Below are positions 1-64,000 of a stretch of 64,000 nt of DNA, one piece after another. The translations under genes and the position numbers were made by a program. Each line of letters opens with the position of its first letter. Within the stretch, counting starts at the first letter, position 1. The notes under the pieces are model-generated. The model had not been told where the DNA came from. It did no database searches and saw only the letters and a program-made list of their open reading frames with translations. Source of the DNA: Schizochytrium sp. TIO01 (lineage: Eukaryota; Protista; Bigyra: Labyrinthulomycetes); NCBI GenBank assembly GCA_004764695.1, contig SMSO01000032.1, forward strand, positions 8,092,483 through 8,156,482, written 5' to 3'.

Positions 1-671
1 CCGTTCTGCTACGAAATGAACTTTTTAAAATAGCTACCCACGTTCCGCACAGCGCTCTCTCTTTGCTTATCTCAATATGATACAAATTGTCCATGAAGAG
101 TAATTGATAACATTGTAAGCGACCAACAATAATATAAAATAGGAGGCAATTTTCGTTCTAAAACTGATGATGTTCCAAGGGTGTTCTGGTGTTCTTTAGA
201 CGGTTAGATAGGAGAACCCTATGTTTAGCTATGTTTAGCTTATAAAGTTTTAAATTGGTATTACAGTTAGGCATCATAACATAACCTTTTCCATAAAATG
301 CAATTCATACATAAATTGCAATTCATAAATAAGACTTGCGGTGAAATATCTTTGCTAGCGTCGCCTCGTGTGTTGCCTTTGCTTTGAGACACTTACAAAT
401 TGCATGTAACGAGCAAGGATTACAAGATACCTTGGTTGTTTACAGTCTCCTGTACCTCCCACTTTTATTTAATTATAAAGTTTGTGGTGAATTGTGACTT
501 GCAAGAGCACTATTTATTTCTTTATTTATTCCAAAGAATGGTGGACAAAGTGACAGTGCAAAATGACAACAACTCCTACTTCCCCGTTTTTGCGGAGCTC
601 AAGCAGATAGAGGATACTTGACGACGAAAGATTTGGTCAGCAGACGCCTGCTCTTAAGGCGCCAAATCAGA

Positions 672-1796
672 ATGTCGCCGCTGGTGGCGGTGGCACGCCT
701 TGCAGACGCAGAAAAGCCCGATGAGGGTGCGCCGGACGCCTACGAACTTGTGGCGGCGGACCTTGAGTCACTTGTGGTGGATCTTGCGAAGGATGCCGTC
801 CTTGAGAATAATGGCGTTCCACAAATAAGGCCCCTTGCAAAAGGAGTGCTGCAAATATCATTTTCGAACGGTGAAGCCGGAGAAAAAGCCTTGCAGATCC
901 TCCAGGGTGCCAAAATGTCACCATCAGGAAAATCTCTTGTGCTTCAAGTGCGTAATCCACACTCCAGAAACCGCTCGAACGCAGCTCCAAAGAGGAAAGA
1001 TTTTGATGATGGCACGGCGAAAACAGACCCTAGTAACGCGGAAAAAATTGGGAAAGTAGCTAACGGAACGCAAAGCTTTCGAGAAGTCGAAACAATCCTA
1101 GGAAATCACCCTGAAATTCCTGGCTTGGTGATTATTGGAGACTTCGTAAGTCTCATAGAGGAAAACGAGCTTCTTGGCCGAGTTGATGAGGCTTGGGAAA
1201 GTCCTGTACATAGACACCAGCCTAAGAAACGCCGTGTGAGGCATTTTGGATACAAATTTGACTATGGCACCAGGCGTTGCGACAAATCAGACCCTATGGG
1301 TGCCTTTCCAACGTGGATGAACCCTATTGCAGACCGTGTGGCAGAGGAAGTTCGGAAACTTGGACCAACCTGCAATAGTTGGATTTGTGAGCAAGTCACA
1401 GCCAACGAGTACTTGCCTGGTCAAGGCATTCCTCCCCATGTAGATACACATTCAGCCTTCTACGACGGATTGGCAAGTTTGAGCCTTGGTGGCTCCAGTG
1501 TCATGCGATTCTGCCCAGATGGGCGACGTGATGCACCTATTGACGTGTACCTTCCGGGTCGTTCGCTTGTTATTATGAGTCGGGATGCACGTTATCGTTT
1601 TACCCATGGTATTCTGCAACGAAAGAGTGATCCGGTCGCAGGCTTAGGCATTGTGCCTCGAGAGAAGCGCGTTAGTTTAACGTTTCGTAGAGTTAAATCG
1701 TCTGCTGAATGCAGTCCCTGCCCTTGTCCATTGATGTGTGACCTTACTCCAGATATTGTCGATGAAGATAGTAGTAGCGATTTCTGTCAACCGTAG
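672..1796 (+). CDS. ALKBH8: ALKBH8-like 2OG-Fe(II) dioxygenase (degenerate RRM + AlkB + Cys-rich tail, no methyltransferase domain)
   Basis: Motifs RRVRHFGYKFDY, QVTANEYLPGQGIPPHVD (HxD), distal His in FTHGI, RVSLTFR and C-terminal CSPCPCPLMCD. First ATG is at 672 (the ORF track starts at TTG 618). Confidence 0.85.
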   Translation: MSPLVAVARLADAEKPDEGAPDAYELVAADLESLVVDLAKDAVLENNGVPQIRPLAKGVLQISFSNGEAGEKALQILQGAKMSPSGKSLVLQVRNPHSRNRSNAAPKRKDFDDGTAKTDPSNAEKIGKVANGTQSFREVETILGNHPEIPGLVIIGDFVSLIEENELLGRVDEAWESPVHRHQPKKRRVRHFGYKFDYGTRRCDKSDPMGAFPTWMNPIADRVAEEVRKLGPTCNSWICEQVTANEYLPGQGIPPHVDTHSAFYDGLASLSLGGSSVMRFCPDGRRDAPIDVYLPGRSLVIMSRDARYRFTHGILQRKSDPVAGLGIVPREKRVSLTFRRVKSSAECSPCPCPLMCDLTPDIVDEDSSSDFCQP

Positions 1797-2486
1797 GCGG
1801 GGATTTTGATTAATATTAACAAATAGCTATAGCTGCTCGTGTGTAAATCCCAATAAGCACGTCAAGTGTTAGCCATTTTAAGTATCAGGAGGTATATCTC
1901 ATGTTCGGTTAGTATGTCTTTTTTTAGTGTTGTATAGGGAATGGATAATTATTTTGAGGTTTATGAACTTTTAAAGGGAAGACTTTTGTATACAAAAAAG
2001 CGATAGATAGCGGAATCACATTATCCTAAAAAGTATTTAAAGATTTTGAGAATTAGTAGATTGACTGATAACTATTTGATTTCTTTATTGCTCTAGTTTT
2101 TAATAGAAGGGAATGTCAAGAAGGGAATTTCCTCTTTTGAAGTATTGATTACAGCTAAGTTAAATCTTTACTTTCCATTGCCATATGTTCTCATCCGAGT
2201 GTTTCTCATTTGAAGTTTTGTTTTGAGTACTTAGGTTTCTTACTTACTATTTAAAGTCTCCAAAGTTTAGCTCGTCGCCATTGTTTTTTCCGAATTAGAC
2301 GAACAAGCACCAAATCTGAATTGCGAGGCCGAGACTACAACTGGAATACACCCATGGCGTGAGTTTCTAAGCAAATAGTTCTAGAGCGGCAGCGGAAGTA
2401 TATTTTTTTGCTTGCTTATAAAACAAAAAGAAAAGTAGATATGTGGAATTCAGCAAACACAATCAAAATAAATGATGTAAGGCGTG

Positions 2487-2514
2487 AAAGAAAGAAAGAA
2501 AGAAAGAAAGAAAA
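2487..2514. repeat. short (AAAG)n microsatellite
   Basis: aaagaaagaaagaaagaaagaaag seen directly downstream of the ATG18 stop. Confidence 0.8.
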
Positions 2515-2759
2515 AACTCATGTTTACATGCGGAGATTGTTCTGGATAATTACTCACAATAGTATAACGCAAGAAAGAAGAAAGCCTGTGGCCATTATAC
2601 ATCATCAACATATCGTGTCCACGAAGAAAGAAATCAATAGTGAAAAAAAAAGAACACGAACGATGATGCCAAAGATCCACAAAGCACAAGTCTTTTAATC
2701 CACTCGTTAGTCCACTACCCTCACCAATTGTTAAGTGACCACTCCGCAGGTTTCACTGA

Positions 2760-3911
2760 TTAGGACGGAAAGATGGACGAGAGGAAGACGCGCTCGTGTG
2801 AGCCGCTCACTGGATCAAAAATAAATTGTGAAAATGATCCATCATAGCCGGCTACTAAGATAGAATTTGGCTTGGAGCCAAACGAACAAATAGTCATTGT
2901 TTGCTGTACAGGGAAGCGGACTGCACTGCGGCGAGTCTCGGTTGTGAAGTACTTCGGAAGGTACTCGCTAAGGTTATCGCGTAGCATGGTTTGTGCCTGA
3001 CCGGCAATATTGACGAGATTCTTAGGCAATGATGAGGAAAGACCAGCATGGTCGTTACCAGTACTATCTCCTGCTGTTGATGAGCCTAGCCCAGAATTTC
3101 CTGATAGAGCTGCGCTAGTTGCCTGGGCTGCTGCCACACCATTTACCTCAAATACATGCACTGTACACTTGTCGCTCGTGCAGGCAAGCAACGTGTTTGT
3201 GTGATTAAAGCAAATGGAGTATATGCAAGCACCATCAGTGCCACGCCGTAACTCGTGAAGCAGCGCACCAGTTCGAGCAACAAACACCCGGATCAGAGTA
3301 CCTCGCTCCGAAGCCGACGCAACCATTGCACCATCGCGTGATACAGCCAGTGCGTAGATGTCAGTCTCATGAGCCTGAATCGTGTGGGACGCTTCTACTT
3401 CACTCTCCCCAAGAATCTCCACCTGAATGCTACCACGTGCAGTGCCGGGGAATACCAGCACACGATTCTGCTGCTCAAGACTCAGGCCACAAAGTCCCTT
3501 TGGGTTAGGTGCTGTGTCAAAGCTGTGCCGGACGCGAAGGTCCACAAAATTGTACACGAAGACGTTTTTCTCCAGAACCATAACGACAATATCCTTGCGC
3601 ATACGTACACCTTTGACAGGACTCTGGAAACCTACTTCGCCAACGCAGCGTTTCTTGGAGTCATCCCAAAGCATAACCTTGTTTACAGGCCAATGTGGGC
3701 AGCTTCCACCACCCACGAGGGCTAAAATGTTGCTTCTGTAAAGCAACTCCACACCGCCCACGCCACCAGTCTCAAATTTGCGTCGAGTGCCTTCGGCGAA
3801 TGGTTCTGTATTGAACGTGCAGAAACCATCGTCCATGCCCGCTAAGACGCAACTGCTGTCCTGATTGAACCCCAGGAAGAGCAAAGTGCTACGATTGCTC
3901 GGTCTGTTCAT
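2760..3911 (-). CDS. ATG18: PROPPIN WD40 autophagy protein ATG18/WIPI3-4 (WDR45-like)
   Basis: FNQDSSC start, ILALVGGG..WP.NKVMLWDD, ASASERGTLIRVF, phosphoinositide-binding ELRRG motif, SDKCTVHVF. First ATG is at 3911. Confidence 0.93.
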   Translation of the reverse strand: MNRPSNRSTLLFLGFNQDSSCVLAGMDDGFCTFNTEPFAEGTRRKFETGGVGGVELLYRSNILALVGGGSCPHWPVNKVMLWDDSKKRCVGEVGFQSPVKGVRMRKDIVVMVLEKNVFVYNFVDLRVRHSFDTAPNPKGLCGLSLEQQNRVLVFPGTARGSIQVEILGESEVEASHTIQAHETDIYALAVSRDGAMVASASERGTLIRVFVARTGALLHELRRGTDGACIYSICFNHTNTLLACTSDKCTVHVFEVNGVAAAQATSAALSGNSGLGSSTAGDSTGNDHAGLSSSLPKNLVNIAGQAQTMLRDNLSEYLPKYFTTETRRSAVRFPVQQTMTICSFGSKPNSILVAGYDGSFSQFIFDPVSGSHERVFLSSIFPS

Positions 3912-4588
3912 ATTGAAGAAAGAACCAAACTCACGACCTTTCTTCAAGCAACAACTTGGCCTCGCGATACCTCGTGAAACTGATTTACCACTGAGGAAAC
4001 TAGAATGCCTGCGCCGGTAACTCCGAGGTGTTTAAACTAGGCAGCTCTTTACACCAAGCCAAGTTCGGCCACGACGGAAACGGAGTTGCCAACGAGCTGG
4101 TTGTGACGGACGACACGTATCAATCTGAAGATGTACGCCTGAAGAAGAGAGAAAAGCTTGATTGATACCCGCAGGGCCAGATACGGAGCCCAAGGTGGAA
4201 CCGGCGCGTCGAAGTAATCAGTCCCCTGCTCCGGCCGCCCTGCCGCAGAGAGCCTCCTCGATGGCGTTATGTCCGGCAGGAAGAAGACCGGAGAAAGAAG
4301 CAAGCAGACAGAAAGGGTGGAAAACTTGAAAGCGAAACAATCGTTTTCAATCAGCATAATAATAAATCAATCATAAATACCTAATAATTGAACAAAGAGA
4401 ATTATTTCACTTCGTTCTTTCGTTCTCTTTTAGTAAGCAACGCGATGGAGGTCTGTAACAAACGCCTAAGTACTGAGCCTCGCACTCGTCCGGTCTTCGG
4501 CTATCGCTACCTATCGAGGTACCTCCCCAACAATAGACTTGCCAATACCTGAATACTTTTCTTCGGTCAGCTATATTTATTTTCCCAT

Positions 4589-4620
4589 CGCTCGCTTTGT
4601 TCAACGCTCGCTTTGTTCAA
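4589..4620. repeat. perfect 16-bp tandem duplication (cgctcgctttgttcaa)x2
   Basis: Seen directly in intergenic DNA. Confidence 0.85.
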
Positions 4621-5503
4621 CTCAAGATGAATCTGGGTTTTGGCTGAGTTAACTGAAAACTTGGCAATTTGCCAGGCAATTTAATAGCTTCTTGGGCAAT
4701 GGCCACTCATCGACCGCAACAATTGCCCAAAGGTACATGTGCTCCAGGGAAGGAGAGTTGGCATCGGTTTGTGTTTGGAATTCGAGCTAGGGTTATTTCC
4801 TTTGTAGCTAGCTCTAGAGAGAGATAGTAATGCCTGTTTACTACCTTGGTAGAATGTGTTCTAATCGTTCTCGCAGACGCAACGGTGAAGAGCCACAGAA
4901 GAGAGCCGCCTCTTGTCTCGGGTGGCAGTTTCGAGGTGAGGGCTACCTACTGTAAGTGACAACAGGTAATCTCGCAAAATAATGAGTCCATTTTGAGCTA
5001 GGATAATGAATGACGAGTATTGCGAGAGGTTTCTATTATGAGTCGGTTGTGATGAATTTATAAGGTTCAGGAAGTGTCCATGGAGGGAGTTTTGAAGCTA
5101 ACAAACACACACAAGGTTGGTAAGGTGTATTCTTATTTCTTTGATGAGTGAAATATGAAGTGAATGAAAATATGAATGCAGAGGATACGCTTTGGTCATA
5201 TAATCTCTTATCAATGCCGAAGAGCCAAAAAGTTGAAACATTTGCCGCCGATAATTCACTTTCCACTATCGCAGAGTGAACGTGCGGATATTCCTTTAAT
5301 TCCTAAGCAGATGATTTTCCTGAATTGTAATTTACCTTTTAAATACAACTTATGGGGGTGTGAACGAATTGAGGCCGTTCTTCTAAAGAAAAGGTGCTTT
5401 ACCATGTTCACGAAAATCTAACTTCTACTAACACAAAAGAAACCGATCGCGCCAAAGCATAATGTCAGGGGAAATGCGCCGACACAGCCCTGATATTTTG
5501 TCA

Positions 5504-7006
5504 CTAGCGCCCGAATAAACTTCGACTTTGCTTTTTTGACTTTCCCATAAGCCGAGCCATGCGCGAGTTAGCCTGATTTTTCAAGCGAATCCGCTCGCGA
5601 TCGTTTGCCAAAACACGATGGAGATCAGTTTGCGCAACTTCAACGGCCACACGAGCCTTGTTATCACCCTGGACACGTTGGAATACTCGAGCTGCTGGGC
5701 CAGCCGCAGATGAAGAAGGTAAGGACGAAGATAAAACTTGAGCTTGACTTGAATTCTGAGCCTGCGAGTTACTTGCGGAAGGGGGTTGTAAAGAGGCATC
5801 AGCTTTCGAAGAACTTGCGCCTCTTGAGGAGACTGCAAAAGGGTTCGTAACGGCCCCTCGAGAACTACGTACAACAGAAGATACAGACGTTGCAGAAGAC
5901 GCAGAATTAGAGCTCGCTACTTTGGCGAGCTTGGAAGTGCCAGATTCAGCTTCAGCGTCGGTAGGACGCGACCTTTTTGGAATCTCCGGAGTTCGTGAAC
6001 TCAAAATTGTTAACTTTTCATGACCATAGTTTTCTGTGCTCGATATAAGATGAAAGCTATAAAATTCACGTACACGAGCTTTACGAGCCTCATCCTTGGC
6101 CCAGGAAATACCAGCCATAGAATTACTAGCAAAAACCTGGCGAGCTCGAAGTGCCTCTGCAAAGCCAAAGTTAGGGCCGCGCTGGCGAAAGCGGCGGCCC
6201 TTGAAAGGAATCGCAGGTGCACGATCCATGTCAGACCTTGCTAATGTGCACACAAGATACTTGACAAGATCCAAAGAGTTAACAGAGTCTTCGATTGAGT
6301 CGTGAACTCCTCCGCGATCAGAGCGGTCCATGCTTCTCCCCAGAACCGTCTCTGAAAGGTAACTGAGACTGTGGAGCCTGTCAAAGGTAGGACCAGTCAA
6401 AGTAATGTCAAGAACAGGGTAAAGAAAGCTGGTGTCGATGACGAGATCATGACGAAAGCCAAGTGCCAGGAGGTCGTGATCCAAAGCATGGCCCATGAGC
6501 ACAGTTTCCGCACAACAAAGTTCCGCAAATCGTCGCTGAGCCTCTCGTACGGTGACACCCTTTTCCACTAAATCGTCTTTACAAAGTCCTGTGATTCTTG
6601 TGCGGCAGTCCACAATATAGGTTGGCTCGCAGGGTAAAACGAAAACGTCAAGAACTTGGCGACCCTCCACGTCTACCACACTGACCCGAGCCAAAGCCAT
6701 ATCATTGCCCGTGGTCTCGATCATCTCGCAATCAAAAGCTAAAGCAAGATGGGTCCCCGGTGGTAAAGCCCCGTCGTTGCCTCTTTTGCGGCAGAATTCG
6801 TGGTCCTCGAGCGGCGAGAGACCTTTCAGTTGACTCACGTAGTTCTCTTGCCAAGATGGATGCTCACGGCACTGTGAGATGAGCCGTTTCCGCAGAGGGT
6901 GTCGTGGGTCACAGAGTGAAAGCTCAGCCTCTGCATGAAGCCGGGCTTGCACACTCGCCTCCCATCGCGCGAAGCAGCCTTCGACCTCCCGGCGAGCGAG
7001 GAACAT
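5504..7006 (-). CDS. REX1/REXO1-like DEDDh 3'-5' RNA exonuclease with Ser-rich low-complexity C-terminus
   Basis: ExoI AFDCEM, LARVSVVD, TRITG, ExoII GHALDHDL..L, VIDTS, ExoIII HDSIEDS. The start is uncertain (ATG 7006); an upstream exon is possible. Confidence 0.85.
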   Translation of the reverse strand: MFLARREVEGCFARWEASVQARLHAEAELSLCDPRHPLRKRLISQCREHPSWQENYVSQLKGLSPLEDHEFCRKRGNDGALPPGTHLALAFDCEMIETTGNDMALARVSVVDVEGRQVLDVFVLPCEPTYIVDCRTRITGLCKDDLVEKGVTVREAQRRFAELCCAETVLMGHALDHDLLALGFRHDLVIDTSFLYPVLDITLTGPTFDRLHSLSYLSETVLGRSMDRSDRGGVHDSIEDSVNSLDLVKYLVCTLARSDMDRAPAIPFKGRRFRQRGPNFGFAEALRARQVFASNSMAGISWAKDEARKARVREFYSFHLISSTENYGHEKLTILSSRTPEIPKRSRPTDAEAESGTSKLAKVASSNSASSATSVSSVVRSSRGAVTNPFAVSSRGASSSKADASLQPPSASNSQAQNSSQAQVLSSSLPSSSAAGPAARVFQRVQGDNKARVAVEVAQTDLHRVLANDRERIRLKNQANSRMARLMGKSKKQSRSLFGR

Positions 7007-7543
7007 CCTGGCAATTGTTGTTCTGGTCTCACGCACTTCGAATGTATTTTATTTTATTAATTTTATTATTAATTTTGCTGAAAATGAACGGATTGGATGA
7101 TCCAAATAAAGGAACAACAGGAAGGGACACTCAGTGCGAAAGCAAATATGTTACTGATTGGCAATCAGAAGACTGAATAGAATTGGTAGAAGGGTGTAAA
7201 TGAAAGTAAACTGAAGAGACAAAGTATTTTTCTCTGCTCGCCCAGACGTTTGAAATGAAAAAGAGGTGCACATCTGATTACATCAAGCTAGCACCAGAAG
7301 AATCTTATTTAAATTTTAAAAAAGGAAAATTGCAAAGCAAGTTTAGATTCATTTAGCAGAGCTGGCCACTAAAGAAACAAATTTTTGAAGGTGATCGATT
7401 GTTAAAGTATACCTGGGTTTGGTAGGAACTGCTATAGATCACGTGTGGTTTGCATAAATGAAGGCATGCTTTGAGCTTAAAGTTACAAAGTTGAGGTCGG
7501 TTCATACTCAGCAAATAGAAAACATTGTTGCTTTCTAGTACAC

Positions 7544-8752
7544 TTACACGACTGCAATTGCTGTAAATGATGGAGAATGCGGTGAATCCTTGCCAGGTTC
7601 GGCGAGATCCTCATTAGGTCTTGGGCAATGCAATTTATTTTCATTCGCAGGCACCGATGAAGCGGACTCTACTGGCTTTGGGGATGTCTCTTCTCTAATT
7701 TGAAGCATAATCGGGCGGAAAATGAGCAAAAAGCTAAAGTAAACAACAAGAATAAACATGATAGCGCGAAGACAATAGTACGCAAGTCGGCCAGAACTTG
7801 TCTCAACAGGAATGCCAGTGTATCCCACAACAGTGAGAATAATACCACAGAAAACTACGCAAAGAACCATGTACTCCACAGGCCTGAAAAGCTTGAGTTG
7901 ACGATCGAGAGCAATTTTAATTTGTTTTGCTGCTGAAGGCCCCTCTGTGAAAGTTGACTGCGCAGACTTCACCTCTGACTCGAGGCTTTGGACAGATTGG
8001 TTCACACGATGAGAGACCATGTGAACCCGAGCCACATAAAAACAACCTAGCACAAAAGGAATCAAATTTATGATAAATGCTGCCCAACCGAAGAAATCAC
8101 TAAATGTGCAAACTGTGTATATTTGCTCGTTGGTTTGGCAGCATTCATACTTGATTTCAGGTCGGGTTTCCTGTACGCTCATCATGACAACAATGAGAGT
8201 TAACTCGAGCACAATAATGCCTGCAAAGAAGAACTTTAGGCGCTGATCGCGCTCGTGTGCCTTTTCAGGTGTTTGATAGTGGCGTAGCTTATGCAAAGGT
8301 TGTGTCGGGTCATTGGAGAGAGCGAAAAAGTGGTATAAATGGAATACTTTAGACAACAGAGCACCACCAACCAAGCCAAAACCAAGGGCTAAAAACCATG
8401 GCTTTACATAGCAAAGAGGTATGCTTGATTCGAGGGGCCACATCAGTAATCCAAGTAATAGAAAGAAAAATCCAAAAAGCGTTCCAGCCGCAAATGTTCC
8501 CGAAGTCATCATTATCTTCGTGTGGCGATTCCGAAAAAAGTAAGCCAGAAGGCTGGCAATTATCGCAATAGTGATCACACCGATGACGAGGAATAAGATC
8601 TCTGAGACTGTCTTGTAAGGCGTCACGTCTACGAAGAACTCATCAGTGATCGAGAAGCTACCGTCTCCATTCGAATGGTTGCGGCATTCCTGAACATCAA
8701 TGATTCGTGGGTCCTCCAAGCCACTGTACACGAGCTCTGTGCAAAAGGTCAT
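7544..8752 (-). CDS. class C (7tm_3 / GABA-B-like) seven-transmembrane receptor with short ectodomain
   Basis: Seven hydrophobic segments. TM3 CYVKPWFLALGFGLVGGALLSKV matches the class C pattern C..W...GF.L..G.L..K, with Cys in ECL2 and Pro at the end of TM7. An in-frame stop lies at 8822-8824 upstream, and the first ATG is at 8752. Confidence 0.72.
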   Translation of the reverse strand: MTFCTELVYSGLEDPRIIDVQECRNHSNGDGSFSITDEFFVDVTPYKTVSEILFLVIGVITIAIIASLLAYFFRNRHTKIMMTSGTFAAGTLFGFFFLLLGLLMWPLESSIPLCYVKPWFLALGFGLVGGALLSKVFHLYHFFALSNDPTQPLHKLRHYQTPEKAHERDQRLKFFFAGIIVLELTLIVVMMSVQETRPEIKYECCQTNEQIYTVCTFSDFFGWAAFIINLIPFVLGCFYVARVHMVSHRVNQSVQSLESEVKSAQSTFTEGPSAAKQIKIALDRQLKLFRPVEYMVLCVVFCGIILTVVGYTGIPVETSSGRLAYYCLRAIMFILVVYFSFLLIFRPIMLQIREETSPKPVESASSVPANENKLHCPRPNEDLAEPGKDSPHSPSFTAIAVV

Positions 8753-10972
8753 CTTCACCTCAGCCCGCGGCCTTCCTTCGCCCAACTTATACGCACGCCT
8801 CCACCGATGGCTTGCGAAACCTCAAGTACTTGGTACCTACTCTGAGCAGTGCCTTGCTTGGGTATCAATTAAAGTTCCGATGTGCGCCTCTTGCACTGTA
8901 GTTCACTGTCAAACTTGGTTGCCCTAGGGAACCTCGACCAAATATGCTCTCTCCCAGCAGCCACGGCAGTCGCCTCCGCCACGGCAGAGTTGCAAGTTTG
9001 TTTGCCTGGCCAACGCATAGCTAGGTGGCTATCAGAAACCAAAATCCGAGCCCTCCACCAAAGACAAAGACAAGAAAGCGGCGATCCCGCTGGCTCTGGC
9101 TTAGCTGACGTAAGCTGACGTCAAGTCCCAACTTTGCGGCGCCTCCTACCAGACCGCGCGCAACGCAGTCGATAGTCCTTGCTACCGAATGATGTAAGAC
9201 TCGAATTACATGAAAGGGTGGTGCGTCCGTACAGGAATAAAGTCCTGCTTCATCAACTCTGACTGACAATTAATTGTAAAGTTAAAGGGAAACCAATGAA
9301 AGCACAAGAGAGAGCAAACAAAGCATACGGTTCACCTTGCGGAATTGCAGCCTTGGAGTTTGGTGGTTTGCGAGATCTTGAGGTTTCCGAAGAGGTTTGA
9401 TTGCGACCTTTAGGATAGACTTTGGGCCAGTGAAGGAGTGAAGTGGTTGATGGACGGAAGGTCATGACTGATCGTGGCGTTTTGGAATTAAGAACTGGCG
9501 GCGATGGGTTCAGAGACAGCAGAGAACGATGTGGCGAAACTTGCAAAGCACACTTAAAGCTTGGAAGTCAATCTCTAAAGTATCAGCGAAAAGCGCTTTA
9601 GATTGCAGATTAATTGCACAGCATGAGGACTGGTTCTGGGAGGAGGTAATACTGTCATCGTATTGCCATGTTAGCCAAACAACTAGAGCGAGACTCGCGC
9701 ATAAGCCACATGCACGGCAACCTCGAGTTGCTGGGCGTACGCAGCGATTCTATGTTCGAGAAATGAAACTCGGGCGCCACGACTGCAAGGATGCAAGTTA
9801 CTCTTCAAACCCGCTCCGCCGCATGGACAAAGGCGACTTCCGTCGATACCTATCATTGTGTATTACCCCTGCTTTGCGAAAATGTCTCATCGTGAACAAA
9901 ACAACCACGTGTTATTACACATCTCACCTTGCGAAGTAAACAAACAGAGTAACTCGCTCCTTTTGTTGAGGCGACGATGTTCTTCTACACAGAAAGTCAT
10001 GCTTTCCACAAAGTTGTGCCATCTGTCCATACAGTGCGTTGTGACTTTCGCATAGATAGGAGCGCCATGGCCCCAAATGGTGTCCATTTTAGAGTCGATG
10101 AGATGATCCTTGTCATGCTGCACAAACCAGCACTAGAAAGTCGACCAGGACGAACGCGCTACATTGGATTCCTCCTGTCAACTTCTGGGGCTTAATCTTC
10201 TCCTCCGCAGCAATTTGGCCAACTTTGAGCCTCGAAGCTTTGGAGAGCGCAAGTCTGTCGATTGCAAAACACAAACACAAAGAGTACCTCATATTCCAAC
10301 AACCAGCGTGCACATAACACAAACCTACGATGCTTTATTTGTCATTTGACACTGGTACCTAGTACCCGCCTGTGCAACGCCGCGAAATGGACAACAAGCG
10401 GAGGTTTGTAGAGTGGGCATCATCGTGTATGATTGATTGGATAGGCAAGCAGGCCCTTGTGCTCCTAGGTGCCAGCGCTGTCACTGGTTGACGCAAGTTC
10501 TCCTGGCACAAGTCATCCTGTGGGTGCCCCAGAATCTTTAGCTTCAATAAGACCTCATGCCTCGGTGCAAGGTCACAAGTATCAAGCTCGCTTGCACACG
10601 CCACCTCCAAAAGTGGCGCAGCTCGAGCAAATTGTATCGACGACTCACGTGGCTTGCTTTTAGTGTGCACATGCCTACTATCGTAATACTAAGAGGTGCT
10701 CTCCATAGTAGTTTTAATTAACAGGAGTGAGTCCCTCTAAGTGGAAAGTGGATTGGACTTGGAGACATGTGCACAACCGAACTGCGTCCAACTCGAGGCA
10801 GACTCCCGGAGTGTCCGGTAGAGAAAGAAAGCGTGTGGAAACCAATAGAGGAGTACAAGCAAAACAGTTTCGCCCCAGACCTCCGACACAGGGGCCTTGT
10901 GTTTAGTCAGCGACGCATGTGTAAGGAAGCTCTGCGGCAATCGTGTTTGTTATCGGGGAAGGAGTTTACGCC

Positions 10973-12478
10973 ATGGCGAGACCAACGCAGGAGCGAGCTC
11001 GAGCGAGCCCTGCTACAATCGCTGTCTTTACATGGGGGGTAATTATTAGCAGCGTGGCCCAGGTTGCACGCGGTGAGTCAAGTGAATACCCGCTCGCAGA
11101 TCTCGACTACAGTTGCTCAGAACGTATGCCCTGGTCTACACCGGCTGTGTTGTCTTCAAACTATATCTGCAGTGGCCATGGCACATGCGAAAGCAATGGC
11201 ACGTGCACTTGCCACTCTGGATGGACCGGGCTCAGTGACTTCGTGAATACAGAATACCTGGATTGTCAAATAAATACCACCGTTGTGCAGGTTCTATGGG
11301 CGTTGCTGATGCTCCTTAGCGTCTGGTGCCAGTACTCGATCTATGAACAGCTCGTGGACCGATGGGAAAAGTACAAAAGGCTTCGCAGCTCGCGTCTAAA
11401 GACTGGCTCCAAAATGAGCTTATGGGATCAGCCTGGTCTACTATCTGTGATGATATTCTCCTACGTTGGGTTTCCGGGAATCTTGATTATGGGTATGCTC
11501 AAGTTCTTCATGCATGATGCACGAATTGGAGTCTCGGTGTTCATCACGATTATTTTTGCAATTGTTCGGATTTCATTTTACATGATGCTCTACTTTTACC
11601 AGCCAGCACTTCTTTCCACATTCTTAAAGGGGTCACGACACCCAAATTCTCACGTCAGACTCATGCTTCGAATCACCCGACTTTTTGGTCGTGTGAACCT
11701 GTTCATGGCCGCTGCCACGAGCGTTTTGCCGTTTGTGATATATGCAGACGGTAGTGAGCCGAACAACCTTGCTGTCAGCATATTTTTGGCTTATATGTGT
11801 TCTCTCCTTGTCACTGTTGTTTTGCATATTATTCAAGCTTTTATTGTACGACAGAAAGCGAAGTATGCGTTCAGTGATTCTGTAGAGCTTAAAGAGAACT
11901 CTTTAATGCAATACACAAAACGGAAAATGGTGCATGGAGAAACAAGAGGTATTGTACATGGCATCTTTCAAGCTATTATCTATGTTACATTTGCTGCGGT
12001 TCCGTTTTTCTACAACAAACACGATTACTTCAATCCCATTGGCTGGTGCGCGTATGTCCTCATCGCCCGAGAAATGTCGCAGAGTGCTGTTGTTAGCCAT
12101 AGCCGCAAAGAGTTAAAGAGTACTGCCCTTTCAAGTATGATGACGCAAGACTTGCTGGGTTTTGAAGAAGGGAGTATCTCGAGAACCTCATCGGCCAGAC
12201 ATATCTCTCCACGTTATGAGCAAGGAATATCCTTTAGACCAACACAAAATACGGTCACTGTCCAAACTGTAAGCCAAGTTCTTACTGGGAACCCATTTGC
12301 TACAAATGATCTCACCTTCTCCAAACCTTATGGAGAAGTAATCAAGAAGAAAAGTAAGAGCAAGGACTCTCAAGCTCAAGGTTCTTCACAAAGAGGTTCC
12401 AGCAGTAAAAAATCCTCCTTAAATACAGCCACTTCGCTTCAAGAGGTTCAGCTTGATGCAATCGATGAAGCTCTTTAA
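10973..12478 (+). CDS. signal peptide + EGF-like domain + 7TM membrane protein (putative GPCR-like receptor)
   Basis: Hydrophobic N-terminus ending VARG|ES, EGF motif CSGHGTCESNGTCTCHSGWTG, seven hydrophobic helices and a Ser-rich cytoplasmic tail. ATG at 10973. Confidence 0.75.
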   Translation: MARPTQERARASPATIAVFTWGVIISSVAQVARGESSEYPLADLDYSCSERMPWSTPAVLSSNYICSGHGTCESNGTCTCHSGWTGLSDFVNTEYLDCQINTTVVQVLWALLMLLSVWCQYSIYEQLVDRWEKYKRLRSSRLKTGSKMSLWDQPGLLSVMIFSYVGFPGILIMGMLKFFMHDARIGVSVFITIIFAIVRISFYMMLYFYQPALLSTFLKGSRHPNSHVRLMLRITRLFGRVNLFMAAATSVLPFVIYADGSEPNNLAVSIFLAYMCSLLVTVVLHIIQAFIVRQKAKYAFSDSVELKENSLMQYTKRKMVHGETRGIVHGIFQAIIYVTFAAVPFFYNKHDYFNPIGWCAYVLIAREMSQSAVVSHSRKELKSTALSSMMTQDLLGFEEGSISRTSSARHISPRYEQGISFRPTQNTVTVQTVSQVLTGNPFATNDLTFSKPYGEVIKKKSKSKDSQAQGSSQRGSSSKKSSLNTATSLQEVQLDAIDEAL

Positions 12479-12916
12479 ATCAAACGTTCAGCCAGTCCAT
12501 GTTTCCTATTCTACAATTATTAAAGTTTGTCAAAGTAGTCTAAAATATGATGAGTTTTTCAGCCCTTTACTTCCCGCTTCAACTCAACAATTTTATATCG
12601 AGGAATGCTTCCTCCTCAGCTATATTTTATTTTAGTTATAGTATAAGAAAGTAAGAAGGGGCCTACAGCTAGTAGAGAGATAATTTCTTTAAAAGTGCTT
12701 CATTTCTTCCTAATGATCGTGCTTGAGAAAGAAGCCACTTGAGATGAAAGTATTCATTCTTGATGAGCTGAGGCCTCAATCACGATTGGGATGCACAGCG
12801 GCGTCGGGCCAAGCACTGGGCCCGAAAAGCGCTAGCTCGTGCGCCGCCACGGCGGAGGTGACTCTGCGGAGGACGTTGACAGCAGTAGCGTGCTGCCCAA
12901 AAGCTCGAAAGCAGAC

Positions 12917-14668
12917 ATGGCTTTCAAGGCTCCCGCCCCCAGCGCCTCAGCGGCGCAGGGGATCACGAGAAGGGCTTCTCAAGGGAGGAATGGGACCCAT
13001 GACGAAGGGTACTTTGGCGACGACTCTAATGAGATTAATAACGACGCCAATGTCTCAAACAGTGGGCCCAATAGTAGTTTTAAAAACAACAACGACGGCA
13101 ACCGTGACAAAAACAGTGACACTAAAGGCAGCAATGACAATAATTTCAACGGCAGTGACAATGGTAAAAACTATTCTGCAGGTCCAACAAAATTTGGGGA
13201 ATGGCCTTCGCGATGGCGATTAACAAGTAGCGAGAACAGCCCAGGGATTATGATGACATCAAATTTGGGCTCGACCTCGAGCACGAGTAGAGATTTGAGG
13301 AGCGAACGCAATTTTGATAGTGAGTTCAAGCCGCAAAATGGCCAAGTATCTGTTGCAGATGCTGCGCTACGAGCATTGGCAGATGATTTAGAACGTGGCG
13401 CTGATTGGGTGGTATCAGATGGTGAGGACTCGTATGAAAGTGAAGATAGCGTTGACGAGTGGGGAAGACCAACTCTGAGATCACGCCTCAGCTCAGCGGC
13501 AGATGAAATTCTGGCAGAGAGCTTTCAGGAAGATGCAGCAAGACCTACAAGCTGTTTCAAAGTCTTGGCGACGATGACACAAATATTTACAATTATTTTG
13601 ATTGCTGCCTCTTGCTTGTATCTGTTGCAGCAGCTCTTTCCAGACGTAAATCAAGCCATCAAGGACTGGGCCACCTGGGCAAACAGCGTCGGCTGGCAAG
13701 CTATGCTTGCATTTTGTTTTGTCGCAGCTGCTCTTTTGCTCATCCCTGGGGTCCCGGGATCTCTATTATGCTTTAGTTGTGGGGCTGTTTTTGAATTCAA
13801 AAAGGCATTTCTCATTGCAGGCGGAGCTCATCATCTTGGAGCATGTATGGCATTTCTATCTGCGAGGCTCTTGTGTCGCACACGCTTTGAGCGCTTGCTC
13901 CTGTCTCGCCCAACACTACGCAACATGTCGGCAGCTGCCCGCAAAGAACAGTGGAAGGTCACCTTTTTATCACGATTCATCGTGATGCCTGTACAGATCA
14001 AGTAAGTTATCGTTTTTCCTGACCAAGGATTTCCCATGGTTACTGGAAATCAAAACACTTCGCCGTTGTTGCTCATCTTTATCTACTATCGGAAGTTACT
14101 GACTGTATCTGCTTTTTCCTGTTCATGTTTTCATATCTACAAAATGAACTCTAGAAACTATCTTTTTGGAGTACTGCCAGTAACGTTTCCCTGCTTTTTC
14201 ATCATGTCTTTCCTCGGTGATTTTCAGAGCACTGTTTTTTCTGTATATCTAGGTTCTGTTTCTCAAACGATTTTGGACACAAGTACAAACAGTCGCCCAC
14301 TCAAATCTGGTGCGGTTTCCAATGGCAGCGAGCTAGCCTCAGAAGCTGATGCAGTCGCAGACTCGTGGCTGCCAATGTTGAGTTTGATTTTAGCAGTTGC
14401 AATGACAACACTAGCTTCCATCGTAGCACGGCGATCTTATATGCGCGTTTTGGCAGAACTAAAGGCAGAAGATGCAGTGACTCCAAACCACCGGTTGTCT
14501 ACCCACAGTAGTCGGAGAACTCGTACAATGCGCAGCTTTGAGGCTAGCTCATCGCCACTCAACGAAGCTGATGAGGCTGATGAGTACGAAGAGGATATGG
14601 AGCAACATGATGATTCCGATGACTATGAGGATGACCCTAATGCAGACCAGAAACGTCTTCTACCATAA
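12917..14668 (+). CDS. DedA/VTT (SNARE-associated Golgi, TMEM64/Tvp38-like) membrane protein; two exons 12917-14001 and 14155-14668
   Basis: PGSLLCFSCGAVF, LGACMAFLSAR and FLSRFIVMPVQI. A GTAAGT donor at 14002 and a TAG acceptor ending at 14154 join in frame to give QIKNYLFG, the family's P...NY..G motif. The N-terminus is Asn-rich. Confidence 0.85.
14002..14154 (+). other. 153-nt GT-AG spliceosomal intron (phase 2)
   Basis: GTAAGT...CTCTAG. Splicing removes the stop at 14003-14005 and links two ORFs into one VTT domain. Confidence 0.85.
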
Positions 14669-14981
14669 GCCTAGACCACGAGTCGGGAGAGACGAATCCC
14701 ATCAAGATGACCATCTATGCAACCATAAACCTTTTATTCCTTTCCAACCAGAGGATACTACTCTCCCTGTGTCTGTATTTTCTCAATAAGCCTATGAAGA
14801 GATTGGTATGAAACAAATCAAGCCTCTCTTCTGCATGTGATATGTATATCAAATTGAACCGAATTTGAAATAAAATTCTTTAATTAGGCCAAAACAAGCA
14901 ACGAAGAAATGATTTATGAAAGATAAATTGAAAGTTTACAATTGCACATAACTTCAAAAACAAGTACTTCGGTTGCAACTC

Positions 14982-17900
14982 TCAATGAATAGATGCCCGA
15001 GCATAATTATTGTTTCCAGGAACGGAGTTGCTTTTAGAATGCAAGGCTGCATAACTTGTTTGCTCACGGGTAAATGCTTGAAGAAAAGAGTTAAAGAGGC
15101 TAAAAAAGCGTTCGGAGTCAACTTGCAATTCTTGTTCTTCCACAGCGTAAGTCTTTAATAGCTTCGAATACTGCTCCTCCAACTTGCATACAGATGCTTG
15201 CAAGCAGTCTTGTGAGCGACGAGCTGAACTTGCAAAATTCTGCATTTTATCTTTGAAGACTCGAGATGTATCGTCCTCACCTCCAATTTTATCAATCAGA
15301 TTTTCCACAAATTGCAAGTCATTTCCAAGGTTTCGAGAGTTTGTTGAAAGCGTTTTAATGGAAACTCGACTAGCATCTGCAGTATGCTGCAAGTCTTTAC
15401 TCAACTTAAGCATCACGGGATATTTGGGAAAGGCAATTTCTCGAACAATGAATTGCAAGAGGGTAGTTTTGTGATCAGCTGCCTTGAGATTTTCAATTTT
15501 CACCAACAAATCTAGCTTGAACCCAACTGCTCCGCCACGTGCACTCGTACCATTTAAATAATTTCCCACAGCCAAAATCACTTTAAGTGTTTGCTTTAGC
15601 GCACTCGAAGTCTCAATTTCTTCGCATGCCTTGAGGAGCATTTGTACTTGTTCTTGAGCTTCAATGACTTGTTGTTTGTAACGAAGCTGAATGCTCCAAG
15701 CCTTGATTCTCTTGGTGAGATCGGGAATAGTCCCAAGTTCAAGAAACAGGAGCTCGATATTACCTAGCTCTGCACGATCTCCAGAGTATTCCTGAACGGC
15801 TCGGACTTCTTCTGATGTCGGAAGGATGTTAGCCAACATGTTCACGCGATCGGCACCTCCCCCAAGCCGCTTCAAGTCAAGCTCTACAATGCACTGTCGT
15901 AGTACCTCCGGAGCCATGCGTAAACGAGCAAAAGCGATACCTACATTTTGCTGTCGCTTGGGATCTAAGAGCTCAACTTTCTTCTTCTCAGAAAGGAATG
16001 AGTTTCGACGCGCCTTTGATGACCTATCACCGTCCTTATGCTCCTCCTCTTCTCGAGAGACTTCGGGTTGAGCTTGTGCAAAGTTTTCTTCTAGTGCGTC
16101 TAAATTAATATCTATGTCCTCACTTGCTCCTGCTTCTTTGTCCATTTGTTCCCACATTGACCCTTCCACGTAATCACTTGAAATTTTTGACCAAAACAGA
16201 GCACGCATTGGTTTCCGTGGGTTGACTTTAGGCTTCTCCCATAGCTTCTTTTTATCAATTGGTGCAACAAAGCGTGAACTGCTTGGTCCACTAATTTTAG
16301 AAGAAGCCGCTTTCTCTCCGAAGAACATGGCCTGGTCCTCGTCCGAGAGGCCATCACGCATCATTTTATTTCTGATAGCTCCATCTGGAATCCGAGCATT
16401 ACGCATCTTAGCATATTTTGCAAACTTAGGATCCTTTTCAAACGAAGTCGTACTTTCCTCAGACTCTGGTACACCTGATGAGTCATCGGATAACTTGAAG
16501 AACTCGTTTTGTTTCTCACTTGAAAGATTGTCCCGCATCATAGCATTTCGAATAGCTCCCTCCGGGAGCCCAGCTTTGAGCATACTTTCATACTTTGCGA
16601 ATGCAGGGTCAATAGCTTTCTGAGAGGTTTTTGAAGCTCCGCTTGTTGCAGAAGCTGTCTCAGCAGAAGCACCAAAGAACCGGTTAAGATCTTCTTCCGA
16701 AAGGCCATCTTTACGCATGCAGTTTTCAATTGCACCTCGCGGAAGTCCTGCCTTTTGCATGCGTGAATATTTTGCAAACTTAGGATCCAGAGCATCATTG
16801 TGGGCGTTTGCGGTGGACTGTTGTGCCCCAGAACTTTCGTTCAGATTCGGTAACCAAAACGATTTTCGTTCATCATCTGAGAGCCCATCCTTGGTCATGC
16901 AATTTTCAATCGCTCCTTCAGGAAGCCCTGCTTTACGCATCTTGTCATACTTCTGAAATTTTGGATCCACAATATTTGTTGGTGCATGCGGTACTAATAC
17001 TTGTGTAGGTGCACTTTCAGCCTTGGTGCGCCACTCCTTCACCTGCGATTCGGCACGCTCCAGCTCTCTTTCAAGCTGCTTGACTTGTTGTCGGGCCTTG
17101 TCAAGCTCTTTAAAACGGTCATCCCTCTGCAAATATAGACTCTCGAGTTTGGCAAAAGAAAGAGTCGCGTATTGTCCTGTAACTACTTGCTGACAGACTT
17201 CTCCAAGAAGGCTCCAAATTCTCGGTGCAAGGTACGTATCTGTAGGCACAACGAGCAGAGCGTACAACAAATCTAAAAAGTGCTTTCCGGCCCCAGCGGC
17301 CTGTGTGGCATACTGAATTTTTTCAAATAAGACTTCTGTGTCTGTGAGCCAAGCGCCAGAGTTGGGCGCCTCACGAAGAATCTCAGCCGTGTCAGCATCT
17401 GCAATCTCCCGATACTCCGAGCATTCAAGGTCCAGAGCCTCGCGGTCACCCTCAGGGTCCTCATCGTCATGGAAGAGCTCAATTGCACGATTAAGATCAT
17501 TGAGTACATGCATTATTCCAAGATATGCAAAATCTGATCGCAAGGCTACTCGCTCTTTCAATGTGGCAGCTTCCCTAATGTAGACATTGATAAAGTGGAG
17601 TACGCGAGATTTGAAAGCGAGGTCCAGTGCCTCATGTTCGCAAGTTAGGCACTCCATCAGAGTGGCGTAACGAAGTTCCTCATGCCGTTCCACTCGGTAT
17701 ACCTCAAATGCCGAATGTAGAAGTTCATGACCTTCCTTGCTATGTTGTGCAATTTTTACTGCGATATCAAGGACTACAGTCGCCAAACGTGGTAGATTTG
17801 GGTTACAAGCAAAACAAAGCACCACTGCAGCTACCGCGTGGCCGTCACAAACGAGGAAGTTGCAAATACTTTGGCTTCCTTCAACTAAAACCCAAAGAGA

Positions 17901-18320
17901 TTCAAGTACATCCAAGCGCAGCCGAGGATCCCTTAGCTCTCCGGCTATGTCCAAGAAGCGAAGCAATTTGTGAAGGCCTCCCAGTTCAAGGAATGTCTGT
18001 ATCCATCCGTCTTCAGATTTAATCTCCATACGTAAATCAAGGACATCTTGGGCAGATACTTTGTCTGCTGCAAGTATTAATTTGTCAAGAAACTCGACAC
18101 AACGAAGAGCCTTTGAGTGTCCACCATAAGCACTCGTCTGGACACGAACATAGCGCTGATGTTTGGAAAGTAATTTCCACTTCATATGCATTGGCTGAGA
18201 AAGCATGCGACCTCGTTTAGACTCTGGAATTCCGAGTTCGTCTAATAAGCGCCGGTACATCCTGTCAAGCTCATCATCGGGTGGCCTCTCGTTCTCTTCT
18301 GACCACATCGTTGAAGCCAT
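14982..18320 (-). CDS. formin (GBD/FH3 + coiled coil + four CCDC53-like repeats + FH2)
   Basis: N-terminal Drf GBD/FH3-like region (LLDELGI...KWKLL, WIQTFLELGG). FH2 motifs MRALFWSKI, LLDPKRQQNVGI, ILAVGNYLNG, GFKL, KTTLLQF. ATG at 18320. Confidence 0.92.
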   Translation of the reverse strand: MASTMWSEENERPPDDELDRMYRRLLDELGIPESKRGRMLSQPMHMKWKLLSKHQRYVRVQTSAYGGHSKALRCVEFLDKLILAADKVSAQDVLDLRMEIKSEDGWIQTFLELGGLHKLLRFLDIAGELRDPRLRLDVLESLWVLVEGSQSICNFLVCDGHAVAAVVLCFACNPNLPRLATVVLDIAVKIAQHSKEGHELLHSAFEVYRVERHEELRYATLMECLTCEHEALDLAFKSRVLHFINVYIREAATLKERVALRSDFAYLGIMHVLNDLNRAIELFHDDEDPEGDREALDLECSEYREIADADTAEILREAPNSGAWLTDTEVLFEKIQYATQAAGAGKHFLDLLYALLVVPTDTYLAPRIWSLLGEVCQQVVTGQYATLSFAKLESLYLQRDDRFKELDKARQQVKQLERELERAESQVKEWRTKAESAPTQVLVPHAPTNIVDPKFQKYDKMRKAGLPEGAIENCMTKDGLSDDERKSFWLPNLNESSGAQQSTANAHNDALDPKFAKYSRMQKAGLPRGAIENCMRKDGLSEEDLNRFFGASAETASATSGASKTSQKAIDPAFAKYESMLKAGLPEGAIRNAMMRDNLSSEKQNEFFKLSDDSSGVPESEESTTSFEKDPKFAKYAKMRNARIPDGAIRNKMMRDGLSDEDQAMFFGEKAASSKISGPSSSRFVAPIDKKKLWEKPKVNPRKPMRALFWSKISSDYVEGSMWEQMDKEAGASEDIDINLDALEENFAQAQPEVSREEEEHKDGDRSSKARRNSFLSEKKKVELLDPKRQQNVGIAFARLRMAPEVLRQCIVELDLKRLGGGADRVNMLANILPTSEEVRAVQEYSGDRAELGNIELLFLELGTIPDLTKRIKAWSIQLRYKQQVIEAQEQVQMLLKACEEIETSSALKQTLKVILAVGNYLNGTSARGGAVGFKLDLLVKIENLKAADHKTTLLQFIVREIAFPKYPVMLKLSKDLQHTADASRVSIKTLSTNSRNLGNDLQFVENLIDKIGGEDDTSRVFKDKMQNFASSARRSQDCLQASVCKLEEQYSKLLKTYAVEEQELQVDSERFFSLFNSFLQAFTREQTSYAALHSKSNSVPGNNNYARASIH
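16320..16967 (-). repeat. four ~38-aa coding repeats DPKFAKYxxMxKAGLPEGAIxNxMxxDGLS inside the formin
   Basis: Repeats begin near 16967, 16787, 16610 and 16433, about 180 nt apart. Confidence 0.9.
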
Positions 18321-19955
18321 TGTGGCAATAGTATAAAGTATGCGCCTTCTTTGTCTTGCAAGGGAGACGCAGACCAGGCGCCTGGTCTTGCCTCCTTGGA
18401 GGAATCCTCTCCCTTGTTTCAATCACTACTCTGCGCTTGTTATCTGGACGAGTAAGCAAAGGGTTCTACTAAAGTAGCTCTGTTTGAAGTACCCTAGGTG
18501 TGTCCCTCTTCAGTGAAGCATGAGCCTAAGTCTCTGCTCTCTTGTACACCTGTTTGGCCAAAACCTTGGCGTGTGCGCTATGCAAAGCTCGAACCGTGCC
18601 TCTCTTCTGTTGTTTTAGCTGCGCGCCATCAACGCACAACATAAAACAGGCCAAGTCAAATACCAAAAAGAGGCGGGTGTACTCCCTTCAACTTTTGTTA
18701 TTTCGCTGCACAACACCTGTAGAGCTGCGCGGGGTTCTCACAACTTGAAGCTTCTAGAGTGACCGAATATGTGCACCGAGACAATTACGCTCTTCGAGTC
18801 CAACTTTAGAATCAAAGAACTTTGAGAATTAAAAAAAAAAGAACATTGGAATACGGTTCTCCCTAAGACTTTGTATAACGAAGTAGAAAGCGTACACACC
18901 TTTTCTCATCAGTGTTAAGTACTAAACATAGATGTTCATGATACCATGGAGGACCAAACGATGTGCGTCGTTGTAAGTAAGAAAATACTGTTGTGCATAT
19001 CATGATGTTTAGGAAAGCAGGAAAACGTAGTTTGCATTCTTCTTGCTTTTAAAAGTATACCATCATCCTCTAAATATCGCAGCTTCAACTTTCAAAGTAC
19101 CAAGGATACCTTTTCCTGCTGAAGTTGAAGATAGGTGTCTTCGTTCAACTTTTACTATATTAAATTCTGAGAGTCACGATGCGATCATAAACTCGGACCA
19201 CGGGGGCAAAAAACCCACAACTAAGTTATTAGCAACAAAAGACCGTGATAACTCTAAGTGACAAGGCAAGAAAGGTAAGACGGCCATAAGAATGGATCCG
19301 TTTTCGGTCTTTCAGTTCTTTCCTGCAGCCAAATAGCAACTACTATCATAACCTCAAGAAGGTGTGCACTTTCTTTTTTCTAAAGAAGACAGTCCAAGGG
19401 GGTGTTTTGCAAAACTTTATAATGATAGGGCATTATATTCGAAATCAACATACCAAGGCGTTCGAAGGGTAGCATGCCGAAAGAAACTATTTCCAGCTAA
19501 GAGTTGCAAACTACTCCTCACGAGATTGTCGAGAGTTCCAGACGAACCCCCGGCGCAGCGCGGGGTGGACAAGGTAGCTGCAAACATAGTGAGGTAGTAG
19601 CAGTAGATTGGATCCTTGTTGATTAACGCAGTTCTCGTAGATCAAAAGCACATAAACAAGCAGACATAAGGCAAAGAAAGTGCTGAAGTATCTAGTGAAG
19701 TTTTAGAGGAAGCTAGAAGCAGCCTTTCGAGGGTTCTAGTGAGGCTAACGCATCATTGGATGTAATCGTGAAAGTCTAACGTGGCGAGTTTTCTCATTGA
19801 GGGTTCGCCATAAAATATTGATTGCCTCGAAACTCGCCGCAGCCGTGCAGGCCAGGCGGCAGAAAGCCTCGTAGAAATACATCTGTGAGGTGGCTCGTGC
19901 TTTGGGGTGGAGCAAAAGGCCACACACGTTGTGCACCTGGGGTTTACCAAACAAC

Positions 19956-22307
19956 ATGCAAAGCGCAAAAGATGAGGCCATCTTGCGCAACTTGTTACAG
20001 CAAGAGGCTGCACCTCGCGGAGCTCAAGGTATTGATACATCGTCTCAAAAAATCACGCCTCGACCACCTCCGCCACGAGGAAAAACTGGAGTAAGACCCC
20101 GTGGTCAAAAAATCCATGAGATTCGACAAGCACGCCTGCTACGAGAACATCAAGAGCGTCTTCGGAAAGTACAACCATTACTTGATAATACTGTGCCCAA
20201 AACTGCAAAAATGAATCATCTAAAGCCTGGAAGGAAACATCAGCAAGAATCATTTGGACAGCGACTAAAAATTGAGCATGAAAACCAAATGCTTGTCCAG
20301 CGCATGACTGCCGTAATGCATCGCCCAAGCGCCTACTCAAAGTCGGAAAAGGTTTCTCTTAGAGGACGTCACGAGCGTCAGCGCATGTGGGAGTTTAGGC
20401 GAATCGAGTCTGAAAACCGAAAATTGGCTGCACGATTAGAACGCGTACCTCCGTTTATGACAAATCAACAATTAAAGAAGGAATGGAAGCAGACAAAGAA
20501 GAAAATGGCAACTATATGTGCCTATCCTTTGACCATCGCTCAGCCTTATCGCCCTCCATCTACTACAAGTTCTTCCAAGCAAACAGCTCGTGGGAAAATC
20601 CCTCTTGATGCTGGAAACAGACCCAAATCGCCTACAGAGCAAATTTTGCCCTCAAATGTTCGCATTTTCCCGCCTCGTTCGCGAGACTTGCCTGTTGGAA
20701 GGGCTTTATCGCCTAAGCTGGAGGATGAATGTGATATCGGAGATCTTGGTTTTACAGAAAGAAACAGCTTTAAGACTGGCGTGAAACCTGACTGGACCTC
20801 CCCAGAGCCTCCAGGACAGAGTGCGCGGCCTGGACGACTCGCGGTCTTCTCAGAAGTTATCAGTATTCCCATGGCAGATTATCATCAGGGGGCCTACACC
20901 ACAAACATATGTTGTATTCTTGTGGCCGCAAGTATGACGATTGACGAGGCATACCGAACCTTGGAAATTAATGTGAGCCGATTGCGGTCTGGTGTTGCCT
21001 CAGATCGTCCCGAAGAGCAACATCAACTTGTAATGAACTATAGTGATGTTTTTACTTTAGTGCAAGGTGACACCCGAAGCACATACAGTCTTATTGCAAA
21101 AAAGCTTTGGTTCCGAAATAACAAACTCATGCTGACTGCAGCGTTTCCAAGCATTATTCTGGACGCACTTGTTGCTGACGAGGAAGAAACACCTCCAGTA
21201 GATGAACCTTTAATTACAGATGAAGACGAGGAAAAAGTTAAAAAGCTACAAGCTTGTATCAGGGGAAGACAAGCACGGCAGCAACGAAAAGAGGAGAATG
21301 AAGCAGCTATCAAATTGCAATCAAGATTCCGACGGTACAACACAGAAAAACTTGTGGTGGCTCGTAAGGAAGAAGAAAGTGCGACAAAGCTGCAAAAGCG
21401 CTTTCGTCGGTACAGTGCAGCGAAGCTCGAATCAAAGATGCAGGAGGAAAGTGCAGTTAAGCTTCAAAAGGCTTTTCGAGGCTTTCATCAGAAGCGACAC
21501 TCTGCCTCCTCACTAAACGACGAAGATGCCGCGAAGACAGTTAAACAGCCTAGTTCAAATACCATAACATCTGAGGATGAGAGCGCAGTGAAGCTGCAAA
21601 GTGCATTCCGTGGACATGCTGCTCGACGCCAACGAAAAAGCCAAGAGCTTAGTGCTTCAAAACTCCAGAGTGCCTTTCGTGGTCATCAGGCACGACGAGC
21701 GCAGAAGGAAGAAGCGCAAAGTGCTGTAAAGCTTCAAAGCGCATTCCGTGGTCATACTGCTCGACGCCAACAGAAGGAAGACAAGAGTGCAACTAAACTG
21801 CAAAGCGCTTTCCGAGGACACCAAAGCCGTCAGCCAATTGCAACCCGAGCTTTAGAATTCTCTGATGGCAACTCCTTCAAGGTCAATTTGAAACGGCTCA
21901 CACAAGACCGCTATTCGCTAGAATTGTGGCGGCATCAGCTTCCCCAAAAAGAGTCCTTAGAGCAGCATTTTATTTTCACATTGCAAAACAAGGAGGAGGA
22001 TGCAGACGCTCTAATGGACTACCTATGCGAATCTGTGCTTCGCTATCGAGTAGGAAATTTAGAAACTGTTGCAAGGTTTGCTGCGCATGCTGATCCATCG
22101 CGCCTGCTTATTGAAGAGAAGCAAGTTAAGAATGTTTACCATAAACTTCGTAAAGTTTCTCGATATGCAACTATGAACCGAGCTAGAAGGTCAGTACTAT
22201 TCATTTGTGAATATATAGTCGAGGACATGCAGAATGTAAAGATTCAAATGGTATTTAACCGAGAAGACAACTCAACTCGGTGGTATGAATTCAAGTCCAA
22301 TTCTTAG
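19956..22307 (+). CDS. CFAP97/Hemingway-domain protein with eight IQ-like calmodulin-binding motifs
   Basis: N-terminal HQERLRKVQPLLDN.P, IEHENQMLVQRM and RIESENRKLAARL, typical of the CFAP97/KIAA1430 domain. Eight KLQxxFRGxxxR-type motifs lie at 21240-21830. ATG at 19956. Confidence 0.75.
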   Translation: MQSAKDEAILRNLLQQEAAPRGAQGIDTSSQKITPRPPPPRGKTGVRPRGQKIHEIRQARLLREHQERLRKVQPLLDNTVPKTAKMNHLKPGRKHQQESFGQRLKIEHENQMLVQRMTAVMHRPSAYSKSEKVSLRGRHERQRMWEFRRIESENRKLAARLERVPPFMTNQQLKKEWKQTKKKMATICAYPLTIAQPYRPPSTTSSSKQTARGKIPLDAGNRPKSPTEQILPSNVRIFPPRSRDLPVGRALSPKLEDECDIGDLGFTERNSFKTGVKPDWTSPEPPGQSARPGRLAVFSEVISIPMADYHQGAYTTNICCILVAASMTIDEAYRTLEINVSRLRSGVASDRPEEQHQLVMNYSDVFTLVQGDTRSTYSLIAKKLWFRNNKLMLTAAFPSIILDALVADEEETPPVDEPLITDEDEEKVKKLQACIRGRQARQQRKEENEAAIKLQSRFRRYNTEKLVVARKEEESATKLQKRFRRYSAAKLESKMQEESAVKLQKAFRGFHQKRHSASSLNDEDAAKTVKQPSSNTITSEDESAVKLQSAFRGHAARRQRKSQELSASKLQSAFRGHQARRAQKEEAQSAVKLQSAFRGHTARRQQKEDKSATKLQSAFRGHQSRQPIATRALEFSDGNSFKVNLKRLTQDRYSLELWRHQLPQKESLEQHFIFTLQNKEEDADALMDYLCESVLRYRVGNLETVARFAAHADPSRLLIEEKQVKNVYHKLRKVSRYATMNRARRSVLFICEYIVEDMQNVKIQMVFNREDNSTRWYEFKSNS

Positions 22308-23013
22308 TCTACAAGGATCCTCTGATAAAAACTTATAAACTATGGTTTTTTCGTACATTTTGCACTTAACTTACAGGAATGAAAAAAGTTATTAAAGCAA
22401 TATATTAAAGAATACAACGATTATGCATTCTGCGCGTGACCGTCGTAGGAGCACGCGGAGCAACACCCTGAAATACTATCTTGAATTTGCATTCACGCAA
22501 GCAAAAACCGTAAATACGATACCGCAAAGAATTTTTAAAAGGGATTTCTTACAATTTAACAAACGACAGAACAGCTATCCTAATCATGATAGAATAAAAA
22601 GATGAGAAACTGTATGAGGATAGGAAGACGCTTTATTTTAAACAAGTGAAACATGGCCTTACAATTTCGTTTACTGTCGAAACGCATTATTGATGTAATT
22701 GTCGTGATCATTAAGTTTATCTTTTGCTCTCAGGTACTTCGCATTTTGTTGGTAGAAGTAGTAATCCTGTTGATTTGCTAACTAGCCAGCTCGCTTCGTT
22801 GCCTTGCAATCGTCTTGCGTGTTGTTGTTACATTCAATCAATCAGTTGGTGTTAATGGTCCCCCTCGGACTGTAGTGTATTGATGATTAACAAACAGAAA
22901 ACAGTGCAGATAAGGATGTGACAGGGGGTGGAAGGAACGCAACAATGGATGGGACCCAATGATGCAAACCTGTATTTTTCAGATCAGCCCCTGAAAAATT
23001 TAAGCACTGTGCA

Positions 23014-25017
23014 TTATGCCTCATCATTACCATTTTCAAGAGGTTTAGAAGAGGTCTGAATAACAGTTTCCACGACCATTGCCCCATCAGAGCCTTGTTG
23101 CTGCTTCTTCATCATTTCGCGCCGTTTAGCAGCCATCATCTCTTTAATGGACGGTTTTTTACTGTCACGTTGTGTAGCCTTTTGTACGATAGACAGAACT
23201 TGAGATGCATCTGCAGACGAAAGAGACTCTTTCGCTAACTCTTCAAATCGTTCTTTACGAAGAACTGCATGAAGGATTCTCAAACTCTCCTGGGCCGGTT
23301 TTTTGGCATCTACAGAGCGACTGCTCTCAAGATCTGCAAAACTGGTAACTAAAGTTTTGGCAAGCTCATCATCGGCAAAAACATCATTAGAGCTGTCAAT
23401 TTCCTTAGCAACGAGTTTTGCCTTTCGGGTCTTGGCCAAATTACGAAGACAGATTGTGGCATATTTGGATACAACAGTGCAAACCTTAGCGCTCTTGCTT
23501 GTGGAATGAAAGAGAAGAGATTTGAGTACGGCAATACTTGCGGCGGCAGCCACCATTTCGTCCAAAACAGCCTCGCCGGCTGAGGCAATGAAGCGCTTAT
23601 CGTTCACACTTTTGATAATGACGGCGTCAACGACAGCCTGCATAGTATCCTGGTCGAGGATGAGGCGCTGCTCAAGATTATGAAAGCACGCTTGGATAGC
23701 GTATAGTGCATTGCGGCTTTGTGCGGAGCGGAGTGACTCAACACTTTGTTTGAGAAATAGCAACACCTTCTTTAAGTTTGGTTCGATGTAGGACTTAGTT
23801 TCTTCAGGGTGAAAAGTAACAAGGCGACGAAGCAACGTGGCTGCATCATGCTGCTCCGACCACTCTTCGCTATCGAGCAGCTTGTCAAGACGCTCACATT
23901 CCCTCGAAGCTTCATCCTCACCATCAATCTTTGTTAGGTCTTCTGGCTCAACAACGTCAGCAACATAGATATCTCCTGAAGGACCCGGTGCTTGTCCAGG
24001 GTCTTCGAGAGGCACAGCCGAGCCACGATGGTCAGACGCGCCCATACCCGCCTGGTCGTCACCCTTTTTCAATTCTTCTGTTTCCTCGCCCTTGGTTTTC
24101 CTCGAAACTTTCTTTTTCCCCTCCTTCTTTGGCGTTGCTGCTGCACTAGTCGGAGTCGCCGATGCTGACGATTCCGAGCTCACCGTCGCGCTCGATTCCG
24201 CTCGCGACGAGGACTTGGCTCCACGCCTGGCCTTCTCGCTTTTCTCTGTGCTAGAGTCCTGATCAGACACGTTCGACACGATCAACACGTTTTCCTTTGC
24301 GTTTCCAATGAGTTCATCTGCAGCCACAGTCGCAGACCTGCCCTTGGCTTTACCCCGGACCGTGCGGGGTTTGCGAACAGGCGTCTTGAGACCCTTTATC
24401 AAAGATCCCTTTCGCTTGCGTTGCCGCGAGCGCGTGTTATACGCAACGGGCTCGTAGACGTCCATATACTTGGTCAAAAACAGCGAGCAAAGGAGCTCGC
24501 TGATCCGCGCAATCAAGCCCGCTTCTTGAGGACGTGGCTGGATTAGTTGCTGTTGTTGCCGCTCCTGTCGCCGAATACGACGCTGTTCCTGCTTTTCACG
24601 ACGAGATTCTTCGTCCTCTTGACTGTCGTCCTCTTCGGAGTCGGGGTCTGAGTCTGTTTCCTTGGATTCAACTTCCTCGTGGTTCTGGATTCTCACAAAA
24701 TCACCGAACTCCTCGAGCTGCTCCTGTTCTTGAAGAAGATCCTGCTGGTGATGCAATCCCTGCTCGAGGTTGCAGACGTTAACGTTGACAGAGTTTGCGC
24801 GCCGCTTGGGGTCGCTCTCGCCCGCCCCAGGGCGCTTCAAACGCTGCGTTTTGGGTTTGGATTCCAAGGGTGCTGGAGCCTCGAACCTTAGTCCAAGTGC
24901 TCCTGCAACACGGTTCACGCTTTCGCTTCCGGAAAGGTATACAATTGCCAAAAGGCCAAGCACAACTCGAAGTTTCTTCTCCTGAGACTCTGAGAAGCTA
25001 CTGTGCTCCTTGGACAT
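23014..25017 (-). CDS. single TOG/CLASP-N HEAT-repeat protein with long disordered N-terminus
   Basis: WSEQHDAATLLRRLVTFH, SLRSAQSRNA and NDKRFI are TOG (CLASP/TOGARAM-like) intra-HEAT motifs. The 667-aa ORF starts with ATG. Confidence 0.75.
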   Translation of the reverse strand: MSKEHSSFSESQEKKLRVVLGLLAIVYLSGSESVNRVAGALGLRFEAPAPLESKPKTQRLKRPGAGESDPKRRANSVNVNVCNLEQGLHHQQDLLQEQEQLEEFGDFVRIQNHEEVESKETDSDPDSEEDDSQEDEESRREKQEQRRIRRQERQQQQLIQPRPQEAGLIARISELLCSLFLTKYMDVYEPVAYNTRSRQRKRKGSLIKGLKTPVRKPRTVRGKAKGRSATVAADELIGNAKENVLIVSNVSDQDSSTEKSEKARRGAKSSSRAESSATVSSESSASATPTSAAATPKKEGKKKVSRKTKGEETEELKKGDDQAGMGASDHRGSAVPLEDPGQAPGPSGDIYVADVVEPEDLTKIDGEDEASRECERLDKLLDSEEWSEQHDAATLLRRLVTFHPEETKSYIEPNLKKVLLFLKQSVESLRSAQSRNALYAIQACFHNLEQRLILDQDTMQAVVDAVIIKSVNDKRFIASAGEAVLDEMVAAAASIAVLKSLLFHSTSKSAKVCTVVSKYATICLRNLAKTRKAKLVAKEIDSSNDVFADDELAKTLVTSFADLESSRSVDAKKPAQESLRILHAVLRKERFEELAKESLSSADASQVLSIVQKATQRDSKKPSIKEMMAAKRREMMKKQQQGSDGAMVVETVIQTSSKPLENGNDEA

Positions 25018-25640
25018 TCAGTGAGTTAAGACTCCTGAGTTCTGACCCAACCTTTCTTGCGAAGTCCTCGACCAAATTAGGCTCGATCCGTTAAATCAAA
25101 GAACCTGTATCGATCATAAACTTCCCTCGCTTCTTCGGTGCAAACTCTTTTGTAGTAAGGTCTCCAACTTGCTCAAGTCCACGCCGATCTCGACGCCCAC
25201 AGCACCTTCGCACAGGCTTCTGATCTCACCTATCAATCCCTTAAGAGTAACTAACTTAATAGTGCGCGTAATACGGGCGCTGCGCAACGAATGCCGGTCA
25301 CTCGCTGCCCAATGCCGGTGCGACCGTGGTATCGAGCTACCTCCGGCCAGCTAATCCCGCACGTGTGTTTAGACTTAGCTCTGGGGGGGTGCACCTGCGT
25401 GTTCCTGACCGCCGCCGCCGTCCCAGGTGCGCGCGAGCGGACTTGGTTGGCCGATTGCCGAGCCTCTGCTTCTCGCCTTGGCTGGTTGCCGGCGGTTTGC
25501 AAAGCCCGTATTTTATTTCAAACTCTGTACTTTATTCTCGCTCTCTGCTTGGCCGCCTTTGCGCCCAGGTATTTTAATGAGCCCAGCTTTGCCCTGTACC
25601 AATAGCCCCAGCTACCGTTTACTCTACGAGGTATTCTTTA

Positions 25641-25770
<130 letters not shown>

Positions 25771-25774
25771 GGGG

Positions 25775-25806
25775 TTTCCTTTTCCTTTTCCTTTTCCTTT
25801 TCCTTT
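25775..25806. repeat. (TTTCCT)~5 microsatellite
   Basis: tttccttttccttttccttttccttttccttt directly after the AAAG tract. Confidence 0.85.
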
Positions 25807-26622
25807 ACTTCTTGTTTCTTTTCTGCACGCACTTGAAGTTGATAGATCGGCGAGGCTCTCGTGGTTGGAGTTCTGCAGGATCGACTTCAGCACGGGTATT
25901 CGTTTTGCTCGGCGTCTTCGAGGCTGCTTTCAGGCATGACTCGTGTCGTCGCTTTTTTGTGCAGTGAAGGCATTCATTTCTTTACAAAAAACCTGATTCT
26001 TCGTTATCTTATATGTTATTTGTTAGTTACTTTGTTACTTAGTTAGTTACTTTGTTAGTTAGCCTGTTTCACATTGCGGAGTTCTTCTTAACGTTGTTAT
26101 CGTCTATTTGCCCTACTTTTAACTAAAATCAAAAGAAGAAGAAAGCAAAAGGTTACCATAACATAATAAAATGACTCGAACGACTGTGATATGACGAGAC
26201 CCCAAAACAAGAAAACTTTGCTTTTTGTTGCATTAATTTTCATGCTAAAAATAATAAAAATAATAATAATAAAAATAATAAATAAATAATAAAAACCAAA
26301 TTGGTATTTATTGTTTCTTTCTCCGATCAGAAACTCGTCGCCGAGCATGCGCTGGGAGCCCCAGAAGTTGTTGGGGCAGTGGACTTTTCCTCGCACCGGC
26401 GCCCGCCAGAGCTCCCAAAGGCTCCTGTGACCACCCCGCGAGCTTCTTTCCCCCAGGCGATCGAGCGCAACCAATTAACTAATCGCCGTTTCTTTCTTCG
26501 CCTTCATTTCTTCGCTCCATCATCCTACAAAACCATTTTCCTTTTCAATCAGCGCATTTTAATACGCGCGTCCTAAACTCCATTTTCGGACGCCTCATGC
26601 TAATGATGACGCAGACAGACTA

Positions 26623-27090
26623 GACGGCAATAAAAGACGCCGCCCCGGAGAAAGAACGGCTGTGGAAATAGCATGAGGAACCTCGACCCGATAAGAACGA
26701 TTCGGCGGTAAGCAGAGGAACCTCGCGTGTAACTGTCGCTGTTCTCCCGCGCGTTCTGTCCGAAAATGGGTTAAAATACGCCTCGCTGGCGAGCGCCACG
26801 AAGCCTGTGCAGGTGGCGCTCAAGAAGAACCAGCCGAGTTGGGAGCCAAGCCCGCTGCTGGTGCTCCTCGTCAACGACGATTCCCTGGAGGGGACGTGAG
26901 GTTGGCAGACCCCAAGTTCTCAGGTTAGTCCACGGCGGCCAGCGCTACTTTGCAGCAGCGGAACTGGGTGCTCAGGCAGTCGGGATCCCGGCTCACCTGT
27001 GTCGAGATGCCTATTGGTCCTAGTGCCGCAGTACTTTCATGGGTTCCTGGACTCGTTCATTCCGTGGCGAACGAACAAGCCCGTCTTGAG
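26623..27090 (+). pseudogene. possible decayed SNF2-type helicase C-terminal fragment
   Basis: GC-rich, coding-like DNA with internal stops. Manual translation gives VLSENGLKYASL...QVALKKNQ...PLLVLLVNDDSLEG* and, after a frameshift, AAAELGAQAVG, echoing HelicaseC motifs IV-VI. Confidence 0.25.
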
Positions 27091-27346
27091 GCACCCGACT
27101 GCTTGCATGCGCTCACGTCTTGAAGCACCGCATTGCGTGGCATGTCCAGACTGCACCCGCGTTGATCGGCCTCGCTTCGTTGCAGCTCGCGAGCAGAAGA
27201 GAGGTTCACGAGTTCTGCGATTTCATTGTTATTTGACCAGTAAGCGAGCTCTAATAAGAGGGGGTTTCATGCATGCGCCAGACTCCAACTTCCTTGGCAA
27301 GAGCTGCCCGCCCCCTTACAGCGCCGCGCTGCCCGAGAGAACGGAA

Positions 27347-27372
27347 GGCAGGCAGGCAGGCAGGCAGGCAGG
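27347..27372. repeat. (GGCA)n microsatellite
   Basis: ggcaggcaggcaggcaggcaggcagg. Confidence 0.85.
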
Positions 27373-28267
27373 TCCTGAAGATGGCCGCGCTCTTCTCGGC
27401 GAAGCGAAGAGTGGCCTCAAGGTATCACGAGGCGCCGAGAACTGCAACTTCTTGAAGGTGATGCTTTGTGTATTTCGGGTCACTCAACGGAACCATGGAA
27501 AGGCTAGGAGTGCGCTTACCCGGAATAATAGGAGTCGGCCGGAGCAGAGTAGAAGGCGCCTTAACATTGTAAAGGTGATACCTGGAATTGAGAATGAAAT
27601 GCGACAGCGGAGAGCCCGATAGTACCTGCCACGCACCAGCAAAGAGCAAGCCGGTGACGGAGAACTTAAGCCGCCGAGATTGGCGACCATGGATGGTTAA
27701 TTTGGCTTGGATCGAAGAAAGCAATCGCGAAGGATAAATGGAAATGCAGGAAGGCGTGAGCTGGGGGTGGTCAGATTCGCATCAGGGTCAGCCAATCATC
27801 ATAGTGATATGCACATTGCTTTGGCGTGTAGGTATCGTTTTGCAAAGAGAACCCACGCATAGTGAAGACGAACCTGCTACCATGGCAATTTAAAGAAGTT
27901 GCCTTGCTTTTGATCTCCTTTGTGCAGTGGGTGATACCGTATTGGGGATTTGGGATGAGGATTTTATAATAATAAGCACTTCGAGCAGCTATGGACATCG
28001 CATGCCAAGTACTCTCAGCCTACATGGTTCGCAGATGCTGTGATGATGAGTGAGCTCTTACGTGCCGCTTGGATTTGTTCAGAAAAGACAAAGAAGAGTG
28101 AAACCAAGATCAGCAATATGCTGTTTTTAATGAGGTTATGCTTTCCAACTGCCCTCTACATATATCGTAGTGGAGCGCGTGTCAAAACAAAAAACTTGCG
28201 ACGAGAGTTGCATAGCAGAGTCGTCAATCAACCTTGTGCATAGATGATATCCACATAATTGTGATTG

Positions 28268-28300
28268 CCATGACGTGACATGGCATGACATGACATGGCA
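28268..28300. repeat. imperfect (CATGR)n pentamer repeat
   Basis: ccatgacgtgacatggcatgacatgacatggca. Confidence 0.7.
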
Positions 28301-29022
28301 CCTAACACCACCATCAAGCATCTGCTATTGGCGCTGCTCACACTAGCACACCATCTTCGCAAAGGCACCGTCCTGAATGGAAGGATCTTTCTCAGAAGCA
28401 CTCGCTCACCGTCCCTAGCAGAGTCTTGCCGCAATTGCCATCTTTCGATGCTCGTCACTACAACTTTGCGATATCTTGATCCAAGTTTTCCTCTCTAGAG
28501 AGCTGCAAATTAAACTTTACAGGCGAAGGACAGAGCCGCCTCGTCATCGCCTTAGCTCAGGGACGTTGCCACACGCGGTCTTGTAAGCTCATCTTTTAGA
28601 CCTCTCGGGAGTAAATACATTTCCAAGTCGATGATACTATCACCGGACCAAGTGTATCTGTTCACGGCGCTGGTGACATACGCTCTTCTAGAGAGAATAA
28701 TAGGAGTGCAATAAGAGTGCGTACTAGACTCAAGAAGGAGGAACTAAGAATGAGGAGTCTAGGACACACAGGAACTAGAAACAAGAAACTCGAGAAGAGC
28801 TTTATCGCTTCGAATTAGCTGGATCAGAACGAGAACTCAGACGCTCTCTGCAAGTGTGGAAAGCACCTTCTGGCACGCGCTTTAGCAAAGGGCGAGATTT
28901 AAGGTTTGGATTAGCTCGAGACAGCGTCACGAGCAAAGCGAAAGGGAGGAAGTAAACTTGAATTAGATCATAGCCAAACTTTGAGTGCTTGTGGCTGGCT
29001 GGCTATAGCTAGGATTGAGACT

Positions 29023-30510
29023 ATGGGGTGCGAGGAAAAGAGCCCAGAGCAAGTCGATGTCGCGGTGATTGGCGGTGGTGTTGTAGGATGCGCAATTGCG
29101 AGAGAACTGTCCAAGTATAAGATTGGAAAGATTGTTGTGCTTGAGAAAGATTCTGACGTATCTCAAGGAGCAAGCAAAGCGAATTCTGGTATTGTGCACG
29201 GAGGATATGACGCGAAGCATGGCACGCTCAAGTCCAAGCTCAGCCGTCGTGGTAATCTCATGTTTCCTCAACTACACCGAGAGCTCAACTTTGGATACCG
29301 TCAGATTGGCTCTCTCGTGCTTGCGTTTACAGATGCAGAAATGCAAGAGCTTGAAAACCTTGCAGTAAACGGTAAACTTAATGGCGTAGATGATCTTGAG
29401 ATCATCGATGGTGAAAAAGTTCGTGAGCTTGAGCCACACGTCAGTATTGGGGTCAAAGCTGCATTGCACTGCCCTTCTGCGGCTATCGTGACTCCCTATG
29501 AGTACTGTTTCGCCCTGGCTGAGAATGCTATTGCGAATGGAGTCAAACTTGAGGTAAATGCTCAAGTTATCAACGTGGAGCATCTCCGGGCGCTTCGTGG
29601 TGGCAACCCAATTTACCGTGTAGAGACTAAGTCAGGCAAGGTTTTTGATGCTAAGTACATTGTGAATGCTGCAGGCCTCTACGCAGATACGATTGCATCG
29701 ATGGCAGGTGCTTCGCTTCAATATAAGATCATGCCACGTAAGGGGCAGTTTGTCATTTTAGAAAAGAGTCAAGGCTATCTCGCCAATCGTGTGATTTTCC
29801 AAACACCTACTATCCGTTGGGGTAAAGGCATCTTGGTGTCCCCAACTGTCACAGGCAATTTGTTGCTCGGCCCTTCTGCCTCTGAGCAGCGGGATAAAGA
29901 AGAGCGAGATACAGACATGAACGAACTTGCTTACGTCGCTTGGTCTGCCCGTCGTTCCGTTCCGCATCTTGATACGCGGGAACATCTTACCACATTCGCA
30001 GGACTACGCGCGCGTGGACCTCGCAATGATTTCATCATCGAGGAAGATGAGATCTTGAAAGGCTTTATTCATGTTGCAGCCATTGAAAGCCCGGGTCTCA
30101 CAAGCTCTCCAGCAATTGCTGAACTCGTGCGGGACCTCTTGTTCAAAGCTGGGCTCGAGGTTGAAAAACGAGACGACTTCAACCCTATACGCCGCCACCC
30201 TGTACATCAGAAGCAAGGCAAGGTTTGTGACGATGATGAACGTATCGTCTGCCAGTGCGAGGGAATCACAGAGGGGCAGATTCGCCAAGCGATTCGTCAA
30301 GCAGGTATCCCAATTACTGCAACAGACTCAGTGAAATGGCGTACCCGCGCTGGTATGGGCCACTGCCAAGGTGCAAGATGCCGTTCCGAGGTTGCTGACA
30401 TCATTGCCCAAGAGCTCAATGATGGCACAGAATTCCAAGATGTTCCCAAGCGAGTGCAAACGACTACCACCCCTAACCGCGTCCAGCGAAAGGGCTTGGC
30501 GAAACTTTGA
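29023..30510 (+). CDS. bacterial-type FAD-dependent oxidoreductase (GlpA/LhgO-like, DAO family) with C-terminal BFD-like [2Fe-2S] domain and PTS1
   Basis: VIGGGVVG FAD motif, GASKANSGIVHGGYD, VNAAGLYAD, GKGILVSPT..GNLLLGP, IESPGLTSSPAIA, and BFD motif VCQCE...RAGMGHCQGARC. The protein ends in AKL*. ATG at 29023. Confidence 0.9.
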   Translation: MGCEEKSPEQVDVAVIGGGVVGCAIARELSKYKIGKIVVLEKDSDVSQGASKANSGIVHGGYDAKHGTLKSKLSRRGNLMFPQLHRELNFGYRQIGSLVLAFTDAEMQELENLAVNGKLNGVDDLEIIDGEKVRELEPHVSIGVKAALHCPSAAIVTPYEYCFALAENAIANGVKLEVNAQVINVEHLRALRGGNPIYRVETKSGKVFDAKYIVNAAGLYADTIASMAGASLQYKIMPRKGQFVILEKSQGYLANRVIFQTPTIRWGKGILVSPTVTGNLLLGPSASEQRDKEERDTDMNELAYVAWSARRSVPHLDTREHLTTFAGLRARGPRNDFIIEEDEILKGFIHVAAIESPGLTSSPAIAELVRDLLFKAGLEVEKRDDFNPIRRHPVHQKQGKVCDDDERIVCQCEGITEGQIRQAIRQAGIPITATDSVKWRTRAGMGHCQGARCRSEVADIIAQELNDGTEFQDVPKRVQTTTTPNRVQRKGLAKL

Positions 30511-30906
30511 TGCCCTAATTTTTTTGAGAGATCAAAGTACCAATATCTCTATATGGCGGTATCTTCTCTTACTCACTTCTATGCAGGTCGTCTCGTCTAT
30601 CTATTTCATTAATTCATTTATTCCTCATAGACAAAAATTTAACTTTAAAACAAATATGTTCTGTCTATCCTCTTATACTTTAAGCCGGACAGCGATAGAT
30701 CATAAATAAACTCTATCTCTGGCTATATCTCAACAAGGATTGATAATCAAGTTCTGTTTTGATAAATGTCTTTCTCTCGAAGCAATGTAATGTTCAGTAT
30801 AATTCTTTTGTTAATTTTCAATCATGGTAGGTATAAATTGCTTGCTTGCTTTCTGACAAAACAGGCTTAGATACTGGTCTTCACTATAATACAAGAAGTT
30901 GATGGC

Positions 30907-32844
30907 CTACTTTACCTTTTCTTGTGCTGTTGTCTGTGTCACAAACTTGATTTCTTGATAGCACTGGAAGGCCACACCAGCATACACTAACATAGCTAGT
31001 CCATCGTTCACAGTAACTCCATCAAAGCTATGAAAAACGTTGTGGAGAGAAACAGCCATCAAGAATGCAAATGCTAGTTTATGTGTCCCTAAACGCCATT
31101 TTATTGAGATGCAGGACATAATCAGAAGGCCAACAAGCATGAGCGCTGCAAAAATGAGGGCTTGCTCTTGGCTACGGCAGTATCTAGTTTTTGAACCACT
31201 TTCACACGTTTGAACTAAAACAGTGATGCGACGCATGACTTCCCAGATCGTCCAAATCATTAATGGGTAGCTGGGGGCTTGCCAGTAGACAGACGCTTCA
31301 GCGGGTAACGACTGCTCTTGATGGAAATTGATAAATTTTGCCTCATCTGCACCAAAAAGTCGCTCCCCAAGTTCTAAGAGACAATTATCCTTTGGTGATG
31401 AGGGCGGAGTGGGCCGCGATCTGCTCTCGCTGCTAGTAATCTCGAGACGAGCAGTAATCATATCGTATACCTTGTCGAGTAGATCGAGCACCTTCACACC
31501 ACGAGCAGTGACTTCTTCTGCATGATACTTCAGTGCAAGTTGAAATGATTTTGCTACTTTATTCTGAGAATGAGCAGTGCCTCGCGAGAATGGCTGCATG
31601 TGTCGCAGGGAGTTGACATGGTGCCTAATATTTTGGTCATCGCACAAAGCATTGAAATGAGTCTCCCATCGTCTTATTGCATATTTAATTTGTTTTCGAT
31701 AGTGCCAAAGCTGATCGGTTTTGAGGCAAGCAAAAAAGCCCAGTTTTTCGAGTTCTACAACAATGTTGAGCACTTCGGAGGGAAACTGCGGTTTCTCCCC
31801 GAGTGCCACATAATCATCAAAAAATGTTGCGCCGCAGAGATTATCTAGTAGTGCGCACAGAGCTGTCTGCCCTTGAGTGTTCTGCTTGCGAGGGTTGATA
31901 GCAATTTGATGACTTGCTACTCTTAAGAGGTGATCTACAGCTGCCACAGGAGGATGCCGCTCCTGCAAAAGCTTTATGAGGAGTGTATCTCGACTCGCTG
32001 CAGAGACAAGCTCATCAGCATGCAGTTTCCCGCTAGAGAAAAACAAATTAATGATACTTTCTTGCGATGGAACGTCGCATTGTACATGTAAAGCTCGGGT
32101 GGCAAGAAAGGCAATAGCCGCGGATGCGCGGCTTTCATGCTGGAGTACGCGCTTTAGAGTTTTCACAAGTTCCTCCTCGAAATGCGCTTCCCAGACGAGA
32201 CCATCACCCAAAGCGTCGAATGTTGTCTCTGGTGTCTTGATGGCCTGGAGAAAGTCTGTAAGGTAATCTCTGCTCGAGCTGGTAGGTGTTGATGCTCGGG
32301 GTCGCCCAAAGAGTGGAACCGTGGTAAACCCACTCGGCTTTGGTGTACTGGACATGCTTCTTTTGCGAGTGGCTTCAGTATCACCTAAAGGCTTTGTTTC
32401 GGCATCAATGCATAGCTCACCAGCTTCACGTTTTGACCTCCAGGTCTTCAAGATTCTTTTGGTTCGAATTGGAATTTGATGTGGCAAGCTAGGCTTTTGT
32501 GCGGGTTTCGTTTCCTGATGTACAGCTGCAAGATTATTGGACACGTTTTCAATGCCAAAAAGGTTTGTATAGAGTTTTTCTCCTTCGCAGCCTTGCTTCA
32601 TCTCGCCGCAAGAGTCCAGCAGCTGCGATGCGCAATCTGATTGAGCTTGTTTGTGATGATTTGTTTTCGCGGATTCTCGCGTTGGTTTTCGGCGTACAAG
32701 ACCAGATTTGCGAGCAGCTCCTTGGATTACAGCTACGCTCCATCTGCGAGCGGTTTTGGCAGTCGAAATGGCTGCTGCAGTTTTAAGAGCTGTTGGCGAC
32801 GTTACTTGCGAAGCTGGAGATATTATGCTCAGGTTCTTGGCCAT
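30907..32844 (-). CDS. hypothetical protein with disordered N-terminus and ~4 C-terminal TM helices
   Basis: Long open frame (645 aa from ATG 32844) with hydrophobic C-terminal segments and one ankyrin-like stretch, NTQGQTAL. Confidence 0.65.
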   Translation of the reverse strand: MAKNLSIISPASQVTSPTALKTAAAISTAKTARRWSVAVIQGAARKSGLVRRKPTRESAKTNHHKQAQSDCASQLLDSCGEMKQGCEGEKLYTNLFGIENVSNNLAAVHQETKPAQKPSLPHQIPIRTKRILKTWRSKREAGELCIDAETKPLGDTEATRKRSMSSTPKPSGFTTVPLFGRPRASTPTSSSRDYLTDFLQAIKTPETTFDALGDGLVWEAHFEEELVKTLKRVLQHESRASAAIAFLATRALHVQCDVPSQESIINLFFSSGKLHADELVSAASRDTLLIKLLQERHPPVAAVDHLLRVASHQIAINPRKQNTQGQTALCALLDNLCGATFFDDYVALGEKPQFPSEVLNIVVELEKLGFFACLKTDQLWHYRKQIKYAIRRWETHFNALCDDQNIRHHVNSLRHMQPFSRGTAHSQNKVAKSFQLALKYHAEEVTARGVKVLDLLDKVYDMITARLEITSSESRSRPTPPSSPKDNCLLELGERLFGADEAKFINFHQEQSLPAEASVYWQAPSYPLMIWTIWEVMRRITVLVQTCESGSKTRYCRSQEQALIFAALMLVGLLIMSCISIKWRLGTHKLAFAFLMAVSLHNVFHSFDGVTVNDGLAMLVYAGVAFQCYQEIKFVTQTTAQEKVK

Positions 32845-35380
32845 GGTTTGCTGATGACGTTTCTGTTTCACAAACACGAAGAGTTGAACGAAAGGACGTC
32901 TTCCAAAGTTTTTGCCAGCGTGAAACCTTTCAAAGCATGAACGATCAATCAGCACCAACCCAGCGCAACTGACGGAGTCCGACCTCCGCCCAGACTGGTA
33001 CTGCTTGATTGCTGAGGCTGCGGGCAAGCTTAATGTACAAATGCACTCGCGGTGGCCAATTCAGGTCTGCATTTGACACAGTTCTTGCGCCTGGAAGAAG
33101 CCGGCCTTGCACATATAACACTAGTAGTATCTTACTATAAATTAAGATTTTTGAGCAAGAACTAAATAGAAAAGGAAAAAGCGATTCCACAAGAGAGCCT
33201 CTCTCGATTTGCAGCTGCAGACCTAGCTTTATCTCAACCTAGTCATCAAGCCGACTCATGTCCTTGAGCTGTCTATTGGGTCCCTTCTGAAGAATGAACG
33301 GGATCTATTCAAGTAGGCATAATTTTACAAGAACTACTATGGTGAAAGCTCTGCACGGGCCTCTTTCGCTGGCTTTTGGATTCAGGTCAGTTTTGACTCT
33401 CATTTGGCAACACTCATAAACCCACGCTTTTCGAGGCAAGCCACCGATGCTAATATATCGCTGTTGAGGAATGGTATAGTGAATAGACTGAGCCTGGCTC
33501 CTTGACTGATTATTTGAACCAAATTAGTGACAGGACCACACAGAGACGGCCGCCTGGCGTCTCGCAGAGCGACCTGGGGATGGAAACTGTCCGCCGTTTA
33601 GATAGCTAAGACTTCTTAGACCTTTGATGTGTAGTGGTCAGGACATCGACGATCGTGCTACGACGAAAGAACTTAACATATATTTGTAGTGAAGTTGATG
33701 CCATTCCAATAGCAGTTACATGCACTTAAATGCGCTTTTTAAGAGTTCGTTGTTGCTTGAGGTCATGCAACAATAAGAAAAAATTGATGCTGATTATGAT
33801 ATTTATTATGCTAATTCGGGGTTTACTGACCTCGGGTACATCGAAAATTCTGCAAAATTAAGGTGCGTTGCAGCCTGCATAAAGTTCCCACATCATGCAG
33901 AGGAAATGAACAAAGCGATGAAACGCGACAAACACTACCTGGCAGACGACTCGTGGTAATGAAAAACTAAATCGAGTTCCCCATCGCAAGACTAAACTAG
34001 AAGAAATTTGATCTCAGCGAAGGCTTTTTTGGCATGAAACTATGGCCAACCCTTCAAGCTGTGATTTTGATCTTTCGTGTCCTTACAGGCACTTCGCTAT
34101 TTATGAGGACTCTATTCAAGAGTCAGCAGCGGTGTTTAATGATATATACTAATAGCAGTGAACTTTTCTCTTGAGTATTTTAATGCACAATGGTCTATTA
34201 GCGTAGTCCCCGACAAGGCCCTAGGTTTACACTATACCGCTCTGCACTTTGGTGGATCGGCTAGAGGGCCCGGGACCTCTTTGGCAAAAGGGAATAAAAG
34301 CCAGGGTAAAACTCAGCGTAGATTATGCTCAGGGCATTATAAACTTGATGAATTGGTGAACTGGAAAGTTACAACAGACTACGTAGGGTCTTATACCGAA
34401 CTCTACCGTAGGAAGTAAAGTAGCATGCCCTAACCAAGAGATCGAGTTTTGTCAAGGTAGGAGACTCTTTATGGGCTTTTGGTGTACTAGAGCGAGTACA
34501 CATACTTCCTTTGCGTCATTTGATTGCTTTCTAAATTAAGGCGAGGACTATGGGATGCTATCATCAAAAGCTTTTCAATATTTTTTGTTTTGTTTTCTGT
34601 TTTCATAATCTCATATACCTTCGATAAATCAGTTTGAGGAGTTGAGGAGTAAGCGCTTTTAAAGTTAAAAGTTGACGTACGTCAAGGAATGCTTTACCCC
34701 ATCCTTGTTCAACTTTTCTCTGTTTGCCTCTGGCTGTATTATGATGTTCTTGTCACTGCTTTGGAGCAATGACTGTTTTTTTCTCATATTTGTTCTTATA
34801 AGTTTTAATGCTCCGGGAGAACAAATAAGCAAACAAACAGCGCTCTACCAATCGTTGATAAAGACAAAACACTAGTAGTTTTAAGCAACAATATGCAGAC
34901 CAATTGTTGGTTGCATGATCCAGAAGCAATCGCTATCATTGGGAGATATGGAAGAGGTCAAGTCTTATTCCAGCACTCAAGCTAAGAAAAACCTGTATAA
35001 GGGTGTAATTTAAAAGACTTGATTTTGTGAACTGGGGTTGTATCGTTAAGTGTTAGAGAACATCATGTGTAAGGTTTGTTTACCCGCATGGTAGTGCAAT
35101 CTGAAGTTCATGAGAGTTGACTTCTTTGTATGCATATGCTCCAGCGCCCAAACATAATCAAGAATCTCCTCTTGAGAAATGCGAACGATCCGTTACGAAA
35201 AGGGACCTAGTCTTAGTAATAGTAGCACTGTACTACTCCTCTCAGTTTGCTTACTCTAAGTACGACCTGTCGTACGAAAGGGGTATTTGGAAGTCGCGGA
35301 ATAAACAAAGTAATCAATCACGTGAACCAGCTTACTGGTTTGAAGAGGCAGTTCATGCAAAACTTGAGCGAAATGCCAAA

Positions 35381-37003
35381 ATGCAACAGGGAAGGACGGG
35401 GTGGAATTACCTGCACTTCCTTTGTTGTATTGCGAGCTTTTGCTTAACAAAAGGAGATGCAGCATTAATTTTACGCAACGGCAACGAAACCCTTGTTGGT
35501 ATTGATTCAACAAGATCATTCAACTTTTATATTGGCGTCCAGGAAATCTCACCAAGTCAGCGACCTACAGCAACGCCAGAAGAAATCGAGGAAACATTTC
35601 GACGGAATCTTACAGTGCGGTACATGTCAATAGAACAAGATCAAGATGCTTTCTGCCATAGCATGAGAGTAAATGGCACTTTGTTTAGCAGCTTCAAAGA
35701 AGCACAATCTCAACTTGTTATATTTCCATGGACCTTTGACTTTATGTGTAATGGTGATCTCGGTACGTGGGGCACCGAATATTTCATTTACAATTTGTGT
35801 AAGATGGGATCACCGCTGCTCTGGCTTGTCTCGCATAACACAATGTTTATGTACCAGCATGATGGTCATAAATTTTCGAGTTGGTATAACGGGCCTTACT
35901 CTGAGCAGATTCAAAATTGTTTTTTTGCAATTGGCCTCCCTGATACGGATTCTGAGCTCCAAGCTATGGAAGGCTTGCAGTTAAGTTCAAAGGACTACCG
36001 AGTTGATATTGAAATTGAATGGACGAAGTATGTTGGATTTGATAAAGGAGATAATTACTTGCTTGTGTCAGAAGGTATTCCAGGAGTATGCTTTTGTTTT
36101 TTGTCCGTAATATGCTTGTTCCGTCTCGTTGTTGCACCTTCTAAGCAGGACTCTTTGAAATCGCGGCGAACGAGCATTCTTGTTTTGAATTTTGCAGTAA
36201 CTACTTTCGTAGGAGTCTGTAAACTTCTTGCATGCATTGAAAGACTCCCATGTTATATGGCCCTCGCAATTCTAACTTCGTTTTCTTTCACGGGCGTTGG
36301 AACTTCGATTTTAGTGAGATCTCTCTACGGAGAGGTTCTTATCCGGCTTGCTTTGGGAGTTCAAGTTAGACGTGGATACAATCGACAAAAGGTCATACCC
36401 TTTGTGGCATGTGGAATTTGTCTAATTCTAGACATCGTTTTTGGATTTCTCATAGTGAATTCAACAACTAAGAACGCTGTTTTAATAGGAAATTTGACGG
36501 TGCTCTTGCTGTCTAGTTCACAAGGCTTTGTTTCGTATCGTATGATTAAAAGTACCAGAAAAGCGAAACAAATGCTTGCGTCTCAGCGTAAAATATTCAT
36601 ACCACTTGACCAAACAATTATAGTTACTTCACATGTTAGCTCTTTTGCATCATGCGAACACAATGAAAAGACTAATATTTCGTCGATTGCACCTTCGAAA
36701 GTTGAGGATGATGATGGCGTTAGAAAGGTCCAACGGTTCGACGCAATAGATACAATGCAGCGCAAGTTAAGAAAAGTAGAAGGCGAACTTCGAATATGGG
36801 TGGCAATTGCAGCTATTGGTGCAGTTGTAAGCGTCGCCTCTTATGCAGTATGGCCCTTTTTTTGGGTTGGGAGTCAGTATGTAGTTCTAAAACTTTTTGT
36901 AGACGTGGGGAGATTTATCAATATATGGGCGGAAATCAACACTACGGCACCTTCTTCGTCTTACCGTTGCCGGAGTCATTGTTTTTGTTTTAAGAGCCAC
37001 TAG
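35381..37003 (+). CDS. signal peptide + ~200-aa ectodomain + 7TM membrane protein (orphan receptor-like)
   Basis: ATG 35381 gives the signal-like MQQGRTGWNYLHFLCCIASFCLTKGDA, followed by N-glycosylation sequons (NET, NLT, NGT), seven hydrophobic helices and a long loop between TM5 and TM6. Confidence 0.7.
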   Translation: MQQGRTGWNYLHFLCCIASFCLTKGDAALILRNGNETLVGIDSTRSFNFYIGVQEISPSQRPTATPEEIEETFRRNLTVRYMSIEQDQDAFCHSMRVNGTLFSSFKEAQSQLVIFPWTFDFMCNGDLGTWGTEYFIYNLCKMGSPLLWLVSHNTMFMYQHDGHKFSSWYNGPYSEQIQNCFFAIGLPDTDSELQAMEGLQLSSKDYRVDIEIEWTKYVGFDKGDNYLLVSEGIPGVCFCFLSVICLFRLVVAPSKQDSLKSRRTSILVLNFAVTTFVGVCKLLACIERLPCYMALAILTSFSFTGVGTSILVRSLYGEVLIRLALGVQVRRGYNRQKVIPFVACGICLILDIVFGFLIVNSTTKNAVLIGNLTVLLLSSSQGFVSYRMIKSTRKAKQMLASQRKIFIPLDQTIIVTSHVSSFASCEHNEKTNISSIAPSKVEDDDGVRKVQRFDAIDTMQRKLRKVEGELRIWVAIAAIGAVVSVASYAVWPFFWVGSQYVVLKLFVDVGRFINIWAEINTTAPSSSYRCRSHCFCFKSH

Positions 37004-37277
37004 TCTTCCTTGTGATTTTGAAGCTACACCAGATGTTTTACCTTTCAGTTTCTGCTATCGTCTCTTGGTTTAGCACTAGTTTGTTGGTTTTGATTGGCGG
37101 TGTGTGTTGTGACTGTGCCTTGATAACCATTAGATAACACTATTGATTGAGAATAAAGCACCTCTCATGTCTAAAATTTACTCCAAATGATATGTTTTCG
37201 TGAAATAATAAAGTATTGTGTAATACATTTGACAGAACAAAGCTTCTTAATTTATTTAGAATAAAATTGGATAGCAA

Positions 37278-38837
37278 TCATAGTCTTGTGATTTTGAATC
37301 TTGGCATAGGATCAGGCACACCAGCTGTAGCCTGCTTCAAGGCAGGTTTCGGCAAGGTGGGATCTTCGAGGACAATGTTGTAACGTTTCACCAATTCACA
37401 AAGAAGTGTCCGCAGTTCAAGTTCAGCAGCGCGTTTGCCGAGGCATACTCTTGCTCCACTACCAAACGGATCCTTGGAAACAGCAGCATCCAACTTAGAA
37501 GTGAACGGACAGCCTTTCCGTGCACGAATATTTTCACGGAAGTAACGCTCTGGTTTAAATTCATTGGCATCGGGAATGAAGCTCGTTTCTCGCGTCTCGT
37601 AGGAAGGGCAAAGTTGTAAACAGGTTCCTGCAGGTACCTTCACACGAGAGTTGGGTAAAATAATGTCATGGTCAAGAATTCGAAGCCCTGTAAGAAAGCC
37701 CGAAGGGTAAAGACGATTAGATTCACGAATGAAAGCTTCAAGATAAGGCATCTTTGCAGATTTCTTAAACGGGCCGCCACCAAGGACCTCGCGAATTTCT
37801 TCACGAATCTTAGCTTGGCAATCGGGGTGATATCCAAGTGAAACAATTGCCCACTGAATGAGACCCATGGTTGTGCCGACACTTGCGCTCAAGAGATTCG
37901 TCATAATCAGGACTAGCTGATCCACAGGGATACCCTGCTCATCACGAAGATCTTTGAACCAACATGTTGGAATGTCCTTTTGATCAAAAATCCGCTTCAC
38001 CTCAGTATTGGTAATCTCGAGAATGCGATCAAAGCTAGCTTCCATTTTGGCATAACCATTCCACGGATGCAGAATCCAAGGTGTAAAATGTAAACGCATA
38101 GCAAGAGTCATGGCGGTTTCGTCAAGAGCAACGATTTCTTTCATAGGATTCTTGCAGTTTTTGTTTGTGATATCAGGACTTTCTCCTAGAGCGAGAGAAG
38201 CGAACATGTCAAGGGCTGCGTATTTCGTCCAATCAGCAATATTATCTGCATAATCTTCAAAATGATCCACCGCACCCCGAGCGGCCTCTTGCACCAGTGG
38301 CTCGTAACGCGCAACTGCATCCGTGTAGATACCTGGAGCTAGAATATCACGAGCTTTACGCCACTCCTCTCCCCAACCACTAAGTTTGTATGGGATATTG
38401 GGATCGTCTACGTCAGACTTTCCGCGCCAGAATTTCCTCAAAACATCAATATCTCCAGTGCCTCTAACATGTTTACCTTCGTTCTGGTAAATATGCTTGA
38501 CATCGTCTTGGTTGAAAACAATCAGCACTGTTTGACCACGAGCATCCTTGACGCGGGCCACGCCTTGCTCACGGCCAATTTCTTGATAAAGTTCAGTGAT
38601 CATCTGGAGTTGATCGTTCGCAAGCGTTAGGACCCATTTCCAACCTGGGCCCTTGACATCAGCAAGCTCAATGAAGTCGTTCTCTGGACTATTCGAAGCA
38701 GCAATTGTGCTTTTGGGCCGTCTTGCACTGTTATTCGAAAGAGATCCAGGTTGGGTTAAGCCCCCTGCAAGAGCTTTCGGGAGAAATTGACTTGATATCA
38801 AGCCTTTCCTACATCCAAAAACCCTAATGCCCATCAT
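37278..38837 (-). CDS. cytochrome P450, array copy 1 (mitochondrial-type presequence)
   Basis: WRKAR, I-helix LSASVGTT, ESNR (ExxR), FKPERY, heme motif PFGSGARVCLG. Confidence 0.96.
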   Translation of the reverse strand: MMGIRVFGCRKGLISSQFLPKALAGGLTQPGSLSNNSARRPKSTIAASNSPENDFIELADVKGPGWKWVLTLANDQLQMITELYQEIGREQGVARVKDARGQTVLIVFNQDDVKHIYQNEGKHVRGTGDIDVLRKFWRGKSDVDDPNIPYKLSGWGEEWRKARDILAPGIYTDAVARYEPLVQEAARGAVDHFEDYADNIADWTKYAALDMFASLALGESPDITNKNCKNPMKEIVALDETAMTLAMRLHFTPWILHPWNGYAKMEASFDRILEITNTEVKRIFDQKDIPTCWFKDLRDEQGIPVDQLVLIMTNLLSASVGTTMGLIQWAIVSLGYHPDCQAKIREEIREVLGGGPFKKSAKMPYLEAFIRESNRLYPSGFLTGLRILDHDIILPNSRVKVPAGTCLQLCPSYETRETSFIPDANEFKPERYFRENIRARKGCPFTSKLDAAVSKDPFGSGARVCLGKRAAELELRTLLCELVKRYNIVLEDPTLPKPALKQATAGVPDPMPRFKITRL

Positions 38838-39753
38838 TCTTTTCCTGTACTTGTTTTTTTTAAAGCGCGCATGATTTTCACAATACCAGTCAGTAAAAGG
38901 TTCTTGATTTCCTACTACAGGATATATGTTGTCTTACTATGAGCTTGAGCCTTCCCCTTTCCTACTAGATCCAAGGATTATTTCGAAGTTCTAGGTTTGC
39001 TGCTCGACCTATCCTCGGCCAAAGTTCACAATGCTACTATTTTCCATTTCCAAATATGTATCGACATGTTCAGACACTGTAACGATTGCGCATTAGTCGC
39101 ATCTTGATTGCGTGGTTATCGTCTTCAAACTCTAGTTATGATAAACTCTAGAAAACGCACTAATTGATCGTTCCCCACTATCTAAAGAGGAAAAAAATGC
39201 ACTATCTGTTGAAACGACTCATGAGCAATCAGAAGTCAGGACATGCACTGAGATAGGTAGAACAAGGAATACTTGGGCATGAGATGACAATAAAGAATTA
39301 CAAGTTTATTATTGTCTTCTATCACTCTCAAAGGTAATGAGTTTATAAAATCTTTAGCTTGAGTAAAATCTGAAGCTACCCCTCATTACTGGTTTTCCAA
39401 CACAATTTACCAAACAGGAATTTACTTTTTTAAAGAAAATAATTAATAAACTAAATAGAAGCCAGTTTTCCCGAGAGAGACAATGGTATAATAGATGAAA
39501 ATGCGAAGTTCTGCAGAGTGCTGACAAAGAAACCTGTTCAAAGACTATGGGCAATGTCTATTTTAATGAAATGATTCTTTAATATGGTGTTGCAAATTTA
39601 GTGTCTATATCTGTCCAAGTCGTAATTTTGCCATGTTCATGCCAAGCTCCAAAACGACTCTAGAAAGTCACAAGGATTGAAATTACAAGTACGGAGAAGC
39701 AAGCATGACAGACGAGGTGCATTAAAGAAAGAACAAAAAACTAAATGGCTTAT

Positions 39754-41317
39754 TTAATTTTTGACAGGGACAAGTTTAAAAGTAGGCATGTTCTTCGGCA
39801 TCATCAAAATATGAGAAATATTGCCTGTCTCAGGCTGACCAGGAGGATCCATAACCAATTCATATCTCTGCAAGAGCTCGCAAATTAGAGTTCGCAACTC
39901 AAGCTCTGCAGCACGCTTGCCAAGACAAGCACGCGAACCGTTTCCGAATGGGTCTCGACTTACAGCAGCATCCAAAGGTGACTTGATTGGGCAGGCCTTT
40001 CGTGTACGAATAACTTCGCGGTTAAAGCGTTCTGGATCAAAGACATCAGCGTCAGGAATCAATCGTTTGTCACGAGTTGCATACTGAGGAGACAGCTCGA
40101 TCAGAGTTAGAAATTCTTACGCGGCTAACAGGAAGGACAACATCATGTGTAAGGCGACGAAGACTTGAAAGAGGATTCATAGGGTAGAAGCGGGTCACCT
40201 CACGCATGACAGCTTCTAAATAAGGGATCTTAGCAGCTCTTGTGTACGGCTTCCCCCCAAGAACTGATTGTATTTCATGTCGAAGCTTCGTTTGCACTTC
40301 AGGATAATACAGCAAAGCTACACTAAACCACTGCATCAATGTTTTTGTGGTAGCAGTTGCTGCTGAAAGGAGAGGTCCTAACATATTCACAAGTTGAGCC
40401 CTCGTGAACTTTTGTTCGTCGCGAAGGTCTTTAAACCAACACGGTGGAACATCCTTGACGCCAAATAGTTCGTCTACTTGTACGGCGCCAATTTCAGTGA
40501 TTCGATCAAGCGCAGCTGTCATCTTATCGAAAGAACCTCTGGGTACCATCAAGGGTGGTGTAAAGGCAATCTTGATGCTCAAGATGGTACCTTCCCCATC
40601 CAGATGCACAACCTCTCTCAATGGGGAGATGGCATCGGGGTCAACAGTTTTGCTGTTACTACCGAGGGTAAGAGACGCAAACATATCGAATGAAGAGTAC
40701 TGCGTCCACAAATCCCACTTATCAAGGTATTGTTCGGCATGATCTACTGCAAAACGAGCAGCTTCTTGCACGAGGGGTTCGTATCTGGAGACCGCATCAG
40801 TGTTGATGCCTGCGTGCAATACTCTTCTAGCGTCATGTGACCTTTGGCCTGATAAAGACAGACTCAAAGCAAGGTTATCCTCACCTTCCCCATGGCGTTT
40901 ATGATATGCACGAATTGGCCAAAATGATGTCGCAGAGCCATCACAGTCCTTGCCCTCGTTCTGATATACATATTTTGCGTCCTCTTGGTTGAAGATCAGG
41001 GCACATGGTTCTGAACCAGCACTACCTGGCCAACGAACCCGCACGACTCCTTGTTCATGGCCAATACGTTCATACAGCTCCGAGCGAATTGTAATGGGGT
41101 TTTGAACTAACTTGAGAAGCCAAAACCAATTTGGCCCGTCGATGTCCTTAAACTCACGAATAGGGGCTTCGTTCTCTGGAGCATGAGATCCTTCTGCCCC
41201 GGCTGATGCGAGATCTACAGACTTGTGTCTACATGCCACTGAAGTTCTTGCAAATGCTGCTGGCTGCCATGAAAATCCAGAAACTCGCGTGGCTTTAGCC
41301 ACACTGCCAGCAAACAT
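39754..41317 (-). pseudogene. cytochrome P450, array copy 2, frameshifted near 40108 (pseudogene, assembly error or cryptic intron)
   Basis: The two ORFs (40070-41317 and 39754-40062) together form a full P450: LSAATATT, EVTR, FDPERF, PFGNGSRACLG. Against the paralog motif V.(V/I)PAGT, 5 nt are missing (ATT TCT A ACT CTG). Confidence 0.85.
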
Positions 41318-42594
41318 TTCTCAGAACTCTGTAGTACTAGATCACTTCCCCTCCAAGTAGCAGCTTTCGTGACGGAACCCCGAAGTTACGGATCTGCTTG
41401 CAGCGAGGTAGGTATAAAGAGCAGAAGAACTACAACCATTCGACTAATGTGAAATGACTAGGCACCTTGTCTACCCTGCATTATCAAAGCCTACATTCGA
41501 CACAATTCGACAGGACTCAAAGTGATATAGATAGGTAGGTAGGTGCCAATGCAGTATCAAAAGTTTGTTTCTTTGTGGTTGTTTGTTGCATATATTAATC
41601 TTTATATGTATATTAAGTTAAGACTAATTATTTTTCAATTTAACATGGAATAATAACATTTTAATTTAATTTTATTTTGTTAGTAGCGAGTCGATATCTG
41701 GGAACTATCGTGTCCCTTCTTTAAAACATTAAAATAAAAAAGTTATAAGAAATCAAAATAAGCTTTGACAATAATAATAATATTATATATATAAAAAAAA
41801 TACAAGTATTCAAAGAATATAGCATCTAACTCCACCCCTTCTCGCAATCCCTGCCTTGAAGAACAGTATATATTTCCATATCGTTTTGGACTAGCAAAGC
41901 ATTTGGGTTAGCAACAGAGAGAGTTAAATTAGAGTCTACTATTGCAGGGATACTTTGTAAAATTTAAAAGTTGGTAGCATGTAATAATTGCGATGTCAAT
42001 GCTTAAAAATTGAATATGATTGCGATACAATTCATTCTATGACTTCTTCGGAAAGTTCGAGTATAAAGTGATTTGAGTAGGTACTGCTATAGTTCTAAAA
42101 GACTGGTTTGAACTTTGTTTCGGTTCCTTTACAAGTAGGGAGGCGCCTCTTAGCTTTTTGCAGAGGCTATTCCAACAACCCTTTTTATAAATTGCATTGG
42201 TATTATCCCAAGTGAAAAAAGTCTGTGACGCCTTTTTTATTATTTCCAGTGCAACGCAGCTTCCGTGTTTCTACGTTTTTTGAAGCCTTAGTTCTATGAG
42301 CCATATTTTCCCTATAAAGACAAAGCGGCAGGTAGGGCTGCGTGCTTGCTATGTTCTCCCTCATCCGAGATCTTTCTACTCACCGTGGCTTCTTCTTCTT
42401 CTTCCTTGGAGCTCAACCTGGTGCTAATACATAGTGAGTAGTAGCATTTTCAATAACTGTTTTCATTAAAAATTATAAAAACTCTTTCATTAAAAATTAA
42501 TTATAATTAAAATTATAATTAAAATATAATTAAAATTAGACCGGGATGCGGAGATGCAATTACTACCAAACTAAACTGCCTGATCGCAAAGATC

Positions 42595-42620
42595 GCTCGA
42601 CTCGACTCGACTCGACTCGA
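42595..42620. repeat. (CTCGA)5 pentamer repeat
   Basis: gctcgactcgactcgactcgactcga. Confidence 0.85.
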
Positions 42621-42892
42621 CGCAACTCCAAGTTCACACAAAATCGGCCGACCAAACCATTTGCAAAAATTCGAGCGTCCGCGACCAGTTTTAATGATTT
42701 CTGGGTTGGCCAATCGTACGTTCGTGTGAACGATCATGCTTCAGGATTCATGAGTTATGAATTATGAGTTCCAGCTTTCAGGGAGAATGAAGGATTCGGA
42801 CCCTGCACAGTTCACTTGTCACTAGTTCAGCCTATGTGATCCCTATGGCGAACATCGGCAGGTGCCATAGGTTCCAACGAGCCTTAAGAATT

Positions 42893-42915
42893 TAATAATA
42901 ATAATAATAATAATA
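42893..42915. repeat. (AAT)n microsatellite
   Basis: taataataataataataataata. Confidence 0.85.
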
Positions 42916-44989
42916 AAATGTATGCCTTATGTAAAATTATTTATCTCACCTTTCTAAAATAAATGAATTATAATAAATCGATTGAAGATCGCTCGACTGA
43001 GGTTCGCTTTAAAATGCAAGATCGTCGCTGGCGAGAAGCTAGGCAGTAGGCACCTAGTGGCCAGATGGGCAGCTGCTTAGTCGCATCCGCCGTCAATCGC
43101 AGCGCTACGGATGGCCTCTTTTTTCAAGGTGTACTGCAGTGCCTTCTTCTATATAGCCTATGAGGTGACTAAATAAATAGCGGCTGATTTTTAATTCAAT
43201 AAAAACCAAATGATGAAAAAGAAAAAACAGAAAGAGAAAAAGCCTAAAGAACAAAATAATAGTAAGCAAAGCGCTTCCTCGTGAAGTGGGTGATTCGTAC
43301 ATTCTTCACCGCAAGTATTGTCCTCTGCCACTTTGGCCCCGCTCAGGAACACCTAGGATGGGTACGCAGGAATTTGTTGCGAAGACGTGCCTAAACTACT
43401 TCTTCCTGGCTGGATTCTAGTCTCTGAACATGTTTGTTGATTGATCGCAGCTAATTGTGTAGAATGTTGTTGGAGTGCAGACGCCGTGTCCGTGGGCCCG
43501 CATCGTTGGATATAGGCGGCTTTGCGGAAGTCCGTGGTCGGACCTCTGGTTCCATGCCAGAGGTTTCGAGGTGGTTTATCTTGCAGCGGGCGAAGCATTG
43601 AATGGGTGCTACCCCCTTAAAGTAATGAAGGCATATTCGAGGGTTTGTGAAACGACGTCGAGTCAGTACGTCCGGTGTGTATTGATAGGTGGCTGCCAAC
43701 ATCTATTCCAATGCTGAATGTGAAGAACCAATGACACGTTTTTGCAGGTAAACAGGAAATGCTCTTGAGCAATTTGACGCGGGTCGTGTAATTTAGATAA
43801 AGGTGTAGTGTTTAACGGGATCTGCGGCGCTTCTAAGAACCGTGTATTTGTAAAAGGGTGTGAACAAGAGATTATAAAATATTCATCTGAGGAATAGGCC
43901 ATCCAGGATGTCTAAAACTGATCAAATTGTGATCAATCACCTTAGAGCTCAGTCGATATTGAAATAGGTTTTGGAAATGTTGCTTTAATCGCAAGCTTTG
44001 TGGGTGGAAACCCTTCATATTAGACTTCTATGCCCATTGCTTCTTCAACACTCGGTACCCTGAAAGGTTTTTTAAAACTCGGACTACTAATCAAGTCAGA
44101 AGGTTCCATTGGACGTCACCTCTAAAAAGAGTTATCTGTAGCGTATAAGTTGTTTCCTTATTCACTTCTCCAGACGAAACCAAACTTTCTTCATTATAGA
44201 CTCACAACCTGTCGCATGCAACAGGTCGTTATACCATGGTACATGGTACTATACTCCAAAACTAACTCTGGCTTTGGCTTTGACAAATCAGAGAAGTAGG
44301 TTCGTACCTACTGTTGCAATGTCTGTCTAGTCATCCTTTTCTTTTATAATTTACTTTGAAAATATCTGTTTTCTTTTCTTTTTCTAATTACTCCACAACA
44401 GTAATAATAACAATAATAATAATAATAACAATAATTTAGACCTCTCTAGATATATATATATATATTGTTCAGAAGGCGAGGGCGGTGTTTTGGTGCATTG
44501 ATTGCAGTTCCTGTCTATATAGGATTGAAATATGGCATAACCTTGCGTGTAAAGACGGCAAATAGCATTACGAGGCAAGATTTTTCTGTTTCAGTTTTTA
44601 GTTTTTGTTTTTTCTGACTTTGTGATTTGATTATAAAGTTACACGCCAAGAATAGCGAGACCATAGTGCTGGTTTCAGATGTGGGTGGACAAAGAAAATG
44701 TACTCAAGGCCAATAGATGGAAACGTTTGAAGGGCAAATCTTTATCAAAGTGCGACTCTTTTGAATGAATCGTGCTAACATACATGGTTCCCTTTCGTAG
44801 CAAACACATGTATGGAATCTCTCGATGCAGGACTAGAACAAACTATAAGAAGGGATTGAAAAATCATAACAAAACTTTTGTATTTATGTGAGTCTACCTG
44901 TGCTTTGATAGACCGAAAGTTAAAACTTGACGCATTCATAAGACATTCAGAACTGAAACAAACCGTGATCTATAGAGCGAAGCTTGCAT

Positions 44990-46507
44990 TTAGTCTAGAC
45001 GTCTAACTTTGAAACTGGGAAAGGACTTGGGAACTGCAACCGTTCGCTGCTGGATCAAGGGACGCGGTTGAGAAGGCGGATCAAGAATGAGCTCGTATCT
45101 CTTCACGAGTTCACAAAGTATAGTACGCAGTTCCAACTCAGCAGCGCGCTTCCCGAGGCATACACGGGCGCCATTGCCAAAGGGGTCCTTGGATACTACA
45201 GAATCGAGCATGGCTCCCATGGGGCAACCCTTGCGAGCACGGATGTTTTCCCGGAGATACCGCTCAGGCTTGAACTCATCAGCATCAGGAATATGCTTAG
45301 TATCGCGAGGGGCAAAAATCGGAGCTATCTCCATCATGGTACCTGCAGGGACGCGTACACGGGAATAGGGGAGGACCAAGTCATGATCCAAGGTGCGCAT
45401 GCCAGTGCCTGCAGCAGCAGGATAGAATCTATTGGTTTCACGAAAGAACGCATCAAGATATGGCATCTTCACGTCCTTTGTGAAAGGCTTATCCCGACCG
45501 AGGTTCGCCATGACCTCTTCTCGAAGTTTTGTCTGCGCCTCCGGGTGAAAGAGAAGTGCAATAATCATCCACTGCATCAGACCCATGGTGGTTGCAATAC
45601 CAGCAGAGAGCAAGGGGCCCATAAGTTGTACAATTTGATCTCGCGTAAGGCCTTGCTCATCTCGCAGATCCTTAAACCAGCAATTCGGGATAGTCTCCTT
45701 TGAGAAGAGAGCGTCAACCTCATCCTTGGTTACGGCAAGGATTTGATCAAAAGCACCCTTGAATGTCTCATAACCATTCCTAGGATGGAAGAGCTTGGGT
45801 AAGAAATGAAGAACCACAGCCATGTTCAAAGCCTTCTCGTCGAGATTCACAACTTCTTTCATGGGTGAGTTGCAATCCGGGTCAACAGTTACCTTACTTT
45901 TACCTAGAGCCAAAGAAGAGAACATGTCAAATGCGGCATACTGGCACCAACCGCTCATGTTGTCAGTATACAACTCGACATAGTCGACCGCTCTAGCGGC
46001 AGCCTCTTGCACAAGAGGTTCGTATTTAGCTACTGCTTCGCTATAGATACCAGGGGAAAGGAGGGCGCGAGTCTTACGCCAGCGATCTCCAGATTGTGTC
46101 AGGTTGAGCGAGAGGTTGTCTTCATGGTCACCCGACAAATCTGTAAAGTACTTGACCAAAGGCCAAAGTCCCGTTGAACCAGTGACATCCTTACCCTCAT
46201 TTTGGTAAATATGTTTGATGTCATCCTGATTAAAAACAATCAAGGACTTCTTACCTTGTGCTGTACGGACATATGCAACACCTTGGTCACGCCCAATTTC
46301 GTCGTACAGCTCATGTCTCGTTTTAATTGGATCCTTTGTGAGCTTGAGGAGCCACCACCAACCAGGGCCTTTGACATCATCCAGCTCAATCACATTATCA
46401 TCTGGGTTATTCGGTGCGACTGAAGACTTTAAACGTAAGCTTTGGGCAGCGCCAAAGCCACGCCTCAAGTGCGTCAAGTTCCGAGGTTGGCGAGCAAAAG
46501 CAAGCAT
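44990..46507 (-). CDS. cytochrome P450, array copy 3 (mitochondrial-type presequence)
   Basis: ATG 46507 (MLAFARQPRNLTHLRRGF), WRKTR, LSAGIATT, ETNR, FKPERY, PFGNGARVCLG. Confidence 0.96.
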   Translation of the reverse strand: MLAFARQPRNLTHLRRGFGAAQSLRLKSSVAPNNPDDNVIELDDVKGPGWWWLLKLTKDPIKTRHELYDEIGRDQGVAYVRTAQGKKSLIVFNQDDIKHIYQNEGKDVTGSTGLWPLVKYFTDLSGDHEDNLSLNLTQSGDRWRKTRALLSPGIYSEAVAKYEPLVQEAAARAVDYVELYTDNMSGWCQYAAFDMFSSLALGKSKVTVDPDCNSPMKEVVNLDEKALNMAVVLHFLPKLFHPRNGYETFKGAFDQILAVTKDEVDALFSKETIPNCWFKDLRDEQGLTRDQIVQLMGPLLSAGIATTMGLMQWMIIALLFHPEAQTKLREEVMANLGRDKPFTKDVKMPYLDAFFRETNRFYPAAAGTGMRTLDHDLVLPYSRVRVPAGTMMEIAPIFAPRDTKHIPDADEFKPERYLRENIRARKGCPMGAMLDSVVSKDPFGNGARVCLGKRAAELELRTILCELVKRYELILDPPSQPRPLIQQRTVAVPKSFPSFKVRRLD

Positions 46508-48103
46508 GTTGTCAACTTTCTGGTGATACCAGTAAACCAGACAGATCGCACCACCAGGTTGGCCCCACTGCCACCTACAGGTCACAGCCCTTGGCGAGTC
46601 TGCCGTCGGCTTCAAGCAGTTCGAGTTATGTCTATATCTGCATCCATTTTGTCATGCGTGTGTTCAAAATACTCGGCAAAATATTGCGCTAAAGTCGCTC
46701 TCTTAAGAGTACTACAAATCACTTATGCAAATCTACTGAGCCGAATCAAAAGGGCGCAATACGCAATATTTTGTTTGGGTTAATATCATGCCATGCACAC
46801 TTAGAAATACTAATCAATACGTAGTATGCCATAACCGTGAGACATTGAGAAGCAAAAAAATGCGCAATTATCACACAGCATTCTTGTCAGTCAGAGGTCA
46901 CTCCTAATAGATAGTGCCTCTATATGTACATACTGTAGCCAAAGCTAAGCACTCCATTTATTACGCACACAGTTTCAAGATCTGGTCGGCTTAATACAAA
47001 AAGGTAAAGGTAGTCAGTAGTATATATATACATAGGCGTTTATATATCAGGCACTAGCTAATAATAACAGTAGGCCTTGTACGGTATATCCTAGCACAAC
47101 GGAAATTCTATGTTATAGCAGCTGCATTTATCGTGGGGTTACTGCAATTACATTTTCGAATATTATCAAGAAGAACTCAACTACAGCGAATGAAAGATAC
47201 TAGATACCTGCTAGAAAAAGAGTTGTTAAAGGTAGGTACGGTAAGTAGATAAAACCTAGGTGTTGTTTTTTATATCGATAGATATGATAAATCATGCAAT
47301 GCTTTTCATGGCCATCACTATTTGAACTGCTATTGATCTATTTTGCTTAAATGTCTATCTATCTAAGTATAATATTTGGTGATGCCCTTTGACTGGTAGA
47401 ACTGTGCAGAGGCCCCGAAACCTCTTAGCAATTACCATCAAGCTTTGTTGTGCATCAAGTCACCCCCTGTGACAAAGAGTCGCATCGATCTTCATTTCAA
47501 AAACTACATAGAGTCTGGTACTTTTGACGCGAGAAACCCTTAGTCTATATCAATGTCAGTTCTAACGAGATTTTACACGGAGCCACACTGTCGTGATTTT
47601 CGGAAAGCCGACTCAGATCTCTCTTTGTTGAAGTTATATAGCAACACCTATCTTCACAATTAGGTTAGAAAAGATACACCTCACCTTGAGTTTTGGGTCT
47701 ATAGTTTCAAGAGAAAGACTTGGAGGAAACCATGAAAGTCGCTAAACGCCTCAGTGGTGGTTCAGGTAAAAAAAGGGGTTAGTCGGTACTACGTATGTCC
47801 TAGGAACTGACGCAATGCACTCTTCATATGGATGATATGAAAGCCACAATCATAATTGTTACTCCTAACGCTTATTCGAAGTTTCCAACCTAAGAACGTG
47901 ACAAAGATATATGTATGGATATTAAGAGTATTGCATTGCTCATAAAATTCACAATACACAGGTGTTGAAACTGAAAGAGGTCACTTCGATTCCAGATTAA
48001 ACCAAATTATGTGCTTTCATCTTCTTCTTTACTCTTGTCAAGGTTTTCAATATGAAACCATTAACCCTAACCTACAAATATCTTAAATTCCGCTTTGGCT
48101 CCG

Positions 48104-49636
48104 TCACTTGGAAACAGGCACAAGCTTAATCTTTGGAAAAGGGTCGGGGATGAGTGTAGTCATAGTTTTTCTCTTTGGGGTAGACTGATGGGGAGGGTCC
48201 AAGACAAGCTCATAGTCATGAAGGAGCTTGCAGAGAATCGAACGCAATTCTAGATTGGCCGCCCGGCGACCAAGACAGGAGCGGGAACCACTGCCGAAGA
48301 AGTCTTTCGTCACAGCTGAATCAAGTTTCGATCCCATTGGGCAACCCTTGCGGCTTCGGATATTCTCCCGAAGATAACGCTCTGGCTTGAACTCTTGCGC
48401 ATCTGGGATTTGCTTCTGATCGCGTGCCACATGAATTGGGCAGAGATTCATCGGTGTGCCAGCCGGAACGCGAACACGAGATGAGGGCAGGACAACGTCT
48501 TGTTGAAGTGTGCGAATTCCAACCCCAGCAATTGGTGGATAGAAGCGATAGACTTCGCGAAAGAATGCCTCCATGTATGGCATCTTAACAGAGGTAGAAT
48601 ACGTCCCATCCTGAAGGAGGTCGAGGATTTCCTCACGCAATTTTACTTGTACATGTGGGTGTTCTACGGAAGCAATGATCAACCATTGCATCACAGTACG
48701 GGTTGTCGCAATAGCCGCGGAAAGAAGAACAGTGAAAACTCCTGTAATTTGCCGCGGAGTCAAACCCTGCTCATCACGCAGATCTTTAAAATAGCAAACG
48801 GGTACTTCAGTTTTACTAAAGAGATCGTCAACATGTCCCTTGGTAATTTCATGAATCCGATCAAAGCTTGCCGCAACCTTTTCAGGTCCTCTCCATGGGT
48901 GCGTAAACTTAGGAAGGTGTTGTAGTCTCACAGCGATACCCAGAGCAGCATCGTCAAGGTCAACAATTTCTCTCATGTCTGACTGACAATTCGGGTCTAC
49001 AGTTTTAAAGTTGGTACCGAGAGAAAGAGAGCAAAACATATCAAAAGCCGTGCGATCAGTCCAAAGAGCTAGATCATCTTTGTATTGATTCACAAAATTT
49101 ACAGAGGCACGGGCAGCATCTTGTACAAGACCTTCATACTTGGCCACTGCTGAGGAGTTGATTCCAGGGTTTAGGAGCTTTCGCGTTATCATTGCACGTG
49201 GAGTTGAGTGGAAAATATTGAGAGCTAGGTTGTCCGGGTGATCTCCGTCAAGTTCAGTTAGGTATTTCTTGATTGGCCACATCTGTACAGCGGCATGGAA
49301 GTCTTTTCCTTCGTTTTGAAAGACAAACTTTATATCTTCTACGTCAAACACGGTGATAGCATTCTTTCCGCGAGGTGAACGCATACGAGCAACGCCTTGT
49401 TTGCGGCCATACTGCTTGTACATCTTATCATGATTTCCAAACATATCACCTGCCAACATCGGGATCCACCACCATCCTGGGCCATCGATGTCTTTGAGCT
49501 CTTTGATAGGCTGCTCGTCGGAATTGGGGCTCGAAGTCACGGCAGCTGTTGTGGCCTTCGCACGGGCGAATGTGTTGACCGCTTTGCCTCTGGCACTACG
49601 CAAATGCCGAGGCAAAGTATGAGACAAACTGAACAT
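48104..49636 (-). CDS. cytochrome P450, array copy 4 (mitochondrial-type presequence)
   Basis: LSAAIATT, EVYR, FKPERY, FFGSGSRSCLG. Confidence 0.96.
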   Translation of the reverse strand: MFSLSHTLPRHLRSARGKAVNTFARAKATTAAVTSSPNSDEQPIKELKDIDGPGWWWIPMLAGDMFGNHDKMYKQYGRKQGVARMRSPRGKNAITVFDVEDIKFVFQNEGKDFHAAVQMWPIKKYLTELDGDHPDNLALNIFHSTPRAMITRKLLNPGINSSAVAKYEGLVQDAARASVNFVNQYKDDLALWTDRTAFDMFCSLSLGTNFKTVDPNCQSDMREIVDLDDAALGIAVRLQHLPKFTHPWRGPEKVAASFDRIHEITKGHVDDLFSKTEVPVCYFKDLRDEQGLTPRQITGVFTVLLSAAIATTRTVMQWLIIASVEHPHVQVKLREEILDLLQDGTYSTSVKMPYMEAFFREVYRFYPPIAGVGIRTLQQDVVLPSSRVRVPAGTPMNLCPIHVARDQKQIPDAQEFKPERYLRENIRSRKGCPMGSKLDSAVTKDFFGSGSRSCLGRRAANLELRSILCKLLHDYELVLDPPHQSTPKRKTMTTLIPDPFPKIKLVPVSK

Positions 49637-50505
49637 GATGGTGCTTAACTCTGTTTGTCAAGCTTGCTCGGCCTTCTATTTTCAATTTTCTCTCAACGAG
49701 GCATTAGAAGTTTAGTCATCATCTTTGTGAGTCACTCCCACAAGATAGAGGTTATAATACCAGGCATAGTACTACTTAGGGGCTTCTTCTCGTGATATGT
49801 GCTCCGTGGTAAAAGAAGGGATATATTGATGTGCACGGCGGACTCGCGGGAGCAAAGTACCAGAAAGTATTTCGGGTCATTTCATTACCGACTACGACAC
49901 CGACTTGTAGTCTTGAAGACTTCAACCTAACCGTAATTAAAAGCTTGCACAGTTGCCTTCAAGAGCAATACCACAACTTACGCTACTCATATTCTGGTTC
50001 ACACAAATTAAAAAAACTAAATTACAAACAACGATGATCAGATCAGCATTGTCATGGTGACACTATTTGAGTTTCGCTACTACTAAAGGCAGAATAATTA
50101 TCAAATTCTTTTTACTTTTACTTCTTTCTTTTTTTAATTAAATTATATTTATAATTTAAAACATTTCAAAATAAATTGGTGAATTAATTTTTTAATTTAG
50201 AAATAACATAACAAACATATTTTGTATGCTGAGACTGCTCTTTTTCAAGTCCTAAGAGGCTCTCTGAAGCACATTTCTTAATTCGCGAGCCTATACCCGC
50301 ACAAGCTTGCGGAACAATGATCGCAAGCTGTATAGAGACTTAAAGCTCTGCTCTATAAACTTAGATCTTAAACGTGAAATCTCAGAAGTCTCAAGTTTAA
50401 TTGGTATTTTATACTCGTTTCTTTCAACATAAAGAAAATTTAAAAGATGGTGATTATATTTCAGATTATTTTTGCTCTCAAAAGGCTTATCTTTCTGAAT
50501 CTATC

Positions 50506-52038
50506 TCATATTCGAATAGGCACCAATCTCACCTGCGGAAAGGGATCAGGGACCAGAGTAGAGTCAAATCTTTTGTTTGGCAGAGGCTGGCCAGGCGAAT
50601 CAAGCACAAGCTCGTATTCGCTCAAAAGCTTGCACAGAATCGCGCGTACTTCTAAATTCGCAGCTCGACGACCAAGACAAGAGCGGGAACCAGCGCTAAA
50701 AGGTTCTTTCGTCACAGCTGAATCGAGCTTTGCTCCCATCGGACAACCTTTGCGACTTCGAATGTTCTCACGAAAAAAACGCTCTGGTTTAAACTCGTGA
50801 GCATCCGGTATGAACTCGTCATCGCGAGCTTCATAGATTGGACAAAGAGTCATCGGTGTACCCGCTGGGATACGAACACGAGACGATGGCAAAACAATAT
50901 CATGCTCAAGTGTACGAACTCCCAATCCAGGGGTTGTTGGGTAAAGGCGATAGGCTTCGCGGAAGAATGCTTCCATGTATGGCATTTTGATGGAGGTCGA
51001 GTATGTTCCATTCTCAAGAAGATCGACGATCTCCTCGCGCAACTTGGCCTGTGCATCTGGGTGATAGGCGCAAGCCACTAGCATCCATTGAATTAGACCT
51101 CTGGTTGTGGCAACGGCTGCGGAAAGTAGAATAGTAAAAATGCCCGTAATTTGCTTTGGAGTTAGGCCTTGCTCATCACGAAGGTCTTTGAAATAGCACA
51201 AGGGCACCTGATCTTGGCCGAAGAGATTCTCAACATGTTCTTCAGTGATTTTATAAACCCGCTCAAAACTTTCTCTAAACTTTTCATATCCTCTCCACGG
51301 ATGAGTAAACTTGGGAAGGTACTGTAATCGTATAGCCAAACCCAGGGCTGTTGCGTCAAGCTCCGCGATCTCTTTCATATTGGATTGGCAATCGGGGTTC
51401 ACAGTTTCGTAGTTTTTGCCAAGGGAAAGGGAGCTAAACATGTCGAAAGCTGTGCGCTCCGTCCAAAGAGCTATATCATCTTTGTACTGATTCACAAATT
51501 CCACAGCGTTACGAGCAGCATCCTGTACAAGACCTTCATACTTTGCTACTGCAGAGGAGTTGATTCCGGGATTCAGCAATTTGCGTGTGATCATTGCACG
51601 CGGAGTTGAGTGAAACAAGTTGAGAGCTAGGTTGTCCAGGTGATCCCCGTCAAGCTCTATGAAAAATTTCTGGATTGGCCAGAGTTGACTAGAGCCGTGA
51701 AAGTCTTTTCCTTCGTTTTGAAAGACAAACTTTATGTCCTCTAGGTCAAACACAGTAACACCGATCTCTCCAAGGGATGTACGGACTCGAACAACGCCTT
51801 GCTCGCGGCCGTAGTCCCTGTAAATTTTTTCATGACTACTAAATATATCCCCTGCCAACATTGGGAGCCACCACCACCCGGGCCCATCAATGTCTTCAAG
51901 TTCTTTGATAAGCTGATCGTTGGTGTTTGAACTCGATGGCACAGTGGCTGATGTGGCCTTCGCACGGACGAACGTGTTGGTCGCTTGCCCTCTAACATTT
52001 GGCAAATGCCGAAGCAGAGAACGAGACAAGCCAAACAT
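50506..52038 (-). CDS. cytochrome P450, array copy 5 (closest paralog of copy 4)
   Basis: ATG 52038 (MFGLSRSLLRHLPNVRG), LSAAVATT, EAYR, FKPERF, PFSAGSRSCLG. Confidence 0.96.
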   Translation of the reverse strand: MFGLSRSLLRHLPNVRGQATNTFVRAKATSATVPSSSNTNDQLIKELEDIDGPGWWWLPMLAGDIFSSHEKIYRDYGREQGVVRVRTSLGEIGVTVFDLEDIKFVFQNEGKDFHGSSQLWPIQKFFIELDGDHLDNLALNLFHSTPRAMITRKLLNPGINSSAVAKYEGLVQDAARNAVEFVNQYKDDIALWTERTAFDMFSSLSLGKNYETVNPDCQSNMKEIAELDATALGLAIRLQYLPKFTHPWRGYEKFRESFERVYKITEEHVENLFGQDQVPLCYFKDLRDEQGLTPKQITGIFTILLSAAVATTRGLIQWMLVACAYHPDAQAKLREEIVDLLENGTYSTSIKMPYMEAFFREAYRLYPTTPGLGVRTLEHDIVLPSSRVRIPAGTPMTLCPIYEARDDEFIPDAHEFKPERFFRENIRSRKGCPMGAKLDSAVTKEPFSAGSRSCLGRRAANLEVRAILCKLLSEYELVLDSPGQPLPNKRFDSTLVPDPFPQVRLVPIRI

Positions 52039-54859
52039 TATTTGTTTGTTTGTTGGTACCAAGGTAGTTCTCGCCAAGGCTCTTTCACGCTCGCTGGAAA
52101 GGAGTAAATATCTATTAACTCGGGTACACCTCAAGCCAGAACAACCACTTAGGCTCTTTAAGGTTTTGCTGGCAACGAATCGCTGCTTTTGATGTCTGCT
52201 TGAGTTCCTTCATGTGTAATAATATAACACTAACTAGTACAACAACTTTAATCTTCGTCCTCGGAACTTACGACGCCAAATAGAACAAATGGTAGAATCC
52301 CATTGGGTAGATTTATGAGTCCTTACATATTTGTCGAAAGGTAATGTCGAAGTCAGCCGAAAGTTGGCAACCCGTAAGCGAGCTTTACTTCGTGTGTCCC
52401 TTTTGTAGCCTCTTTTATTTAAAAAAGTGCTACCTTCTTTGTTTTATGTTTATCTATTTACCTTTTTTCACTTTAAAAAATAAATTAAATTAAATTAAAC
52501 AATTTTGTATTTGTTCATTTTGAAAGAAATGTCTAGGAAATAAACGCAAAACATTCAATGGTTTCTGCTGACAAGTAATATGCTAGTTTCTTCTCGAACT
52601 CCAAGCTCTCACGTTTTCACCCAACGAGTAAAGAATTGCACAGAGGTTACTTTAATATATTCACGTCAATTTTAGAAGCAAGTTTTAATTCAAGTTTATT
52701 TTTGCCTTGATGCTTAGGTAGATAAGTGCCTAGATAATTACCAGGATTAACTAGACCTACATTGGAAACTTGAGAGAGTATGTAATTTTAATGAAAAATA
52801 TCCATCTTACGATATTAATCATAATGGCTAATTTCTTTAATTAAAATTGTTATTTTCTTTACTTTTGTTTTAAAACATTTTAAAATCATATTTACCGTAT
52901 CTATTATGCTTATTCCTACGCATTTATCATCCAATTCTTTTACATATAGTAGAGGGCCTAGTGCAAATTGGGAGCCTATCTAAACATAAGGAATCGCACT
53001 ATAATATCTTTGATAAAGTTCTTATATGTGTTGCAGTAACCAAGGGTGCTTCTTTCTGTCTGCTAAAGAGTTCTATTCGTCGGCCGCAAGTCCAAAAGAT
53101 GTAGAACTCGTAGGGCCAAAATTGGAGGTAAACAGTGTGTATGCACTACAAGAATAAACCATGAATACTCTGACTCTTCTTTAGACTCTGAGCTTTATGT
53201 GATATGTAGTAGCCATTTGTTTCCAAGCTTGACATTTTGATGCATTATAGACGGTAAGACCGTAGAGAGACAACAAAAGAAGGTGCAGGTCGCATGGTAT
53301 GTCTGCTGTACCTAGCTAGATAGTGTACGCAAAATGCCGTCTTCAAGGTAAGATTGAATCTTATGAATCTACTAGGTGCACTAGCTCTGTATTATAAACT
53401 TAAAAGCATGATTTGGTCAATGGACATATAATCCATGCAACGAACAGAATTAAGTGCAAAACTTCCGTGCATTCGTTGGTTCTACTGAAGATAGGGTATT
53501 CTGCATTTTAGGAATCGTAGCGTATTTGGATGTGGTATATTTAAATCTGTCTCAAATTCACAACTTCTAGATTGTTTAGTATAATAGGAATTGTTTCCTA
53601 ACTTGATTGCTAGATCTACAAAGATGGGTTCTCTATAATTACATGTGGAGTAGCCAGACATTGACTGTCAAGGTGAAAGAAAAAAGTTGTAGAACCCCTG
53701 TTAACGTAGGCATTGAAGGGATAGAGACCTGATAGTCTTGGAGCGAGTTATGCCATATCGAATTTAGTGCTTCAAGGAAAGCCTTGGCAAGCATGCTAAA
53801 CACTTATGAAGGGATGTATGCTTAGCTTATGCAGCTAGGTGATCTACTGCCTTTGGAGACGAACACCAAGGTAAATCGAGTCATATAAAATATAGACTAA
53901 GGCAGACTTGAGATAACTGTAGAGGTTAGGTCGATCAACAAGCCAGATCTTGCCTTTGCACATCCACTTGGTTATGCAGTACACTTTCATCTGTTAACTC
54001 CTCTAGGCTTCAAACCTTTGTGTCTGATAGTTTAGTTCTTCTATACAATTGTTAACACTTCAGAACTTGTGATTGGGTGCCATGAACTCTGATATTCTCT
54101 TGTCCACATGACCTTAAGATTGGTGATCTCAGTGATCACTCTCTGAACATACAGCCACATTGCTATGCACATCGTAATTCACTTAAACTAACTCTTGAAG
54201 GACGTTGGGATGCGGTCCTGTACCCTTGCTGCTCGTACTCCTAACTGAATAGAGTAAAGGTTGTCTACCTGTATGATATTCTCCTTGTCTCCTGCTCCTA
54301 TATATATTGACCATAAAGGATCGGAAGACCCTGAGTCCTGTCTAGCCTTTGAGCTACTTTACGTTGTAAGTCGAAATTGTTTGTTTCATGCACTGCAATT
54401 GCATATAAAGAAAAGAATACCTTGCAGAAAGGTTCAATGGTGAATTGATGAGGCGAAGTTTATGGTAGTACCTAGTGATTGTTCCATCCACAAGAATCTA
54501 TTTAGGTGGACAGAGATAGACTCTTCAAGGATTTTTGGTATTACGCTACTCTTAGTACCTGAGAGTGCTTAGGTAGTAGGTTGTAGGTTGAAGTACCAAC
54601 CGTTAGCACTTCGCATTTTGCTTAACTCATACACTTCGTGCATCGAATTTACAATTGGCTGGAGGTAGTAGGTACTACTAATCGGATAAGTGGGGAGTCT
54701 ATTATGGCTAGATTTGACACTTGCCTTTCTGATTGAATTAGCGACGTTTCCCTTCGTCATCTTGTTGGGTATATGCTTTTAGACGCATCGCACGCCCCCT
54801 TTGAGGAGCTCATCCTGCAAGTTCCTGAGTCTTGATATCTTTTTATCAGTCTCTGGATT

Positions 54860-55092
54860 GTATGATGAGAATGCGCAATTCAGCAACTTTGCAAAGGATA
54901 TTCCTCAACTCGCTCTTTCTTGACCCAGTCCGTGCACACGGCAACATTTCCAAAAACATTGAAAAAATTAGCAAGCCAAACTCCATACCTAGGGGCTTAA
55001 ACTTGTTATAATAGAGCTCTTCACGCGGAGGTAACCGCGCCAACGCCCAGTATGTGCAGCTCTTCTACTAAGTCAGAATCAAGAACTTCGAG
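54860..55092 (-). pseudogene. possible highly decayed 3' remnant of a further P450 copy
   Basis: Fragments in the correct order across frames: VLDSDLV, PRE..NKFKP.RY, VFGNVAVC, ELRNILCKV. Spacing is shorter than in the intact copies. Confidence 0.28.
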
Positions 55093-56800
55093 CACAAGCA
55101 GATCATAACTTAAAAGCAAAGCTCTCATCGGACACCTTCGGCTCCCAGGAGTCAGCTTTTTTTCACACCCCGAAAGGCTAACTGCGACATTCGTGCTGAA
55201 CGATTGTCGCTGTTTGCAACATTGTGAGTATTTGGAGCTTCGGCTGTCGCTTCCACGACCACTATAAAGCAGTATCGATCACGGCAGGCTTAGAAGGAGT
55301 TAACAAAAACATGCAAAAGCGCTGCAAAAAATATACTCAAAGTACTAAATCCCATCCTGGCTTTTGCAACCTGAAAACGCAAACGTTAAGAAACAGAACC
55401 CCACTCAGCTAGCTGGAGGGCCAGCTGGCCGGCTAACTTATAACTCAATTCCTCGGGGGTATCTAGTGGATGATTACGATTCCAGCGTGGATATAAAATT
55501 AAGCACCCAGACTAAAAACCCACCGACGATGTTTTGTGGAGGCGTATGAAAAGCCCACTGCTTATTTATTCATCATTTTAGTTAATCATAAAGGTGCCAA
55601 CTCGAACGATACTGATTGATCTTCGAATTCCGCCTGTTTCTTCATGAGCCTCATGCCTGATAGGCGATAAGTAGCGCAAGAAAGTAAATTGGTGCACTCC
55701 AGCCTCGATGTAGAAACTATAGCAACTGCCCGACTCTCCGCCACCAGCTTCACCGAAAATGCTCTGTGCCGAGATGTCCGCAGGGAAGTAGCCGCAGTTT
55801 CGAGACAGTGCCAAGGCAGCAAGAGTAGAATAATGGAAAAAACAGTTCCAGGCCGAGCTGCCTTTGCTATGAGCGGTAGTAGTCGTGTTAGGGTATTCGT
55901 TCTTGCGACCCCAGATTAAACTTTCTTTCAATTTCGAACATGACTGGTGAAGATCACAAGAGTGCATATCTACGTCCTACCTGCATGGACACCCTGCCCT
56001 GTTGAAGTGCAATGACAAGAGCTTTCACATCAACCTTCAAGCGAATGGGTCCATTCGAAGATTGGAGGTTGGTCTCAAAGTTGATAATGTGATGCGCAAC
56101 GATACTCTACTATCCATTTAATAATTATATTTATAAAACAAAATAAAATAAAAAATAAAAGGAAAAACGGAGCACCATGCCGTGCTGTGCAAATGTAGGT
56201 GAGCTGAGCTAGGCCTAGCCGATGATATTGATGGACAGCAAAATACTGATATTTGGAATGGCAGGGCTTTGAGTAATACATAGACTAAGGGCAAAGGTCG
56301 ACGTATAAAGATACCTTCAAAACATGATACCTACATAGCTATTTGCAGGTTTGAGAACCTTACTAGGAAGATTGTACGCATCAACAAATATAATTTTTGT
56401 AACAGCTTCTAATGCCTAGAGCAACTGGAACACCTATCATCTAGCTATGAACTTGAACCTTTATAGTTGTTTTATTAACCACCTCTGATGCAGTTCAAGG
56501 GTGCACTAAGAATGCATGACTAGGAAATCTATAGCCAAGTCCTTTTAGATTGAAAAATCTGCTTTCCTTCGACGTACTTTCACGAGCAAAAGCAGCTACC
56601 TACCTATAATCAGTACTACCTGATAACAATTAGCCAAGCAAAATTCAGTGCACTTATCAATCTTCAAATTCAATCCGCTTGCAAACCTCAAACGCATTGC
56701 AGCTGCAAAAGTGCTCTGCACAGCTTCTTAAGCGAGGCAAGTTGCTGGTACCTCCACCGATTCAATCAAGGGTCATAGAATTTTATCACGTCTTGAAAAG

Positions 56801-58330
56801 ATGTCAGCGCTCCTTACAGGACGAACTAAAACTTGGAATCGTTCGGCTTTCAAGTTAATTTCTCGGCGCAAGTCAAGTGCTACTACTGCTGCTGCAGATT
56901 TGGGCGGGGATCAAGAAGTTGAGCTTCGAGAACCGCATGAAGTGCCTGGCCCTGGGTGGTGGTGGCTTCTAAAGCTATCGAAACCTATGGACGAGACCTA
57001 TCAGGAACTCTACGATACCGTTGGACGCAAAGAGGGTAGTGCGCAGATCCGAGATGCCAAGGGAAATCTAAATCTTGTTGTGTTCAATCAAGATGACGTC
57101 CGTCATGTATATCAGAATGAAGGAAAGGACGTTCGAGGTACGTCATCGATTTGGCCCTCGATAAAGTACTGGAAGGAAAGGTCGGGTGATACCGATGAAA
57201 ACCATTCGCTCAACCTTTTGCTGCAAGGGCCACGTTGGAGGAATTCGCGTGATCTTCTCGGAAAAGGCATTTACACCGATGCTGTCGCAACCTACGAGCC
57301 TGCAGTCCAGGTCGCTGCACGAGAGGCTGTCGACTATGTAACAGACTACGAACATTCGCTTGATGTTTGGGCAGAACTTGCGGCTTTTGATCTATTTACA
57401 TCGCTCGCTCTTGGATCAAATCCGCGAACGACAGATCCGAACTGCAAAAACCCATTGAAGGAGGTTGTCGAGCTTGATTCGACAAGTCTTGGTATTGCTG
57501 TGCTGCTCGAATTCTTGCCATGGTTCGCTCGCCCTCGCAATGGGTATGAGAAAATGAAAGCCAGCTTCGATCGCATCGCCGACCTCACTCGACCTGAAGT
57601 TGAGCGTCTTTTTAATCAAAAAGATGTTCCAGTCTGCTGGTTTCGTGATCTTAGAGATGAACAAGGACTCTCTACTGATCGTTTGACGGATGTTATGGCT
57701 TTCATGCTCACTGCATCCATTGGCACAACTAAGGGTGTTCTTGAATGGATGCTTACATCACTTGCATATTATCCAGAATCTCAACAGAGACTTCGAGATG
57801 AAATTAGCAAGAATTTGAAGAATGGCCCTTACACTAAATCCGTGAAAATGCCCTATCTCGAAGCACTTTTCCGTGAGCAGCATCGTCGCTATCCCATGGC
57901 CCACATTTCCGGCCTTCGTACATTGAACCATGACATTGTCCTCCCCAATTCTAGGGTCCATGTCCCAGCTGGAACCACTATGCAACTTGCACCTCTATTT
58001 GAGGCACAAGATACTAACATCATCTCAGATGCGGATCAATTCATCCCTGAACGATACCTGCGCGAGAATAAAATTAAACGTAAGGGATGCCCGTTTTCTT
58101 CTAAGCTCGATGCTGCCGTCATTCGTGATCCGTTCAGCAACGGTGCTCGTGTCTGCCTAGGAAAACGTGCTGCTGAGCTTGAGGTTCGTACTCTTATTTG
58201 CGAGCTTGTGCGGCGCTATGAAATCGTGCTTGATCCTGCGACTCAACCTTTCCCAGGCTATCAGCACAAATCTGTCATGGTCCCAAACCCCATGCCAAAG
58301 GTCAAGCTTGTGCCTGTACAACATGCCTGA
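56801..58330 (+). CDS. cytochrome P450, array copy 6 (inverted; mitochondrial-type presequence)
   Basis: WRNSR, LTASIGTT, EQHR, FIPERY, PFSNGARVCLG. Confidence 0.96.
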   Translation: MSALLTGRTKTWNRSAFKLISRRKSSATTAAADLGGDQEVELREPHEVPGPGWWWLLKLSKPMDETYQELYDTVGRKEGSAQIRDAKGNLNLVVFNQDDVRHVYQNEGKDVRGTSSIWPSIKYWKERSGDTDENHSLNLLLQGPRWRNSRDLLGKGIYTDAVATYEPAVQVAAREAVDYVTDYEHSLDVWAELAAFDLFTSLALGSNPRTTDPNCKNPLKEVVELDSTSLGIAVLLEFLPWFARPRNGYEKMKASFDRIADLTRPEVERLFNQKDVPVCWFRDLRDEQGLSTDRLTDVMAFMLTASIGTTKGVLEWMLTSLAYYPESQQRLRDEISKNLKNGPYTKSVKMPYLEALFREQHRRYPMAHISGLRTLNHDIVLPNSRVHVPAGTTMQLAPLFEAQDTNIISDADQFIPERYLRENKIKRKGCPFSSKLDAAVIRDPFSNGARVCLGKRAAELEVRTLICELVRRYEIVLDPATQPFPGYQHKSVMVPNPMPKVKLVPVQHA

Positions 58331-60076
58331 GAGGATCAGATCAGTAAAATTAAACGTCATAAGTCCATGTATTTCCTTTCATTGTTGCCATGGTACTCAC
58401 CCATTGCTGGTTAGATGTGAAGCAAAATTAACACCATTGCCTGTAACTTAATTTGCCCAGGTCCTCGATGACCCTGGCAACCAAGCTGGGCCAGATGAAC
58501 ATCTAACCTAGTACTTGTCTTATATTCTGATTTTAATCGCAATCACTCAAACATAATTTATATAGTGATAGAGTTGACCACAGCCTGCTCAGCTAATACG
58601 CACAATGTTGCTACATATGCAGACGCTCGCAACATTCTTCCAGGTATCTTGAAATCAAAAGAAGATGATGTATACGGTTTTGCTTTCTTCACTTTCTCAA
58701 CTAGTAATTCTAGTAGATACTACCTCGAAAGTCTAACAGTCCCCTTTAGTCTCACTTAGACTTGTGTCGCACTTGGTCAAAGAACCAACCAATCCATGCG
58801 TGTCAAATCCAAGGCAGCCAGTCTATAACGAATTGAACTCTCCATATCTAAACTTATAGAACCCAGCTATGAACGAGCAAACACCACCACCCTTATCAGC
58901 AACGCGGAGTTGCGAATGCCACAACGCAGTTTTGATTCATGAACCGTGTTTTTCATCCTTCGGAGCCCCACTCTCTGGCTCTAGTAGTAGCACCCACTAG
59001 CACCCCATATAGCCAAAAGGATAGGACACCCTACAGCTTAAATTGCGCAGGTAGTACCTATAAAATAATTAAAAAACAATTGTAACATAGAATCGCAGTT
59101 GTTCTTGAATCCAGGGCTCCTGAAGACACCTAAAGTCTGGCTTGGTTTGCACTGTTTTGGTTTGAGTAGGACTGCTTTTCAATGAGCTGGGTGGCCTGCT
59201 GGCTTCAGAACAAGATGGTTCTGGCTTTGAGCCCTTCAGCGCTTGCTCAGATGATTCCATCATCTTCTGCCGAAATTCTATAGGCAGGAAACCCATAAAC
59301 ATCTGAATTCTTCCTGCTCCAACGCAATGCAATGCCATTCTCGCCAGAGACTAAAGTCAGCTGCCAAGCTCGCAGCCGCCTGCGTCGACGCCCGAGAGGG
59401 TGACCAGCCCTGGCTTCATGACGCTCGAAACTCCTTCTCTGGGCCGAATGACATGCATAACTCGAAGACCTTTCAGCTTTGATTGCAAAATGTAGTACCT
59501 ACTTCCGAGAGCAAAAATCCAGTTCGCCACAACGAAGACTCAAACTTCTCAATCAACTAAAAAGAATCGGTTCCCTACAGTATAGGTTATAAGGTACATA
59601 AGACTGGGTTTCTCCGGCACACACGGAGAACAACGGGAAAGAATGAGGATATCGGGGAAATGTGGTGCCGGAAGAACGACGCTTTAGAGAAGGATTTCCC
59701 GGCAAGCCAGCATCCGCTTCGCGCGGAGGATCATCATTGCCTCAACTCAAAGCAACCCACTCCACTTTGGACGGTGTAGTGTTTAGTTTGCGCAGGTCGC
59801 GAAGGGCGGCTGAGAGCAAAGCAGAAGACCAGAGCAAGGTCCAGGGAAGCTACGTTGTTGGTGTGAAGCTCGGGATTGACTTGAGCAGACGCGGACTCTG
59901 GTTTGTACGCCTGGTAGCTCGAAAACCAGTTCCCCAGGCAGGCAAAGTACGAGAGAGAAGCCTAAAGCTACTCGCGGTGACAAGCTTGAGGGTGAAACTC
60001 AGTCTATTCTGGAGGCTTTGTAAAGCTCAGGGAAAGTAGAAGGCGAATCGCAAAAGATCAGAAACTTGCTACAAAA

Positions 60077-60709
60077 ATGTCAAGCTTCTTCAAGCGTACC
60101 ACGGTCAAGGAGGAGGCCCGGAATACGAAACGCGAGGTGGGCAGAGGCCAGCGAGAGCTTAATCGCGAAAAGGCGCGCCTTGAGAATGAAGAGAAACGTG
60201 TCGTGGCAGATATTAAACGCACAGCTGCCAAGGGTGGAAACCACGAGGCCGAAATCCGAGCCATGACTAAACAGCTGATCCAGATTCGCAATGCCCGTAC
60301 GCGATTGATCACAATGCACTCACAGCTCGGAACCGTCAAGACCAAGGCAACAATGATGGCTGCAAATGAATCGATGGGTGCCGCTATGAAGTCCACTACA
60401 AAGGCTATGAAAGCTGCTAACAAGGCTGCTGACGTATCTAAGTTGCAGAAGAACATGCTTGAATTCCAACGCGGAATGGAACAAATGAGCGTTAACGAAG
60501 AAATGATGGATGATACTCTAGCCGCTCTTGATGATGACGATGTGGAGGAGCAGGCTGATGAGATGACCCAGCAGGTTCTTGATGAAATTGGTGTCTCCCT
60601 CAATGGCCAGCTTGAATCAGCGCCATCGGGCCGTGTCGCCGCAAAACAGGCAGAGACTGAACAGCAGTCAGCACATCTTACCGCAGAAGAACGCGCTCTT
60701 TTTGACTAA
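60077..60709 (+). CDS. VPS2: ESCRT-III subunit CHMP2/VPS2 (Snf7 family)
   Basis: RELNREKARLENEEKRVVADIK, KQLIQIR, AMKSTTKAM..AN, EEMMDDTL, QVLDEIGV. The N-half is basic and the C-half acidic. Confidence 0.9.
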   Translation: MSSFFKRTTVKEEARNTKREVGRGQRELNREKARLENEEKRVVADIKRTAAKGGNHEAEIRAMTKQLIQIRNARTRLITMHSQLGTVKTKATMMAANESMGAAMKSTTKAMKAANKAADVSKLQKNMLEFQRGMEQMSVNEEMMDDTLAALDDDDVEEQADEMTQQVLDEIGVSLNGQLESAPSGRVAAKQAETEQQSAHLTAEERALFD

Positions 60710-61328
60710 TTAACTTCTCTATACATTGTTCCATTCTTTGTTACAACAAAGCGGTGCCATCCCGCCTTGTATCTCAACCTTATTATAAATAGTATCTAAA
60801 ATCTTTTCAGATTGCTTCAAAATGATTTAGTATGGCGATGAACAGCGGCTAGCCCGTTTTCTTCTGCTCCTAAGTTCTGTTTTTGATCTCTTCTCCTTTT
60901 TATATAAATTATCTCCGTACTTTTTAAAGTGAGGAAGACGATTAGCATTTTGATGAAGGCACATCAGTATTTCTCTACCTTTGACTTATAACACATTTTC
61001 TTCGTGGAGAGTGGGTACAGTGAGACTATTTTTGGAAGTTCCTTATAAAAGTATGCCCTTCGGCCTAGAATTTGACATTCAAGACTTATCCCTTAAATAT
61101 TGGGTAACGTAGTAGAATTTTACAATAGTTAATATGCCTGATTCTAACAGTTTTGGGGAGCTATCATCTGTTTTGCAAATAGTTTGCAGAGAATGCAGGT
61201 TTTGCATGTGAGCTCAATTCAGCACATGCACTTTAAAGAGCTTATGTCGAAGCCAAGCCGTTGAATCAAGGTTTGAAGATGTTCATAGTGCATCAATAAA
61301 AATTATTCTGGAATTCTTTATGACCTAG

Positions 61329-64000
61329 TTACAGCTCAATTGTAACAGTAGCAGTAGCGTCCTCACTCAACATAGAAGCTAAGCTTGGAGAGATTCTAAT
61401 AGGGGAGCTACTATTACGTTCTGCATTACTTGCGCTAGTAATGCGAGTAGCAGAATGTTGTACGACAGGTTGTTCGATTGGAGCATGTGATTGTGCATGG
61501 ACCGTGTGAACTTTTCGATTGGAGATAGGCGCAGCGACTTCAGCAGCCCAGCACAAAGTTGCTCCTGGGACTCGCCGAATCGTTTCTTGCATTGATGCGC
61601 ATTGTAAAAGTGCCCAGGAGTCATGTGGAAAGCATTGATTGTACTCATCAAGTTGAATTTCAAGGCGTTTATTTAAGCTGCCAAAGCGAGCTAATAACCG
61701 TTCCTGCTCAACGTGCTCATCCGTCTCGCCACGGCTTGTCCAACTACGCACCTGAAGTTGAGTCAGAACATCGTCTCGCTCAGCGATTGTTTTTGTTATA
61801 GGAATCCGAGCTGCAAGTGTATGTACGTGTTGCTCAAGGAGTTTTTCGAGATCTGCGGAATATGGTGCAGTCTGAAATACCTCCAATAAGAAGTCTTCAT
61901 AGCACGAGGCGTCCAATTTTAGAATGCTCCAAAGTGATAAAATCTTATCTCGATGTTGCTCTAGTACGCGCTCACCTGCGCGCAGCTTTACAGCTTCGCT
62001 CTCCATAATATCACGAAGTTTCTGTAGTTCGACAGAGTCAGTAATACGCTCACATGTTGTTTGTTGCAAAGCTCTAACATGCAAACTCTTCAACGTTAAG
62101 ATTTCCTCACGTGCCCGCTTCAGTTCTTCAGCAAGTTTCGTCATCTCGCGAGAATGATCAGATTGAAGATTCACAAGGTCTTGCTGGTGCTTTTCTTGTA
62201 CCTGAAGAGCATATGCCGCTTTGCTGAGCTCTGCTTCTGCGCGTATTTTATCAACACGTGTCTCTAATTGAGCTCTGACTTCGGCAGCACTTGCAGCTTC
62301 CTGCAAAATCCCTTCCTGAATTTCTTGCATTTTTACTTCGCTAGCCTCGATGTACCGATCCATGCGTTCGTGGAAAAGACGCTCACAAGTGTCTTTGAAC
62401 TGCTCCTCTTGCTTTGCAAAACTCTGTGCAACTTTAGTTTGCTCATGAGCCCATGCTGCCTCTGCAGAGGCGCGAAGTTCCTGTGCGGCTTGTAAACGGT
62501 CCTCCATCGCACGAAGTTGCAGGTCGAACCTATGTGAAAGGTCACTTTCAAGGGAAATCCTGCGCGACTCCTCCTCACGTTTCCAAGCTGCGCGCTTCTC
62601 GCGGAGAACCTCTTCCCAGCGTGTGTTCACTTCGATCTCAGCCTGGGTTGTTGCATCTCGAGCAATCTGAAGCTCTTTTTGCTCCATAAGTGCTTCTTTG
62701 GCCGTAAGGTCTACTTGTCGTCGCATAGTTTGCGCGAGAGCTTCTGCTTGTTGCTCTTTAAGGGAAGCTGTAAGCATCTCAAACTGTGCTTTGAGATTTT
62801 CCTCAAAAGTTTTCTTCTCTGTTTCCATACGTTCTCGTTCAAGCTTTAGCAGGCTTGCAATATCTTCACGACTCTGCTGATGCTGAGCGCGAATCGTCTC
62901 TAGTGAAGTACGAAAGGAGTTGCGTTCATGCTCCAGTACATTTGATATAGATTCTAACTGTGTGCCCAGGGCCTTCTTTTCGCTAGAAGTACGAAGCTCA
63001 AGATCCTTTTCTTGTTGCTGTAAGGCTTCCTCCAGCTTCTTGGTGCCAGCTTCAACCATCTCACGCATGTGGTTAAGGTGAGCCTCCTCAGAAGTCATGA
63101 GATTCTTTAAATGTTGCTCTAAACGATCTTGAATTGCGGTTTGTGTGTTTTTAGTCTGGGCCAATACAGCTTCTGTGGTCTCTTCTGCTTTTTGATGTGA
63201 AAATTGCACGAACGCTTCAAGTGACGCTTCACTTGTGCTATCCATTGTAGCACAAAGCTCTTCACGTAGACGATCATGCTCAGCTTGCAGCTTTTCTCGT
63301 ATTTCCTTCACTGCATTAATAAGTTTAAAATGATATTCTCTCTCTAAAGTCTCAAAGCGAGCGGCTTCCTTAGCGTTGTCTTCTGACATTTCCTTGGCAA
63401 TCTTACCTCGGATATCACGCTCAAGGCCTTCATAGAAGCTTCCTTTTCTTATCTCGCATTCAGACAAAAGATCTTTTTCTACTCCTTCTTGAATCATGCG
63501 GTATACTGATCCTGCTCCTGTTGAGCATTGTCTCTCAACAAAGCCCTTGGTTGCCATAATGACACGCTCTAAGAGTTCACCTTGACCACTATTGATTTGC
63601 GATTGCAAAAGAGCCATCATGTTCTCCTCAAGTTTTTTGTAGATTGGCCCCCGTTGGCGCTGCAGTTGCTCTTCCACATCTGCAACGGCAGAATCCTGCA
63701 CACGCCGCAGCTCTTGTTGATGATTTGCACGAGTCTCGTGAAGCTTGCGTGAAAGCGAAGCGAGCTCTTCGCTTAGAGACTCTTCCTCTTTTCGTTGTAG
63801 GGACTTAGTTTTCTGCTCTTCTCGAAATCGCAATGCACGCTCTCTCTCCAGAGTATCCCGAAGCTCCTTAACCTCGGCCTGTAGACTGGTCACCTGACTT
63901 TCTTCTTTGCTCTTGGGGTGATAGACGCCCAGACGCTCCAGAGCATTTCTCCGCAAATGTTCACTTCCATAGGCTACGAGCTTGGCTTCTTCTTCGCTGC
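61329..64000 (-). CDS. large coiled-coil protein, 5'-truncated by the window edge
   Basis: The frame stays open to position 64000. It has an E/Q/R/K-rich heptad pattern and a C-terminal ILSLWSILKL..CYEDFL segment reminiscent of MAP65/CCDC87. Confidence 0.75.
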   Translation of the reverse strand, partial: SEEEAKLVAYGSEHLRRNALERLGVYHPKSKEESQVTSLQAEVKELRDTLERERALRFREEQKTKSLQRKEEESLSEELASLSRKLHETRANHQQELRRVQDSAVADVEEQLQRQRGPIYKKLEENMMALLQSQINSGQGELLERVIMATKGFVERQCSTGAGSVYRMIQEGVEKDLLSECEIRKGSFYEGLERDIRGKIAKEMSEDNAKEAARFETLEREYHFKLINAVKEIREKLQAEHDRLREELCATMDSTSEASLEAFVQFSHQKAEETTEAVLAQTKNTQTAIQDRLEQHLKNLMTSEEAHLNHMREMVEAGTKKLEEALQQQEKDLELRTSSEKKALGTQLESISNVLEHERNSFRTSLETIRAQHQQSREDIASLLKLERERMETEKKTFEENLKAQFEMLTASLKEQQAEALAQTMRRQVDLTAKEALMEQKELQIARDATTQAEIEVNTRWEEVLREKRAAWKREEESRRISLESDLSHRFDLQLRAMEDRLQAAQELRASAEAAWAHEQTKVAQSFAKQEEQFKDTCERLFHERMDRYIEASEVKMQEIQEGILQEAASAAEVRAQLETRVDKIRAEAELSKAAYALQVQEKHQQDLVNLQSDHSREMTKLAEELKRAREEILTLKSLHVRALQQTTCERITDSVELQKLRDIMESEAVKLRAGERVLEQHRDKILSLWSILKLDASCYEDFLLEVFQTAPYSADLEKLLEQHVHTLAARIPITKTIAERDDVLTQLQVRSWTSRGETDEHVEQERLLARFGSLNKRLEIQLDEYNQCFPHDSWALLQCASMQETIRRVPGATLCWAAEVAAPISNRKVHTVHAQSHAPIEQPVVQHSATRITSASNAERNSSSPIRISPSLASMLSEDATATVTIEL

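What the first reader, a model, noticed from the sequence alone, without database searches (positions are those of the whole stretch)
37278..58330. Tandem array of six mitochondrial-type cytochrome P450s in a non-animal eukaryote
Seen: six paralogs in 21 kb, five on the minus strand and one inverted, with no intron needed in the five intact copies. None has the hydrophobic N-terminal ER anchor. Each begins with an Arg/Ser/Ala-rich leader with no acidic residues, and each leader ends in R-x-K-[S/A] (RPKS, RHKS, RLKS, RAKA, RAKA, RRKS), followed by a GP(G/N)W.W hinge. They also carry (Y/F)QNEGK and CLG(K/R)RAA(E/N)LE, which resemble mitochondrial-clan P450s (CYP11/12/24/27). Established: the mitochondrial P450 clan is classically regarded as animal-specific and is driven by adrenodoxin. 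Inference: this is a lineage-expanded mitochondrial P450 oxidation system in a protist, with unknown substrate. Sterol, carotenoid or PUFA modification are candidates for a lipid-rich organism. No redox partner gene lies in the window.
Basis: partly seen in the sequence, partly recalled or inferred. Interest (0 to 1): 0.82.

Follow-up and report, generated by a model that had tools for sequence, protein, structure and literature searches.

The report
Mitochondrial-type P450 gene array in protist
A marine protist (a labyrinthulomycete) carries six side-by-side cytochrome P450 genes, one of them broken, whose closest named relatives are the mitochondrial P450s long thought to exist only in animals, so this enzyme type probably has a wider and older origin than the textbooks say.

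Summary
Window 37278-58330 holds six P450 paralogs (44-71% identical). Five are intact single ORFs. The second is broken by a frameshift near 40,090-40,117.

- **Leaders.** None of the six has a hydrophobic anchor. Each has an acid-free, basic leader like those of citrate synthase and ATP synthase alpha and beta in the same genome. Most other P450s of the genome carry anchors.
- **Profile search.** A profile built only from labyrinthulomycete and other protist relatives scores every mitochondrial P450 in the PDB at 251-304 bits and every other P450 at 203 or less.
- **Trees.** Window family, protist relatives and named animal mitochondrial-clan P450s separate from all other sampled P450s with 100/99 support.
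- **Independent methods.** Foldseek and language-model features point the same way.

One correction: the family is not inside the animal clan. It belongs to a large, mostly unnamed protist sister clade, all with presequence-like N-termini. Known members are a dinoflagellate (Cladocopium) and marine-protist transcripts of unnamed taxa.

The labyrinthulomycete branch alone has lost the I-helix acid. Two adrenodoxin-type ferredoxin genes lie elsewhere in the genome. Localisation, redox partner and substrate remain inferred. The literature searches found no description of this family.

The parts
37278..38837 (-). P450 copy c1, intact, 519 aa; leader = codons 1-43 (38709-38837), ending RPKS
   Evidence: Single ORF. 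PF00067 at 3.2e-47. AlphaFold2 model with mean pLDDT 71.7; its best Foldseek matches are CYP11B1, CYP11B2, CYP11A1 and CYP24A1.
39754..41317 (-). P450 copy c2, broken: N-terminal 415-aa frame (40070-41317) and C-terminal 102-aa frame (39754-40062). Frame shift at about 40,090-40,117. Leader 41219-41317, ending RHKS
   Evidence: The two frames match profile positions 42-353 and 378-456. The three-frame translation shows the shift and the loss of the conserved PAGT strand. The genome search reports the two overlapping pieces.
44990..46507 (-). P450 copy c3, intact, 505 aa; leader 46424-46507, ending RLKS
   Evidence: ORF, PF00067 at 3.7e-51. No in-frame ATG upstream; in-frame stop 49 codons upstream.
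48104..49636 (-). P450 copy c4, intact, 510 aa; leader 49553-49636, ending RAKA
   Evidence: ORF, PF00067 at 5.7e-45. 71% identical to c5, with dN/dS 0.16.
50506..52038 (-). P450 copy c5, intact, 510 aa; leader 51955-52038, ending RAKA
   Evidence: ORF, PF00067 at 2.4e-49. dN/dS 0.16 against c4.
56801..58330 (+). P450 copy c6, intact, 509 aa, inverted relative to the others; leader 56801-56875, ending RRKS
   Evidence: ORF, PF00067 at 1.3e-43. A near-identical protein (P0003) is held from another public assembly.

Best explanation
The locus is a tandem array of five working genes and one pseudogene. They encode a labyrinthulomycete-specific subfamily of mitochondrial-type (class I) cytochrome P450s.

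Shown here:
- The proteins are full-length P450s with intact ExxR, PERF and Cys-pocket motifs.
- They lack an ER anchor and begin with an acid-free, basic, Ser/Ala-rich leader that ends in a conserved R-x-K-(S/A).
- Together with a large protist clade they form the sister group of the animal mitochondrial P450 clan (CYP11, CYP24, CYP12, CYP49, CYP301, CYP302 and others).

Inferred:
- The leader is a matrix-targeting presequence cut by the mitochondrial processing peptidase at the R-x-K-S site, which fits the R-2/R-3 cleavage rule.
- The mature enzymes sit on the matrix side of the inner membrane.
- They receive electrons from NADPH through an adrenodoxin-reductase-type flavoprotein and one of the two adrenodoxin-type [2Fe-2S] ferredoxins encoded elsewhere in the genome.
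- The ferredoxin docks on a basic proximal face. That face would be built from the (K/R)-R of the L-helix, the basic residue just before ExxR, and a clade-specific insert after PERF that carries a near-invariant Arg-Lys.
- Tandem duplication under purifying selection has diversified substrate or regio-specificity.
- The substrate is unknown. A hydrophobic lipid such as one of the organism's own sterols is my best guess, at low confidence.
- The family-wide replacement of the I-helix acid by Gly or Ala implies an altered proton-delivery route to the haem-bound oxygen.
For: **Family and integrity.** PF00067 over nearly the whole profile in five copies. Conserved motifs are present. c4/c5 dN/dS is 0.16.

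**Leaders.**
- The six copies have 0 acidic and 4-7 basic residues in the first 30 residues and no hydrophobic segment. Most other P450s of the same genome have an anchor.
- Named microsomal P450s have a maximum hydropathy of 2.4-2.7. The window family, 46 protist relatives and 14 named animal mitochondrial P450s lie at 0.03-0.5.
- Citrate synthase and ATP synthase alpha and beta of the same genome start with the same kind of leader. The cytosolic V-ATPase A and B subunits do not.
- R-x-K-S also ends the leaders of homologues P0028, Aplanochytrium P0335 and Hondaea P0031. Two homologues come from transcript assemblies (P0027, P0335).

**Kinship.**
- Single-sequence and profile searches of the PDB put CYP24A1 and CYP11A1 first.
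- A profile with no animal sequence scores all 11 mitochondrial PDB P450s at 251-304 bits and all others at 203 or less.
- A protist-only profile scores the window family at 294-313 bits, named animal mitochondrial P450s at 251-312 and every other group at 59-180.
- The split is supported in three trees: FastTree with 113 rows at 99; IQ-TREE LG+C20 at 100 SH-aLRT; careful IQ-TREE LG+G4 at 100/99.
- The best Foldseek matches are all mitochondrial P450s.
- The nearest language-model clusters include 'cytochrome P450 12a4, mitochondrial'.

**Redox partner.** Two adrenodoxin-type ferredoxin genes are in the genome. Their best PDB matches are Etp1, FDX2, Yah1 and adrenodoxin.
Against: - No targeting predictor (TargetP, MitoFates) and no experiment was available, so localisation rests on composition and analogy.
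- An adrenodoxin reductase gene was not sought.
- The basic K-helix residue five positions before ExxR, which I recall as used by animal enzymes for adrenodoxin binding, is acidic here.
- The I-helix acid kept by all animal and other protist members is missing, so the chemistry may differ.
- The tree's outgroups were limited to what the searches returned. Clans 7, 19, 26, 51 and others were represented only in the PDB profile ranking, not in the tree.
- Taxon labels for most protist relatives are missing.
Confidence: 0.7

Rival explanations
1. The proteins are true relatives of mitochondrial P450s but are not mitochondrial in this organism. The leader might send them elsewhere or leave them soluble in the cytosol. 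They might then take electrons from another donor, such as the microsomal reductase or a different ferredoxin.
For: No localisation predictor or experiment was run. One of the adrenodoxin-contact lysines of animal enzymes is acidic here, and the I-helix acid is lost. Both show functional drift from the animal model.
Against: The leaders match those of bona fide matrix proteins of the same genome and differ from cytosolic proteins. The same leader type is kept across the whole protist clade and the animal clan. The R-x-K-S end is conserved across genera. I read no PTS2-like motif or signal-peptide-like hydrophobic core in the leaders (read by eye, plus the hydropathy figures).
Confidence: 0.15
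2. The likeness to the mitochondrial clan is convergent or a long-branch artefact. On this reading the genes belong to another clan, microsomal or bacterial-type, that happened to lose its anchor.
For: Deep P450 phylogeny is notoriously hard to resolve, and my outgroup sampling was uneven. With the narrow family profile, a few non-mitochondrial P450s score within about 20 bits of the mitochondrial ones.
Against: Five independent kinds of evidence agree:
- Full-length profile scores show a gap of about 50 bits.
- Cross-scoring with a protist-only profile gives the same grouping.
- Three tree methods, including a site-heterogeneous model, give 99-100 support.
- The predicted structure matches mitochondrial P450s best.
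- Language-model features point the same way.

The search of 1.84 billion representatives returned no closer family of another kind.
Confidence: 0.04
3. The protist clade, or the labyrinthulomycete branch, got its mitochondrial-type P450 by gene transfer from an animal or the reverse. The shared ancestry would then say nothing about an early eukaryotic origin.
For: Labyrinthulomycetes and dinoflagellates live in close contact with marine animals. Fungi and plants are said to lack the clan (PMC2965670), which gives a patchy distribution. A few non-animal or unlabelled sequences (oomycete P0125, P0129, P0021) fall on the animal side of the split.
Against: The window family is nested deep inside a very diverse protist clade with long internal branches, not among animal sequences. 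The protist side has its own shared insert after PERF. Identity to animal members is only 20-26%. Any transfer would have to be ancient.
Confidence: 0.1

Closest known systems
Animal mitochondrial P450 clan (CYP11A1, CYP11B1/B2, CYP24A1, CYP27; arthropod CYP12, CYP49, CYP301, CYP302, CYP362)
   Same: - The N-terminal leader is presequence-like and there is no ER anchor.
- The Cys-pocket and L-helix motif is C-x-G-(K/R)-R-x-A-E-x-E.
- A basic residue sits just before ExxR.
- An (F/Y)-x-N-E-G motif follows the hinge.
- These are the best sequence, profile, structure and tree neighbours among all named P450s.
- Adrenodoxin-type ferredoxins are available in the genome.
   Different: - The family is sister to the animal radiation, not nested in it.
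- Identity is only 20-26%.
- The I-helix acid is replaced by Gly or Ala.
- There is a 10-12-residue insert after PERF.
- The lysine five positions before ExxR is acidic.
- The host is a heterotrophic stramenopile.
- Function and localisation are untested.
Unnamed protist P450 clade (for example the Cladocopium goreaui protein auto-named '1,25-dihydroxyvitamin D(3) 24-hydroxylase, mitochondrial', plus MMETSP and EukProt transcripts)
   Same: They lie on the same side of the split, with 99-100 support. They share the insert after PERF with its near-invariant Arg-Lys. Their N-termini are presequence-like.
   Different: These relatives keep the I-helix Asp and mostly have C-x-G-(A/S/G)-R rather than (K/R)-R. 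Identity to the window family is 22-28%. No tandem array is known for them.
Hondaea fermentalgiana 'Cytochrome P450 CYP12A2' (GBG33029.1 and others) and the Aplanochytrium stocchinoi P450 A0A7S3PH94
   Same: They belong to the same labyrinthulomycete family, with 100/100 support. Identity is 44-48% for Hondaea P0006, and the Aplanochytrium member is more distant (33% to c1). They show the same loss of the I-helix acid and the same R-x-K-S leader end. Hondaea has two adjacent copies fused in one gene model.
   Different: Their names come from automatic annotation and imply an insect family to which they do not belong. The copy number and layout differ from the six-gene array here.

Membership tests
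Cytochrome P450 superfamily (PF00067) | P450 fold with ExxR, PERF and the F-x-x-G-x-R-x-C-x-G haem-thiolate loop | tested here: met
   Pfam E-values run from 1e-43 to 4e-51 for the five intact copies. The motifs are invariant in the alignment. The AlphaFold2 model has the P450 fold, with TM 0.71-0.73 to CYP11B.
Mitochondrial P450 clan | Groups with named mitochondrial-clan P450s to the exclusion of other clans | tested here: met
   The split has support of 99 (FastTree), 100 (IQ-TREE LG+C20) and 100/99 (careful IQ-TREE). The PDB profile ranking gives 251-304 bits for all mitochondrial entries and 203 or less for all others.
Mitochondrial P450 clan | Falls inside the animal radiation of the clan (among the CYP11, CYP24, CYP27, CYP12, CYP49 and CYP30x families) | tested here: not met
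   The window family lies on the protist side of a 99-100 supported branch that separates it from all named animal members.
Mitochondrial P450 clan | Cleavable N-terminal matrix presequence in place of a hydrophobic ER anchor (sequence level) | tested here: met
   The leaders are acid-free, basic and non-hydrophobic. They match the leaders of matrix proteins of the same genome. The R-x-K-S end is conserved.
Mitochondrial P450 clan | Protein actually resides in mitochondria | not testable with these tools
   This needs GFP fusion, fractionation or proteomics. No targeting predictor was on hand.
Mitochondrial P450 clan | Basic proximal residues used for adrenodoxin docking (two K-helix lysines, L-helix Arg-Arg) | tested here: inconclusive
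   The L-helix (K/R)-R and the basic residue just before ExxR are present. The residue five positions before ExxR is Glu or Asp instead of Lys. Which residues dock adrenodoxin in animal enzymes is from my own knowledge, not tested here.
Mitochondrial P450 clan | Electron supply by adrenodoxin-type ferredoxin plus its reductase | not testable with these tools
   The prerequisite is only partly shown. Two adrenodoxin-type ferredoxin genes are in the genome. The reductase was not sought, and electron transfer needs an assay.
Mitochondrial P450 clan | I-helix acid-alcohol pair (D/E-T) for oxygen activation, kept by animal members | tested here: not met
   All window copies and all labyrinthulomycete homologues have (G/A)-T-T. 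All other protist and animal members sampled have (D/E)-T-T.
Microsomal (class II) P450s | N-terminal transmembrane anchor | tested here: not met
   Maximum hydropathy is 0.71 or less in the first 60 residues of the window copies (19-residue windows) and 2.4-2.7 in named CYP2, plant and fungal P450s (17-residue windows over the first 45 residues).
Bacterial class I P450s | About 400 aa, no leader, groups with bacterial families | tested here: not met
   The window proteins are 505-519 aa with leaders. The bacterial sequences sampled fall on the other side of the main split.

The most novel reading that the evidence does not exclude
The mitochondrial P450 system, meaning a presequence-bearing P450 fed by adrenodoxin-type ferredoxin, is not an animal invention. 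It has a diverse sister lineage with known members in a stramenopile group (labyrinthulomycetes) and an alveolate group (a dinoflagellate), so it would date to early eukaryotes or to a very old transfer. The labyrinthulomycete branch has in addition dropped the I-helix acid, which suggests a different way of activating oxygen or a non-standard reaction.
Probability: 0.55. Interest if true: 0.75.

Novelty: new variant of a known kind. Interest (0 to 1): 0.62.

Why it matters
Reviews and genome papers state that mitochondrial P450s are specific to animals (PMC2965670) and list the clan among the metazoan clans (PMC8110760). As I recall the field's usual account, which I could not check in the library, they arose when a microsomal P450 was mistargeted in an early animal. 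A well-supported protist sister clade with the same kind of leader would move that origin outside animals and make it testable in a culturable, transformable organism. It also flags a set of uncharacterised oxidases in industrial oil-producing thraustochytrids, which make cholesterol and other sterols (PMC10174431). Finally, the family has naturally lost the I-helix acid, which could be informative about P450 proton delivery.

Tried and rejected
I could not fetch the roughly 1.7-kb Logan contigs, which are probably transcripts, to check 5' ends or the gene neighbourhoods of relatives.
- **Word-based protein search with the wide alignment** returned the same candidate set as the single query and none of the protist relatives. 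It served only for relative scores.
- **The 113-row IQ-TREE run with the mixture model** did not finish in two calls. I replaced it with FastTree on all rows and IQ-TREE on 55 rows.
- **Ten literature searches** found no paper on mitochondrial-type P450s outside animals. Three review papers that might settle this are not held.
  - The oomycete P450 survey does not mention mitochondria or clans.
  - The Blastocystis paper only reports absence of P450s.
- **A redox partner or pathway gene inside the window**: rejected. The neighbours are a formin, Snf7, a CLASP-like protein, an IQ protein and a DAO/BFD flavoprotein.
- **Extra decayed P450 copies in the two long gaps**: rejected.
- **A 25-nt intron (GTAAGA...AG) as the cause of the c2 break**: considered. 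It would restore the frame but delete about 10 conserved residues, so I prefer a frameshift pseudogene.
- **Split ferredoxin gene L049**: it was searched by its first exon only, by reference.
Full report
**What is there.**
Window 37278-58330 holds six cytochrome P450 genes, five on the minus strand and one on the plus strand.
- Five are single uninterrupted ORFs of 505-519 aa that match Pfam PF00067 over almost the whole profile, with E-values from 1e-43 to 4e-51.
- The second copy is split between two frames. The frame changes at about 40,090-40,117 and the conserved PAGT strand is lost. I read it as a pseudogene. A 25-nt GT...AG removal would restore the frame but would delete about ten conserved residues.
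- The copies are 44-71% identical. The youngest pair, c4 and c5, has dN/dS 0.16, and older pairs are saturated at silent sites.
- tblastn finds no further relic in the window.
- A six-frame search of the 64-Mb, 37-contig genome finds this family only here. About twenty other P450 genes in the genome are 34% identical or less over the C-terminal part.

**Whose genome.**
- The nearest named proteins are from Hondaea fermentalgiana (44-48% identity, auto-named 'CYP12A2') and Aplanochytrium stocchinoi. The host is therefore a labyrinthulomycete.
- The genome size resembles the 63 Mb reported for Schizochytrium limacinum SR21 (PMC7179369). That is a lead only, not an identification.
- The neighbouring genes are ordinary eukaryotic housekeeping genes.

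**The leaders.**
- Each of the six proteins has no acidic residue and 4-7 basic residues among its first 30. None has a hydrophobic stretch in its first 60 residues; the maximum 19-residue hydropathy is 0.71 or less. Most other P450s of the same genome have an anchor-like segment (1.0-2.5).
- As a control from the same genome, citrate synthase and ATP synthase alpha and beta begin with the same kind of leader. The cytosolic V-ATPase A and B subunits begin with acidic residues.
- The R-x-K-(S/A) end of the leader recurs in homologues from other genera: P0028, Aplanochytrium P0335 and Hondaea P0031. It fits the R-2/R-3 rule for the mitochondrial processing peptidase. That rule is from my own knowledge.
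- In-frame stops lie 2-58 codons upstream of each ATG, with no upstream ATG.
- Two homologues known from transcript assemblies begin with similar leaders. This argues against a hidden upstream exon, but it is indirect.

**Kinship.**
Several independent lines agree.
- *Single protein against the PDB:* CYP24A1, ancestral CYP11A1 and CYP11B2 rank among the first four matches, with CYP76AH3 third.
- *Family profile against the PDB:* CYP24A1 scores 98.5 bits and ancestral CYP11A1 91.5. The next best scores 76.
- *Search of 1.84 billion representatives:* 171 proteins score below 1e-30.
  - After the labyrinthulomycete members, the single-domain hits are a large set of unnamed eukaryotic proteins. 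They come from MMETSP, EukProt and transcript-sized Logan contigs.
  - One cluster holds a Cladocopium goreaui protein auto-named after CYP24A1.
  - Their N-termini are presequence-like.
- *Protist-only profile:* it scores the window family at 294-313 bits, fourteen named animal mitochondrial-clan P450s at 251-312, and CYP2, plant, fungal, bacterial and the genome's other P450s at 59-180.
- *Profile of labyrinthulomycete plus protist sequences, with no animal sequence:* it scores all eleven mitochondrial P450 sequences in the PDB at 251-304 bits. The best non-mitochondrial one, CYP46A1, scores 203.
- *Trees:* the group of window family, protists and animal mitochondrial clan is separated from everything else.
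  - Support for that split is 99 in FastTree (113 rows), 100 SH-aLRT in IQ-TREE LG+C20 (55 rows) and 100/99 in careful IQ-TREE LG+G4.
  - The protist side has 99-100 support, and the labyrinthulomycete family inside it has 100/100.
  - As a check, a fly protein that I had left unlabelled fell inside the arthropod CYP12 group.
- *Structure:* the AlphaFold2 model (mean pLDDT 71.7) has CYP11B1, CYP11B2, CYP11A1 and CYP24A1 as its best Foldseek matches.
- *Language-model features:* the nearest clusters are arthropod and mollusc ones, including 'cytochrome P450 12a4, mitochondrial'.

**What differs from animal members**.
- The family is sister to the animal radiation, not inside it.
- The whole protist side shares a 10-12-residue insert between PERF and the Cys pocket, with a near-invariant Arg-Lys. 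In P450 structures this region lies on the proximal, partner-binding face, so I infer a role in ferredoxin docking.
- All labyrinthulomycete members have Gly or Ala where every other member sampled has the I-helix Asp or Glu; the following Thr is kept. This confirms another first-stage note (s1-821958) and shows that the loss is old and conserved, not decay.
- The L-helix (K/R)-R matches the animal G-R-R, but the residue five positions before ExxR is acidic instead of lysine.

**Redox partner.**
- None lies in the window.
- The genome has two adrenodoxin-type [2Fe-2S] ferredoxin genes. One has a presequence-like start and a long N-terminal extension. The other is split by an intron. Their best PDB matches are Etp1, FDX2, Yah1 and adrenodoxin.
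- For the split gene only the first exon was searched, by reference.
- I did not look for the reductase.

**Mechanism.**
- *Shown:* homology, intact catalytic motifs, leader type, clade membership and purifying selection.
- *Inferred:* import into mitochondria, cleavage at R-x-K-S, and electron supply from NADPH through a ferredoxin reductase and an adrenodoxin-type ferredoxin to a basic proximal face. Also inferred are diversification of specificity by tandem duplication and an altered proton relay caused by the missing acid.
- *Substrate:* unknown. The described sterol pathway of a related thraustochytrid uses only CYP51G1 and CYP710A (PMC10174431), so these enzymes are not accounted for there. 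Oxidation of sterols or other lipids is a guess.

**Novelty.**
- The literature I could search treats mitochondrial P450s as animal-specific (PMC2965670) and as one of the metazoan clans (PMC8110760).
- Ten searches found no description of a protist counterpart. Key reviews are not held, so earlier mention cannot be excluded.
- Automatic annotations ('CYP12A2', 'vitamin D 24-hydroxylase, mitochondrial') already hint at the likeness.
- I rate the finding a new variant of a known kind, of moderate to high interest.

**Limits.**
- No localisation predictor or experiment was available.
- The tree's outgroups were limited to sequences the tools returned.
- Most protist relatives carry no taxon name.
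- The direction and age of the animal-protist link are unresolved.

Noticed in passing
G000:C13:6973751-6973987 (L050) and G000:C31:2406567-2406788 (L049): The genome has two adrenodoxin-type [2Fe-2S] ferredoxin genes. L050 is a 243-aa ORF with a presequence-like start and an N-terminal extension of about 140 aa. L049 is split by an intron.
   Followed up: partly
G000:C6:1065978-1067222 (L021) and G000:C14:25943-27187 (L022): Two unrelated P450 loci give identical scores (250.3 bits) and identical 607-aa open frames. This is either a segmental duplication or an uncollapsed haplotig in the assembly.
   Followed up: no
window 28981-30510 (+): An FAD-dependent oxidoreductase (DAO family) with a C-terminal BFD-like [2Fe-2S] domain, noted by another first-stage entry. 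It shows no evident link to the P450 array.
   Followed up: partly
window 41318-44989 and 52135-56800: Two long gaps inside the array hold no ORF over 130 aa, no tRNA and no P450 relic. GC falls to 0.366 at 52-54 kb.
   Followed up: partly
P0125 (Thraustotheca clavata OQR98394.1, residues 377-876): An oomycete 2157-aa gene model holds a P450 domain with a G-R-R L-helix. It falls on the animal side of the mitochondrial super-clade rather than with the protist side.
   Followed up: partly
P0026 (Hondaea fermentalgiana GBG33029.1, 1527 aa): A gene model that fuses an unrelated N-terminal 535 aa with two adjacent copies of this P450 family. It is probably a merged annotation of a tandem pair.
   Followed up: partly
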